Assembly: GCA_022562935.1 (NCBI GenBank)
Contig: JADFOI010000004.1
Coordinates: forward strand, 1 to 54,232
Reading direction: 5' to 3'
DNA from: Acidobacteriota bacterium
GTDB taxonomy: Bacteria > Acidobacteriota > UBA6911 > RPQK01 > JADFOI01
DNA length: 54,232 bases
Shown piece after piece: positions 1 through 54,232 of this stretch. The first letter of the stretch is position 1. Each line of letters begins with the position of its first letter. Below the pieces are notes generated by a model. The model had not been told where the DNA came from. It saw only the letters and a list, made by a program, of their open reading frames with translations, and did no database searches. The translations under genes and the position numbers were made by a program.

Positions 1-537
1 AATGACCGTGCGGGACGGGGGAGCGCAGCCGCTGGCCGCGGGGACAGCGCCCGCGGGTGCGGGCCATGTTGGTGGCAGTCCACGTCTCGTCGAGGAACAC
101 CAGCCGGTCCGGGTCGAGATCGGGCTGGCTCTCGAACCACGCTTCCCGGGCGGCCTTCACGTCCGGCCGATCCTGCTCTGCGGCGTGGGCCGTCTTTTTT
201 TGTACGTCAGGTCGCGCGCGTCGAGGAAGGCCCACAGCGTGCCGAGCCCGACGGTGAGGCCATGCTCGTCCTGCAACCGGGCGCGCATCTCCTCCAGGGT
301 GATGTCAACCTTCTCGTCGATCAGCGTACGCAGGAACGTCTCGTAGGGGTCGAGCTTGGAGCGGCGGGCACGCCCCTGCGGCCGGGCGGCCACCGTCCCA
401 GTCGCGGCGAGCGCCGCCATCCAGCGGATCGCGGTTGCTTGGCCGACCCCGAAGCGGGCGGCCGCCTGACGGCGCGAGGTCGCCGCAGCCGCGGTCACCA
501 CCCGCTCGCGCAGGTCCAAGCTGTAGGGGCGGCCCAT
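1..537 (-). CDS. IS630 transposase (orfA 157..537 plus -1 frameshifted orfB; partial)
   Basis: orfA begins MGRPYSLDLRERVV...RRQAAARFGVG. A slippery AAAAAAAG lies at 194-201 (minus). The -1 frame continues KKTAHAAEQDRPDV...RLVFLDETWTATNMAR, containing the first DDE Asp. Confidence 0.9.
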
Positions 538-631
538 GCATCACTCCGGCTGTCGACCGGCCTAATGAATCAGCCTCCCAGCGCCGCGTGAACCCCACCA
601 AGCCGACTCAGCCCAAACCGAAAACGCTCTA
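1..631 (-). mobile_element. IS630-family insertion sequence, left part; truncated by the window edge
   Basis: Minus-strand end reads CTAGAGCGTTTTCGGTTT with TA at 630-631, typical of IS630 ends. It is followed by an HTH orfA and a frameshifted DDE orfB. GC is visibly higher than in the rest of the window. Confidence 0.9.
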
Positions 632-911
632 GTACCCGGGCCGTCCGGTCTGCTCCGCGCCCAATCCGTACGGTTCCTCTGCCACGTCGAGCGACGCGCG
701 TACGTTGACCCGTACGGGGACGAGCACGTTCGGCGGGTCGGGGTTCGTGAGGAGGCCCACGCCATTCCCGGAGGCTGGGGAATGGCAGACGTGGGTGGCC
801 TAGGTGGCTTTCGTATTTGATCCGGTATCGGCCAGGATCGCGTCGCCGATCATGTTCTGGTGCAGGTACGTCACCTGGGACGAGCCGGCGGCGATGGACC
901 GGGTGCACCAG

Positions 912-1574
912 GTCATCGCCGAAGGGGCCGACGGCTGCAAGCTGCATCGAAGCATCCCCATGGAAAAGGCCATGAACAATATAGTCATCGCCTACGCTCA
1001 AAACGGTGAGGCCATTCGCCCGGAGCAGGGATACCCTTTGCGTCTGGTCGTGCCCGGATGGGAAGGAAACACCCACGTCAAATGGCTGCGCCGCATCAAG
1101 GCCGTGGATCAACCTTATATGGGGCGGGAGGAAACCTCCAAGTACACGGATCTGATGCCCGATGGCAAGGCAAGGCAATTTACCTTCGTGATGGAGGCCA
1201 AGTCGGTGATCACCTTTCCCTCGGGAAGAGACAAACTCCCTGGCCCGGGATTCTATGAAATCACGGGACTGGCCTGGTCAGGTCGTGGCTTGATCGAATC
1301 GGTTGAGGTCTCGATCGACGGAGGTCAGTCCTGGCAGGAAGCTCAGTTCCAGGAGCCACGCCACCCCGTCGCCTTGACCCGTTTCAGGCTTCCCTGGCGA
1401 TGGGAAGGACAGGAAGTAACCCTCCGGTCGCGATGCACCGACGAAACGGGCTACGTTCAGCCCAGCCGCGAAGCGCTGATCGAGGCTCGTGGCCTGAACA
1501 CGAGATATCACTACAATGGCATCACGGCTTGGAAAGTCTCATCCGACGGCAGCGTTCAGAATGCCTATGCTTAG
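912..1574 (+). CDS. soxC: SoxC-like sulfite oxidase-family molybdoenzyme, C-terminal part (5'-truncated)
   Basis: Motifs VIAEGADG..RSIPMEKAM, YAQNGEAIRPEQGYPLRLVVPGWEGNTHVKWLRRI and GLAWSGRG. The ORF sequence upstream of ~910 (804-910) is unrelated high-GC DNA. Confidence 0.85.
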   Translation, partial: VIAEGADGCKLHRSIPMEKAMNNIVIAYAQNGEAIRPEQGYPLRLVVPGWEGNTHVKWLRRIKAVDQPYMGREETSKYTDLMPDGKARQFTFVMEAKSVITFPSGRDKLPGPGFYEITGLAWSGRGLIESVEVSIDGGQSWQEAQFQEPRHPVALTRFRLPWRWEGQEVTLRSRCTDETGYVQPSREALIEARGLNTRYHYNGITAWKVSSDGSVQNAYA

Positions 1575-1754
1575 CCCGGATTATGCATAAATTCTCTACT
1601 GCAGCGACGAAATCATCCACCATGACTACGTTCCGCTCGGTCGGCCTCCTCAACGTACTGCAGGGAGTACGTTTGCGGTGGCCTCCTGTCGCGTGCCTGG
1701 TCATGGCGGCGCCTTCGTCGCTTCGTGACAAGAACCTATGCATACTCCGGGCAA
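1571..1754 (+). repeat. MITE-like palindromic element, family 1 (copy A)
   Basis: Ends are TTAGCCCGGATTATGCATA and TATGCATACTCCGGGC. It shares core words TCTACTGCA, CCTCCTCAACGTAC..GTACGTTTGCGG and GCTTCGTGAC with the other copies. Confidence 0.85.
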
Positions 1755-1768
1755 TTCTCGCAGGGTGG

Positions 1769-2305
1769 ATGCTGGCCGCGATTGTGGCCGCATCTCCACT
1801 GATGGGGCAGTCACCCAACTATGGAGTGGGTCGATCACCCACTCCTGAGGAGATCAAGAGCTGGGACATCAGTATTGGTCCGGATGGGAAGGAACTCCCG
1901 CCTGGAGAGGGTAGGGCAATCGAAGGAAAGGAAGTCTATACCCGTCGCTGTGCGGACTGCCACGGCTCAAAAGGTCAGGGTGGTGCTCAGGGAGAAGCCC
2001 TGGTGGGTGGAGAGGGGACCTTGGACAGTACCCAACCGGTGAAGACGGTGGGCAGCTACTGGCCCTATGCTACGACGCTTTGGGACTACATCAATCGCGC
2101 CATGCCCTTTGACAGCCCCGGATCTCTGACCCACAAACAGGTCTATGCCCTTGTCGCCTACCTTCTCTATCTCAACGGCATCATCGAGGAAGAGGAAGTA
2201 CTCAATGCCCAGACCCTGCCCCAGGTCCGGATGCCCAATCGAGAAGGCTTTGTTCCCGATCCGCGGCCCGATGTGGGAACGAAGGATCAGAGCCAGATGC
2301 ATTGA
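1769..2305 (+). CDS. SoxD-like monoheme cytochrome c; start uncertain (1583 or 1769; original start probably 1567)
   Basis: CADCH heme motif; WDISIGPDG..LPPGEG; KTVGSYWPYATTLWDYINRAMPF; directly follows soxC. Confidence 0.85.
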   Translation: MLAAIVAASPLMGQSPNYGVGRSPTPEEIKSWDISIGPDGKELPPGEGRAIEGKEVYTRRCADCHGSKGQGGAQGEALVGGEGTLDSTQPVKTVGSYWPYATTLWDYINRAMPFDSPGSLTHKQVYALVAYLLYLNGIIEEEEVLNAQTLPQVRMPNREGFVPDPRPDVGTKDQSQMH

Positions 2306-2311
2306 TTTTGG

Positions 2312-4759
2312 TCAGCGGCCCACGATCTTGCGAATCGTCCTCTCATCCAAGGCGGGTGTTCGAACCGGATCGTTTCCCTGAACCACCGCCAAGACAGCAC
2401 TGTCCGTAAACAACTCCTTGATATCGGAAGGAATCCCGTCGGCTGCCAATTCACTTCCGATCCGTTCCACCATCTCCGGGTGATCGGTCAAATAGTCAGC
2501 CAGAAGGGGCCACCTCAACTCCATGAGGGTCCACAACGCCAAGGGCCCTGTTTCCATATCGCTGCCCTCCAGAAGAGCGATCGCCTTTCGGAACGTATAA
2601 GCGTTGATAAATCTCTTCATGGAACGAGGGTTGGGATCCAGCAAATCGACGAAGGGGTGCAAAAGATGCTCGCTCTTCTTGCCGGCAGCAGGTTTCATGA
2701 TTCGCTTGGCAGCGACACCCAGCAAGGCCTGCTGAACCAGAAGGTCGCCTCTATAGTCGTGAACCTTAAACAAGATCTTCTCTTCGTCGCTCTCCCTACC
2801 CAGGATCTTCTCGGCTTCCTTTTCCGCACGGCGAAGCTCAGTTTCTACTTTTTTCGGGCTCTTGGAGGCCTTCATTTCTGTGAGCCGATCCCAGTATCGC
2901 CTCTGGGTGGCAACGGGCATCCTGGGCACCGGAACTGAGATTTGGAACATCTTCTCAAGGAACAGATGGGAAAGAGGATGTCCCGCCTGGCCGATCGATC
3001 CGTTGAATTCTCCATAGGATTGTTCATAACTGGCTCGCAGCCATTTCCGGTCTGCGGCAACCACGAAGACGACTTTGGACTCATGAAAGAAGGTCTGAAT
3101 TTCCTGCAGGAGCTCGACCACATAGCTCCCTTCGCAGCGGTCCAGATCGTCGATAAAGACGGCACAGGGCTGACAAGCGCCTTGGACCATTTTCTTGAAA
3201 TGCCGAACAATCATGGGCACGGAATCCCGGTGATGCTCCATAAAGATCCTGGCCGAGCGACTGGATCCCATGAGCCAAAAGCGACTGAACAGGACACCCG
3301 CGCCCCAGAGTGTCATCAATCCGGCCAGGGTCCTGAGTAGGGTCTCAACATTCCCCTCCAGGTCCGCTTCGGTCATGAACCAGATGCCCCAGAGAATCAG
3401 GGCCCCTGTTAGAATCTGAAAAGCCCGACCGGCCTGGAAACGCCACCAGCGGTCACGGATCACCAGCCGCAGGGCACGAAAGAAGCTGATCTTTCTGAGT
3501 GCGCGGAACCTTTGCCGGTAGACAGCGTTGAGCAAAGCCCACCAGGGAGGACCCATCCCCTGATAGCGCCAGGCGTTGAAGTCAACCACCATCCACTTTT
3601 GCCCCAGTCCACCGGATACAAGCTCCTGGCGCAAGAAGTTGAGCAGCGAGGTTTTTCCCGAACCCCAGGGGCCGTGGATCAATACTCCAAAGGCCTCTCC
3701 AGGCATCTCTTCCGTCCTGGGAGAGGCGGTCCATTGGTTCTTCTTGGGCCTGGCCCAAACCTCATGGATTCGCTCCGCTAGGATCTGGGCAAAGGGTCTG
3801 CTTCCCAATTCATCAATCTCCGTCGGATGATCCGAATGGGTGGGAACCAGGTCGGTGGGAGTCCCCTGGAAGGTCTCCGGAACTATGGGTTTTGCTGCCT
3901 TCCCCGTGTCGGGAGTCTCGGCAAAGGGCTCCTCTTCCATGCTCGGTTGCGGTACTACCGGTTCTGGTTCAGTAGCAGGGGGCTCTTCCAGAGTCAGTAC
4001 CGGTTCCAGGTTCTCGGCAACGGCTTGCTCTTGTGGGATCTCTTCCCGTTCAAGGGTGGCAACGGCTGACCGCTCCGGTGCTGTGAATGCCGGTTCCAGG
4101 GTTTGGTCAGCGGAGGGCTCCAGTGTTGCAGTCTCTTCAGAGGTTTCGGTGGCCGACTGCTCCTGGTCCCCGACCGGTTCGTCCCCGGTGTCCGCCGGTG
4201 CAATGGTCTCCTGCGGGGATGGTTCGTGCTGGGCATCCCCATCCAGGACGGCTGAACTCAACTGTTGCGGGGTCAGATTTGACGCATCCGCCAGCAGGGT
4301 CCCCGTCAAATCCGCTCCACTGAGAGTCGCTTCCATCAGGTTGGTCCCTTTGAACATCGCCTCTCTTATCTTGGCCTGAGTCAGGTCGGCTCCATTCAGG
4401 TTGGCCTCACTGAGGTCCGTCTCATTGAGCATGGCCTGGCTCAGATTGGCTCCCTGGAGGTTCGCTCCCATGAGCTTCGCTCCCGTGAGGTTGGCCTTCG
4501 TGAGATTGGCTTCGCTCAGGTCTGCCTCGCAGAAGTTCACTCCCATAAAGTTTCCCTGGCTCAGGTCGGCTCCTTTTAGATTGGCGCCCATGAGATTCGC
4601 TTCGCTCAGGTCCGCCCCGCTCAGATTGGCGTCTCGGAGATCCATCTTCATGAGCTCCGCCTGGTAGAGGTTGGGACACTCATCAGGATGTTTCTTCCTC
4701 CATTTATTCCAGGCCTTCCTACCTTTCTGTAGGATCTTCAGATGTTCCGGTTTGGCCAT
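2312..4759 (-). CDS. Pentapeptide-repeat / KAP-family P-loop NTPase fusion
   Basis: N-terminal A(N/D)LxxA pentapeptide repeats, then an acidic Pro/Glu linker. Walker A GPWGSGKTS, FNAW motif, two TM helices inside the NTPase, Walker B VFIDDLDRC, FLEKMFQ and NPRSMKRFIN follow. Confidence 0.9.
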   Translation of the reverse strand: MAKPEHLKILQKGRKAWNKWRKKHPDECPNLYQAELMKMDLRDANLSGADLSEANLMGANLKGADLSQGNFMGVNFCEADLSEANLTKANLTGAKLMGANLQGANLSQAMLNETDLSEANLNGADLTQAKIREAMFKGTNLMEATLSGADLTGTLLADASNLTPQQLSSAVLDGDAQHEPSPQETIAPADTGDEPVGDQEQSATETSEETATLEPSADQTLEPAFTAPERSAVATLEREEIPQEQAVAENLEPVLTLEEPPATEPEPVVPQPSMEEEPFAETPDTGKAAKPIVPETFQGTPTDLVPTHSDHPTEIDELGSRPFAQILAERIHEVWARPKKNQWTASPRTEEMPGEAFGVLIHGPWGSGKTSLLNFLRQELVSGGLGQKWMVVDFNAWRYQGMGPPWWALLNAVYRQRFRALRKISFFRALRLVIRDRWWRFQAGRAFQILTGALILWGIWFMTEADLEGNVETLLRTLAGLMTLWGAGVLFSRFWLMGSSRSARIFMEHHRDSVPMIVRHFKKMVQGACQPCAVFIDDLDRCEGSYVVELLQEIQTFFHESKVVFVVAADRKWLRASYEQSYGEFNGSIGQAGHPLSHLFLEKMFQISVPVPRMPVATQRRYWDRLTEMKASKSPKKVETELRRAEKEAEKILGRESDEEKILFKVHDYRGDLLVQQALLGVAAKRIMKPAAGKKSEHLLHPFVDLLDPNPRSMKRFINAYTFRKAIALLEGSDMETGPLALWTLMELRWPLLADYLTDHPEMVERIGSELAADGIPSDIKELFTDSAVLAVVQGNDPVRTPALDERTIRKIVGR

Positions 4760-4887
4760 TTTGTTGAACCTTTCAAGCTCACGACTGGGGCAACACATCC
4801 TGCCAGCCAAGGGAGAGCAACTCTCTCAGTGCTAAGTTCTCATTTCAGTGTCCTCTATCTGAGGAAAGCCTTTCAACCTAGGGCGCC

Positions 4888-4916
4888 TTGCTGGCCTTCA
4901 CCTTCCCCGCTATAAT
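4888..4916 (+). promoter_or_regulatory. sigma70-type promoter for the DinB-family gene
   Basis: TTGCTG-17 bp-TATAAT upstream of a gene with a GGAGG ribosome-binding site. Confidence 0.55.
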
Positions 4917-4983
4917 CCTCAAATTAGAAGAAAAGAAAGAGTCCCCGAATGGACTTTCCTATTAACCCGTTGGAGGAGAATAA

Positions 4984-5532
4984 ATGACCTACTACGGAGC
5001 AAAAGAGTTGAGCGAGAGTTTCCGGACGGTCCGGAAGAACACCATCATCACCGCCGAGGATATTCCTGAGGATCAGTACAACTTTCAGGCGACTCCCGAC
5101 ACGGACAGCGTGGCCCGGCGGCTGGCTCACATCGCGGTTGTCTTCAACTTCCAGCACCAGATCCATGCCGTTGAGGCCCGGACGACTCTGGAGGGCTTTG
5201 ACTTTCCCTCACTCATGCAGCGCCTGAAGGCTGAAGAGGAGCAGCCCAGAAGCAAGGAAGAGATCATCGAACTGCTGCGCAACAATGGAGAGAAGTGGGC
5301 CCAATGGCTGGAAGGACTCTCTGAGGAATTCCTGGCGGAACGTGTGGGCATGCCACACGGTGGCCCTCCTCCTGACAAGAGCCGGTTCGAAATGATCCTT
5401 TCCGTGAAAGAGCACGAAATGCATCATCGGGGCCAGCTGATGCTGATCCAGCGAATGCTGAAAATCGTGCCTCACCTAACGCGTAATATGGAGGCCCGTC
5501 TGGCCCAGATGCAGGATGCAGCGAAAGCTTAG
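4984..5532 (+). CDS. DinB/YfiT family protein
   Basis: GGAGGAG RBS; LAHI and HEMHHRGQL metal-binding motifs. Confidence 0.88.
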   Translation: MTYYGAKELSESFRTVRKNTIITAEDIPEDQYNFQATPDTDSVARRLAHIAVVFNFQHQIHAVEARTTLEGFDFPSLMQRLKAEEEQPRSKEEIIELLRNNGEKWAQWLEGLSEEFLAERVGMPHGGPPPDKSRFEMILSVKEHEMHHRGQLMLIQRMLKIVPHLTRNMEARLAQMQDAAKA

Positions 5533-5587
5533 AGCGGCTCGCCATGAGTGCTCCGGTGAGGATAGGACCCACTCGCGCTAAGACGCA

Positions 5588-5669
5588 GTCAGAGCCGTGG
5601 GCTTTAGCCCACGGGGTGCCCGTAGGGGGTGGCTCGAATGGCCCGCAGGCTAAAGCCTGCGGCTCTGAC
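5588..5669. repeat. REPIN/BIME-like inverted doublet of REP hairpins between convergent genes
   Basis: GTCAGAGCCGTGGGCTTTAGCCCACGGG and the inverted CCCGCAGGCTAAAGCCTGCGGCTCTGAC; each unit is itself a hairpin. Confidence 0.75.
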
Positions 5670-5692
5670 GGAGTAACCAGGAATAATCCGGG

Positions 5693-6643
5693 CTACTCCA
5701 GTAGACCCACCTCTTTGAAGTACCGTTCCGCCCCTTTATGGAAGGGAACCACGGGTCCGAGGACCGCCATTTCCGAGTTGAAGGCCTGCATCGAGGGATG
5801 GATTGCCTGAACCTCACCCACGTGCTCCAGGATGGCCTTGGTGATCTGATAGACCAACTCTTCGGAGATTTCCTCACGCACAAGGATGACGCTGGAGGTG
5901 GCCAGGGTAGGCACATCTTCACTCAAGCCGTAAACGTCCTTGGCAATGGTTCCGGATACGAAGTAGGGATATTTCTCAATAACCTTCTTCCTGTTTTCCT
6001 CGCTCATGGGCAGCATTCGAAATTTGTTGGTGACGGCAAACTCCAGGAGAGAGGGGGCGGGTGGGGCCATATAGAGAACCGAAGCATCCACCCGACGGTC
6101 ACCCAGGGACTGAAGTGAATCCCGAAAGGGTAAATAGATGGGAGTAAAGTCCTCGAAGGATATTCCCATCTCCTGATACACCTCTCTCTGTCTGGGAATC
6201 GCTCCATGCCCCGGAGGGCCCAACACCACTCTTTGTCCCTTGATGTCCTCAACCGACTGCAGGGAGGAGTTCTCGAGCACGACCATCTGAAGATAACCCA
6301 GCTGGAAGGTGGCTATGAGAGTACGGATGTTGGGAAAAGACTGCTTGTAGGGCGCCTCTCCCCGGTAACCGTTTAAAGCGGTGGCGGCAATCGAGAGACC
6401 TATGTCGGCTTGATCGGTGCCCAGAAGACGAACGTTCTGAACGCCTCCCTCCGTAGACTCGACATTGACTCGGATACCGGGAACGTATTTGTTGATGACA
6501 TTCCCAACCACCCCGCCAATGGGATGCCAACTACCCCCGCTTGGGCCGGCGGCAATGCTCAATAAGGTCTCCCTTTCCCCACAGGTATTCAAGAAGACCA
6601 GGGCAAACGCGACAACGATGATCTGCGTCACTGCTTTTTTCAT
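5693..6643 (-). CDS. TAXI-family TRAP transporter solute-binding lipoprotein
   Basis: MKK plus hydrophobic stretch plus FLNTC lipobox-like signal; AAGPSGGSWHPIG, STEGGVQNV and PFHKGAERYFKE motifs. The ORF-track extension to 6922 runs through a repeat. Confidence 0.9.
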   Translation of the reverse strand: MKKAVTQIIVVAFALVFLNTCGERETLLSIAAGPSGGSWHPIGGVVGNVINKYVPGIRVNVESTEGGVQNVRLLGTDQADIGLSIAATALNGYRGEAPYKQSFPNIRTLIATFQLGYLQMVVLENSSLQSVEDIKGQRVVLGPPGHGAIPRQREVYQEMGISFEDFTPIYLPFRDSLQSLGDRRVDASVLYMAPPAPSLLEFAVTNKFRMLPMSEENRKKVIEKYPYFVSGTIAKDVYGLSEDVPTLATSSVILVREEISEELVYQITKAILEHVGEVQAIHPSMQAFNSEMAVLGPVVPFHKGAERYFKEVGLLE

Positions 6644-6735
6644 CACTTGGCTAGGCCCTTTCGACTCACGGAACCACCTATTATAGAGCGCGTCGCAAGG
6701 GATTCCCAATCTTTGTTTTTCCGAAAGGGGCAGGG

Positions 6736-6973
6736 CCAGCCCGTACTTCTCACACCTACTCGTCACGAAGCGGGCGCGCCCGGCGGAAGGGCCGCCCTGA
6801 GTGCGTTGCGCCACGCGCGAGGGCACCCGTTTGCGGGTCGGCCCCCGCAAACGTACTGTATGGTACGTTGAGGAGGCCGGGGGTACCCGCTTGCGGGTCG
6901 TGCAACACAGTCGGTGCAGCACGCCGGATCATTGCGCCGATGCAGTAGAGGGGGTGTGAGAAATGCGGGCTAG
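6736..6973 (-). repeat. MITE-like element, family 1 (copy B)
   Basis: Ends are CCAGCCCGTACTTCTCACACC and GGTGTGAGAAATGCGGGCTAG; nearly identical to 13408-13635. Confidence 0.9.
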
Positions 6974-6993
6974 CTGAGCGGTACCCCTGATTT

Positions 6994-7036
6994 GGTGACC
7001 TACGTCACTGTAAAGCAGCCCGGATGCTACTAAAAT
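6994..7036 (+). promoter_or_regulatory. Putative CRP/FNR-family class II promoter
   Basis: GGTGA-N6-TCACT at 6994-7009 and a -10-like TAAAAT at 7031-7036. The site centre falls at -41.5 from the implied +1. Confidence 0.5.
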
Positions 7037-7158
7037 CGTCTCAATGAAGGAGAGGAATAAATCTCTGAAGACAGAGATAGATGTTAAAAGAGAGTAGGGT
7101 GAATCCTCAATGAGTGGTTCGCTTTCGTTTTAAGAGTTTTTAAAAGGGGGTATGACCT

Positions 7159-7803
7159 ATGATGAAAAGAAAAACGCTTCTGTTTGTCTTGGCGCTTGCT
7201 TTTTTGAGTCTAACCAGTCTATTGGCCCAGACCTCGGATTACGAGGTGACCAACGCCGTCGTGACCACCAAAATCACCAATCGGATGCCGGAGGTACAGA
7301 CAGCAAATAACACGTTCGCCTCTACCGTCGAAAGGCTCTTCTACTTTACGAAGATCGAGCAGGCTACGGAGCCCACTTCCATTCTCCATCAGTGGTACTG
7401 GCAGAGCGAATTGCTCGCCACCGTTGAACTCGATGTCGACTCCGATGCCTGGAGAACGTGGAGTTCAAAGAGAATTATGCCTCACCAAACTGGGAAATGG
7501 ACGGTCGTCTCGAAAAGGCCTGACGGTAGCACTGCTCAAACCACTTCCTTTTCTCTTGAGCATAATGCCAGGACCGTCGAACTGGAAATTCAAAGCATTC
7601 CTGGCGATGCGATCGTCTATGACGGTAGTAACATCCTGGGAAGCACGGGCGAAAATGGCCTCAATGTGGTGAGGTTCTGGAATGTGGGAAACTACACACT
7701 GGATGTTACCAAGGCCGGCTATGAGTCCGGGTCCATCAGGATCAATGTTAACGAAGAACCCACCCGCGTGCATGAAATGATCACGCTGAAAAGGCAGGAG
7801 TAA
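7159..7803 (+). CDS. Secreted DUF2914-like protein with C-terminal PEGA-like domain
   Basis: Signal peptide; LFYFTKI..HQWY..WRTWSSKRI..GKWTV; then IQSIPGDAIVY..GNYTLDVTKAGY. Confidence 0.75.
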   Translation: MMKRKTLLFVLALAFLSLTSLLAQTSDYEVTNAVVTTKITNRMPEVQTANNTFASTVERLFYFTKIEQATEPTSILHQWYWQSELLATVELDVDSDAWRTWSSKRIMPHQTGKWTVVSKRPDGSTAQTTSFSLEHNARTVELEIQSIPGDAIVYDGSNILGSTGENGLNVVRFWNVGNYTLDVTKAGYESGSIRINVNEEPTRVHEMITLKRQE

Positions 7804-7865
7804 CCCGTTTTCCGGCCGTCCCAGTGAACGGAAAACACTGCCAGGGATTTTACAGATACCTTGTT

Positions 7866-7929
7866 CTAGCCCGGGTTATTCATAGGTCTTTGCTGCTGCA
7901 GTAGAGAATTTTTGAATACTCCCGGCTCG
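7866..7929 (-). repeat. Internally deleted family-1 element (copy C)
   Basis: CTAGCCCGGGTTATTCATAGG...TGCAGTAGAGAATTTTTGAATACTCCCGGCT retains both ends and the TCTACTGCA word. Confidence 0.75.
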
Positions 7930-8038
7930 GGCACCACCCTCCTGTTGTCAGACCATCTCTCCAGAATCCAATGGAGGTGCTGTCTTTATTAGACGGCATG
8001 ATCCGCCAACCTAGAAGAATGTTAGGAGAACCCGATCG

Positions 8039-9196
8039 ATGGCTCAGCGCAAGAAGAAGTCGTCGAAGCAGGAGTCTGAGGACACTGCTTTAGCTTCACA
8101 GAAAGAATCCCTGGAGGATGCTTTAGCTTTGAAGAAAAGGTCCGCCGCCGATGCCTTAGCTTCCAAGACCAAATCCTCGGATGACATCCTGGCCCTCAAA
8201 CTCGATGCGGACAGGCGAAAGAGTGAGGCTGAGAGAGTCAAACTCTGGCTTGAAGCAGAGGAGATCAGGAAACGCCTTCACACAAAGTGGTACCAGGAAA
8301 CGACGGCCCTGAAATGGGTTGCTGCCGGAATCGTGGTTGGGGTACTTCTTCTCACCTGGATGATCGGTTATGTTCGGCCTGTCTTAGAGTACGAGCAGGA
8401 GATCGCAGTATTACGGGGTGAAGCAACATTACTGGAAAGTCAAAAGCTGGCCCATCAAAACGCCATCCATCGAGCTGAGAATGAGCAAAGAGCCGAGGAA
8501 CTCCAAAGAAAAGACAAGACCATCAAGGAAAAATTGGCGTTTTTGGCTGCCGAGCGGGAAAATCTCCAAGCTCTACTGACCCACACCCAAGAAGACAAGA
8601 CCCAGTTGGCCAAACGTTACGAGAGGCTCGCTTCCGACTATGGCCACATGGCCCAGAGGCAACAGTTTACGGAAAGGCAACGAGTTCAATTCGCTAACCT
8701 GGCGGAATCCGTATCTGCGGAAGTCGAAGCCTTGAACCGGGACATCGAAGAAGTTCAGAAAGCCGTGCAGGAATCTGAAGTCAGGGTGCGCACCATTCAG
8801 ACCCAGCTGGACACCCGTGAAATACAAGGGACGAAAACCCGGATCGTCCACAGCAAGAAAAGCAGGGAAGAGGCTGCCCAGATTGAGAAACGGCTGAGCG
8901 ATTTGGGAGCGGATGTTCAACGCAGTCCTTATCCTGAAAAGGACTGGACAGCAAGCACCGCACTATTTTACTACGACAACTCCATGCTGACATCCGCTCT
9001 ACAGATTCAAAGAGCGATCGCTGATATTGTAGAGGTGGAGATGATTCAGAGTTCTGTTCTGCCTGTCGACTGGAAAACACCCACACCCAAGGTTGGTACC
9101 AAGGAGGCCCCCCTTCGGCCGGTGCTGCCTCTTGCCTCCTGGCTGGAAACCACTCTCTCGCAAGCAGGTTTCGAATTGGTGCTGATGCTGGATTAG
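8039..9196 (+). CDS. Hypothetical membrane-anchored coiled-coil protein
   Basis: 385-aa ORF with an AGGAG RBS, ~11-aa N-terminal repeats, one TM helix (WVAAGIVVGVLLLTWMIG), a long coiled coil and a small globular C-terminus. Confidence 0.75.
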   Translation: MAQRKKKSSKQESEDTALASQKESLEDALALKKRSAADALASKTKSSDDILALKLDADRRKSEAERVKLWLEAEEIRKRLHTKWYQETTALKWVAAGIVVGVLLLTWMIGYVRPVLEYEQEIAVLRGEATLLESQKLAHQNAIHRAENEQRAEELQRKDKTIKEKLAFLAAERENLQALLTHTQEDKTQLAKRYERLASDYGHMAQRQQFTERQRVQFANLAESVSAEVEALNRDIEEVQKAVQESEVRVRTIQTQLDTREIQGTKTRIVHSKKSREEAAQIEKRLSDLGADVQRSPYPEKDWTASTALFYYDNSMLTSALQIQRAIADIVEVEMIQSSVLPVDWKTPTPKVGTKEAPLRPVLPLASWLETTLSQAGFELVLMLD

Positions 9197-9251
9197 CTGT
9201 TCGCCCGCACCCATTGCCTTTTCATCCCTGCACACCTATATTAAGGTCGGC

Positions 9252-9803
9252 ATGGCTAAATGGACTTTTGAGCCCGGACACAGCGCAGCCGAGTTCTCTG
9301 TTCGGCACATGATGGTTTCCTGGGTGCGTGGACACTTCAAGAATATCACGGGCGCCATCGAATTTGATCCGGAAAATCCAGGCAAATCCTCCGTCGATAC
9401 GAGCATTAATACGGCAGAACTGTGGAGCGGAGACCCGGACAGGGATGGCCACTTGAGAGGTAGCGATTTTCTCGATGTGGTAAAGCATTCCACGATCACG
9501 TTCAAGGGGAGTGAGGTCGAAGTCATCGGAAAGAACGACTTTCGAGTCACCGGTGATCTGACCCTTCGCGGCGTTACCCGAACGGTGACTTTGGAGGTGA
9601 ATTATTTAGGGCAGTGGGACACTCCCTTCTGGGTGGATGGAGAGGACCAGGGACCGAAAACGCGCGCCGGTTTCGTAGCCAAGACCACGATCGATCGAAA
9701 CGACTTCGGAATAAGCTGGAACGGGGAATTGGAGAAAGGGGGCGTCGTCGTGGGTAAGGATGTCTTGATTACCCTCGATATAGAGGCCCTTCTGGAGCAG
9801 TAG
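9252..9803 (+). CDS. YceI family protein
   Basis: HSAAEFSVRHMMVSWVRGHF, RDGHLRGSDFLDV, GDLTLRGVTR and IDRNDFGISWN motifs. Confidence 0.93.
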   Translation: MAKWTFEPGHSAAEFSVRHMMVSWVRGHFKNITGAIEFDPENPGKSSVDTSINTAELWSGDPDRDGHLRGSDFLDVVKHSTITFKGSEVEVIGKNDFRVTGDLTLRGVTRTVTLEVNYLGQWDTPFWVDGEDQGPKTRAGFVAKTTIDRNDFGISWNGELEKGGVVVGKDVLITLDIEALLEQ

Positions 9804-9829
9804 GAAGGCAGGTCTAGCCAGCATCCTGG

Positions 9830-10750
9830 CTAGGACTTCAGAGGAAACAGCCGGTTAAAAGTTCCACTAAAAAACTTTTCCTTCGTGGGGTCATCCACCC
9901 CGATTCTTTCCAAAACAGCATCTTGATCTTCCCAGACCCTGCGCTGCCATCCGCGCGGAAAGAAGGAGGAGTCGGTACCAAAAAGGAGCCGATCGGGTCC
10001 CACCACCTCCAGTGCCTGACGAAACACATCTTCAAGTTTGAGAGAAGGGTGATACTTGATCCAGCTGTTGGAACTGGAGGTATCCAGGTAAATATTCGGA
10101 CAAAGGTCGGCTACCATCAGTGCTTCCCGCAAGAGCCCCGCTCCGAAATGAGGGATGATCATAGGAAGTTCCGGATAACTTAGTGCTACGGAATGTAAAT
10201 CGAGGGGGTTGGAAAAGCGCATGGCAAACCGGCTGGCCAGTCCCAGTTTCTTTCGCACGCCCAAGGACAGGACCCCGCAATGGACAAACACCACGGCCTC
10301 ATCCAGGGAGGCTGCGGTCTCAAAAACCTCGATGGCTTTGTCTTCATACACATGAAATCGATGCATTGCCGGAAAGAGGCAGATGCAGCGCAAGCCAAGT
10401 TCGCCAACCGCCCAACGAATTCTCTCCACTGTTTTATCCTGGGTTGGATTCACCATAAAAAACCCGACAAACCGTTCAGGATGCCGGGCTACCGCGACGG
10501 CTACCGATTCTTCGTCACCTGGGACACTGGCGATCAGTGCGGCCCGGTCGACCTGGTTCGAGTCCAGTTCCCGGACCCACCGTTGAGCTAACGCTTCGGG
10601 AGACTGTGGGGCCTCCCAACCCAACGACCGGATCATCTCCTCGACAGCATTCCGAGCGTCCTGAAGGCCTTTGTCTCTGGCCAGCATCTGAAAGAAAGTA
10701 GGCGAGAAAAAATGACAGTGACCATCGTTGAGGGACGGATTTCTGGACAT
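9830..10750 (-). CDS. Amidohydrolase family protein (amidohydro_2-like)
   Basis: DGHCH, VFVHCG, IIPHFG, YLDTS and LLFGTDS metal/TIM-barrel motifs. Confidence 0.88.
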   Translation of the reverse strand: MSRNPSLNDGHCHFFSPTFFQMLARDKGLQDARNAVEEMIRSLGWEAPQSPEALAQRWVRELDSNQVDRAALIASVPGDEESVAVAVARHPERFVGFFMVNPTQDKTVERIRWAVGELGLRCICLFPAMHRFHVYEDKAIEVFETAASLDEAVVFVHCGVLSLGVRKKLGLASRFAMRFSNPLDLHSVALSYPELPMIIPHFGAGLLREALMVADLCPNIYLDTSSSNSWIKYHPSLKLEDVFRQALEVVGPDRLLFGTDSSFFPRGWQRRVWEDQDAVLERIGVDDPTKEKFFSGTFNRLFPLKS

Positions 10751-10760
10751 TCAGGAAACC

Positions 10761-10988
10761 TTAGCCCGCATTTCTCACACCCGTTCTACTGCATCGGCGA
10801 AATGATCCGGCGTGCTGCACCGACTGCGTTTCGCGACCCGCAAGCGGGTGCCCCCGGCCTCCTCAGCGTACCATACAGTACGCTTGCGGGGGTCTCCGTC
10901 GCGCGTGGCGCAACGCACTCAGGTCAGCCCTTCCGCCGCTTCGTGACGAATAGGTGTGAGAAGTGCGGGCTTGCCCGGGTTATGCATA
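10761..10988 (+). repeat. MITE-like element, family 1 (copy D), plus an abutting extra end
   Basis: TTAGCCCGCATTTCTCACACC ... GGTGTGAGAAGTGCGGGCTTG (to 10973), immediately followed by CCCGGGTTATGCATA, an end of the other subtype. Confidence 0.9.
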
Positions 10989-11034
10989 CAAGCAACGTCT
11001 CCTAGTCACTTCCAGGAAACGAACTTCAACCCGT

Positions 11035-12552
11035 TCATAAACCTTCTGTGGGCAGCACTGGAGGATCTACCGGAGTCGAACCTAACCTTTCATCTCCCTG
11101 CTCTTCGAGTTCTTCCCGATATCGTAATTTGCGCAGTGCCTTGGTTTCAATCTGGCGAATCCGCTCTCGAGTCACGGAGAACCTCTGCCCAACCGACTCC
11201 AGAGTCTCTTCCGATCCATCGCCAATGCCAAACCGCATACGAATGATCTGCTCTTCACGAGGGGTCAGGGTGCGCAAGAGAGCCGCCGTCTGGTCTTTCA
11301 TGCTGATATCGATCAAGACCTCGGCAGGAGAAGTCGCCGTAGGGTCTTCGATGACATCACCGAGGTGACTGTCTTCGTCTTCGCCAATGGGAGTCGCCAA
11401 CGAGATGGGTTTCCGGGTGAGTTCGAGCAACTCCCTGACCTGAGTCTCGGAACTGTTCATCTTACGGGCAACCTCTTCGGAGGTGGGCTCTCGACCACAT
11501 TCCTGAAGCAAAGCCCGTGAGGTCAGGATCATCTTGTTGATCCTTTCAATCATATGCACCGGAATCCGAATCGTCCTGGCCTGATCGGCAACGGCTCGTG
11601 TGATGTTCTGGCGAATCCACCAAGTGGCATAGGTAGAGAACTTGTAACCTCTTTGATATTCAAACTTGTCGACGGCTTTCATCAAGCCAATATTCCCCTC
11701 CTGGATCAGATCAAGGAACTGAAGTCCTCTGTTGAGATACTTCTTGGCAATTGAGACAACCAATCGCAGATTGGCCTCGACCAATTCCTTTTTCGCGATC
11801 TCACCTTCCAGTTCTCCCTCCTGAATTGCCGCCAAGGTTCGTTTGAGTCCGGCAGGTGAATCCAAGGCCTCTTCCTCAATTTCCTTCATCTCCCTGCCAA
11901 TCCCTCGCAGGCGCGATCTCACCTTTTTGGTCTCATTTTCTTTCAGCGGAGATTCCTGCAGCTCCTGAAGTCGCTTCGCTTCCCTCTCCAGTGGAACGAT
12001 GTACCCGACCGTGGTCTTGAGCACCTCGACAAGTTCCTGGCGAATCGGGGAGGTCAGCTCCAGATCACGAATCAGGTGAGCTATGGAAATACGAAAGCGC
12101 GCCAATTGCCAACGCAACCTTTTGTATGTCTGACTGCGCTTCTTACAGCGGCGCAGTCGCCTTCTGATCTTTTCCGACTCGACTTCCAAAGTGGCGATTT
12201 CATCGATACGCCTGAGAACCCCCCTGCGCCGCTTTTCAAGGAGCTCCTCCTTGACCGCGTCTTTTCCACATTCCACCAGGTTCCTGATGTTCAAATCGCC
12301 GTTCCGGAGCTCCCTGCCATACTTCGCAATCTGCCCGGCAACGACCGGCGAACGAGACAAGGCGTTCAGGGCGCTCTTGCGGCCCTTTTCAATTCTCTTG
12401 GCAGTCTCGACCTCTCCCTCTCGACTCAAAAGAGGCACAGTCCCCATCTTCCTCAAATAGACCCGGACCAGATCATCGATCTGCTCAAGTCCTTCAGCCT
12501 TTGAATCAGGCTCCCGATGCTCATCATCCATAGACCAGAGTTTTCTTTTCAC
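11035..12552 (-). CDS. RpoD-like sigma-70 factor lacking region 1.1 (group 2-like paralog)
   Basis: Region 1.2 [16 protein letters not shown]; region 2 [41 protein letters not shown]; region 4 [20 protein letters not shown]. Confidence 0.93.
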
Positions 12553-12609
12553 GGTTTCTCAGCTCCTAACCTCACAGGCGTCTGAAAACCAAGACGCTGT
12601 TTGAGTCGA

Positions 12610-13038
12610 TTAGTTCCCAGCAAAGGACTTGGGCCGAATCTGAAGCTTCGACAACTGGCTCGCTAATCCTTTCAGCTGTTCGCAATCCTCCAGTTGATCG
12701 CTTCGGAGAACCTCCAAGATTCTCCAGGAGCCGATGTTTAAGACATCACACACCCAGTCAAAGCTTCCTGGAGCTTTCTCCTGGGAAAGGAACCAATGAA
12801 GAGCATCCTGCTGCCATTTCTCCCAATTCTTTCGGTTTTCTTTTCCCGATCTGCTGGGAGTCAAAAAATCCCTTAATGCCTGCAGTAAAATGGCAATCGC
12901 CAGTTTCCTGATGGATGCCTCCGGTCCCCTTGTCCGTCGGTAAGGCTGCGAGCTGACCAGTTTCGGATATGTAACCTGTGCACTTGACATCATCTTCGAG
13001 CTGAGTGCTTCGCCAGTGAGGAACCTATTTTGGTACAA
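12610..13038 (-). CDS. Hypothetical protein (start uncertain)
   Basis: Co-oriented between the ferredoxin and sigma genes; helical LAIAILLQALRDF..WF..SFDWVCDVLNI pattern. Confidence 0.65.
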   Translation of the reverse strand: MYQNRFLTGEALSSKMMSSAQVTYPKLVSSQPYRRTRGPEASIRKLAIAILLQALRDFLTPSRSGKENRKNWEKWQQDALHWFLSQEKAPGSFDWVCDVLNIGSWRILEVLRSDQLEDCEQLKGLASQLSKLQIRPKSFAGN

Positions 13039-13059
13039 AAATACGGATGGTACGACCGG

Positions 13060-13335
13060 TTACTTGGGTTCCCTCTGCCTCGAGTACCACTGGTAATTGA
13101 TATCGATGTATTCTTGCCACTGCTCGGGCACTTCTTCTTCGGGAAAAATGGCCTCCACGGGACATTCCGGAACACAGGCACCACAATCGATACACTCTTC
13201 CGGATCGATATACAGCATCTTCTCGCTGTCAAACTTCTCTTCATCGGTGCGCGGATGGATACAGTCGACAGGACAGGAATCCACGCAGGCGCTATCCTTC
13301 ACACCGATACAAGGTTCTGTGATGATAAATGTCAC
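13060..13335 (-). CDS. FdxA-type (7Fe/8Fe) ferredoxin
   Basis: IITEPCIGVKDSACVDSCPVDCI and YIDPEECIDCGACVPECPVEAIF. Confidence 0.93.
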   Translation of the reverse strand: MTFIITEPCIGVKDSACVDSCPVDCIHPRTDEEKFDSEKMLYIDPEECIDCGACVPECPVEAIFPEEEVPEQWQEYIDINYQWYSRQREPK

Positions 13336-13407
13336 CTTGAGATACCTGCCCCAAGAGCACTCAAGCTCTTTTATACCAGTTTATCTAAAAACTAGCTTTA
13401 AATCCAA

Positions 13408-13635
13408 CTAGCCCGTACTTCTCACACCTTCTCGTTACGAAGCGGCGGAAGGGCCGGCCTGAGTGCGTTGCGCCACGCGCGAGGGCACCCGTTTGCGGGT
13501 CGGCCCCCGCAACCGTACTGTATGGTACGGTGAGGAGGCCGACGGTACCCGCTTGCGGGTCGTGCAACACAGTCGGTGCAGCACGCCGGATCATTGCGCC
13601 GATGCAGTAGAGGGGGTGTGAGAAATGCGGACTAG
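13408..13635 (-). repeat. MITE-like element, family 1 (copy E)
   Basis: CTAG at both ends; near-identical to copy B. Confidence 0.9.
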
Positions 13636-13782
13636 TGTTGTTGAAGGCTGAATATTCGGCTCTTTTTGTTTGCCTCTGTAGGACGCACGAAGGCGTGCCC
13701 ACAAACCTAAATTTATCATGAGTTTACAGGACAACAGCCCTCGGCGTCATGCCGTCGGAAAGGTGTTCGAGTGGGCCAAACC

Positions 13783-13905
13783 CAAGTCCTCATTCCTCAC
13801 ACCTGATCGTAGCGAGGCGGCGGAGACGGTTGAGGATACAAGGCGCGGGTCGCGAAACGCCGTAGACGCAGCCGCAGTAGATTGGGTGTGAGGAATGCGG
13901 ATTAG
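13783..13905 (-). repeat. Short divergent family-1 element (copy F)
   Basis: Inverted repeats AGTCCTCATTCCTCACACC and GGTGTGAGGAATGCGGATT; core words GCAGTAGA and GCGGGTCGCGAAACGC. Confidence 0.7.
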
Positions 13906-14217
13906 GGGACTAGGAAAGGGAGGGGAAGAGGTGTTTTCGGAGGCCGAAGGCGAGATACGAGGCTCGATTTCCTGGGAGACCCGTTCCCACACCACGACCC
14001 AAGGACTGAGGGTTAAACCGAGTAGGCTTAGCCCTGTTCCGTTTTCGCATCAGGCAGTAGAGAAGCAGTCCGGTTAACATAGCAAAAATGGGCCTCTTGA
14101 GAATCAGGTGAAAGTTCAGGGAGAGTTTAACCAAGGCATCACCCAAGAACGGTGATGACCGTCACACCTAGCCCTAATCGGCGGAGGGCCCTGGAAATCG
14201 GGGACGCCCAGGCCAGA

Positions 14218-15447
14218 TCAGTTCAGGTGCTCGTAAATGAGCTCCTCGAAACCTTGATATACGGCGATACAGGTCTCGTCATAGAAGGGCAAGACCTGCA
14301 TGAGAATCACAGCGACAATTCCCTTCTCCGGATCCACCCAGAAGTGGGTGTTGGATAGACCCGACCAACTGTAGCTGCCGGGTGAGCGCAAATGGCCTTC
14401 CTTCCCGTCTGCGACAGCAATCTGAAAACCCAGGCCGAATTTATCCCCCCTACGGGCTCCCAGCGGAAAAGCTCGGGACAGCAGAGGATATGGGCCCCGT
14501 TGGATCTCAACAACCAACTCGCCGATCTGATTTTGGGTCATGAGCCTGATAGAGGCTTCACTGAGTATTCGGTTTCCATTGAACCTCCCCCCACTCAGTA
14601 ACATCTGAAGGAACCTCACGTAGTCTGGCGCTGTGGAGAGCAAGCCGGCATCTCCGACAATAAAGGGTCGCTGTTTTTCCGGGTTGGGCCTCTCCCGGAG
14701 AATGCCATTTTCCCTTTGATGGCGGGTCACCCAGCGAGGGTATTTCTCCGCAGGGAGGACATAAAAGGTATCGGACATACCCAAGGGGTCAAAGATCCTC
14801 TCTTTTAGAAATTGAGGGAGTGTTCGCCCACTGAGTTCCTCCACCAACTCCCCGAGAACACGCACTTCCATACCGTAGGTCCACTTTTCTCCCGGCTCGT
14901 GAAGCAGTGGAAGCTCCCTTTCGGTCTTGCCCGTCTTCTCCACCAACAGGGCCATCAGGGAATTCGCAAAGCTGTACCCAAATCCCGCCGTAAATGTCAG
15001 CAAATGCCGAATGGTTATCTCTCGCTCAGCGGGCTTGGTTGAATAAGTCCCATCCTCTTCGTCAAACGAGATAATGACTTCCGGATTGCTCAGCCAGTCA
15101 AGGTACTGGGAAATCGGATCATCCAGGTCCAGTCTCCCCTCCTCATACAACATCATGACGGCTACCGAAGTGATCGGTTTGGTCATAGAGGCGATACCGA
15201 AGATGGTGTCCTTTTGCATCTCAACACCATTCATGACGTCCATCTTCCCAAAGCTTTGGTGGTAAAGGATGCGATCCCGATTGGCGACAATGGCCACGAC
15301 GCCAGGAATGTCCTTTCGATCGACCGCATCCTGAAGCAGTTGATCGATCTGGGCGATACCCTTTTCCGGAATTTCCGGCCAGGCCACCTGTTGAGGCTGG
15401 AAGCACCCCACCATCAGGATGAAGGGTGAAATCCACAGGCATCTCAT
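14218..15447 (-). CDS. Serine hydrolase, beta-lactamase class C-like family; probable lipoprotein
   Basis: SxxK motif IASMTK; LLTFTAG, EPGEKWTY and YSWSGLSNTHFWVDP; ILMVGC lipobox. The ORF-track 5' extension lies in a repeat. Confidence 0.9.
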   Translation of the reverse strand: MRCLWISPFILMVGCFQPQQVAWPEIPEKGIAQIDQLLQDAVDRKDIPGVVAIVANRDRILYHQSFGKMDVMNGVEMQKDTIFGIASMTKPITSVAVMMLYEEGRLDLDDPISQYLDWLSNPEVIISFDEEDGTYSTKPAEREITIRHLLTFTAGFGYSFANSLMALLVEKTGKTERELPLLHEPGEKWTYGMEVRVLGELVEELSGRTLPQFLKERIFDPLGMSDTFYVLPAEKYPRWVTRHQRENGILRERPNPEKQRPFIVGDAGLLSTAPDYVRFLQMLLSGGRFNGNRILSEASIRLMTQNQIGELVVEIQRGPYPLLSRAFPLGARRGDKFGLGFQIAVADGKEGHLRSPGSYSWSGLSNTHFWVDPEKGIVAVILMQVLPFYDETCIAVYQGFEELIYEHLN

Positions 15448-15460
15448 AGGAAGGAGAGTC

Positions 15461-15605
15461 TTAGTACTCACTTTCATAAATTTGGTAACTTTTGTTGGGG
15501 CGCGACGGAGCCCAGATCGAGGCGCGACGCCTCCTCCTCTGTTCGCGACCTCGCCTCGCAAGCCCCATCCGCAAACGTTACCATATTTATGAAAGTGAGT
15601 ACTGG
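15461..15605 (-). repeat. MITE-like element, family 2 (copy G)
   Basis: 27-bp terminal IR AGTACTCACTTTCATAAAT(T/A)TGGTAAC with one mismatch. Core ACGTTTGCnGATGGGGCTTGCGAGG is shared with 33181 and 36361-36462. Confidence 0.85.
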
Positions 15606-15744
15606 GCATTTTCCAGGCCATGAATCAAGGTAGGAGTGGACACATAGAGGCCTGTGTCCCGCCCAATCGTCCCCTTCGTTTCGCACACGCCTTGGGATAA
15701 GGTATTAAAGGTGTGGGGGAAAGGGAACGAACATACTCCCTGAA

Positions 15745-15774
15745 CCAGCCCGGATGACGCATAATCCGGGATAG
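15745..15774. repeat. Minimal (ends-only) family-1 element
   Basis: CCAGCCCGGATGACGCATAATCCGGGATAG: two fused terminal IRs with no core. Confidence 0.65.
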
Positions 15775-15784
15775 TGAGATTTCT

Positions 15785-17317
15785 ATGTCGAACCGCGATA
15801 CGGAGACCGCTTATCATTATCACGAGCAGACCAAGCACTCCCACCGGAGCGTCCGGTCCGATGCCCACTCTTTGGATTTTTCCAATCAGCCGGTACTTTT
15901 CAAGACCTATCCCGGACTGAAGCACATACCGCTCCCGCACCAATGGGAGGACACAGAGATCACTGCCCTTTCGGCTGTCTCCGCAGTCACCTCACCCACA
16001 AAAGAGGATAGAGTTCCCAGTTTAAGTGATTTGGCACGGCTGCTCTATTACTCGGCAGGAATCATCAAACAAAAAAAATATCCCGGTGGAACTTTGAGGT
16101 TTCGGGCAGCCTCCTGCACAGGAGCGCTCTATGAAGTCGAACTCTACGTGGTCTGTGGGGACCTGCCGGAACTGCCGGCAGGGATCTACCATTTCAGTCC
16201 CAAGGACTTTGCCCTATATCGGTTGCGCGAAGGCGACTATCGGGCGGTCGTGGCTCAGGCCAGTGGAGAAGAACCCCATGTGGTTGCGGCTCCCGCGCTC
16301 ATCCTTTCGACGGGAACCTACTGGCGCAACGCCTGGAAGTACCGGGCCCGGACTTATCGTCATTTCGGTTGGGACAATGGCACGATCGTCGCTCACCTGC
16401 TGGCTATGGGCTCAGCCCTGCAGTTGCCGACCCAATTGGTCCTGGGTTTTGTGGACAGGGAATTGAATCAACTACTGGATCTGGATAGTCAGCGCGAAGT
16501 GACCTTATCCATCGTCTCTCTCGGCACCACGACTCAGAACGCTAATGAGCCGTCGACGAAAGTAGAAGTGCTGGACCTGCCCACTTTGCCTCTTGCAGAA
16601 AGGGAGGTGGACTACCCGGAGATGCGCACCCTGCATTCCGCCACCACGCTCCTTTCAGATAAGGAGGTCACCCGATGGCAAGGAGAGACTCCCATCCACA
16701 CCCTGCCTGCGACCGAGGGTCCTGTCTGGAAGCTTGATCCTGACCCCGAAAGGGCGCCTGACTCGATTGAGAAAGTGATCCGGCGCCGCGGATCCAGCCG
16801 ACAATTCGAGCAGAAGCCCATCTCGTTTCAGGAATTGTCGACCATGCTCTACTGCTCGGCCCAAGGCATATCCGCTGATTTTCTAGAGCCCGCTGGGTCT
16901 CTTCTCAATGACTGGTATCTTATCGTCAACGCAGTGGAGGATTTGCCTTCGGGTGCCTACGTTTTACATCGCCAGGGATGGTTGTTGGAACTCCTCAAAG
17001 AGGGAGATTTCAGAAACGAAGCCGGATTCCTCGGCCTGGAGCAGAGGCTACCGGCCGATGCTAGTGCCAGCATTTTCTTCCTAGCCGATCTGGAAGCGAT
17101 CCTGAAACCGTTGGGTAATCGGGGGTATCGAGCCGTGCAGCTGGAGGCTGGGATCCTGGGGGGAAAACTCTACCTGGCTGCCTATGCTCAACGACTCGGC
17201 GCCACCGGGCTCACCTTTTACGACGATGCGGTTGTTGAGTTTTTCTCTCCCCATGCCCAGGGGAAAAGCGCGATTTTCCTGATGGCCCTGGGACATGGCC
17301 AAAAAGGGTTCTCTTGA
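15785..17317 (+). CDS. SagB/ThcOx-family tandem nitroreductase-fold dehydrogenase
   Basis: YHEQTKH N-terminus; RAASCTGALYEVELY; WRNAWKYRARTYRH; second domain IRRRGSSRQF, RGYRAVQLEAG, GATGLTFYDD. Confidence 0.88.
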   Translation: MSNRDTETAYHYHEQTKHSHRSVRSDAHSLDFSNQPVLFKTYPGLKHIPLPHQWEDTEITALSAVSAVTSPTKEDRVPSLSDLARLLYYSAGIIKQKKYPGGTLRFRAASCTGALYEVELYVVCGDLPELPAGIYHFSPKDFALYRLREGDYRAVVAQASGEEPHVVAAPALILSTGTYWRNAWKYRARTYRHFGWDNGTIVAHLLAMGSALQLPTQLVLGFVDRELNQLLDLDSQREVTLSIVSLGTTTQNANEPSTKVEVLDLPTLPLAEREVDYPEMRTLHSATTLLSDKEVTRWQGETPIHTLPATEGPVWKLDPDPERAPDSIEKVIRRRGSSRQFEQKPISFQELSTMLYCSAQGISADFLEPAGSLLNDWYLIVNAVEDLPSGAYVLHRQGWLLELLKEGDFRNEAGFLGLEQRLPADASASIFFLADLEAILKPLGNRGYRAVQLEAGILGGKLYLAAYAQRLGATGLTFYDDAVVEFFSPHAQGKSAIFLMALGHGQKGFS

Positions 17318-17319
17318 AA

Positions 17320-18081
17320 TCACCGAAAGAGATCCTTCTCCTTAGAGCGAAGGATTTGTCGGCCCTTTCCCTCCCCTTCCGGATAGTCAAAGCCACGAAT
17401 CAGGGCCACCGGGACACCTTGTGTCTTTCCCATCACCAGCTCTGCGGTGGAAGCCAACTGATCGGCCACGGCCATCTGGGTGGCGTGCAACTCCCCCCCA
17501 AAACCATCCTTTTCTCCTCGATAATCAATGAAGGGATTCATTCCGGAAACTCCCAGCGCAACATTGACCAGACCTTCCCGCCAGGGGCGCCCGAAGGTGT
17601 CCGACACGATGAGAGCAAGCCGAGCTCCGAATTCCCTTTCCAGATCCTGGCGAATCTGAGCAGCCGAACGATCGGAGTCTTTGGGCAAAAGCGTGACCTG
17701 TCCACTTGCTATGTTGGAGGTATCGACCCCGGCATTGGCACAAACAAAGCCATGCTGCGTTTCCACAATCAGTAACCCGCGCTCCATCCGCAACACGCGC
17801 TTCGACTCCCTCAAGACAACCTCTACCAGCCGGGCATCTTTGCCGTGGTCCCTGGCCCAGCGTTGTGCCTTGGCGGAGGGTTCAATATCTGCCAACTTTA
17901 GCACCTGCCCTTCGGCCTTGGAGACGATCTTTTGGGCGACCACGAAGATGTCCTTGTCCTTCACCTCCAGGCCCGATTTCCGAATGGACTGAGCAATGAG
18001 TGCCGCCAAATTGGCTCCCACGGATACTTCGGGAAATCCGGGAAGTCCAATAACGCTTACTTCACTCACGGACATGTGCAC
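17320..18081 (-). CDS. cofE: Coenzyme F420-0:L-glutamate ligase (single domain)
   Basis: VVAQKIVSKAEG, HGFVCANAGVDTSN, SDTFGRPWREG and ADQLASTAELVMGK. Confidence 0.95.
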   Translation of the reverse strand: MHMSVSEVSVIGLPGFPEVSVGANLAALIAQSIRKSGLEVKDKDIFVVAQKIVSKAEGQVLKLADIEPSAKAQRWARDHGKDARLVEVVLRESKRVLRMERGLLIVETQHGFVCANAGVDTSNIASGQVTLLPKDSDRSAAQIRQDLEREFGARLALIVSDTFGRPWREGLVNVALGVSGMNPFIDYRGEKDGFGGELHATQMAVADQLASTAELVMGKTQGVPVALIRGFDYPEGEGKGRQILRSKEKDLFR

Positions 18082-18091
18082 TCATTGGGTT

Positions 18092-18739
18092 TCAGGAATG
18101 TTGCTTTAACGAATCGAAGTGTTTCAAGACCTGAGCGGTTCTCGTTTCATTTTCCAGCTGCATGAAACGAAGTAGATCAGAGAACTCGTCCAGGTCGAAC
18201 GCTATTCGGGGGTTTTCCAGGACCTTGAGTTCGACGCGACGACGCCGGGCCTCTTCCTGGTGTAAGGCCAAACTGTTCTCTCCAAAACGAGAGGGAAAGG
18301 CGTCAGGGGGAGTCCTGAGCAAGGCATTGGTGCCCCTGCCATCTCGTGATGGAATAATGACGGCCGATCGAGCCCCCAACTCCAGGTTGAGGAGAACGTC
18401 GACATCTTCGGGCTCAAGCAGGGGAATGTCGGTGGGAAGGCGCAAGACCACCGAAGCTCCGCGCTGCTGCAAGAGCCGGCAGGCGTGATCCACTGAATGA
18501 CTCTCCGAAATCTGCTGGTTCTCCTCAATCACCTGCCAGCTGCTCTGTTCAGTGAGCAACCCCGGATGGCCACGGGTGACCACAACCACCTGGTCGGGTG
18601 TGATGGCCGCCCGCACAGCACGGGTAACATCCTCGAGCATCGCCCAGACCAACTCCTGGCGCTCCTTGGAAGTCAGATGGCCCGCCAAGCGCTGCTTGGC
18701 ATGGACGGGGTCTTTCAGAGGCAACAACACCACTTTCAT
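18092..18739 (-). CDS. cofC: 2-phospho-L-lactate/PEP guanylyltransferase (CofC/FbiD)
   Basis: PLKDP..AKQRL, AMLEDV, PTDIPL, GRGTNAL, FGENSLALH and AFDLD; lies between cofD and cofE. Confidence 0.93.
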   Translation of the reverse strand: MKVVLLPLKDPVHAKQRLAGHLTSKERQELVWAMLEDVTRAVRAAITPDQVVVVTRGHPGLLTEQSSWQVIEENQQISESHSVDHACRLLQQRGASVVLRLPTDIPLLEPEDVDVLLNLELGARSAVIIPSRDGRGTNALLRTPPDAFPSRFGENSLALHQEEARRRRVELKVLENPRIAFDLDEFSDLLRFMQLENETRTAQVLKHFDSLKQHS

Positions 18740-19656
18740 AGCATTTCCAGGAGTCGGCGAGCCAGGTTGATCTTTTCTTCGGTGTTTGTCATCACCGTGT
18801 TGGTGGTGACCACCTTGAGGTCGAATGTTTCGATCTCTTGCTGCAATTCCTCGTCCCTTTCATCTAAAACAAAAACATCCAGGAAATCTTTGTACATCTC
18901 GGCAATGGCGGTGGGCGAAACCGCATAGTCCAGCTCCGCTAACATTTTGGCCGTGGGTCCTTTCAGCGCACGCTGGTTCACGATCGGGGTGACGGCAACG
19001 ACAGGGGCCTGGGTTTGAACCAGCAGTTCCTTAATGCCTGGAACGGCCAGGATGGGCCCAATGCTGATGAATGGATTGCTGGGACACAGCAGGATAGCCT
19101 CGGCCTTCAAGATTGCATCGGCCACACCGGGGGCCGGTTGAGCCTGCTCGATATTGGAGTACCTCAGCTCCTTGAGCACGGGACGGCACCCTTCTCGAAC
19201 CAGATACTCCTGCAGATGAAGTTCTCCCTGGTCGGTCACCAGATAGGTGGGAACAAAGGAATCGGTCATGGGGAGCAGTTTGTGATTCACCTCGAAAGCC
19301 TGGCAAAGGCGGTCCGTGACCTGGGTCAGAGAGTAACCCTGCTTCAGGAGTGAGGTGCGCCAAATATGGGTGGCCAAATCCCGGTCCCCCAGCTGAAACC
19401 AACCTTCCCCTCCCAACTCCTGTAAGGCAGCCAGACAGCGAAACGAGTCCGCCCTGATGCCCCAGCCTGTTTTCGGGTTCACCTTCCCACAAAGAGTGTA
19501 GAGCACGGTATCCAGGTCCGGACAAATTCGCAGTCCGAAAAGTTCCATATCATCACCGGTATTTCCGATGACGGTGAGTTGATCGGGTGAAAGCAGTTTC
19601 GAGAATCCCAAGATGAGTTTGGAGGCACCAACGCCCCCTGCCAGCATCACGATCAT
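18736..19656 (-). CDS. cofD: LPPG/EPPG:FO transferase (CofD/FbiA)
   Basis: AGGVGASK, NTGDD..GLRICPDLDT, WFQLGDRDLATH, PSNPFISIGPIL and KGPTAK. Confidence 0.95.
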   Translation of the reverse strand: MIVMLAGGVGASKLILGFSKLLSPDQLTVIGNTGDDMELFGLRICPDLDTVLYTLCGKVNPKTGWGIRADSFRCLAALQELGGEGWFQLGDRDLATHIWRTSLLKQGYSLTQVTDRLCQAFEVNHKLLPMTDSFVPTYLVTDQGELHLQEYLVREGCRPVLKELRYSNIEQAQPAPGVADAILKAEAILLCPSNPFISIGPILAVPGIKELLVQTQAPVVAVTPIVNQRALKGPTAKMLAELDYAVSPTAIAEMYKDFLDVFVLDERDEELQQEIETFDLKVVTTNTVMTNTEEKINLARRLLEML

Positions 19657-19680
19657 GCTAAAAACGAGGCACTCAGGTCT

Positions 19681-20346
19681 TTATAGCCCCACCACTTGAA
19701 CACGCGATCCCTTGACCTTGTAACGCCGGTTCAAACCAATTTCCAACAGGGTAATGGCTTCCAGGGAGCGACTGTAGCGTAAGGGACCTGCGTCGATCCA
19801 CCGTAAGGAGGGTATTTGACTCACCACTTCCAGGACCCGTTCTTTAGCGGGCGGCGAATCGGAACAGACAAACTCGTCACAATCCAAGGGCGAATCAATG
19901 TCACAGAGTGAATGTGAAGACAAGGTTTTAAAGGCCCCCACTACTGTGGGTCCCTCAGGCAGAAGGCTTTGCAGATGCTCGGCTCCTGATTTTCCCCCCA
20001 GTTCGAGCAGCCGAGGGCCTTTGTCAAAGACCATCGGAACGGTCACGTCAACCAGAATTTGATCTTCCGAAAAATCTTGTTGGTATTCTCCGATCACCTT
20101 CTCAGCATGAATGAAGGGCACGGTCAAAAAGAGCATTTCGCAGGAAGCGACCAGTTCATGATTGTCCATTCCCTGAATTTTTTCCTCACCCAATTGCTGA
20201 TTGATTTCAAGGGCCTTTTGACGGGCTCGCTCGGCGGAGCGCGAGCCCAGTGCCAGAGTGTGCCCGGCCGCCGCCAGCCGCAGAGCAATGCCCAGGCCCT
20301 CCTCCCCTGTTCCGCTAATGAGTCCGGCCCTGAAGGATTCCGCCAT
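19681..20346 (-). CDS. npdG: NADPH-dependent F420 reductase (F420H2:NADP+ oxidoreductase)
   Basis: GTGEEGLGIALRLA..LGSRS, LTVPF, VDVTVP, SGAE, VVGAF and IDAGPL; heads the cof operon. Confidence 0.88.
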   Translation of the reverse strand: MAESFRAGLISGTGEEGLGIALRLAAAGHTLALGSRSAERARQKALEINQQLGEEKIQGMDNHELVASCEMLFLTVPFIHAEKVIGEYQQDFSEDQILVDVTVPMVFDKGPRLLELGGKSGAEHLQSLLPEGPTVVGAFKTLSSHSLCDIDSPLDCDEFVCSDSPPAKERVLEVVSQIPSLRWIDAGPLRYSRSLEAITLLEIGLNRRYKVKGSRVQVVGL

Positions 20347-20522
20347 TTGGACTTTATTATAGGGGCTGTGGTGGTGAGGCACTAGCTGGCATTTTTGTTC
20401 CTGGTTGATCGATATCCTTTTCTTTTAAATAGGCGCTGTGTCTCCCCCTCTTCACTCTGGGTCTCATAAAAACGGTATGCTGGACAGGTAGAACAACAAA
20501 AGGCAGCTGATGGAGAAGGGCC

Positions 20523-21026
20523 ATGCCTGAAGAACACAAAACCAAACACACCATCCAGCGCATTGGAGGCTACCTGCACCGCATCGTGCCGATTGTGGAC
20601 AGCACGGGCCAGGTCATCAGCCACGTTACTCGTCCCTTCATGGTGGAGGTCAGAGCCCGAGACGTGATGCAGATGATGGTGGGGGCCTCGATTCTGGCCA
20701 TCCCCGTGGGGTTCACGGAAGAAACCTGGACGCTGGGCGCCACCCTTCCCTTCCGGAATGTCCTCGCTCTTGGTTTCGTTTCCCTACTGTTTATTTCAGC
20801 CTTTGTGTACTTCAACTTTTACCGATTTCATTTCAAGGGATACCATTGGGAATTCATCAAGCGGGTTGTGGGGATCTATGGGGTAGCTCTGATCGTGGTG
20901 GCCGTCCTGCTCACCATCATCGATAAGTGCCCGTGGGGGATTGACAATTTAGTCGCTATGAAGCGAGTCATCATTGTCGCCTTTCCAGCTTCGATGAGCG
21001 CGGCAGTGAGCGATCTGCTGAAATGA
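20523..21026 (+). CDS. DUF2391-like membrane protein
   Basis: GASILAIPVGFTEETW and FPASMSAAVSD motifs; several TM helices. Confidence 0.75.
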   Translation: MPEEHKTKHTIQRIGGYLHRIVPIVDSTGQVISHVTRPFMVEVRARDVMQMMVGASILAIPVGFTEETWTLGATLPFRNVLALGFVSLLFISAFVYFNFYRFHFKGYHWEFIKRVVGIYGVALIVVAVLLTIIDKCPWGIDNLVAMKRVIIVAFPASMSAAVSDLLK

Positions 21027-21101
21027 AGTGAGTGGACCCTGAGGGTCCAGCAGTTGCCTCTGATTGACACCCCTTTCGCGTCCTGATAAATACCCACTCT
21101 G

Positions 21102-22139
21102 GTGATACCCTCTGACTTGACCCTCGATACCACCCGACGGCGCTTCCTGGGACTGGCAGCCCGGACCCTCGCCACCGGAGTCCTGGGATCTTTAGGAGCC
21201 TGCTCTTCCAACCAGCCGGGCTCCAGCGCCCAAGGCCAAAAGGCGGCTCTGCGACTGGACTGGATTGTGGTGGGAAAGCACGCTCCCTATTTCCTGGGTA
21301 GGGAACGGGGCTACTACGAATCGGAAGGCATCCTGCTCGAGATTCAGGGGGGCAAGGGCTCCGGGAACACGGCTCAACTTGTGGCCGCCGGATCCCATCT
21401 CTTTGGTTACCTGGACGCAGGTATTTTAATCCGCAGCATTCAGGAAGGCGCCCCTCTGAAATCGATCATGGTGATCAAGCAGAAGACACCCTTTTGCATC
21501 GTTTCACTCAAAAAGAGTGGAATCCGTTCCCCCCAGGATCTGGAAGGAAAATCTCTGGCTGCCACCACCGGGGTCAACGATCCGATCCTCAGTCTGCTAC
21601 CGGCCCTTATGCAAAAGAACGATGCGGACTTCTCCAAGGTGCAGGTGGTCCAGGTCGCCTCCCAGGCCAAGGAAGGGCTGGTGTTGACGGGAAGAGTGGA
21701 TGCCATGACGGGCTCCATTACCGCCCAGCCCCCTGCCTTTGAGGCCCGGGGTCATGACATCGATGTCCTCTCCTACTCAGACTGGGGGATCAATCCCATC
21801 TCCAATGTGATGGTCACCCACAACGCCCTCCTCCAGGAAGATCCCCAACTGGTCCGCAGCTTTCTCAAGGCAACCGTAAGCAGTATCGAGGCCTCTTTGA
21901 AAAGCCCCGAAGACGCGGTCGCCTCTCTCAAGAAGGCTTATCCGGAAATCGACACTCAAGTGGCCTTGCTGCAGCTCCAGTGGTTTTTCAAGCTGATCCA
22001 GCCCGAGCACACCCAGGCAGTTTTCGGGTATCACGACAGGGGAACGTGGGAAGACCTGCAGGCTTTGCAAATTCAATATCTGGGCCTGAAGGAAAGATGG
22101 GATGTCTCCCGATACTTCACCAACGACTTCCTTCCTTAG
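21102..22139 (+). CDS. ABC transporter substrate-binding protein, NMT1/THI5-like (Tat lipoprotein)
   Basis: TRRRFL twin-arginine motif and LGAC lipobox; LRLDW..HAPYFLG..GYY..GKGS and IRSPQDLEGK. Confidence 0.88.
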   Translation: MIPSDLTLDTTRRRFLGLAARTLATGVLGSLGACSSNQPGSSAQGQKAALRLDWIVVGKHAPYFLGRERGYYESEGILLEIQGGKGSGNTAQLVAAGSHLFGYLDAGILIRSIQEGAPLKSIMVIKQKTPFCIVSLKKSGIRSPQDLEGKSLAATTGVNDPILSLLPALMQKNDADFSKVQVVQVASQAKEGLVLTGRVDAMTGSITAQPPAFEARGHDIDVLSYSDWGINPISNVMVTHNALLQEDPQLVRSFLKATVSSIEASLKSPEDAVASLKKAYPEIDTQVALLQLQWFFKLIQPEHTQAVFGYHDRGTWEDLQALQIQYLGLKERWDVSRYFTNDFLP

Positions 22140-22144
22140 CCCAG

Positions 22145-22933
22145 CTAACCGTGCAACCAGGACTCGCCGCTGCGTTGGGGCACAAAGCGACGTTCCAGCA
22201 CATCGATGAGAAAGAACAGCAAAGCCCCGATCAGGGTCACCACCGTCAGCGCTTCAAAAAGTAGAACGGACTGGAAGTTGGCACCTGCTGAGAGAAGCAG
22301 GTAACCCAGCCCTCTTTCCGAAGCCACCCACTCCGCTACCACGGCACCGATGACCGCCAAGGTAATAGCGATCTTGAGTCCGCCAAATAGGCTGGGAAGG
22401 GCGCTGGGAAAAGTGACCTTGCAAAAGATCTTCACCGGGCTGGCGTTCATCGATCGGATCATCAGGATCGCCTGAGGGTCGACCGATTTTAGCCCGGTGA
22501 TGGTGTTGATAATGATGGGAAAGATGGAAATCAAGACCACCAGCAGGATCTTGGGCGCCCAACCGAAACCGAACCAGATGAGAAACAGGGGTGCGACTGC
22601 GATCTTGGGAACAATCTGAGAGAAGACCAATAAGGGGTAAAGGGCGCTCTCCAACGGTTTCGAGTAAACGATCAGGATCGCGCAAGGAACGCCAATGGCC
22701 AGGCTCATCACGAATCCCACCAAAATTTCGATGGTCGTGACCTGGGCATGGACCCAGAGAAGACCTAGATCGTTGATCAAGCCCAGGAAGATCTGCGAGG
22801 GGGCTGGGAGAATATAGGTGGGCATGTGGAAACTCCAAACCAGGGTTTCCCAAAACCCAACGACGCCGACCATGACCATCAGGGGCGGGACCAGATTCCT
22901 GGTCCGATTTCTCTCCGGCTTCTTCATCTCCAC
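22145..22933 (-). CDS. ABC transporter permease (SsuC/TauC-like)
   Basis: YILPAPSQI, PKIAVAPLFLIWFGFG, FPSALPSLFGGLK and AEWVASERGLGY. Confidence 0.92.
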   Translation of the reverse strand: MEMKKPERNRTRNLVPPLMVMVGVVGFWETLVWSFHMPTYILPAPSQIFLGLINDLGLLWVHAQVTTIEILVGFVMSLAIGVPCAILIVYSKPLESALYPLLVFSQIVPKIAVAPLFLIWFGFGWAPKILLVVLISIFPIIINTITGLKSVDPQAILMIRSMNASPVKIFCKVTFPSALPSLFGGLKIAITLAVIGAVVAEWVASERGLGYLLLSAGANFQSVLLFEALTVVTLIGALLFFLIDVLERRFVPQRSGESWLHG

Positions 22934-22946
22934 GGCCCAAAAGGAT

Positions 22947-23855
22947 TCAGCTGAGATAGTTGTCCCGATACCAGGCTGCGATCTCCTCGCGACTGGTGAA
23001 CCAGACTTTCTCCTGACTCTTCATATAGGTCAGGATCCGGTCCAGTGTGGGAATCCGGTAAGGCTGACCCACGACATGAGGATGCAGCCCCACGTTCATC
23101 ATGCGTCCGCTCTTTTCTCCCTCACGATAGAGGGTATCGAATTGGGCTTGGACAATCTCGAAGACGGTTTGAGGAGAATGGAAGTGACGCATGAATAGAG
23201 GATAATCATTGATTTCCGTGGTATAGGGGATCGATAGAATCTGCTTGCTTCCCACCTGAATGGGATAGGGTTGATCGTCATTGACAAAGTCGCAGAAGAA
23301 CTCAATGCCTTCCTCGACCAGGATCCCCAGAGTATTGACGGTTGGGCTTACCGAGGGTGAGAGCCAACCCTTCGCTTTGCGTCCCACAACCTCTTCATAC
23401 TCTGCCAGCGTGGCTTGGATGTACGCCTTCTCCGCCTCGCGGTCCCGTGTAAAATTCACCAGCAAATCATTTTCGACCTGGGAGTGAGCGACCAGTTCCC
23501 AGTCACGCTTCTTGAGTTCATCAAGAATCCTGGGAAATCGCTTGCCCAGTGACGTGTTGATGGTGGCAGTCGCCTGAATCTGGTGTTTGTCAAAGACCTC
23601 CAGTATGCGCCAGATGCCAACTCGGTGGCCATATTCTCTCCAGGTATGATTGACAAAATCGGGCACCCCTTCCGGCAGCGGGATGGGGAGCAAGTTGGGT
23701 CCGCCCGGATAAGAGAGCTTTCCCTTCTCGGGAACAGGATCCCAGCATTCCACATTGACGGTGAGAACGACAGCGATACGGGCATCGTTGGGCCACTTGA
23801 GGGGCTTTCGATCAACGATGGCAGAGTACTCATAGTGAAATTCCATGGGGCTCAT
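22947..23855 (-). CDS. Polysaccharide deacetylase family protein (PuuE allantoinase-like)
   Basis: WPNDARIAV..NVE, WREYGHRVGIWR, NDDQPY, PYTTEIND and GLHPHVVGQPYR. Confidence 0.85.
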   Translation of the reverse strand: MSPMEFHYEYSAIVDRKPLKWPNDARIAVVLTVNVECWDPVPEKGKLSYPGGPNLLPIPLPEGVPDFVNHTWREYGHRVGIWRILEVFDKHQIQATATINTSLGKRFPRILDELKKRDWELVAHSQVENDLLVNFTRDREAEKAYIQATLAEYEEVVGRKAKGWLSPSVSPTVNTLGILVEEGIEFFCDFVNDDQPYPIQVGSKQILSIPYTTEINDYPLFMRHFHSPQTVFEIVQAQFDTLYREGEKSGRMMNVGLHPHVVGQPYRIPTLDRILTYMKSQEKVWFTSREEIAAWYRDNYLS

Positions 23856-23874
23856 TCCCTTACTCCAGATGCGC

Positions 23875-24309
23875 TTACAGAACTCCCCAGCTCTTTGCAT
23901 GGTTTACGGCGACATGGATGATGGGTCGTTCCTCTATGGCCATCTCTTGATACTGAGGATATTTCATGCGCAAGAGGTGGACACCTTTTTTATGTCTCGG
24001 GCCTCGGGTGAGTATCTTTGCCCTCCCTCGAATCAGAAGATAGGCCAGCCGCGACCAATCTTCTTCGTATCGATCGACGACCATGGAAACATAGGAGTTT
24101 TCACGAATGTTTCTGACCCTTTCCAGCAGGAGAGGAGCGATTTTTTTGGGCTTCGCGTCAATGGAAGAGTATACATCCGCATCCTCAAAGGCATAGCAGA
24201 TGGGTACAACCAAGGGGTGTCCACTGGCGTCGGTGGTTGCCAAATGGGCCACCCGCCCAGCGCTTAGAAAGTCCTTCTGCCTTTGGTTTAAAACAGGTCC
24301 TTTGGACAA
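23875..24309 (-). CDS. PPOX-class (split beta-barrel) F420-dependent oxidoreductase; start uncertain
   Basis: RVAHLAT..GHPLVVPICYA, IDAKPK, RVRNIREN..VDRYEEDWSRL and KYPQY. Confidence 0.88.
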   Translation of the reverse strand: MSKGPVLNQRQKDFLSAGRVAHLATTDASGHPLVVPICYAFEDADVYSSIDAKPKKIAPLLLERVRNIRENSYVSMVVDRYEEDWSRLAYLLIRGRAKILTRGPRHKKGVHLLRMKYPQYQEMAIEERPIIHVAVNHAKSWGVL

Positions 24310-24317
24310 GATAGGAA

Positions 24318-25235
24318 CTACCGGGCAAGCTCCCGGAGCTGCTCCATCCATTCAATCATTTTATCCACCGAGTCGGCACCCGGCGAGAATTGTACGTCAA
24401 ACAGCAGATCCGTGGCACCCAGCTCTTGGGTTGCCGCAATGTCGCCCTTGATCTGCTCGAGCGTCCCCGTGAAATCGGCACGCTCGTTCTCTAGCGGGGA
24501 ATCTGAGATCTCGAGGTTGGCCCGAACAAGAAGATCCAGCTTCTCGGGATCGCGGCCGAACTCCTGGGCCATTTCCTTGATGCCCTCGAACATCTGAGCC
24601 ACTCCACCCAGGGGAATTCCCACCGGCATCCAGCCATCGCTGTATTGGGCCACTCGCCGCAGAGCAGCCGGAACATAGGCGGCCAAAAAGATGGGCGGGC
24701 GCGGTTTCTGAATGGGCTTGGGACCTATAAACGATTTGGGGATGCGGTAGTACTCTCCCTCGAATTCCACCGGATCTGTGGTCCAAATCGCTTCTAAAAC
24801 CTGAAGGCTTTCATCTGCTCGCTTGCCCCGAGTCTTCATGGAAGTACCGACAGCATCGTATTCATCGGGTGACCATCCATTGCCAAAGCCAACCTGCAAG
24901 CGCCCTCCTGAAAGAACATCAAGCGTACTCAAGCGCCGCGCCAAAAGGGTCGGGTTATAGAAGGGAATGTTGAGGACGCTGGTTCCCAAGCTGATTTTCG
25001 TCGTGTGAGCGGCAACAAAGGTGAGTGTTTCCAGTGGGTCCAACACGTTCTTGTATAACGCGGGCAAGGTGCCATCCCCCACCGGATAAGGGGACTGAGG
25101 ATCCACCGGCCAGAGCACTCGATCCAGTACCCACAAACTGTCAAAGCCAAGGTCTTCCGCACCTTTGGCCACCCGAATCAGGGCCTCAGCCCCTGCTAAA
25201 GGGCCGATTTGGGGTAAAGCAAATCCTAAACGCAT
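24318..25235 (-). CDS. LLM-class F420-dependent oxidoreductase
   Basis: AEDLGFDSLWVLDR, LDPLETLTFVAAHT..LGTSVL, LDVLSGGRL and PKPIQKPRPPI; AGGAGAG RBS. Confidence 0.93.
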   Translation of the reverse strand: MRLGFALPQIGPLAGAEALIRVAKGAEDLGFDSLWVLDRVLWPVDPQSPYPVGDGTLPALYKNVLDPLETLTFVAAHTTKISLGTSVLNIPFYNPTLLARRLSTLDVLSGGRLQVGFGNGWSPDEYDAVGTSMKTRGKRADESLQVLEAIWTTDPVEFEGEYYRIPKSFIGPKPIQKPRPPIFLAAYVPAALRRVAQYSDGWMPVGIPLGGVAQMFEGIKEMAQEFGRDPEKLDLLVRANLEISDSPLENERADFTGTLEQIKGDIAATQELGATDLLFDVQFSPGADSVDKMIEWMEQLRELAR

Positions 25236-25249
25236 AGGTCTCTCCTTTT

Positions 25250-25663
25250 CTATGTGGTTATAGCAATTGGGCCTTTCCGACTCCTGTCGCTGCTCATAGA
25301 TGAAGGGATCACTCGCTCATAAAACAAGTCGAGCTGCTCCAGCTCATCATCCAGGGGCCACAGAAAAACTCGTTGGGCCCCGGCTGCGGCAAAGGCCGTC
25401 ACTTTCTTCGCACACTCTTCCGGAGGTCCGATGGGCAGCCTTTCCCGGAGCTCTTCCAGAGGGCGGTTCAAGGTTGGCCCGAGCACTGTGGAAAGAACCT
25501 CCTCCGCTTTGAAGCGGTCTTCTGTGACATACCTCCACAGGGTGGAGATGCCCTTGGGAAAAGACTCAGGTTTTTTTCCGACCAGAGAGAGTTGTTGGGA
25601 AGGATAGGCAAGACTTTCTGCAAATCCCTCGGGTGGTGAACACCATATTCCATACTCCTCCAA
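25250..25663 (-). pseudogene. C-terminal remnant of a second LLM-class oxidoreductase
   Basis: Only IGPPEECAKKVTAFAAAGAQRVFLWP..LEQLDLFYERVIP-type C-terminal sequence is present; the N-terminal part of the barrel is missing. Confidence 0.7.
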
Positions 25664-25787
25664 GAATGTTATGGATTTTCTAAAAAAGCAAGTGGCTACA
25701 TCTCTTTAGTGGATGGATTTGTAACACTTACCCAAGCAACATTGACGCAGGGAGATGCTATTGTATCCTGAGGTGAAGGTCGCCCCT

Positions 25788-25976
25788 ATGAAAGTCGTCT
25801 CGGTTGCAGCAGCCGTTATTTGTACCGCATTGATTTTCGCACTGCCCCGTTGGACCAGCGCTCTGCCCGATATCCTCAATCTATTCCTCGGTATTTTGAC
25901 GGGTGTGGTCTGGTTTTTAGTGCTCCTATTTGCCCTGAGCACCCTGAGGAGCACAGAACAGAAAATCGATTCTTGA
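25788..25976 (+). CDS. Small hypothetical membrane protein
   Basis: Two hydrophobic helices; upstream TTGACG-16-TATCCT; co-oriented with the downstream genes. Confidence 0.5.
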   Translation: MKVVSVAAAVICTALIFALPRWTSALPDILNLFLGILTGVVWFLVLLFALSTLRSTEQKIDS

Positions 25977-25991
25977 GGAGAACGCAGGAGG

Positions 25992-26441
25992 ATGAAGGCC
26001 CAGGCGGTCATACTCGGCTTGCTGGCCTGCGCATTCCTGGGGCGGGTGCTGGGCCAGGTCACTGTTGCGCTCCTTGAGCCCGACTGGTTGCCCCCCATGC
26101 AGGACGGGTACTCGGGTCTGCTCCCCTACTCGATCCTGCTTCCTATTCAGGTAGCCATACTACTGATTCAAGCGCGCATCTCCTGGGATCTCTGGCGCGG
26201 ATCCGGATTTTTCACCCAACGCTATCCACGCTTCGGTGTGAGGCTCGGCTGGTTCAGCTACGGATACTTCGCGGTTATGGTGATCCGCTACCTGATCACC
26301 ATGGTCCTCTTCCCGGAACGTCGCTGGTTGGGCAGCGGTACGATTCCCATCGTTTTCCATTGGGTCCTGGCCGCCTTTCTCTTGACCTGGAGCCGATTCC
26401 ACAACCCATCAAACGGAGGTCTACATGCTGACACGACGTGA
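25992..26441 (+). CDS. Hypothetical membrane protein
   Basis: Strong AGGAGG RBS; about four TM segments; overlaps the next gene. Confidence 0.75.
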   Translation: MKAQAVILGLLACAFLGRVLGQVTVALLEPDWLPPMQDGYSGLLPYSILLPIQVAILLIQARISWDLWRGSGFFTQRYPRFGVRLGWFSYGYFAVMVIRYLITMVLFPERRWLGSGTIPIVFHWVLAAFLLTWSRFHNPSNGGLHADTT

Positions 26442-27915
26442 ATTACTCAAACGGGCCACTCGGGCCGGAATCGCCGCTGCACTGATGCCGGCCGCCTGCA
26501 CCGTACCGACTCCAGAGCCAGCCGGCGTCTGGGTCAACGACGTCCATTCCCAGCTCAATCGTACCCGTGTGCTGGGTATCGATCGTCCCGCCAACGTGGA
26601 AGCATTGCAGGCGGTCGTGAGTAAGGCTCGCAACGAGGAGCGCAGTATTTCCGTCATGGGGGGCCGTCACGCCATGGGAGGACAACAGTTCGGCAGCGAC
26701 ACCTTCCTCATCGATATGAATGGCATGCAGGGTATCCACGAGTTTGACGCGCAGAAGGGCGAGGTCGAGATCGGTGCGGGAATGCAGTGGCCGGAATTGA
26801 TTGCGGATTTGCTGGAACTTCAGCGCGGCCGTGAGCGCCCGTGGGGAATTGTCCAGAAACAGACCGGCGCCGACCGCCTCAGTATCGGCGGTGCGCTGGC
26901 AGCTAACGTGCACAGCCGTGGCCTAAGTTACCAGCCCATCGTGCAAGACGTGGAAGCCTTCACCCTCATCGACGCAAGAGGCGAAATCCTCCGCTGCAGC
27001 CGTCAGGAAAATACCGAGCTCTTTCAATTGACCATCGGTGGCTACGGCCTCTTTGGTGTCATTGCCACCGTGCGACTCCGACTGGCACCCCGACAAAAGA
27101 TCGAGCGGGTGGTTGAGGTGACCGATGTTTCAGGCATCGCCAGCCGCTTTGAGGAACGCATTGAGCAGGGCTTTCTGTTCGGAGACTTCCAGTATTCAAC
27201 CGACGTCCAATCGGAGTCGCTGCTCCGGCAAGGCGTCTTCTCCTGTTATCGACCCGTGGACCCTGATACACCGGTGCCGGAATCCCAACACGCTCTCAGC
27301 CGTGACAACTGGTTGAGTCTTCTCGAGCTGGGACACGTGAACCGGGCCGAGGCTTTCAATCAATACTCCACGTATTATCTGGGAACCAACGGCCAGGTCT
27401 ACTGGTCCGATACCCATCAGCTCTCCACCTACATTGACGACTATCATTTCGAACTGGGCAGACGAATCGGTGCGCTGTCGGAGGGCACGGAAATGATCAC
27501 CGAGATTGACGTCCCTCGTAACGCCCTGGCCCCTTTCCTGGAGGAGGTGCGAGCGGACTTTATCGAAAACGATGTCAACCTGATTTATGGGACCATCCGG
27601 ATGATTGAACGCGACGACGAGACCTTCCTGGCATGGGCCCGAGAACCCTGGGCCTGTATCATCTTCAATCTGCACACCGCCCATGACGCCGAGTCACTGG
27701 ATCGAACGGCCGAACACTTCCGAAGACTGATCGAGAGAGGCCGTGCTTACGGTGGCACCTACTATTTGACCTACCACCGCTGGGCAACGCGCGATCAACT
27801 GCTGGCCTGCTACCCGCGATTTCCGGAATTCCTTCAGTTGAAACTCCAACACGACCCGCAGGAGCTTTTCCAGAGCGACTGGTATCGCCACTACCGCGCC
27901 CTCTTCTCCGGCTGA
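26425..27915 (+). CDS. FAD-linked oxidase (VAO/PCMH-type), Tat lipoprotein
   Basis: LTRRELLK and PAAC signal; GGRHAMGGQ flavinylation-type motif; SIGGALAANVH, IGGYGLFGVI and GGTYYL..HDP..F.S.WY. Confidence 0.88.
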   Translation: MLTRRELLKRATRAGIAAALMPAACTVPTPEPAGVWVNDVHSQLNRTRVLGIDRPANVEALQAVVSKARNEERSISVMGGRHAMGGQQFGSDTFLIDMNGMQGIHEFDAQKGEVEIGAGMQWPELIADLLELQRGRERPWGIVQKQTGADRLSIGGALAANVHSRGLSYQPIVQDVEAFTLIDARGEILRCSRQENTELFQLTIGGYGLFGVIATVRLRLAPRQKIERVVEVTDVSGIASRFEERIEQGFLFGDFQYSTDVQSESLLRQGVFSCYRPVDPDTPVPESQHALSRDNWLSLLELGHVNRAEAFNQYSTYYLGTNGQVYWSDTHQLSTYIDDYHFELGRRIGALSEGTEMITEIDVPRNALAPFLEEVRADFIENDVNLIYGTIRMIERDDETFLAWAREPWACIIFNLHTAHDAESLDRTAEHFRRLIERGRAYGGTYYLTYHRWATRDQLLACYPRFPEFLQLKLQHDPQELFQSDWYRHYRALFSG

Positions 27916-27945
27916 GCGAAGCAGGCTGAGACTTTGGGTCTCGGA

Positions 27946-28293
27946 TCAGTGCTCTTCAGTGGTCGTCTCTGCCCAACTGGGATGCGGAGCCATGAAGACC
28001 AGACAAATCAAACGCTTGTTGCTGGTATTTTCCACTCCATGAAGCTCATCCGAGAAGGCACACGTGATTTCCCCCGACCTGAGTAAGCGCGTTTCCTGGC
28101 CGATGGTGAAAGAGCCTTCCCCTTCCACGACGTAGTAGATCTTGTCGTTCCCCTTATGGCTATGGATTTTCTGCATCTGCCCAGGTTCCAGGCAATAGAG
28201 GTCGCAAAACATCCGCGGACTCTCAAAGAGATTCACCTTCTGCATTTTCTCGGAACTGAATTGAACCGCTTCGGTGATCGTTCTTACTTCCAT
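27946..28293 (-). CDS. Cupin domain protein
   Basis: PGQMQKIHSH..DKIYYVVEGEG..HGVEN. Confidence 0.88.
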   Translation of the reverse strand: MEVRTITEAVQFSSEKMQKVNLFESPRMFCDLYCLEPGQMQKIHSHKGNDKIYYVVEGEGSFTIGQETRLLRSGEITCAFSDELHGVENTSNKRLICLVFMAPHPSWAETTTEEH

Positions 28294-28316
28294 AAACAGC
28301 ATTGTATCTTGAACCG

Positions 28317-28500
28317 CTAGCCCGGACTATGCATAGATTCTCTACTGCAGCGACGAAATCATCCGGCGTGCTGCACCGCCTGCGTGACCCGCAGCAGGTG
28401 CCCCCGACCCGCAAAGCGGGTGTCCCCGCGCGTGGCGCAACGCACCCAGATCGGCGCTTTCGTCGCTTCGTGACAAGAACCTGTGCATAGTCCGGGCTTG
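28317..28500 (+). repeat. MITE-like element, family 1 (copy J)
   Basis: CTAGCCCGGACTATGCATAG ... CTGTGCATAGTCCGGGCTTG with the family core. Confidence 0.9.
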
Positions 28501-28536
28501 GAGTTCTACATAGAGAGAGCCAGCCAGTAAGCTAAG

Positions 28537-29769
28537 ATGCCAGATAACATGATCACCTTTCACCGGGTTAAAGAGTTTTTCGGCCTGCAAAAGAGCATGG
28601 TCGGGCTTTTGGCGATGGTGGTGCTGGTGGGGATGGGCGAGAAAATGGGGGAGCGGTTTCTCCCCATTTACCTGATCACCCTGGGGGGTGGTGCTCTTTC
28701 CGTTGGGCTGCTCAGCGGCATGGACAATCTGTTGTCGGCTCTCTATTCCTTCCCCGGAGGATACCTGGCCGACCGGCTGGGCACCAAACGGGCGCTGCTG
28801 GTTTTCAACCTTATTGCCATGGTGGGATTTGTCGTGGTCATCCTGATTCCTGCCTGGCAGGCGGTCATCGTGGGATCCGTCTTCTTTTTGAGCTGGACGG
28901 CCATTTCGCTGCCGGCAACGATGGGACTGGTTGCCCAAGTGCTTCCCAAAAACAGACGCACCATGGGAGTCACCATGCACTCTCTGGTGCGCCGCTTCCC
29001 GATGGCCCTGGGTCCGCTCGTGGGTGGAGTCTGCATCGACATCTGGGGCCGTGTGAACGGCATCCGTATTGCTTTCATCGGGGCCCTGGCCATGGCCGTG
29101 GTCGCTGCTATCGTGCAGCAGATCCTGATTAAAGAGGATGCCAGGGACCAAGAGGCTCAAGCCACAAAATCACAAGCCGAGAAAAACCCCTTCCGACTGC
29201 TCCGGGAAATGACCCCCAAGCTGCGCAATCTGCTCATCTCCGATATCCTCATCCGTTTTTGCGAGCAGATTCCTTACGCTTTCGTGGTCCTATGGTGCAT
29301 GGAGGTCATAACCATGCCTGTGACCGGCCTGCAGTTTGGTCTTCTGACCACGGTGGAAATGGCAACCGCCCTCTTGATCTATATACCGGTCGCCTACCTT
29401 GCCGATCGAGGCCACAAAAAGCCCTTCGTCCAGATGACCTTCGTGTTCTTTACCCTGTTTCCCCTGGTGCTCTTGTTCTGCCATTCCTTCTGGCCACTGG
29501 CGGGAGCATTCGTTCTTCGTGGGCTCAAGGAGTTTGGCGAACCCACTCGCAAGGCACTCATCATGGACCTGGCTCCGGAGAACCGTAAAGCCGGAATGTT
29601 CGGGCTCTATTATCTGCTGCGGGACGTGGTTGTTTCAGTGGCAGCCTTTGGCGGAGCCTATCTTTGGATCATTGGTCCTGCAGTGAACCTGTGGGTGGCT
29701 TTTGGCTTCGGCGTGCTGGGCACTTGCTGGTTCACCTGGAAGGGCCAAGACCTGTCTGACCTCCCCTAG
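28537..29769 (+). CDS. MFS transporter
   Basis: Motif A GGYLADRLGTKR, repeated as YLADRGHKK; about 12 hydrophobic segments. Confidence 0.92.
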   Translation: MPDNMITFHRVKEFFGLQKSMVGLLAMVVLVGMGEKMGERFLPIYLITLGGGALSVGLLSGMDNLLSALYSFPGGYLADRLGTKRALLVFNLIAMVGFVVVILIPAWQAVIVGSVFFLSWTAISLPATMGLVAQVLPKNRRTMGVTMHSLVRRFPMALGPLVGGVCIDIWGRVNGIRIAFIGALAMAVVAAIVQQILIKEDARDQEAQATKSQAEKNPFRLLREMTPKLRNLLISDILIRFCEQIPYAFVVLWCMEVITMPVTGLQFGLLTTVEMATALLIYIPVAYLADRGHKKPFVQMTFVFFTLFPLVLLFCHSFWPLAGAFVLRGLKEFGEPTRKALIMDLAPENRKAGMFGLYYLLRDVVVSVAAFGGAYLWIIGPAVNLWVAFGFGVLGTCWFTWKGQDLSDLP

Positions 29770-29941
29770 CCAGGGTTATGCATAAATTGTCTACTGCAGT
29801 GCCGCAATCATCCGGCGTGCTGCACCGACTGCGCGACCCGCAAGCGGGTACCCCCGACCCGCAAGCGGGTGCCCTCGCACGCCTGGTCATCGTAGCGCCT
29901 GCGCCACTTCGTTACGAAAACCTACGCATAATCCCGGCTGC
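29766..29941 (+). repeat. MITE-like element, family 1 (copy K)
   Basis: CTAGCCAGGGTTATGCATA ... TACGCATAATCCCGGCTG; the left TAG is the MFS stop codon. Confidence 0.88.
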
Positions 29942-29999
29942 ACCCCGTAATCGCCGTCACCAACTCAGAGGTACACCCGGCAGTAGAATCAACATCGAG

Positions 30000-31247
30000 A
30001 TGTGGACCTTGAAAGCCTGCTCCGAGACAAACCGGGCGAAGCTGAGCCCCTATTGGGCGAAGTGCTTCACCGCTCTCTGGCTGTTCACAGCCCCTTCTGT
30101 GGCCTTGGGCTTTGCCCAGGGGACGGGGGAGCCGCAGGAAGAATCGCCTGCTGAGGGAGCGCTGGAGAAAATCGAAAAGGCGACGCGCTTCTTGGGAAAC
30201 ATCACACGGAGTTGGAAGGGTGTCCGTTTTGCACCTGGAGATTTCCCTGCGGGTGCCGGCTTTGTCTACGGTGTCGGCTACACCCCTTTTGAGCCGGATG
30301 CCCTGGCGGGCGACGTGGAATTGCCCAACCGAGCCGACGTTGACCTTATGGCTTCCTATAGCACGCGTCAGTATTACCAGGTCGGTTTCGACCTAATCTT
30401 GCGTACCCTCAGCGGTGTCCCCTTAAACCTGGCCTTTCAGGTCAAAGCCAACGAATTCCCCCAAGAGGATTTTTTCGGCTTCGGTCCAGCGAGCCGTGAG
30501 CAGGACCGGACAAACTACCTCATGAGATCCCTGGAGGTTGGAGCAGAGCTTCAATTCAGGCCTTTCAAAAGATGGAGTGTAGCAGGAGGCATGACCCATT
30601 TGAGTCCCCGTATCGGTTCGGGCAGGGACGATCGCTTTCTCTCCACCGAAGAGCTCTTCGATGAGACCACCCTTCCCGGATTCCAAAGGCAGCCGGATTT
30701 CTGGCGCTACTACGGATCTTTGCGTTACGACTACCGGGACCAACCCTCCAATCCCCGTGTGGGTGGATTTTACGGGGGACGCTTATCCAGTTATCGGGAC
30801 CGGGATCTGGACACCTTTCACTTTCGTCACTTCGAGGGAGATTTACAGCAATTTGTTCCCCTCCCCAAAAGATCGGTGATTGCTCTGCGCATCAACCTAG
30901 TGATGACCGATTTCAGCACCGGCAACGCCGTACCGTTCTACTACATGCCGACGCTGGGGGGTGGGGAGAAGCTTCGCGGCTTCCGGGAGTTTAGATTCCG
31001 TGACCTCAACAGCTTGCTCCTGACCGCCGAGTACCGATGGCAGGCCTGGCCCTCCCTCAACATGACCCTGTTTGTGGATGCAGGTAAGGTCACCTTCGAT
31101 CACGCCGATCTGCATTTCAAGAATCTGGAAACCACCTACGGTATTGGATTTCGCTTCCATAGCCCCGAGGCCCTCCTGCTGCGACTGGACCTGGCCTTCA
31201 GTCGGGAGGGAGTCATCCCCCTCTTCAGATACAGCCATGTCTTCTGA
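30000..31247 (+). CDS. Omp85/BamA-TamA family outer-membrane barrel without obvious POTRA domains; start uncertain
   Basis: YDYRD..NP..G, LGGGEKLRGF...RFRD, AEYRW, FVDAGKV and YGIGFRF; C-terminal Phe. Confidence 0.85.
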   Translation: MWTLKACSETNRAKLSPYWAKCFTALWLFTAPSVALGFAQGTGEPQEESPAEGALEKIEKATRFLGNITRSWKGVRFAPGDFPAGAGFVYGVGYTPFEPDALAGDVELPNRADVDLMASYSTRQYYQVGFDLILRTLSGVPLNLAFQVKANEFPQEDFFGFGPASREQDRTNYLMRSLEVGAELQFRPFKRWSVAGGMTHLSPRIGSGRDDRFLSTEELFDETTLPGFQRQPDFWRYYGSLRYDYRDQPSNPRVGGFYGGRLSSYRDRDLDTFHFRHFEGDLQQFVPLPKRSVIALRINLVMTDFSTGNAVPFYYMPTLGGGEKLRGFREFRFRDLNSLLLTAEYRWQAWPSLNMTLFVDAGKVTFDHADLHFKNLETTYGIGFRFHSPEALLLRLDLAFSREGVIPLFRYSHVF

Positions 31248-31272
31248 GGGCGCCAGAAGGGGCAGGTGACGA

Positions 31273-32238
31273 TCAACAGCTGAATCGCTGGACGTTGAGA
31301 ATTCCATTCCAGGGGGCGATGGCGATGGAAACGTTGCCCAAGCATTTGGCCTGGCAGGCCAGACGGATGGGGGGATGAGTTTCCTGCTCGGAGTTGCCAA
31401 AGTCATAGCCGAAATATTTCAAGCGCTTTTTTTCGAATTTACTGATTTCGGACAACTTTTCCTTCCCGCCCAGAACACCAATCCAGCAGGTTCCACAGTT
31501 TGCGACACGGCATTGAAAAGGTATCGGTCCTCCAATACGTCGCGGGTCAATCGACTGATAGTCTCTCTCATCCTTCCCGGCCGCCATGGAAATATCCTGT
31601 CCATGGATGGCCTGGAAACAGGCTGACTTATCCTGCTCGTTGAAGGTGACCGTATACCTGGCATCCACGGTACGTAAAAATCCCAAGAGCCCTCCCCTTT
31701 TTCTGGAACGGGCTCTTAACACCCGCTCGGGAGAGGATTTTCTGTGAGGAGTCTTCAGGGAAGTCGCGGAAAAAGCCTCCGTCCCAATCTGTTGCAGAAC
31801 CATCAGGGCGACGGCCGTGATCCCAAGGAGATGAGACTCAGGAACTCGAAGCTTGGAGGCAATCTGTTTTGCGATGGCCTGGATCTGATCGGTCAGGCTG
31901 CCATCACGGAATATCGAACTCTCGGCATAAGTGCAAACCACTTCGTTAACCTCAGACCAGTATCGAGAGCCGTAGAGAAAGTCGAGTGAGGAATCGACTT
32001 GTTTCTCGAGCCGGTAGCCACCTCTGAGCTCCAGCTTCTGGGCTATTTTCTCGAGATCGTCGGACTCCTGGACAATCTGATGGAGCTGCAAAGGCCAAAA
32101 GGCAAACCAAATGCGAGTGGCATCCTGATCGACCGGGTGAACCAACGGCAGGAGAATATCCAGCGCCTCGCTCCACGATTTGTCATCCTGCTGAGCAAGA
32201 AAAGACTCGAAAGCGTTTGGTTTTTGATTAGCGTCCAT
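31273..32238 (-). CDS. Protein with a C-terminal 2Fe-2S ferredoxin-type domain and an unknown N-terminal domain
   Basis: C-x4-C-x2-C (CRVANCGTC) and RLACQ. Confidence 0.8.
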   Translation of the reverse strand: MDANQKPNAFESFLAQQDDKSWSEALDILLPLVHPVDQDATRIWFAFWPLQLHQIVQESDDLEKIAQKLELRGGYRLEKQVDSSLDFLYGSRYWSEVNEVVCTYAESSIFRDGSLTDQIQAIAKQIASKLRVPESHLLGITAVALMVLQQIGTEAFSATSLKTPHRKSSPERVLRARSRKRGGLLGFLRTVDARYTVTFNEQDKSACFQAIHGQDISMAAGKDERDYQSIDPRRIGGPIPFQCRVANCGTCWIGVLGGKEKLSEISKFEKKRLKYFGYDFGNSEQETHPPIRLACQAKCLGNVSIAIAPWNGILNVQRFSC

Positions 32239-32315
32239 AATCCTTACCTGAAGTCGAGCCGCTTGATCGGAACCCCACGATCGGCGGAGGCAACAGGATA
32301 GCATGGCAGGACCGA

Positions 32316-32345
32316 CTAGGCCGGATTATACATCATCCGGGCTAG
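32316..32345. repeat. Minimal (ends-only) family-1 element
   Basis: CTAGGCCGGATTATACATCATCCGGGCTAG; the right CTA is the stop codon of the SPOR gene. Confidence 0.7.
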
Positions 32346-33136
32346 GGCCGATGGGGGACGATCCAGACTTTAGGTATCCTTTGGGGTAAACGGCTGCGCA
32401 GGTTCAAGGCCGCTTCTCGAGCCCCCTCTTCTGTAAGGAACGGCCCCACGCGCACACGATAGTAACGACCTGATCCTGGAATATCGGCCTCAAACACCTG
32501 CACGGGATAGCCAGCGTCTTGCAGTACCGTCCGTAACTCCTCGGCTTTCGGGCGTGCTCGGAAAGACCCCACCTGCACGGCAAAACCCGTAGTCTGGGTA
32601 CTAGGGGAACCCAACTGGCTCGCCAATGGCTGCTCAGCCGAGGATGGTGGGGTCTCGGCCTCAGGCGCAGTGCTATCACGGGTGTTTATTGTTTCGGGAG
32701 TAGAAGGTTCAATCGGTGCCCGGCTTCGGACCTCTGGAGGTTCAGGTGGGGCCTCCCTCTTTACTTCTCCCGAGCCTGCTTCAGCTTCTAGTGTGAAATC
32801 CACTATCACTTCATCTGCCCTGCTTCTGAGTGGCACCCCTCGAACCTCAGTCTTGAAACCAGACAAGGAGGCGGTAAGGAGGTAACTTCCCAACGGCAAA
32901 GTCGGCACTCTGTACTTTCCTTCCTTCCCCGTGACCTCGGACCAATTGTTTCCAGTGTTGAGATATCTTGCCGTAATCTGTACACCGATCAGGGGTGTCC
33001 CCGCCTCATCGGTCACCGTTCCCGAAACGGCTGCTGTCGCGATCTGGGCCCAGGCCATGCTGGACACCCACACCACAAAAATCAGGCTTCTGATGAACAT
33101 CATCTCCCCCGCAATCGCCATTATATACCCACCCAA
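32342..33136 (-). CDS. Secreted carboxypeptidase-regulatory-like + SPOR domain protein
   Basis: Signal peptide; VSGTVTDEAG..G.Y...LPLGSY.LTASLSGFK; Pro-rich linker; SPOR FAVQVGSF..YYRVRVGPF. Confidence 0.85.
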   Translation of the reverse strand: MGGYIMAIAGEMMFIRSLIFVVWVSSMAWAQIATAAVSGTVTDEAGTPLIGVQITARYLNTGNNWSEVTGKEGKYRVPTLPLGSYLLTASLSGFKTEVRGVPLRSRADEVIVDFTLEAEAGSGEVKREAPPEPPEVRSRAPIEPSTPETINTRDSTAPEAETPPSSAEQPLASQLGSPSTQTTGFAVQVGSFRARPKAEELRTVLQDAGYPVQVFEADIPGSGRYYRVRVGPFLTEEGAREAALNLRSRLPQRIPKVWIVPHRP

Positions 33137-33180
33137 TGATGAGCCTGTACAAGCTCACTCGAATTAATCGGTTTTGAGTT

Positions 33181-33414
33181 CTAGTGTCTCGTCCCATGAA
33201 TACCATGACGTTTGCTGATGGGGCTTGCGAGGAAAGATCAAGGAGCGAGGAGGAGGTGATGCAGGGACATCGACGACGACAAGCGACGCAGAGATCGCCC
33301 GCAACCCCCATCAGCCCGAAGGGTGGCGGCGGGACAGCGTCGATTTCTATGTGGCGAACTCGACGCCGTCGCACTCGCCACAACCGTCATGGTATTCATG
33401 GGACGAGACACTCA
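33181..33414 (+). repeat. MITE-like element, family 2 (copy H)
   Basis: Perfect 28-bp terminal IR AGTGTCTCGTCCCATGAATACCATGACG. Confidence 0.9.
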
Positions 33415-33450
33415 CCTTGTCAGTACCCAATAGTAAGATCTATAAATCCT

Positions 33451-35115
33451 ATGGCAGAAGGAGTTCAACCGAGGAAGGCTCACACGGTTGCGATCGCCAG
33501 CGGAAAGGGTGGCGTTGGCAAGACGGTCATTACCGCCAATCTCTCTCTCAGCCTGGCCCAACAGTTCGGCACAAGAAACCGCCCTGTTGTCGCCATTGAT
33601 CTCGATTTAGGCTGCGGAAACCTGAATTCCTGTCTCGGTGTCCGTTCCCCTAATGGGACAATCAACAGCTTCCTTTCCAGGAAGGTACCCTCCCTTCGGC
33701 ACCTCCTGACTCCGACCCCACAGAAGCACTTGCACATGATCTGTTCTTCCTACAGTGGTTCGCCCGAGATGGCCCTCACCGACAGTTTAAAAAAGAAACT
33801 CTTGGATGAAGCCAGCGGCCTTGAAGCAAGTTGGGTTTTGATGGACCTGGGAGCCGGGACTTCGGGGGATGTCTTGGATCTGTTTTTGGGAGCCACCGAA
33901 AAAATCATCGTCATCACGCCTGAAGCACTTTCTCTTCACAACGCCTTCCTTTTCCTGAAAACATTGATTCTTCACTATCTCTGGCGTGAACTGGGCAAAG
34001 AAAGCCTCCTCTCCTCGGTGAAACCCACCTGGCAGAAACTGATCGATGATCGACAGGGCATCAGCATTCCCGAGCTGATCGATGGCATTAGGGATTGGGA
34101 CCGCTACGCAGCCTATGTTTTGACGGGTCTGATCGACGATCTCAAAATTAAGTTCCTGGTTAACCAGTACCGAGGAAGCTCAGAAAACTCACATCTCAAG
34201 AATTTCCATCACCTTCTGTTTAAATACCTGTGTGTGCGGACCAACATCAGCTACCTCGGCTTTGTGTACTTCGACGAAGGAGTCCGAAAGTCGGTCCAGG
34301 CAATCAAGCCCTTCTTGCTGGACTGCCCGGAAAATCAGGCAGCCCAAGATCTCAGGGAGTTGGCTAAGCGTCTGGCCGAAGATGAAGAGATGGATACCAC
34401 CCCTCCTTTGCACCTTCCCGAAGAAACCGAGTCTTTCTCGTCCGAACACCCGCAGGATTCGGTGGTCAATGGTTTTGTGGGGTGGGCTGGGGATCCGGTT
34501 CAACAGCCGGAAAATGGCAGAGGGACCGAAGTCACCGATCTGGCTGAGGATCCGGCCGAGGAAGAACAGCTAGATGCCACCACCCCTTTGCGTGTCCATG
34601 AAGAAGTGGGGCCGCTTTCGACCGAACTCTCCTCGGGTGGGGTAAGCGGGGATCTCATCGAGCTCGCTAAGAACCTTGATCAGAAACTGCATAACGGCGC
34701 AAGCATTGAAACTACGCCCTTGGCTGAGAGTCTGAGACCGACGGATCATCCTGGCTCAGAGACCGAAATCTCCGGCCTGGCTGAGGGTCAGGGTCGGCGA
34801 AATGGCGAAGGTATCGAAGTCACCGACCTGGCTGAAGATCTGATCCAGGAAGAAGAGCTGGATACCTCCTCTCCTTTGCACTTCCATGAAGAAGTGGGGC
34901 CACTTTCGAGCGATCTCCCTTCAGATCAGACCGACACCAATATCACCCCTGTGACGGAGCCATTGAAAGAAGAGGCCTCGGCCTCCTACCTTTCGGAAGA
35001 TTTGGCGGCCCAAGATATCCTGGAGTTGGCGAAGCACATGGCGGAGACACAAGAAAGCTCAGTCGAAGACATCCTGGCATTGGCCGAGCGCCTGGCCAGA
35101 AAAGAGGCTTCCTAG
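33451..35115 (+). CDS. MinD/FlhG-like ATPase with an acidic repetitive C-terminal tail
   Basis: Deviant Walker A SGKGGVGKT, DLDLGCGNL and MDLGAG; C-terminal duplicated acidic segments. The ORF-track extension to 33184 lies in repeat H. Confidence 0.85.
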   Translation: MAEGVQPRKAHTVAIASGKGGVGKTVITANLSLSLAQQFGTRNRPVVAIDLDLGCGNLNSCLGVRSPNGTINSFLSRKVPSLRHLLTPTPQKHLHMICSSYSGSPEMALTDSLKKKLLDEASGLEASWVLMDLGAGTSGDVLDLFLGATEKIIVITPEALSLHNAFLFLKTLILHYLWRELGKESLLSSVKPTWQKLIDDRQGISIPELIDGIRDWDRYAAYVLTGLIDDLKIKFLVNQYRGSSENSHLKNFHHLLFKYLCVRTNISYLGFVYFDEGVRKSVQAIKPFLLDCPENQAAQDLRELAKRLAEDEEMDTTPPLHLPEETESFSSEHPQDSVVNGFVGWAGDPVQQPENGRGTEVTDLAEDPAEEEQLDATTPLRVHEEVGPLSTELSSGGVSGDLIELAKNLDQKLHNGASIETTPLAESLRPTDHPGSETEISGLAEGQGRRNGEGIEVTDLAEDLIQEEELDTSSPLHFHEEVGPLSSDLPSDQTDTNITPVTEPLKEEASASYLSEDLAAQDILELAKHMAETQESSVEDILALAERLARKEAS

Positions 35116-35137
35116 CAAGCCACAATCTCATTAGATT

Positions 35138-36418
35138 TTACGGCTCATAGGGAATAATCCAGGTATCCCGTACCAGCCTCGGGAACCTCCTGCGCAGGTT
35201 CGACCCTAACTCTCTCGCTTCCTCCCGAGTGGGAAACTGCCCTACGCGAACTCGAAAGTAAGAAACGGATTCTGTCCTATCGGGCTCGAAAATATTGGCT
35301 GTATACCCCTCGTTTTGCAGTACGGCCAGCAACTCTTCGGCTTGCAGGCGTGTTCGGAAAGCCGCGATTTGCACGGTAAATTCCACAGTTTCACTCCCAG
35401 GAAAACCAGGCTGGTCTGTCGTTACGTGTTCAATAAGGAGTGGTGACCGCTCGACGGGAACCATAGGAGAGTCGATGTCGATGTCCATCACCTTCTCCGG
35501 GGTGGGCAACAATGGCTCCGGCGGCTCGGAGGGCTCCCGGGGCTCCTCCAATTCCTCATACTCTCCCGTCCTCCTTTTGAGGAGGCGGAGCTCGCTCAAA
35601 GCCTGAGCGACTTGAGGATGGTCCGCTCCCAACTTCTTTTCCCCGATCAATAAGGCACGTTCATAGAGTCGGACCGCCTCCTCGTATTCACCGGTCATAT
35701 TGTGCAGCCTGCCCAGTTCAGTAAGGGTTCGAGCGAGCTCGATGTGCTCCGGTCCCAAAGCGTTCTCTCGAATAGCCAGCGACCTTTCGAAATGCTTCCG
35801 TGCCTGTGCATAGTCCCCTGTGTCTCGAAACAATGTTCCAAGCCGCTCAAGTGCCGGGGTCACCTCTACATGATCGGCTCCCAAGGTTTCTTCGCGGATG
35901 GCGAGAGCCTCTCGGCTCAGAAGGAGGGCTTCTGTATATTGACGCTGAGTGCCATAGAGAAAGGACAACTCGAGGAGACCTTCGACCATCTCCAAACGGC
36001 TCTCATCCCCAGCATTTTTCATGATCGTAAGTGCCTTCTCCAGCAGCGGCTGAGCTTGCTCATAGAGACCGAGAGAGCTGTAGATCCGACCCAAGGTTTG
36101 CATCATCTGAGCCCGCATGAGGGGTTGATCGGGTAGTTCCCGCTCGATTGTCTCCACGCCCCTATCGAGGATCTCCCTTGCCGTGATCGTGTTTCCCCGG
36201 TCCTCGCTGGGATCTGGCACCTCAAACAGACTGACCAGAAAATCCGACATCTGACGGGCATCTTCGACCTTCTGGCGGATCACTCGTTCCGATTGAACCG
36301 CCCGAATCAGTCCGATGCTCGTCCCGGCAATCCCAATGAAGAGGGCCAAAACCACTAAAACCCCTGCCTTCACCTCGCCTCTGCTCCCTTCGCCTTGCTC
36401 CTTGATCTCCCCTCGCAA
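35138..36418 (-). CDS. TM-TPR-SPOR protein, probably 5'-truncated
   Basis: TM, then FLVSLFEVPDP..ITAREILDRG..QP..RA..TLG.IY.SLGLYEQA, then kinesin-light-chain-type TPRs (LGADH/LGPEH) and a C-terminal SPOR. The first ~19 codons come from a repeat. Confidence 0.8.
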   Translation of the reverse strand: MRGEIKEQGEGSRGEVKAGVLVVLALFIGIAGTSIGLIRAVQSERVIRQKVEDARQMSDFLVSLFEVPDPSEDRGNTITAREILDRGVETIERELPDQPLMRAQMMQTLGRIYSSLGLYEQAQPLLEKALTIMKNAGDESRLEMVEGLLELSFLYGTQRQYTEALLLSREALAIREETLGADHVEVTPALERLGTLFRDTGDYAQARKHFERSLAIRENALGPEHIELARTLTELGRLHNMTGEYEEAVRLYERALLIGEKKLGADHPQVAQALSELRLLKRRTGEYEELEEPREPSEPPEPLLPTPEKVMDIDIDSPMVPVERSPLLIEHVTTDQPGFPGSETVEFTVQIAAFRTRLQAEELLAVLQNEGYTANIFEPDRTESVSYFRVRVGQFPTREEARELGSNLRRRFPRLVRDTWIIPYEP

Positions 36419-36462
36419 GCCCCATCAGCAAACGTCATGGTATTCATGGGACGAGACACTAG
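36361..36462 (-). repeat. Truncated family-2 element (copy I, one end only)
   Basis: 36411-36462 is the exact reverse complement of 33181-33232 (52 bp). Confidence 0.9.
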
Positions 36463-36593
36463 CTAGAGGGTAGACCTCCAGGAGGTTTATGGCAATTTGA
36501 AAAGAGAGCAGTTCTCCACCGTACCTGCTAAATTCCCCCGTTTCTGTCACAGCAAGGCAGTATAGTGGCTGTTCGGCGGACTGGAGGTTCCTT

Positions 36594-37535
36594 ATGGTGG
36601 CAAAGGCGATTCGTCTGTTTTCCGAGAGAGTGGTGTCTGAGAAGTGCGTCTCTGTTGAGCTTCCAACAGGCCTCAGAGAACGAATCTCAATCATTCTTGA
36701 GGAGTTCAACTTCCCTATTGAGGTTCCTGGGAACCCCTCGGATAGCTGGGTCCTCGAAGTGACCGACGTGTTGACCGAGGTCACTGAAGGGCTGGAAGAA
36801 CTCTATGGTGTGGAGCAGCTTTGGACATTTGACGACAACGGGGACCCGCTGTCCGTAGAGTTGGAAGACTTTGTCCAAAGGACTGATCCTGCACAAATTT
36901 TTGATGTCCTCGAACTCTTCTACCACTGCTCAGAGGGTCACCATAAACTGGACTTTCAACGAGCACTCAACAATGCACTCCAGGAGTACCAATCGGAGCG
37001 GCGAATGAAGGATGGCCGCTTTCCCGGGAACGCAGCTCATGTCCCTGCCAGGCCGATTACGGCTCCGTCAAATGAATCTGTGAAGGGTGAGAGCCGTTTG
37101 GTGGCAGCCCTGGATCAATTCCATGAAGCGCAAAACGACCTGGAATCGGGAAACTACAAGGCTGCAATCGACCATACTTGTAGCAGTCTCGAAGGCATTT
37201 TGAAATCGTCTTTCGAGTCGGACCGATCGCAGACAGAATCCTTGATGGGGTCACTGGATGGCTATGGCTCCTCATCGAACTCGGCGGAAAGCGTAGCCCG
37301 TGCTTTTGGGGAACAGGTGTTGAAATCTCTTTCCTTTCTTAGCGACACGCTGGAGAGAGGCACTCCCTCAAGTGAGATGATCAACATGTCCAAGGTCTAT
37401 GCAGAGCTGGCAGTCCATCTATCGGGATCATTTATCCTGTTTGCCACCCACTTGATCCTCCAAGAACGTCCAGCTGGGAAAGCGTCTGCCTCGAAAAAGG
37501 TCAAGCGACTCCAAGTGGTGTCCGAAGCCAGTTAG
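36594..37535 (+). CDS. AbiJ-like protein (AbiJ N-terminal domain + HEPN-like helical C-terminus, possibly degenerate)
   Basis: GGAGG RBS; LFSER..LP.GLRERI..IFDVLELFY..F...LN..L pattern; then A..DL..GNYKAAI..C.SLE..LK. The family call is from memory of the pattern. Confidence 0.55.
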   Translation: MVAKAIRLFSERVVSEKCVSVELPTGLRERISIILEEFNFPIEVPGNPSDSWVLEVTDVLTEVTEGLEELYGVEQLWTFDDNGDPLSVELEDFVQRTDPAQIFDVLELFYHCSEGHHKLDFQRALNNALQEYQSERRMKDGRFPGNAAHVPARPITAPSNESVKGESRLVAALDQFHEAQNDLESGNYKAAIDHTCSSLEGILKSSFESDRSQTESLMGSLDGYGSSSNSAESVARAFGEQVLKSLSFLSDTLERGTPSSEMINMSKVYAELAVHLSGSFILFATHLILQERPAGKASASKKVKRLQVVSEAS

Positions 37536-37594
37536 AGAGTTCGGGGACAGCCCCAAGAATTCTCCCCGAATTCGGGGCCTGTCCCCGAACTCTC
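37535..37594. repeat. Palindromic REP-like element / possible bidirectional terminator
   Basis: 16-bp IR GAGAGTTCGGGGACAG / CTGTCCCCGAACTCTC with an internal CCCCGAATTCGGGG palindrome; it fills the gap between convergent stops. Confidence 0.7.
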
Positions 37595-40500
37595 AGTGGG
37601 CAGTCTGCATATACCATTCGTGCACGAGCCGAGAGATTTCCTCAATCGACAGCACACCCTGTGCCACCCAACTCTCTACGGGCGGGATAGCGGCCATCAC
37701 GATTTCATCCTCGCTCAGAATAGGGCGCTTGTCGATTAAGCCACTCTTCACGAGACGATTCTCCAACTCTTCCACGTCAACCTCTGTGAGATGCTGAGTC
37801 CGGCTGTCTCGGCCTTCGCGAAGCACGGAAAGAAGCCGCCGAATGTCACCCTTCATCTCCTCAAACAGGAAATTCAGGCTTTTGAGGTTAGGATCACTCC
37901 TACCCGCAGCTGCCCAAACACTCGCATTATTCTTCTGATGCCGACCGATCCTCCAGTTCTGTGAGAAGGCTTTCATCAAATCGATGCGGGCTCTGAGACG
38001 CTCCACTCTGTGCTCACTGATGATCCTGTGCCCACCCCCATCAACCAGGGATTGCCACTGCCCAACCGTTTCCGCAGATACCTTAAGCAGGGCATACAAA
38101 GTCCCTAAATCATCACGTAGAAGGTAAAACAGATGAACGCTGGTAACGGAATTTCTGAAATCCAGGGAAGGAACCTGTAACAAAGCACCATATTTATCTG
38201 CGGAGCGTCCTTCCGGAGAAGGAACCTCGCGCACAGCCGGACCCGTGACTTTCTTGATCGGGGAGCTCGTTTTGGCCATACCTCGAATTTGCCCGAGATC
38301 GATGGGGGCCTCCTGCTCCACCCCCATTTTCATCAAGGTTTGACTCCAACGGACCGCATCGGACGGATTAGCCGTTAAATAAACAATCTGCCGTTCTTGC
38401 TCGGCTGCCAGGACATGGAGGCTCTCGACAATGGCCTGGAATCGGGATGGATCTGAGGTGCTCAGAACATCATCCAAAAAGATGGGCAATTTGATGCCTC
38501 GTTCGATTTGACCGGCAAAGGCCAGCCGTACCGCCAACAGAAGCTGGATTCGCGTGCCATCGGAAAGCTCTGAAAGACCTTTTCCAATTTGGCTGAAAAC
38601 CTCGAATACCCGAAAACTGGGAGAGTCGGATCTCTCATCCACAATGAGGTTGTATTTGTGGTGGGTGAATTTGGCAAAAAGTTCTGCTGCACACCTCAGG
38701 ACCTTTGGACAACTCTGTTTGTCATGCCTGGCACGCACTCGTTCCAAGAGAAACTTTCCGGCCACTTTGTGAAGGTTTTCCTGACGTCGCTCTTCCAGCA
38801 GTTGTTCCCCCTCGGAAAGGTCAGCCAGGGCTTGGTCCAAACTGTCCTTCTTCCCAGCTTGGCGGATACTGGCTTGAATACCGCCGATCTCTCCCATCAC
38901 ATCCCCGAGCTTCGCCACGGATCGCTCACAACTCCTGACACGACTATCCGCTTCATTGAAGGTTAGCTCAAGGAGATCCTGACGGCTTTTCAGCTTCTTC
39001 TCGTACTCCCGGATGTTCTGCTCGCGGTGGTTGCCCTCGTTCACCAGATTTCGATATTCATCCAGCCAATCCAAATACTGATAGAGGGCTCCTTGATCGC
39101 CGACTGGAAGCCCCGTCTGGTTCCAAAACCTTCTGATTCGCTCCTCTTGTTTCCCGATTCTGGCCTCCACTTCATCGTGCCGTACCCATTCCCTCTCAAG
39201 GATCTGTGTGGCGTTCTCAAACCGGGCACTCCTCACCTTCAAGTCTTCAAGTCGCCCCCGGGCGACAGCCGCATCCTGCACATCCGGCTCACCTTGACGC
39301 TTGAAGAAGGCAGTCAAATCCTCCAAACCCTCCTGGACCATCTCTTCCAGTCGACTCAGCTGGGCCTCCAACCCGGCAAGTCTTTCACGAGCCTCTTCCC
39401 ATTTGAGAATCCGATTGGCAAACAGGAACAGTTGTAGATCACCGCCCGGATCGACTTGTAATTGCAAGCACAGGTTCGCTCTCTTCTCATCCACCTGCAG
39501 TTCTTTTTGTGCAAGGCTCTCTTCGCGGGCCTTGAGCTCATCCAACAGAGTCCTCCGTCGTTCCAGCTCTACGGCCTCTTTCCACTTCTCTTCCAGCTCT
39601 TTCAGAGAACTGTCCACCGACTCCAGAGACCAGTCGAAAATAGGTTTGAGACGCAGCTTGTCGTACTGCCTTTGGCACTGTCGCGCGGCAAGGTCTCTAT
39701 TGCGCTCAAACAGGAAGATGACCCCCAGCATACCGATTCCCACACCGGCCAGGACAAACCCCGACCAATGGGCAAACCAACCCAGGTCCAACCCAAGAAA
39801 GAGGGCTATCACCCCCAGCCAGGAAAGGTTTCTGATGACCTTGTGCCCTGTAGAGTAGGCTTTTCTGGCCCGCCAGTTTCGAAGAGCCTCCATACCCCAC
39901 TCCAGAGTCGCCTTGGATTTGCCCTTCTGTCCCTCTTGCCAATAATTTCGATCCGTGTCGATTCGAATCCGCTCCTGGCGAACCGCTTCCGTCTCGCGCA
40001 AGAAGCCCTCCAAATCGCCCAAAAGTTCCCGGTCCAAAGGGGTCAGACCTTGAGGAGCGTGTTCTGGAGCAAGATGCTCGATACTTCCCGCTAAAGCTCC
40101 CTGGGCAACCGTGACCTCGTCTCGTTTCTCCTCGACTTTGATCTCCACTCTTTGCAAGCTGCCTGCCCGCTCGAGCCAGGTGCTCAGCTCGCCATCTCCA
40201 ATCGGGCCATGAGGCAATCGGCAAGATTGGATGACCCTCCGCGCCGCCTGAATGGCCTTTTCGCAGTCGGGCAACTGGGAACGGAACTGGGCGTCATCCG
40301 TCTTGAGTGCCTCCAGATCCCTTTTCTCATGACCTTGAAGTTGGCCCATTTCTTTAGGGAATTCTGCAAGTGCTGCCCTGATCTGGCGCAGATGCTGTCG
40401 TTCCTTCGCCAGATCTCGAGCCGTCTTCAAGAAATCCAGCTCCGCCTGCGACGCGTGAACTCTGTCTCGCTCTGCATAGACTGCGGGAAGGCGATCCTCC

Positions 40501-41033
40501 TCCCTGGCCAGGTGCCGCTGCGCCCTCTGAAATCCGGCTACTGTCTTCCTGAGGTCGCGAACGACTCTTCTCTCCGCCTGGCCATTCTCCGAACTTACGG
40601 TGAACTGTTCCCCGATGGCGGTCAAATCGTACCTGCCGGACATCTGACGGTAAATTTCCGCAGCGATATCAGCATCGGTGGAAGATCCATTGTCCAGGAG
40701 CAAATCTCCCAATCCCAAGGTGAAACAGCGTGCAAAACGTTCATCGGGCAACAGAGGGAGAGGCATTTCTTTCCCATCGCGCCGCCAGATGACATGCGCC
40801 TTTTCTCGGGTCGCCGTCAGAGTCTCACCCACTTCAGTCCACTGGCTTTCAATACTGATGGGCTCACCGGTTTCGGTCCCAGGCCATAGGATCGCCCGTA
40901 TAGCCCGGCACAGTGTCGTCTTCCCCGATTCGTTCGGACCTACTAAGAGGTTCAGATGCGAGGAGTAAGGCTGAACGGAGAAGGGTTCTTTGACCCCCGG
41001 CATCTGCCGGACCGTGACCTTCCTTAACTCCAT
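37593..41033 (-). CDS. YhaN-like SMC/Rad50-type ATPase with internal TM segments
   Basis: Walker A GPNESGKTT, long coiled coils, hydrophobic hairpin (WLGVIALFLG..VIFLF), signature LSDGT and Walker B PIFLDD. Confidence 0.88.
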   Translation of the reverse strand: MELRKVTVRQMPGVKEPFSVQPYSSHLNLLVGPNESGKTTLCRAIRAILWPGTETGEPISIESQWTEVGETLTATREKAHVIWRRDGKEMPLPLLPDERFARCFTLGLGDLLLDNGSSTDADIAAEIYRQMSGRYDLTAIGEQFTVSSENGQAERRVVRDLRKTVAGFQRAQRHLAREEDRLPAVYAERDRVHASQAELDFLKTARDLAKERQHLRQIRAALAEFPKEMGQLQGHEKRDLEALKTDDAQFRSQLPDCEKAIQAARRVIQSCRLPHGPIGDGELSTWLERAGSLQRVEIKVEEKRDEVTVAQGALAGSIEHLAPEHAPQGLTPLDRELLGDLEGFLRETEAVRQERIRIDTDRNYWQEGQKGKSKATLEWGMEALRNWRARKAYSTGHKVIRNLSWLGVIALFLGLDLGWFAHWSGFVLAGVGIGMLGVIFLFERNRDLAARQCQRQYDKLRLKPIFDWSLESVDSSLKELEEKWKEAVELERRRTLLDELKAREESLAQKELQVDEKRANLCLQLQVDPGGDLQLFLFANRILKWEEARERLAGLEAQLSRLEEMVQEGLEDLTAFFKRQGEPDVQDAAVARGRLEDLKVRSARFENATQILEREWVRHDEVEARIGKQEERIRRFWNQTGLPVGDQGALYQYLDWLDEYRNLVNEGNHREQNIREYEKKLKSRQDLLELTFNEADSRVRSCERSVAKLGDVMGEIGGIQASIRQAGKKDSLDQALADLSEGEQLLEERRQENLHKVAGKFLLERVRARHDKQSCPKVLRCAAELFAKFTHHKYNLIVDERSDSPSFRVFEVFSQIGKGLSELSDGTRIQLLLAVRLAFAGQIERGIKLPIFLDDVLSTSDPSRFQAIVESLHVLAAEQERQIVYLTANPSDAVRWSQTLMKMGVEQEAPIDLGQIRGMAKTSSPIKKVTGPAVREVPSPEGRSADKYGALLQVPSLDFRNSVTSVHLFYLLRDDLGTLYALLKVSAETVGQWQSLVDGGGHRIISEHRVERLRARIDLMKAFSQNWRIGRHQKNNASVWAAAGRSDPNLKSLNFLFEEMKGDIRRLLSVLREGRDSRTQHLTEVDVEELENRLVKSGLIDKRPILSEDEIVMAAIPPVESWVAQGVLSIEEISRLVHEWYMQTAH

Positions 41034-42340
41034 GATCGGACATCCTCTCGATTTCTGGGCTCGATCTGTCCCAGGAGTTCCTTTAGAGCGGGGAACCCGG
41101 CCTGCAATAGGAGTTCTCTGACTTGATCCTCTGTGAGTTGAATTCCTTCGAGCTGAGACCAGGCAGACGAGGCAGCTTCCTTTTCCAGCCTGTGACGGGC
41201 CTCACGAATGAGCTGCCGGGCATCTTCCTCCTTATCCTCCAGAGCCAGTAGCTGACGAGCGAGCAGTCCAGGGGGATCGCTGGCTTGAGCAATGCGTTTC
41301 AGGTCCAGGGAGAGACGGGAGTCATCGATGATCCCTTCGACGAAATAAAGGATCTCATCAAATTTAGGTTTGAGATCCTCCAGGTCCAATGGGGTCAGCC
41401 GTTGAGCAACATCTCGGTGAAGCTCTCTTGGTCCGACAAGCTTGATCCGGCACCCGACGGCTTTCACCCCTGCAAGTTGAGGTAAAAGCTTTTTGTGCAA
41501 CGAGGCCATCGAGTCTCTCAAGATATCCTTGAGATCCCCTTTACCGCTTAGCTTATCCACGGCAACGGGTAATTCCTCCCAGCGTAACGGACCCAGGCTG
41601 ATTTGCTTGATGGAGAATTGCCCTAGATCATCAATCTCCAGCACCCAAGGCCCGTGGAGTCCCGTTTCGCTGGGATCGAGCCCAACCAGCGGCCCCAGAT
41701 ATCCAATGAAGGAGTCGGAGCCAAGCTGGGAAGGCTTGTGTTTATGGCCTATAAACCATCCATCGAGCTCAATGTCCTCTAGTCTCCGGCGTGAGGCTGG
41801 AGCGTAAACACTATCGGGCGTATCCAGATCGTGCAGGATGCCGAAACGGGGAAGCTTTTCGTCGGGAGGAAGGGGAAGGTCCTGCTCCAAAGGGCTCTGG
41901 GTGATTCCCTGCTTGGGAAAAGACCAACCCAAAATATTCATGATGGGCTCGCTCTGATGGGACAGGGTCACCCACTCCCATTTTCCACCCTGGCCAACCA
42001 CATGAAAGGCGGGGATCCGTTGAGTCACTTCTTCCAGAGCTTCCACATCATGGTCTCCCACCACAGAATAGACGTCGATGCCATTCTGGACGAGCTCAAG
42101 GACTCCACTTTGAAGATGTCCGAATGCCTCCAATCGATGATGGTCTGCCTCGACGACATCTCCAGTCAGAACGACAGCCGCAACACCTTGATCGACGGCA
42201 AAACGAACCAGGCGAAACCAGCCCTCTGTCGGGGTCAACTCAAGCGGAGAGATGCCGTGTTGGTCGATATCCCTGGGAAGATGCACGGGTCTTCTACCCA
42301 AATGGATATCTCCTGCCAAAAGGACTTGGCTGTGCATCAT
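41024..42340 (-). CDS. YhaO/Mre11/SbcD-like metallophosphoesterase nuclease
   Basis: GDIHLG, GDVVE, GDHD, LH and GHKH motifs; GLDPSETGLHG; overlaps the ATPase start. Confidence 0.88.
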   Translation of the reverse strand: MMHSQVLLAGDIHLGRRPVHLPRDIDQHGISPLELTPTEGWFRLVRFAVDQGVAAVVLTGDVVEADHHRLEAFGHLQSGVLELVQNGIDVYSVVGDHDVEALEEVTQRIPAFHVVGQGGKWEWVTLSHQSEPIMNILGWSFPKQGITQSPLEQDLPLPPDEKLPRFGILHDLDTPDSVYAPASRRRLEDIELDGWFIGHKHKPSQLGSDSFIGYLGPLVGLDPSETGLHGPWVLEIDDLGQFSIKQISLGPLRWEELPVAVDKLSGKGDLKDILRDSMASLHKKLLPQLAGVKAVGCRIKLVGPRELHRDVAQRLTPLDLEDLKPKFDEILYFVEGIIDDSRLSLDLKRIAQASDPPGLLARQLLALEDKEEDARQLIREARHRLEKEAASSAWSQLEGIQLTEDQVRELLLQAGFPALKELLGQIEPRNREDVRSWS

Positions 42341-42621
42341 TTCCCCTTGCAGCCCCAGCCTACTCAAGGGTCTGGCGGCTATGACAAAAAGCTAGCATCG
42401 ATCAAAACGCCAGCCATTTCAGTACGAATATAAGGCCACTTCAACCGGCTCCTAGTTTATCCTTCCTATCTGCCATTCATGATTCCCTGCCGTTGGAAAC
42501 CTATAGAAGATCCTGGTGGCAAATGTTTATGGAACGAGACACTAAAAGGAAACGATCCATCCGGTATGCTTTATGGAAAGCGGCTGCTCAGGAGGGAGGG
42601 TATGGGGCTTTGATGGAACCT

Positions 42622-42879
42622 TTACTGCACGGTTGCCAATAAATTCCTGAAATCATTCAGGCACTTTCGGCATGCCTTCACATAGCGATCGATCTTCAGT
42701 TCTCCAGCCAGGGAAGAATCAAAGTAAATCTCTATGTCGGCTTCGACTTCTCGACCCCGAAAAGCAGCGCAATGGAAACACAATCCTCTTTTTGAGGCTT
42801 CCGCCCCAATGAGGGTACTCTGCTTGATCGACTCAGTGGTCACCACTTCTTCACCATCAACGACCACGATTTCCAACAT
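42622..42879 (-). CDS. Small hypothetical protein with two CxxC motifs
   Basis: CFHC and CRKC; AGGAG upstream; co-oriented with its neighbours. Confidence 0.55.
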   Translation of the reverse strand: MLEIVVVDGEEVVTTESIKQSTLIGAEASKRGLCFHCAAFRGREVEADIEIYFDSSLAGELKIDRYVKACRKCLNDFRNLLATVQ

Positions 42880-43217
42880 GACTCACAAACTCCTGACAAG
42901 ATTTGAGATCAATTCTCTATGCACTCCTGAGTAAAGCAAGTCATGTGCCACTCTCGAGGGGCCTCCAGGAAAAACCCGCAGGGGTTGCCATAGAGCCCGA
43001 TAAATCAATAACTTGCAGTCCTTCTTGAGGATCCTTGGCTCGCTTGAGGAACTTTGGAGTCTTCTTCCCCCTGTCAACCTCAGATGACAAACCGCTAGCG
43101 GCTGAAAGTCGTAAGAATCATCACCATCATGCGTTAGCGGTTCATCCGAGCCGATTGGAGAAGGTGTCAACAGAACTTCACAGGAGAGAGGGACTTGTGA
43201 TCAGGCGTGAGGTAATA

Positions 43218-46200
43218 CTATTGGCCGTTCACGACATCACGGGCGGCCTGCCGAACCCGAGAGTCGTCGTCTTCGACGTGGCGGGCCAGTACTTCGGCTA
43301 CTCGAGGATTGGATATTTGGGCCAAAGCGAAAGCGGCGGTGGCACGGACCAGAGGACTCCTTTTTTTGAGGAACGAGAAAAAGCCTTGCGGGGCTAAGAT
43401 CTGAGCCAGTGGTTCAATACTGGCGGGGTCGGCTATTTGTCCGAGTGCCCGGCAGGAGGCAATGACGCGCTTCTCGTCCTTGGCGGATTCGAGCAGGGAA
43501 ACAAGCACCTCCGCGGCTCCGGTAGGCTTGATTTTACCCAGGGACTTAATAGCCACCGTCGCTACAGTCGGGTCTTCGTGGCTGGTACGATCGACCAAAA
43601 GTGATGTAAGACGTTCGTCGTTCGAACGTTCTATGAGACGAAGTGCAGCTCGCCGTACTTTAGGGCTTTCGTCCTCTAGAGCGTAATCCAGCTCTTTTTT
43701 CAGATCTCGGGTGAACTTGTCGATGACCTCCAGTATTCTCACGCGCTGCTGGGCAGAGCCCTCCAACACCAGTTCACGTTTCAAAAGGGTGATCGGCTCT
43801 TCCCCGAGCTCGCTAAGCAAACGGGAAGCAATTTGTCTCGCCTCAAGGTTATCTTCCTCTTTGATGACGTCAATAAGCAGGGGAGTGGCCACGGGTCCTA
43901 GACTGCCGAGCAGTTGGGTGGCCTCTTGCAGCCGGGTGGGTTCCTTGGATCTTAGATTCTCCGAAAGTACCCGCTGAAATTCAGGCTCCAGTTCACGAAT
44001 GAAGACCAGCGGGGTCCCTTCTCCTCTTTCCTGCAGTTGTCGCTGGCGCTTGCCGAGATGGGTGAGGGTTCGGCTGGCCCGCCTGTAGTCCCCAAAGTGG
44101 ATGAGGCTGGTCGCGGTTCGGTAAAGCAATGTGCCCATTTCTTCGAGAAGTTGAGGGTCCTCCTCTTCCGCCAAAGCAAGGAGAAGGGGATCTATCAGAA
44201 GTTCCACTAACTGAGGCTGAGAGGCAAGACCCAAATCTTTCAGCAAACTGCCACAAACAAGGATGACCTTGGTGCGGATCGTCGGGGTCTGGAGTGCAAA
44301 GTCCTGAAACAATTGTTGGATGATCTGTCCAGACTGCTCTTCATCTCCCTTGAGAAAGAGATCGCGCAGCCTCGTTTCTGCGGATTGCAAGAAAGCGTCA
44401 GTGAACTGTCCTGTTTCGGGTTCTACAATCGCCGGTCCTGATGGGCCTGCAGCTGCAGAAGGTCGGATCTGCCCAGGTTCTAAAACTGCCTCGGTGGCAG
44501 TCTCCTCCGAGGTCTCTTCCTGGCCTGTCCCAGTACCAAACGTCTTCTCCAGGATTCCATAGGTGCGCTGGTCAAAGAGGATTCCGGTTAGCCCATGTAC
44601 CCTGGCTAATCGATGCCAAACCTCACCATCGAATCCATCGACCGGAGGTTCACGGAGTGCCGCAATAAAGATTCTCAGTTCTTGAGTGGAGACGTGTTTC
44701 AGAAAGGACAGACTTCTGAGTCCTATTGCTTCCAAGAGGCGGAGAAAACCATCAGCGATGGCCTTGAAATCCTTGGTATCCACCTTTTGTCCGTTGACCA
44801 AAAGAACCTCCTGGACCCGCGCCAAGGTGAGGGCGGACCGTTTCACCAGAAGGGTTTGAAGAACTGCCTGCAGCTCTTCAATGGAGTCGGTGATCACCTG
44901 GCTCTCTGGAGGGTAGAGCTTGATATTGGTCGAGGTGGTCAGCAGACTGCGGACGAGGCTGGGAATCTGGGTCAAATCCTGCTCATCCAGCCCTCGATCA
45001 GCGGCACGCAAGCTGGCAAACCCGCCCCCGGGTAAAGATGAGGCCGCCTCCTGCAAGGTCCCGGCGATTGCAAGCTTTCCGTCCGACCTCACCATGGCGG
45101 TATAGCGTACCTGTTCGAGTGCGATGTTTTGGAGGTGGTGTTTCGCTACAAAACGCTGCCAGAAACGCCGATCGATCATTTTCGTGCTGACCTGATCCAA
45201 GGATTCCAACATCACCCTCAGCTCGTTTCCGGTGAGACCTCGAGAAAAGACAATGCCCTGCAAGGAGAGACGACTCATGAGAATAGCCAAAGCCTCGGCA
45301 ACGGATTTGAATTCGGAGACGTCCAAGGGTTCCCCGTTCACGGACAGAACCTTTTTGGACTGAGTGATATTGAGGCGGTCATTGTGATCCAGGATCTTGT
45401 CAATGGATTCCTTAAACTGTCCGGCAGCACTGACAATGGCCGGGCTTCCGGATGGGTAGAGCTTGATCTTACGAAGGGTTGTCAACAGCCCACGAATCAC
45501 CTCTGGAACATGGACCAGGGCGGCGGGATTCAAGGGGACGTCCTGAGGGCCATCATCGGACAACCTTCCTCCGGTGTAGTCTATGGCTTCTTCCGCATTG
45601 AATATTTTCTGATCGTAGGCCTGTTGCGAGTCACGGTAAAAACGAGCTTTTTCCTGGTTAGCCGAGAGCTGGAAATGGTAGGCAAGGGTGGCAGCCGAAA
45701 GGAGGAGACGCTGGGCATTACGGGTTTCTTGGTACTTCCCGACACGCTCGTGCAGTTCCTCCTTTCGCTTGTCCTGGATTGCACCGTAGGTGATGTCCAA
45801 AATTCGTCTGCTCAAGAAACGAATGGTTTCATCATTCATCTGGTACTGTGACCCAATCAGACCCTGAGCCACAGCCTGGTCGATAAATTCCGTGACCTGC
45901 GTCTCCTTCGTTTCGGAACTTCCGGCCAGCATGCTCAGGGAGACATGTTCCCCAAAAGTGGAGGCTTGGTCGAGTAATTCCCTGCTCTCTTTGTTGAGGA
46001 CGGCGATCTTGTGGCTGACGATTTCCTCCAGGGATCTGGGCAGATAGTCTTTCTCCAAAGGTTCGATGCTCCACACTTGGCCGGTGAGAGTGATCTTTCC
46101 GCCCAGGATCAGCTTACGCATGATCTCACTGACAAAGAGAGGATTCCCCTCAGTGATCTGGGCCAGTTGCTCCTCAAAACCCTTCGGCAAACGCATCTGA

Positions 46201-47501
46201 GGAAAAACCCGCTGAAAATGCTGTCCGATGTCGGTGGCCGACAGAGGGGTGAGGGATATCCTATCGATGTTCAGTTCCTGATGGTGTGCGGCAAAGAAGC
46301 GCTCAAGTGGTATTGGCTGTATATGAGTTCCGGCCAGCCGCATCGGCATGGCAGCCCCACAGATAAAAAGCGGAATGTCCTGACGTATGAGCAGCCTTCG
46401 CAGTAAGAGAAGTGTGGCCTCATCACTGAAGTGAACATCATCGATAAGGAGAATAAGGGGGTGGGAATCGAGAAGCCTGAGAATCATATGGATCAACGTG
46501 GCAAAAAGTGCATTACGCTGAGTCTTTGGATCTTCTGGCTCAAAACGAGCGCTGGGTTCCGCCAACTGCGGCAAAACGTAAGACAAGTAACTGAGTTCCT
46601 TAGGAGTCAGCTCATTCAGGACTTCAATGCCCTTGTCGGGACGCTGATTCATCATCTCAACGAGGATATTGGTGGTCAGGTAGTAGGGACGAAAACCCTC
46701 CTGGGGAACCCCGTTTACCTTGATAGCGACCCTGTCGCTCGCAGAGAAGTTCAGCCCCAGGACTTTTAAGAACTCGCTCTTACCCATCCCCCCGGCACCC
46801 TCGATGATAAGAAATCGGTTTTTACCTTGACTGAAGTCCCCCAAAGCCTCTTTCACCCTTTCGTGTTGAGTCTCACGGCCTGAGTCGTTGACTCCATCCA
46901 GTCGATGGACCGCTGTCTTCGGAAATACCTCTTGGGGGGAAACTTGCCCGGCGTCGATAAGGAGCGCCCGCCCAGACTTCTTGGCGAAGTACAGCGCAGT
47001 ATCTGCTGTCTGGATGAGGGCGTTGCCCGTCTGGACATCGGCAGGAGCCGAGGCCACCCCTATACTGAGCGTGATCGGGAGTTGGCCAACGATTTCGTCC
47101 AACTGGAGGGGTTCGTCCTTGATCCGCTGGAGTATTTGTTGGCCAACTTCCAGTGCCGCTCGCTTATCGGCACCAGGCATGAGAACTATAAACTCATCGC
47201 CTCCGTAGCGAACCGCCAGGCCATTCACTCCAGCCACTGCTTTGATCAGCTTGGCCACCCAAACAAGGACCTGATCGCCAACACTATGACCGTAGGTGTC
47301 GTTGATTTGCTTCAAAGAATCCACATCCATCATAAGCAACGACACCGGTTCTCTCTCCAGAGAGTCCCACTGGACCTTGTGTTGTAAGTATCTGCGAAGA
47401 AAACGGCGGTTGTAGATGCCGCTGAGCTCGTCTTCAAAGATCAGGCGAGAGGGATCCGTGTTCACGTGCTCCAGAAAATAGAGGAGATCCTGATATTCCA
47501 T
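43218..47501 (-). CDS. Diguanylate cyclase (GGDEF) - STAND-like AAA ATPase - two 'LYP' modules - HEAT repeats
   Basis: DELSGIYNRR, DVDSLKQINDTYGH and RYGGDEF; Walker A GAGGMGKS, Walker B LLIDDVH and TEGNPLF; C-terminal HEAT repeats (DESPKVRRAA, ALGQI.DP, DDDSRVRQAA). Confidence 0.9.
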   Translation of the reverse strand: MEYQDLLYFLEHVNTDPSRLIFEDELSGIYNRRFLRRYLQHKVQWDSLEREPVSLLMMDVDSLKQINDTYGHSVGDQVLVWVAKLIKAVAGVNGLAVRYGGDEFIVLMPGADKRAALEVGQQILQRIKDEPLQLDEIVGQLPITLSIGVASAPADVQTGNALIQTADTALYFAKKSGRALLIDAGQVSPQEVFPKTAVHRLDGVNDSGRETQHERVKEALGDFSQGKNRFLIIEGAGGMGKSEFLKVLGLNFSASDRVAIKVNGVPQEGFRPYYLTTNILVEMMNQRPDKGIEVLNELTPKELSYLSYVLPQLAEPSARFEPEDPKTQRNALFATLIHMILRLLDSHPLILLIDDVHFSDEATLLLLRRLLIRQDIPLFICGAAMPMRLAGTHIQPIPLERFFAAHHQELNIDRISLTPLSATDIGQHFQRVFPQMRLPKGFEEQLAQITEGNPLFVSEIMRKLILGGKITLTGQVWSIEPLEKDYLPRSLEEIVSHKIAVLNKESRELLDQASTFGEHVSLSMLAGSSETKETQVTEFIDQAVAQGLIGSQYQMNDETIRFLSRRILDITYGAIQDKRKEELHERVGKYQETRNAQRLLLSAATLAYHFQLSANQEKARFYRDSQQAYDQKIFNAEEAIDYTGGRLSDDGPQDVPLNPAALVHVPEVIRGLLTTLRKIKLYPSGSPAIVSAAGQFKESIDKILDHNDRLNITQSKKVLSVNGEPLDVSEFKSVAEALAILMSRLSLQGIVFSRGLTGNELRVMLESLDQVSTKMIDRRFWQRFVAKHHLQNIALEQVRYTAMVRSDGKLAIAGTLQEAASSLPGGGFASLRAADRGLDEQDLTQIPSLVRSLLTTSTNIKLYPPESQVITDSIEELQAVLQTLLVKRSALTLARVQEVLLVNGQKVDTKDFKAIADGFLRLLEAIGLRSLSFLKHVSTQELRIFIAALREPPVDGFDGEVWHRLARVHGLTGILFDQRTYGILEKTFGTGTGQEETSEETATEAVLEPGQIRPSAAAGPSGPAIVEPETGQFTDAFLQSAETRLRDLFLKGDEEQSGQIIQQLFQDFALQTPTIRTKVILVCGSLLKDLGLASQPQLVELLIDPLLLALAEEEDPQLLEEMGTLLYRTATSLIHFGDYRRASRTLTHLGKRQRQLQERGEGTPLVFIRELEPEFQRVLSENLRSKEPTRLQEATQLLGSLGPVATPLLIDVIKEEDNLEARQIASRLLSELGEEPITLLKRELVLEGSAQQRVRILEVIDKFTRDLKKELDYALEDESPKVRRAALRLIERSNDERLTSLLVDRTSHEDPTVATVAIKSLGKIKPTGAAEVLVSLLESAKDEKRVIASCRALGQIADPASIEPLAQILAPQGFFSFLKKRSPLVRATAAFALAQISNPRVAEVLARHVEDDDSRVRQAARDVVNGQ

Positions 47502-47513
47502 ACTGATCAGACT

Positions 47514-47679
47514 TTAACCCGGATTATGCATAAATTCTCTACTGCACCAACGAAATCATCCGGCCTGCTGCACCGCCCGTGCGACCCGCAAGCGGGTGCC
47601 TCTGTCGCGCGTCGCGAAACGCCGTCAGGTCGTCGTTCTCGTCGCTTCGTGACAAGAACCTATACATGAGCCGGGCTAG
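47514..47679 (+). repeat. MITE-like element, family 1 (copy L)
   Basis: TTAACCCGGATTATGCATA ... TATACATGAGCCGGGCTAG with the family core. Confidence 0.88.
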
Positions 47680-47865
47680 TCAAGAGTCAAAAAAGTCTTC
47701 CTCCTTGCGAGCTTGCGGACATATACTACTAAAAGTTTCGGATTCCCCAAATCTTTCGGTCTTTCAAAGAAACATTGCCTCGCGGATCGAATTCGATGGA
47801 AGAGTTTCAAAGATCTCGACTTGAGTCTCTGACCTGTTTGACCGTTTTGATGGGAAGGACGGGAG

Positions 47866-47965
47866 CTGCACGAGATCGCCCTGGAGCTGGTGGAAGAGGA
47901 ACTTGGCGAAGCCGGGTTCGAACTGTTGTACCGGGAAGACTCCTTCATCGAAAATTCGCAGTCGA
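47866..47965 (+). pseudogene. Possible C-terminal fragment of a SAM methyltransferase
   Basis: LHEIALELVEEELGEAGFELLYREDSFIE resembles methyltransferase C-termini; no intact gene is present. Confidence 0.35.
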
Positions 47966-48125
47966 ACCTGGCGGCGGCGCGCCGTCCGCCCGTCGGAGAG
48001 GGAAAGAGGAGCGTTCCCTTATTTCTATCCTCGACACCTCGCAGGGTGATCTGCTATCCTCCAAGCTTATCACTCCATCTTGTGAACTTTGATTTCGGAA
48101 CGGAATTGGAAGGACGCCAACCCCT

Positions 48126-49778
48126 ATGAATATCTTGCTCTATAACCCCGATAACCAGATGACGCGGAACTACATGCCCCATCTCTGGATGTTCGTTCTC
48201 AAAACCCTGACTCCACCGCAGCATAAGGTGTTCCTGATCGATGGGAATGCCCAGCCCATCAGCGAGCAAGAGATGGCGCAGTTCATCCGAGAAAAAGAAA
48301 TCAAACTGGTAGGGATCGGAGCCATGACGCGAATGGCTGCCAGCGCCTACCGGATGGCGGATGCCATCCGCGCCGCCGGTGCCCTACTGGTGATGGGAGG
48401 GCCCCACGTCAGTGAGGTGCCCGACGAGCCGATCGGACGAACAGAGGAACCTCGCCACGCCGACGCCGTCGCTATCGGTGAGGTTGACGACATCTGGGCA
48501 GACATCGTTGAAGATGCAGAGCGAGGTCAACTCCAGGAAGTCTATCGCCACACCGACGAGTCGGGCAAGGACATCAGGCCCTCGCTGGAGAACTACCCGG
48601 AGATCCCCTGGGAAGAGATCGATCTGAAGCAGTTCGACCTGCTGGGGAAGGTCCCGGCCTGGGGAAGATACCTCCTGAGACGGGTCGGCGTGGACTGGAG
48701 CAATCTCTACATCCTTCCCATCGAGTCGGGCCGCGGCTGCCCTTATGGCTGCGATTTTTGCACGGTCACAGGGTTCTTCGGCAAGTCGATCCGCTTTCGC
48801 AGCAACGAAAGTGTCATCAATGAACTTCTGCGCCTCAAAGCGCGGGCCGCTTCCGAGAAAGGTAAGGTGGGCGTCTTCTTTATCGACGACAACTTTGCCA
48901 TCAACATCAAGCGAACCAAATCACTGCTGCGGGACATGATTGCCCAGGATGCCACGCTACCTTGGGTGGCTCAGATCAGCATGAACCTGCTGAAGGATGA
49001 GGAACTGGTTGATCTGATTGCCCAGAGCGGGGGGCGTTGGATTTTTATGGGGCTGGAGTCGATCGATCCAGCGAGTCTGAAGGAAGTGAACAAAGGTTTC
49101 AATGATCCCCAGCAATACCACGCCGTTCTGGATCGACTGGCTAAACGGGGCATCTACGCCATCACCTCTTTCATCTTCGGAATGGACGGAGATCGACCTG
49201 GCGTAGCCGACAAAACCCTGGAAGCGATTGACTCATGGCCTCCCGGCCTCGCCGTCTTTGGACTTCTCACACCATACCCTGCCACCCCCCTCTATGATCG
49301 TCTCCTCAAGAATAACCGCCTCACGCGCCCCAAGCACTGGCTGGACTTTCGGCCTTTCCAGATGGCCTTCACACCGGAGCATATCAGTATCGAGCAGGCT
49401 GAGCAGGCGGTACGACAGGCCTGGAGCCACTGCTACAGCCCCAAAGCCATTGCCTCGGCTCTGAAGAAAATCGAAGGACGCCCCTTTAACGAGCGTGCCG
49501 CCCTCTTTTTCACGCGGCTGGCATTTCGTGGCATCTATTTTCCCCAGATGACCTTACGGCAATGGCTGATGTTGTTTTTTACCAACGGCCCAAGCCTTCT
49601 GCGTCTGGTGGGAGAGGGTTTCATGGCTCATCGTCGGAACCGGCGCAAGCAGCTCGAGACCTCTCCTGCTGCCGGATCTGTGAAGCAGGCTAGTGGTGTC
49701 CCTTCGCCCGCCATTGAGGTCGAGGCCACACCGCCGGCGGCCCCCGTTCCTGAACGCGCTGTGGCCAGCCGGAGTTAG
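48126..49778 (+). CDS. B12-binding radical SAM protein
   Basis: N-terminal cobalamin-binding domain (LVGIG..VMGGPHVS); SGRGCPYGCDFC, FFIDDNF, GLES, FIFGMDGD and TPYPATPLY. Confidence 0.92.
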   Translation: MNILLYNPDNQMTRNYMPHLWMFVLKTLTPPQHKVFLIDGNAQPISEQEMAQFIREKEIKLVGIGAMTRMAASAYRMADAIRAAGALLVMGGPHVSEVPDEPIGRTEEPRHADAVAIGEVDDIWADIVEDAERGQLQEVYRHTDESGKDIRPSLENYPEIPWEEIDLKQFDLLGKVPAWGRYLLRRVGVDWSNLYILPIESGRGCPYGCDFCTVTGFFGKSIRFRSNESVINELLRLKARAASEKGKVGVFFIDDNFAINIKRTKSLLRDMIAQDATLPWVAQISMNLLKDEELVDLIAQSGGRWIFMGLESIDPASLKEVNKGFNDPQQYHAVLDRLAKRGIYAITSFIFGMDGDRPGVADKTLEAIDSWPPGLAVFGLLTPYPATPLYDRLLKNNRLTRPKHWLDFRPFQMAFTPEHISIEQAEQAVRQAWSHCYSPKAIASALKKIEGRPFNERAALFFTRLAFRGIYFPQMTLRQWLMLFFTNGPSLLRLVGEGFMAHRRNRRKQLETSPAAGSVKQASGVPSPAIEVEATPPAAPVPERAVASRS

Positions 49779-50059
49779 CCGCAGCGGATGCTCTGCCTCC
49801 CGTCTCACCTGCGGCCCGTTTCGAAAAATGGGTTCTCCAGAGCCCTCATGGGAGCTTTCTCCAAGCCCTTGGAAATTCATTAGATGGAGGCTGTTTCTGG
49901 CCCCTTTTCGGACAGCGGAATTTCCTTAAGTGATTGAAGAACAAAGGCTTCCATCCCACTTGACTCGAACGCCCGTTCTGCTCTAAAGTGCTCTGGACAA
50001 CGGTCAATATATCTCCCTTGGGATGCCGCACCGCAGGCGGCCTGGAAAGGACCAATCAC

Positions 50060-50422
50060 ATGGCAAAGGTACGATATTTCGTGGACGACGTGGACGCTGC
50101 TGTGAGCTTCTACGTCCAACATCTAGGCTTTGAATTGAATTTTAATGCGGGGCCCTTTGCAATGATTGAGAAGGACGACCTCACCCTGTGGATCAGCGGC
50201 GCGAAGACGTCGGCAGGCAAGCCCATGCTCGACGGTAGTGTGCCCAAACCCGGAGGATGGAATCGATTCATCTTCGAGGTTGACGACATTGAGGCCGTGG
50301 TCGCATCAATGAAGAAGGCAGGCATCCACTTCCGCAACGACATCATCACCGGCGTTGGCGGGAAGCAGATCATCGCCGAGGACCCGTCTGGCAACCCGAT
50401 TGAAGTGTTTCAGGCGGCCTGA
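50060..50422 (+). CDS. VOC/glyoxalase family protein
   Basis: VRYFVDDVDAAVSFY..LGF, PGGWNRF..VDDI and EDPSGNPIEVF. Confidence 0.9.
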   Translation: MAKVRYFVDDVDAAVSFYVQHLGFELNFNAGPFAMIEKDDLTLWISGAKTSAGKPMLDGSVPKPGGWNRFIFEVDDIEAVVASMKKAGIHFRNDIITGVGGKQIIAEDPSGNPIEVFQAA

Positions 50423-50552
50423 CGCTTCGCCTCATCGACAAATCCGAAGATATTCAATCCTCACAAATCCGAGTTGTTGACCGGGGTTGAGGAGAGACCT
50501 ATCTGGGCGGCTCTCAGCACTCATGGATTATCTTGAACTCATTGAAAACAAG

Positions 50553-50600
50553 TGGTACGCCCGGCAGGATTCGAACCTGCGACCTTTGGTTCCGGAGACC
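50553..50600 (-). mobile_element. tRNA-Arg(CCG) 3' fragment, i.e. att core of an integrative element
   Basis: Minus strand reads GGT-CTCCGGA-ACCAAAGGTC-GCAGG-TTCGAAT-CCTGC-CGGGCGT-ACCA (anticodon loop, T arm, CCA). The D arm and 5' acceptor strand are absent. Confidence 0.85.
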
Positions 50601-50744
50601 CGGTTCCCTACCCTACCAAGTCGTAACAACAGCTAACACCAACAACCTGGGTCCGGTTTTCGCAGGTCGGCCCTTACCAACTATTACCAACCGCTACCAA
50701 CCAAGATGGGAGGAAAACGGGAGGACAATTTCCATCAAGTGAAC

Positions 50745-50933
50745 ATGAACCTAGACAGGAACTACCAGCTCATCAGCGACGAGCATAACTTCATCCTCCA
50801 GCGCAAAGTACCGCTGCGCAAGAAACGAGCAGGCAAAACTAAAGATTGGAGAAACGTCGGCTACTGGAAGGATGTTGGCCAAGCGCTGGCCAACTACGCA
50901 CGGCAAAGTATCAGAGACGACATGCCCGCCTAG
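50745..50933 (+). CDS. Small phage/island-type hypothetical protein, probably truncated
   Basis: MNLDRNYQLISDEHNFILQRK..W..VGYW....AL..Y pattern; collides with the ardC fragment. Confidence 0.45.
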   Translation: MNLDRNYQLISDEHNFILQRKVPLRKKRAGKTKDWRNVGYWKDVGQALANYARQSIRDDMPA

Positions 50934-51134
50934 CTGCTTTGCCTGCCGGAAGGTGAGCCAATAAGGATTGGCATAGCGGCTCACGCCAAGCAAAAACACA
51001 TTGATGCCTCGATACTCGCGCTTGCTAATCAGGTTCTTGGCTGCTTCGCTAGACCATGGTTGATGCCACGGGACGCAGCCTTGCTCAAGCTTCTCTATGA
51101 TTGTCTCGGTGATGATTTCGAAAGCTTTGTTCAT
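50919..51134 (-). pseudogene. ardC: ArdC-like antirestriction/ssDNA-binding protein, N-terminal fragment
   Basis: IT..IIEKLEQG.VPWHQPW, N.IS.REYRGIN..LL and YWLTFRQAKQLGGHV; similarity stops after ~72 aa; AAGGAG RBS. Confidence 0.8.
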
Positions 51135-51182
51135 GGTTCTCTCCTTGGTCGAGGGGCAACCCGAAGACTACCCTGAGTGGAT

Positions 51183-51416
51183 CTAGCGAATGACTAACTT
51201 GAAAAAAGTCGTCGGCTTGGTGCAGGAGAGAATCCGGCTAGCGTAGCCAGCACTCCGCAAGCGAATCACAACGTCTTTCAAGGCGACGCTGCGACGCTCG
51301 CAAGCTTTCAAGCTCACTGAGCGCGCTCCGGCTTCGAGCTGGTTGGCCAGCGTGGCGTAGCGCGCCAAGTCGAATTGAGAGATTTTGGTTGGTTAGGATA
51401 AGATTTGTGTAGCCAT
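51183..51416 (-). pseudogene. Small island gene with a premature stop
   Basis: GGAGG RBS, then MATQILS* in frame with the 51183..51368 ORF. Confidence 0.45.
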
Positions 51417-51495
51417 TTCAAACCTCCAAACAGGTTTGGGTTGTCAGTCCCTGCTAGCTGTTTGCGTAGCTGGTAGGGACGCTATAACCACCAGG

Positions 51496-51675
51496 TTAAG
51501 GTTTAGAAGACAGGTACTCTGTTACTGCCTTCCTAAGTAGAAAAGACAGGCTGCGCTCGTCTTCCTCTGCCAACCTCTTCAGCTTTGTGTGCTGTGCCTG
51601 AGTCAATCGAACAGTGAGAATCCGCTCCTTGATTTGCTTTCTGGGCTTCAGCTGCTGCCCTTTCCGTGGGGTCAT
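51496..51675 (-). CDS. Ribbon-helix-helix (CopG/Arc-like) repressor, 59 aa; not in the ORF track
   Basis: Manual translation: MTPRKGQQLKPRKQIKERILTVRLTQAQHTKLKRLAEEDERSLSFLLRKAVTEYLSSKP*. Confidence 0.8.
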   Translation of the reverse strand: MTPRKGQQLKPRKQIKERILTVRLTQAQHTKLKRLAEEDERSLSFLLRKAVTEYLSSKP

Positions 51676-51709
51676 ATTTACATTGTATACGATGTAAATA
51701 CAATGTCAA
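51676..51709 (-). promoter_or_regulatory. sigma70 promoter with overlapping palindromic operator; leaderless
   Basis: TTGACA-16-TACAAT-6-ATG on the minus strand; palindrome ATTTACATTGTATACGATGTAAAT. Confidence 0.7.
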
Positions 51710-52923
51710 GAGAAAAGTGCATGCAAGTAAATTCTTTTCTTGAGGCTGTCAGCTAGTTATGCGGGATTCATGCCCAGGTCAATGGGTTGGATGGCTCAAC
51801 CTGTGACATCTTGGGAGTATAATTGAAGTTGGGAGGAGTCAGGCGCGACTTCTCTCCTCCAAAAGCGAAGCGCCGACACACCACTCGTGTCACCTGCTCC
51901 TCCCATTGCTAAGCCTACTTTCACTGTAGACAAGTGGCAAGCTATTTCTGCAGGCCGATTCACCCAAGGGCAAACCGAATCGGCGGGACTCCAGTTCCAG
52001 TTTGCTACGACAGTGAGGAGACTCTTGAGCCTTTTCTCGGCCATTTTTCACATATCTAAATATGAGCGAAAAAACAGAGCTAAACTGGGCTGGCCTCCTG
52101 TTCGCGTCCGCAATGATGTCGCTTCTTTTCTGGATCGGACTGATCAGCTTGATTTGTGACCTTTCTGCTTGCATAATCCAGAACAATGGGATGCGGTAAG
52201 TCGCCCTTATCTCTCCCCCAATGCAGTGATTAGGGCGACGCATTCCCTTCCTCTCAAACAGATCCTGGAACCAATTCACCAAAGCGAAAAACGCCAGTGG
52301 CCGGAGTCCCGTCTCCTTTGGTGTCCAGATGGGGGGAACCATGCAGATGCATGCACACCCTGGAAAAGGCCTGGGGACTCCTAGCGAGCTGAAATTTTTT
52401 TAAAGATTTCACAGCTGAAACCCCGCAATCAACAGAGACACAATCACTATTGAGAGAATCAACAGAGCAATCACCAACGTCTTTCTCAGCAAAAAAACCC
52501 TCCTGTGCTTGAACGTTTCCTCAATCTCATTTGGCCTGAACAGCAAGATTGCGCTCGATTTGCACTGCATATACCCTAAATAGTGTGTGACAGGAGCACA
52601 GCTACGGTTTAAACTTCGCCCGACTGTGAAGACAAAGCCGCATTCTAAGCAGCTACTCCGCCTCAAGGCCAAGACATCTTGGAGCTGAAAAAGGATGTGC
52701 CGTGAAATTCATCGAGTGATGGGCGAGGAAGGCCCTTCGCACACCACTCTCTTCAGGTAGGCCAGCGCGGAACAGTCAAGCGGCCAAATGTCCTAGTAGA
52801 GCGATATGAGCAGCAGGCGATTCACAAGCTAACCGTTGAGTTAAGCCAGAAGTAAGATTTACCAAAACGAATCGACCCCAGGGAGAAGTGCACTTCCTTG
52901 TCGGGTTGGCCTAGAATCTTCCT

Positions 52924-53346
52924 ATGGATAATTGCGTATTCTGCGACATCGTCGAAGGAAGCTCTCCCGCAAGTATTGTCTTTCAAGACGAGACTTGCAT
53001 CGTCTTCATGGATATTCAGCCCGTCAACCGAGGCCACATGCTCGTTGTGCCGAAGGAACATTCGGCCTCCCTATCAGAGCTGAAGCCGGATATTGGTGCA
53101 CATCTATTCAAGGTAGCTCAGCACATGGCGCAAGCAATTCGACGAAGTGATGTCAGGTGCGAAGGCATCAATGTCTTCATGGCCGATGGCAAGGCAGCTG
53201 GACAAGATATCTTCCATGTACATCTCCATGTACTGCCTCGCTACTCTGGAGATAACTTTGGTTTGCAGTTCGGCGAGTCCTATGGAGAGAGACCAAGCCA
53301 AGAAGAGTTGGATGCTATTGCCAAGGATATTAGTGGTAGTGTCTAA
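52924..53346 (+). CDS. HIT family protein
   Basis: CVFC, FMDIQPVNRGHMLVVPKEH, and the histidine triad AGQDIFHVHLHVLPR. Confidence 0.95.
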   Translation: MDNCVFCDIVEGSSPASIVFQDETCIVFMDIQPVNRGHMLVVPKEHSASLSELKPDIGAHLFKVAQHMAQAIRRSDVRCEGINVFMADGKAAGQDIFHVHLHVLPRYSGDNFGLQFGESYGERPSQEELDAIAKDISGSV

Positions 53347-53547
53347 AGTAAAACCGACAAGCCTAGGAATCCTACCTTCTCTCCGTCCAGGTGGGATGAG
53401 ACTCGCAGACGTGCGCCCTAGAAAAAGCCGCTTGTGACTCCTAGCGGGCGAAAAAATAATTTTTGGAATTTTCAGCGGCGGAGCATCAAAGGCTGAAGAT
53501 TCATCCGCTCCGGCCTTCGCCGATTTCGGTGTGGCCTCTCCTCCCAT

Positions 53548-53860
53548 TTAATAGCCAAACTTGAAGACGAAGCCGATGCCAGCTCGGTAAGTCCAGCGCC
53601 ATTCGTCGGCAAAGTGATCTGCTATGTAATCTATTTGCACCATGCGGAAGGCTCCCCAGTCGCCTACATTAATGTCTGCATCGCCGCTAAATTTGACTGC
53701 AAAAGCTGTCTCGCTAAGTCCGTCACCAACCTCTAGGAGTGGAAAAGTGCCGAGTCCTGAGACGCGAGCATAGTTGAGGCCAACCAGAGCATGCGCAAAG
53801 AGCGTACCTTCGTCGATGCGCATCGTGAGACGTGGACCAACCAAAAACTCGTAGAATTGA
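53548..53860 (-). pseudogene. C-terminal fragment of a small outer-membrane beta-barrel protein
   Basis: YEFLVGPR..FAHALVG..SETAFA...G..DI..AFRMVQIDY..YRAGIGFVFKF; no signal peptide or N-terminus. Confidence 0.6.
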
Positions 53861-54064
53861 GTCGTGATGCAGAGAAATGTATATAGAAGTGTTGTTAAAG
53901 AACCCTGCTCCAGCCCGTCCAGCACTGGGGAAGACCCGCGACAAGAGCCAGCCCGTCAGCATCGCAAGGGTTTTCCGTGCGTTCAGGGACCGGCCAGGCT
54001 CGATGCTAGTGTAGGTTGGGGGAGAGGAACAGCGGTTCGCTCTAGGTGCCTGACCGCGCAGCGC

Positions 54065-54232
54065 TCATTCCGGAGCCATGACGGTCATCCCCTCGGCAAC
54101 CTGGATGGCTCCCTTCAGATCGTCCACAGCGAGTACGACGTGCCCTGCAGTGGTCACGTAGAGGGAGTCGATGTTGATGCCTGCGTCCGTCATCACAAGC
54201 GCCACGTCACCCAGCATGCCCGGGTCGTCCAG
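54065..54232 (-). CDS. ACT-domain protein, C-terminal part (window edge)
   Basis: Manual translation: LDDPGMLGDVALVMTDAGINIDSLYVTTAGHVVLAVDDLKGAIQVAEGMTVMAPE*. Confidence 0.7.
   Translation of the reverse strand: MDDPGMLGDVALVMTDAGINIDSLYVTTAGHVVLAVDDLKGAIQVAEGMTVMAPE

Follow-up and report, generated by a model that had tools for sequence, protein, structure and literature searches.

MITEs with predicted hairpin folds and terminal repeats of two IS1380 lineages on a shared core in an uncultured acidobacterium

What moves a family of palindromic repeats whose copies share a core and differ in the stems that close it? The question is raised by a 54,232-nt stretch of DNA (the window) from an uncultured marine-sediment acidobacterium. 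An earlier note on this stretch listed nine copies, proposed that their mobility or function depends on a folded ssDNA or RNA structure, and considered them a possibly undescribed class of element. We conclude that the repeats are non-autonomous miniature transposons (MITEs) that form a new family of a known kind, and very probably hairpin MITEs whose movement relies on DDE transposases supplied in trans by insertion sequences (IS) of the IS1380 family. The kind of element is ordinary, and the swap of its ends is unusually tidy.

All nine copies are present in the window (Table 1). Seven of them (A, B, D, E, G, H and I) were matched by an nhmmer profile at E-values of 1e-40 to 2e-66, and copy C, which gave no nhmmer match at E<=1e-3, was identified by eye only. 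Copies B and E share 97% identity across 193 nt; in a tree of the cores, copy F falls into a four-member clade (support 100) and copy H clusters with the type-3 copies. The ordered core words described in the earlier note occur far above chance (6 matches of ATCCGGCGTGCTGCACCG vs. 0.01 expected, 9 of GACCCGCAAGCGGG vs. 0.52 expected), and the insertion and loss of modules among copies is likewise evident in alignment A2. Searching the genome for further copies, a check suggested in that note, yielded 184 non-overlapping matches in the 3.44 Mb of G000, 55 of them full length, and additionally 38 collapsed forms of 22 nt. The family makes up ~0.6% of the genome and was detected in 18 of 31 related genomes. 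Elements with paired ends are short (61-294 nt) and non-coding, and ORFs overlapping the copies vanish once the elements are masked. Rfam gave no match at the gathering score across the entire window and none at E<=1 for copy D. At the level of its listings, our literature search showed no description of the family, of an IS1380-derived MITE or of CTAG targeting; PMC8841776 mentions MITEs in its reference list only, and PMC11602168 does not mention IS1380. Of the supposed undescribed class, a new non-autonomous family outside Rfam stands, while MITEs themselves are a known class.

Table 1. Members of the element family in the window, anatomy of copy G, and the autonomous IS on other contigs of G000.
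Feature	Position	Strand	Description
Copy A	1571..1755	+	Type-1 ends CCCGGATTATGCATA...TATGCATACTCCGGG, flanks TTAG/CAAT; nhmmer E 3.9e-41
Copy B	6736..6973	-	Type-2 ends CCCGCATTTCTCACACC...GGTGTGAGAAGTACGGG; longest module set; nhmmer E 5.8e-65
Copy C	7866..7929	-	56-nt short form, TATTCATA-type ends, flanks CTAG/CTCG; ATTCTCTACTGCA word retained; by eye
Copy D	10761..10973	+	Type-2 ends, flanks TTAG/CTTG; nhmmer E 5.2e-63
Copy E	13408..13635	-	Type-2 ends, flanks CTAG/CTAG; nhmmer E 2e-66
Copy F	13783..13905	-	Type-2 ends, divergent inner part (subgroup T2b); paired-end scan
Copy G	28317..28500	+	Type 1; anatomy from sequence and alignment A2
Copy G, flank CTAG	28317-28320		
Copy G, left TIR	28321-28340		
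Copy G, loop word	28341-28349		TCTACTGCA, conserved
Copy G, inner stem, left arm	28350-28358		GCGACGAAA, then modular core
Copy G, inner stem, right arm	28458-28466		TTTCGTCGC
Copy G, loop word	28467-28475		TTCGTGACA
Copy G, right TIR	28476-28496		
Copy G, flank CTTG	28497-28500		
Copy H	29766..29941	+	Third end type (CCAGGG...CCCGG); nhmmer E 6.3e-42
Copy I	47514..47679	+	Type 1, shortest module set, flanks TTAA/CTAG; nhmmer E 1.1e-40
Collapsed form	15749..15770		22 nt; left and right type-1 TIR fused across self-complementary TATGCATA
Collapsed form	32320..32341		22 nt; CTAG at both flanks
Autonomous IS	C114:134-1778 (G000)		1645 bp
Autonomous IS	C158:12407-14051 (G000)		1645 bp

Each element carries terminal inverted repeats (TIRs) of ~20 nt that start with CCCG and are flanked by the rare tetranucleotide CTAG. 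Two main end types were distinguished, together with a third (GCCGGG...CCCGGC) and the TATTCATA variant. The earlier view that the core is closed by exchangeable stems is accurate as to the swap itself, but the outermost CTAG and CCCG are common to all end types, and the part exchanged is a 16-nt subterminal cassette. Between types 1 and 2 the two 16-nt cassettes show identities of 0.36 and 0.45, compared with at least 82% within a type, and in the non-cassette segments the likeness between types equals that within types. Both arms bear the same end type in 61 of 67 oriented elements; hybrids probably arise through recombination in the shared core, yet stay rare. In the core tree, type-2 cores nest inside the diversity of type-1 cores, and type 2 needs three changes (with weak support), of which the well-supported branches force just one. 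This pattern suggests repeated swapping of cassettes onto the core.

The absence of a transposase from the window had been stated before, and the cognate one sits elsewhere in the genome: two 1645-bp elements, on contigs C114 and C158, are the long copies with the same ends enclosing a transposase that the earlier note had suggested looking for. Their ends (CCCGGATTATGCATAAA...TTTATGCATAATCCGGG, with CTAG on both sides) are identical to type-1 MITE ends over ~20 nt, and each contains one intact ORF of 464 aa, which matches Pfam PF13701 (E 9.9e-144) and the NCBIfam model NF033539 'IS1380 family transposase' (381 bits vs. a cut-off of 180). Members of the IS1380 family are ~1.6-2 kb long and possess one ORF, ends starting with CC and direct repeats of 4-5 bp, a description that the partner IS fits in its length, its single ORF, its ends (CCCGG...CCGGG) and its bilateral CTAG. 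The sister species G003 has 35 matches to the type-1 transposase; ~30 of these cover almost the full length, with 72-73% identity, and in the loci readable in register CTAG stands on the left in 7/7 and on the right in 6/7. The transposases of the two IS1380 lineages (type 1 and type 2) are ~40% identical. Two relatives from the same family (G011:C86 and G008:C152) have type-2 ends adjoining IS1380-type transposase genes. In other families of the order, six of 24 loci examined (L174, L177, L180, L183, L185 and L186) contain complete type-2 IS whose inverted ends lie 1.7-1.76 kb from each other. On sequence grounds, the two stem types are thus TIRs that belong to two different IS1380 lineages. 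G000 (89% complete) yielded no type-2 transposase despite at least 11 type-2 copies, and no IS bearing the third end type was found. Searches of G001, G002, G005 and G006, each with at least 30 element matches, gave no match to the type-1 transposase; the copies in these genomes are either orphans or their IS is missing from the assembly.

CTAG is five-fold depleted in the genome and forms the flank consensus on both sides, and is the preferred target. Identical flanks occur in a minority of elements (6/51, and 15/91 in other genomes), most old copies having unequal ones; identical flanks other than CTAG were seen in L185 (TTAG/TTAG), in two mini forms and in 3/91 elements of other genomes. 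The target duplication is probably 4 bp, a length that a palindromic target cannot separate from 2 bp. Comparison with relatives, also suggested in the earlier note, revealed that the copy G site is empty in four sister genomes (G001, G004, G005 and G006), which shows insertion polymorphism. A joint skipping copy H (29763 to 29941) was rejected as a clean empty site because unknown letters lie between its two sides. Contigs of runs X1, X3 and X15 contain an allele of copy G with the inner 154 nt deleted, and this allele shows that the 22-nt palindromes derive from MITE ends by deletion; the 38 collapsed sites in the genome compare with none in each of 20 scrambled-pattern controls. Those at 15749 and 32320 are members of the window that the earlier note did not include.

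We propose that the MITEs would be mobilised in trans by the IS1380-family transposase that matches their ends. The same core bears either cassette, with matching cassettes on both arms; they would match because only elements with two ends fitting one transposase may be able to multiply, and co-variation of the arms in the cassettes would arise because each subfamily needs two such ends. The whole element may form an imperfect hairpin, and a hairpin at the DNA level could lead to deletion between the two TATGCATA words and so to the 22-nt palindromes.

The co-variation of the arms noted earlier is pronounced. Counted on a hand-written structure (RNAalifold gave 7 pairs only on a gappy 63-copy alignment), the 21 pairs of the outer helix are 82.7% paired over 63 copies; arm cells are paired in 81.1% of cases, compared with 72.2% after shuffling and 27-38% when the partners are slid, and 169 cells are altered on both sides vs. 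57 +/- 8 in shuffles, a number that 0/500 shuffles reach. Farther inside, the inner-stem pair 37-328 occurs as AU (17), GC (17) and CG (15), and the apical stem shows five complementary haplotypes in 22/34 copies, with counts scarcely above shuffles (23 vs. 16.2 +/- 3.0 cells; 7/500 shuffles as high). The best-conserved part is the asymmetric internal loop TCTACTGCA / CTTCGTGAC (0.90-0.95 identity) and not the TIR. A reading in which the element must fold as a single strand (ssDNA or RNA) to be mobile, its asymmetric loops being recognised, its stems serving structure only and its resemblance to IS ends being secondary, can draw on this co-variation in three separate helices, two of them beyond the IS-like ends, and on the loop word TCTACTGCA as the most conserved segment across subfamilies. 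We regard it as improbable. The swapped cassettes equal IS1380 terminal repeats, and a folded ssDNA or RNA is therefore not needed to explain them; the co-variation lies mainly between subfamilies and so rests on few events; private changes in single copies are compensated in 3 cases and uncompensated in 150, single copies decaying without upkeep of their stems; and Rfam is without a match. Predicted folds (ViennaRNA) speak in its favour, lying well below those of shuffled sequences (mean z -5.6 and -6.2, 62 copies), as does the better folding of the minus strand as RNA in 57/62 copies. Wobble-type mismatches also favour that strand (75:57 in G000; 106:33 among 91 copies from other genomes), but among rare variants the wobble bias of one set (25:15) contradicts that of the other (2:20), and no conclusion on strand-specific (RNA-level) selection was drawn. 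The co-variation of the inner and apical stems and the conserved loop are unexplained by end recognition, as both stems sit beyond the sequence that MITE and IS have in common; a fold requirement may therefore exist, and the structural proposal of the earlier note retains this much after losing the swapped stems. A combined reading, in which the core is a self-standing hairpin with invariant loops that has been refitted repeatedly with IS1380 cassettes, switching the transposase it parasitises and requiring a single-strand fold, is supported by the nesting of type-2 cores in type-1 diversity and by the co-variation beyond IS-like ends; we hold it to be doubtful, although less so than the dependence on folding alone.

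The surroundings of the copies bear on whether the host keeps the hairpins as RNA-level regulators, a role suggested for ERIC and Correia elements, in which they would act as terminators, as RNase III sites or in stabilising mRNA. All 80 scored copies are located between predicted genes, folding predictions give long, stable hairpins, and 18/59 gene 3' ends adjoining elements fall within 5 nt of the element end. In the ORF list, ORF 804..1574 has the first TAG of copy A as its stop codon, and the CTAG of copy H provides that of ORF 28537..29769; such overlap, however, follows from a target that contains TAG. Between genes of the same direction the elements lack an orientation preference (24 co-oriented, 21 anti), a scan for promoter- or terminator-like sites inside copies G and H found none, copies decay in place, and the copy G site is vacant in sister genomes, all of which makes a regulatory role very unlikely. 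The summed depth of elements relative to flanking genes on assembled contigs was similar between DNA runs (~50-63 fold) and RNA-labelled runs (~28-74 fold). Least credible of all, and close to negligible, is the reading of the elements as REP/REPIN-like palindromes whose ssDNA hairpins are the substrate of a Y1 transposase (RAYT or IS200/IS605-type): the genome has three Y1_Tnp (PF01797) matches above the cut-off and the 22-nt forms are REP-like in size, but no Y1 gene adjoins an element (the genes on C21, at 13413-13757 and 31858-32172, have their nearest element match at 39320-39426, and C128 has no match), and long TIRs, of 21 nt, with bilateral CTAG, the same as in an IS1380-type IS, do not suit Y1 elements. 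The Y1 transposases were therefore set aside.

As MITEs probably served by IS1380-family transposases, the elements can be compared with several known systems. In the usage of PMC3542288, a 'type I' MITE has inverted repeats in common with a resident IS. Like these, the present elements are multicopy, intergenic and short, lack coding sequence, have short repeats at their flanks and carry ends identical to those of a resident 1645-bp IS1380-family IS; they differ in that one core bears end cassettes from two IS1380 lineages ~40% identical in protein, and in that the hairpin runs, and co-varies, far past the IS-like ends. Correia elements of Neisseria (CREE/NEMIS) are intergenic MITEs of 100-200 nt with inverted repeats of ~25 nt, a short TA-containing target, subtypes defined by end variants and internal deletion, and the potential to form long hairpins, all of which has its counterpart here; to our knowledge they have no autonomous partner. 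In contrast, our elements are unrelated in sequence, belong to another phylum, possess an autonomous partner and, in copies G and H, yielded no promoter-like site. The ERIC/IRU repeats of enterobacteria and the BOX-type repeats of pneumococci are imperfect palindromes in which internal modules are gained or lost at fixed positions, much as in the present family, but we know of no demonstrated IS partner with identical ends for them, whereas here the ends are those of IS1380. The eukaryotic-side comparison is with piggyBac transposons and their MITEs; piggyBac has a TTAA target and ends CCC...GGG. Our elements likewise begin with CCC and finish with GGG, and the tetranucleotide in which they lie is also palindromic and centred on TA; the word is CTAG and the host bacterial. 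IS1380 transposases figure as the prokaryotic outgroup of piggyBac in PMC10813416. The 38 collapsed palindromes recall REP/BIME/REPIN sequences in size and abundance, but differ from those and their RAYTs as deletion products of MITE ends with CTAG flanks and no adjacent Y1 transposase.

For annotation, such repeats break assemblies and extend false ORFs, and masking is advised. Because IS1380 is a bacterial relative of piggyBac, a CTAG-specific relative of this TTAA-specific tool enzyme could interest transposon engineers, and the clean swap of cassettes on one core constitutes a natural experiment on end recognition by transposases. The uncultured marine-sediment lineage of Acidobacteriota gains a defined mobile-element system, comprising IS of two IS1380 lineages, CTAG as the target, and MITEs from which neighbouring genes obtain stop codons.

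The repeat family that the earlier note described in the window, palindromic elements with a shared core and exchangeable ends, is present, and all nine listed places (copies A to I in the table) belong to it. Two of the core words named in the earlier note have 6 and 9 occurrences in the window, where 0.01 and 0.52 would be expected, and a repeat search of the window sorts these places into families D2-D9. A profile built from seven window copies, run over the whole 3,440,378-base assembly of the source genome (G000; the window is its contig C166), gave 216 hits at E<=1e-3; merging of both-strand and overlapping hits left 184 matches, 55 of them spanning the whole model, which occupy 20,970 bases (0.61% of the assembly). 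Rfam yielded no match, either across the whole window at gathering scores or on copy D at E<=1, and a literature search, with ISfinder outside its coverage, found no description of such a family. The exact 21-nt arm word is found in at least 116 stretches of a species-representative genome collection. Among the 80 matches listed, nearly all records are titled Acidobacteriota or Acidobacteria MAGs, the exceptions being three contigs (L079, L084, L086) of one MAG titled 'uncultured bacterium' and two single contigs, L051 assigned to a Deltaproteobacteria MAG and L062 to an uncultured Winogradskyella; the latter two could reflect mis-binning or transfer. With one element as query, 18 of 31 related genomes (G000 counted) were positive, including 6/6 other genomes of the genus, 12/14 other genomes of the family and, elsewhere in the order, a few further families. 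Runs containing the stretch carry the label marine sediment metagenome.

A scan of G000 allowing up to 3 mismatches found 236 end words (type 1, 147; type 3, 48; type 2, 41), which form 68 inward-facing neighbouring pairs. Type-1 ends also bound two insertion sequences (IS) on contigs C114 and C158, which differ at 70 positions and each contain a single intact 464-aa ORF. The encoded protein hits PF13701 (DDE_Tnp_1_4) of Pfam with E 9.9e-144 and the equivalog NF033539 of NCBIfam ('IS1380 family transposase') with 381 bits, where the cut-off is 180. The earlier statement that no cognate transposase is evident is therefore correct only within the window; elsewhere in the genome long copies with the same ends do enclose a transposase. 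The type-1 transposase query has 35 matches in the complete sister genome G003, of which about 30 are nearly full-length and 72-73% identical. When 19 transposase loci of G003 were taken at fixed offsets, 7 were in register; CTAG lies immediately 5' of CCCGGATTATTCATAAATTCT in all 7, and immediately past the opposite end in 6, with TTAG in the other one. Window copy C has the same TATTCATA variant as these IS ends.

In two other genomes of the family, at G011:C86 and G008:C152, the type-2 end CCCGCATTTCTCACAC directly adjoins genes for IS1380-type transposases; these genes share 36-40% identity with the type-1 protein. When the protein fragment of G011 served as query, 35 of 76 genomes of the order matched at E<=1e-30 (this tally and that of 18/31 include G017, marked unpublished, on which no other result rests). 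Among 24 loci examined, six (L174, L177, L180, L183, L185, L186) have the transposase gene enclosed by two inverted type-2-like ends 1.7-1.76 kb apart, flanked mostly by CTAG (TTAG on both sides in L185); seven have one such end, and eleven have no end within 4 mismatches, or chance-like matches only. Since type-1 ends close the IS of G000 and type-2 ends surround IS1380-type genes, each stem type is the terminal inverted repeat of one of two IS1380 lineages, the partner elements belonging to the IS1380 family by the tests applied. Only the two type-1 genes, and no type-2 transposase, were found in the 89% complete G000 assembly, so that its type-2 copies have no resident partner there.

The exchange of ends is local. 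In an alignment of 63 copies (8 from the window and 55 others), the 16-nt subterminal cassettes of types 1 and 2 share identities of 0.36 (left) and 0.45 (right), against 0.82-0.87 within a type, while the left loop word (0.92 between, 0.90-0.95 within) and the core segments (0.52-0.53 between, 0.52-0.62 within) show no such division; in all non-cassette segments and the outer CTAG+CCCG, likeness between types equals that within types. The earlier picture of a conserved core with swapped ends stands, with the correction that the outermost CTAG+CCCG is common to all types. Both arms are of the same type in 61 of 67 oriented paired-end elements and mixed in the other 6, and in three additional elements two left arms stand head to head. 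The mixed-end forms demonstrate that ends are exchanged by recombination within the shared core, and their scarcity fits a requirement for two ends suiting one transposase. In a tree of core columns alone, type-2 copies stand at three places, one beside a type-1 subgroup, and well-supported branches require just one end-type change.

CTAG is depleted five-fold in G000 (observed/expected 0.21; two ways of counting give 2,794-2,798 sites), the strongest depletion among the palindromic tetranucleotides counted, and 227 of 2,794 sites (~8%) abut an element-like end. Among 51 paired elements of G000 the left flank is CTAG in 20 and TTAG in 10, and the right flank CTAG in 20 and CTAA in 9; six have identical flanks, all CTAG. 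For 91 elements of other genomes the left flank is TTAG in 26 and CTAG in 25, the right CTAG in 40, and three of 15 identical pairs are non-CTAG. The few non-palindromic identical flanks (in this latter set, at L185 and in two collapsed forms) make 4 bp the more probable length of the target duplication. Of 80 scored copies, 75 lie between predicted genes, five at contig edges and none inside a gene. Of 59 gene 3' ends that adjoin elements, 18 have an element end within 5 nt, and at 14 of the 18 the element overlaps the stop codon, as do copies A and H in the window.

Empty sites, which the earlier note had proposed to seek in relatives, exist: the flanks of the 184-nt copy G, ~215 nt apart in G000, are 17-69 nt apart in the sister genomes G001, G004, G005 and G006, where the copy is missing from the aligned site, G004 having a single ATAG. 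Contigs of three sequencing runs (X1, X3, X15) with near-perfectly matching flanks carry a copy G allele without the inner 154 nt (7-nt overlap), which leaves a perfect 22-nt palindrome. Such collapsed forms number 38 in G000, two of them in the window, whereas every one of 20 scrambled controls gave 0. Since the word TATGCATA is identical to its reverse complement, the arms have a direct repeat in common at the hairpin base, and collapse would proceed by deletion between these repeats, aided by hairpin formation in DNA. G000 has no type-2 counterpart of the 22-nt form, and type-2 ends are without a self-complementary word. The copies are mostly old, with a median nearest-neighbour identity of 0.80 and at least 0.95 in two of 63; copies B and E are 97% alike.

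Several copies directly abut a second, unrelated repeat family with 71 sites in the genome, which ends in ...AAACGTCATGGTATTCATGGGACGAGACAC followed by TA(G/A), and whose small copies start with GTGTCTCG, the inverted word; this family resembles a further MITE, with TA or TAG as its target. The site of copy H differs in gene content between genomes; G004 was read there as sequence, G001 and G006 judged from match coordinates alone, and the G004 ORF is one which we take, from its sequence, to encode a SAM-dependent methyltransferase. None of the three Y1 transposase genes of G000 adjoins an element. The 123-nt direct repeats probably represent a repeated protein domain.

Locations of family copies, partner elements and neighbouring features
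Feature	Location	Strand	Remarks
Copy A	window, from 1571		
Copy B	window, from 6736		
Copy C	window, from 7866	minus	56-nt short form; membership confirmed by eye only
Copy D	window, from 10761		
Copy E	window, from 13408		
Copy F	window, from 13783		
Copy G	window, from 28317		
Copy H	window, from 29766		
Copy I	window, from 47514		
IS, 1645 bp	C114:134-1778		paired ends, CTAG, CCCGGATTATGCATAAA ... TTTATGCATAATCCGGG, CTAG
IS, 1645 bp	C158:12407-14051		paired ends, CTAG, CCCGGATTATGCATAAA ... TTTATGCATAATCCGGG, CTAG
Second repeat family	window 15530-15591		
Second repeat family	window 33381-33412		
Second repeat family	window 36387-36460		
Copy H site	window 29700-29990		~915 bp instead in sister genomes G001, G004, G006
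Copy H site in G004 (L160)	G004:C252:1741-2740		255-aa ORF, right-arm remnant, ~27-nt border direct repeats
Y1 transposase (PF01797)	C21:13413-13757		
Y1 transposase (PF01797)	C21:31858-32172		
Y1 transposase (PF01797)	C128:1557-1892		
123-nt direct repeats	window 34332-34922		three copies, 61-80% alike, spacing 180 and 288 nt
Long ORF	window 33184..35115		contains the 123-nt repeats

The earlier note had derived a folded ssDNA or RNA function from co-varying arms. Covariation is borne out: the share of paired cells on a hand-written structure is 81.1%, compared with 72.2 +/- 0.5% for shuffles and 27-38% when partners are slid, and 169 cells are changed on both sides, against 57 +/- 8 in shuffles (0 of 500 reach the count). 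Much of this, though not all, is due to the cassette swap. The inner stem, which begins 30 nt in and is without counterpart in the IS, has AU 17/GC 17/CG 15 at one of its pairs, CG 39/UA 10 at another and AU 25/CG 9/GC 4 at a third. For the apical stem, 22 of the 34 copies having the module carry one of five haplotypes with perfect complementarity, and its covariation counts are hardly above shuffles. The outer and inner stems are separated by an asymmetric internal loop (TCTACTGCA left, CTTCGTGAC(A) right), the most conserved part in all subfamilies, and predicted RNA folds of 62 copies have a mean z of -5.6 on the plus and -6.2 on the minus strand. A functional fold would be expected to show such conserved loops between co-varying stems, which keeps the earlier idea alive. 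Against a role at each locus argue the private changes within subfamilies (3 compensated, 150 uncompensated), the orientation of copies between same-direction genes (24 co-oriented, 21 anti-oriented), the lack of promoter-like or terminator-like sites in a scan of copies G and H, and the mutually contradictory outcomes of strand-specific wobble-bias tests. We read the complementarity as a property of a few multiplying source copies, not of copies kept in place; it may reflect selection for a fold during mobilisation.

By most of the tests applied the family is an IS-derived MITE, with mobilisation in trans predicted and a putative 4-bp target duplication. The piggyBac transposons have a TTAA target, which the CCC...GGG ends of the family within a TA-centred palindromic tetranucleotide recall. 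Passages of PMC10813416 treat IS1380 transposases as the prokaryotic outgroup of piggyBac. The MITE is a known kind of element, and this is a new family of it, in which one core with the end cassettes of two transposase lineages is a tidy and uncommon feature.
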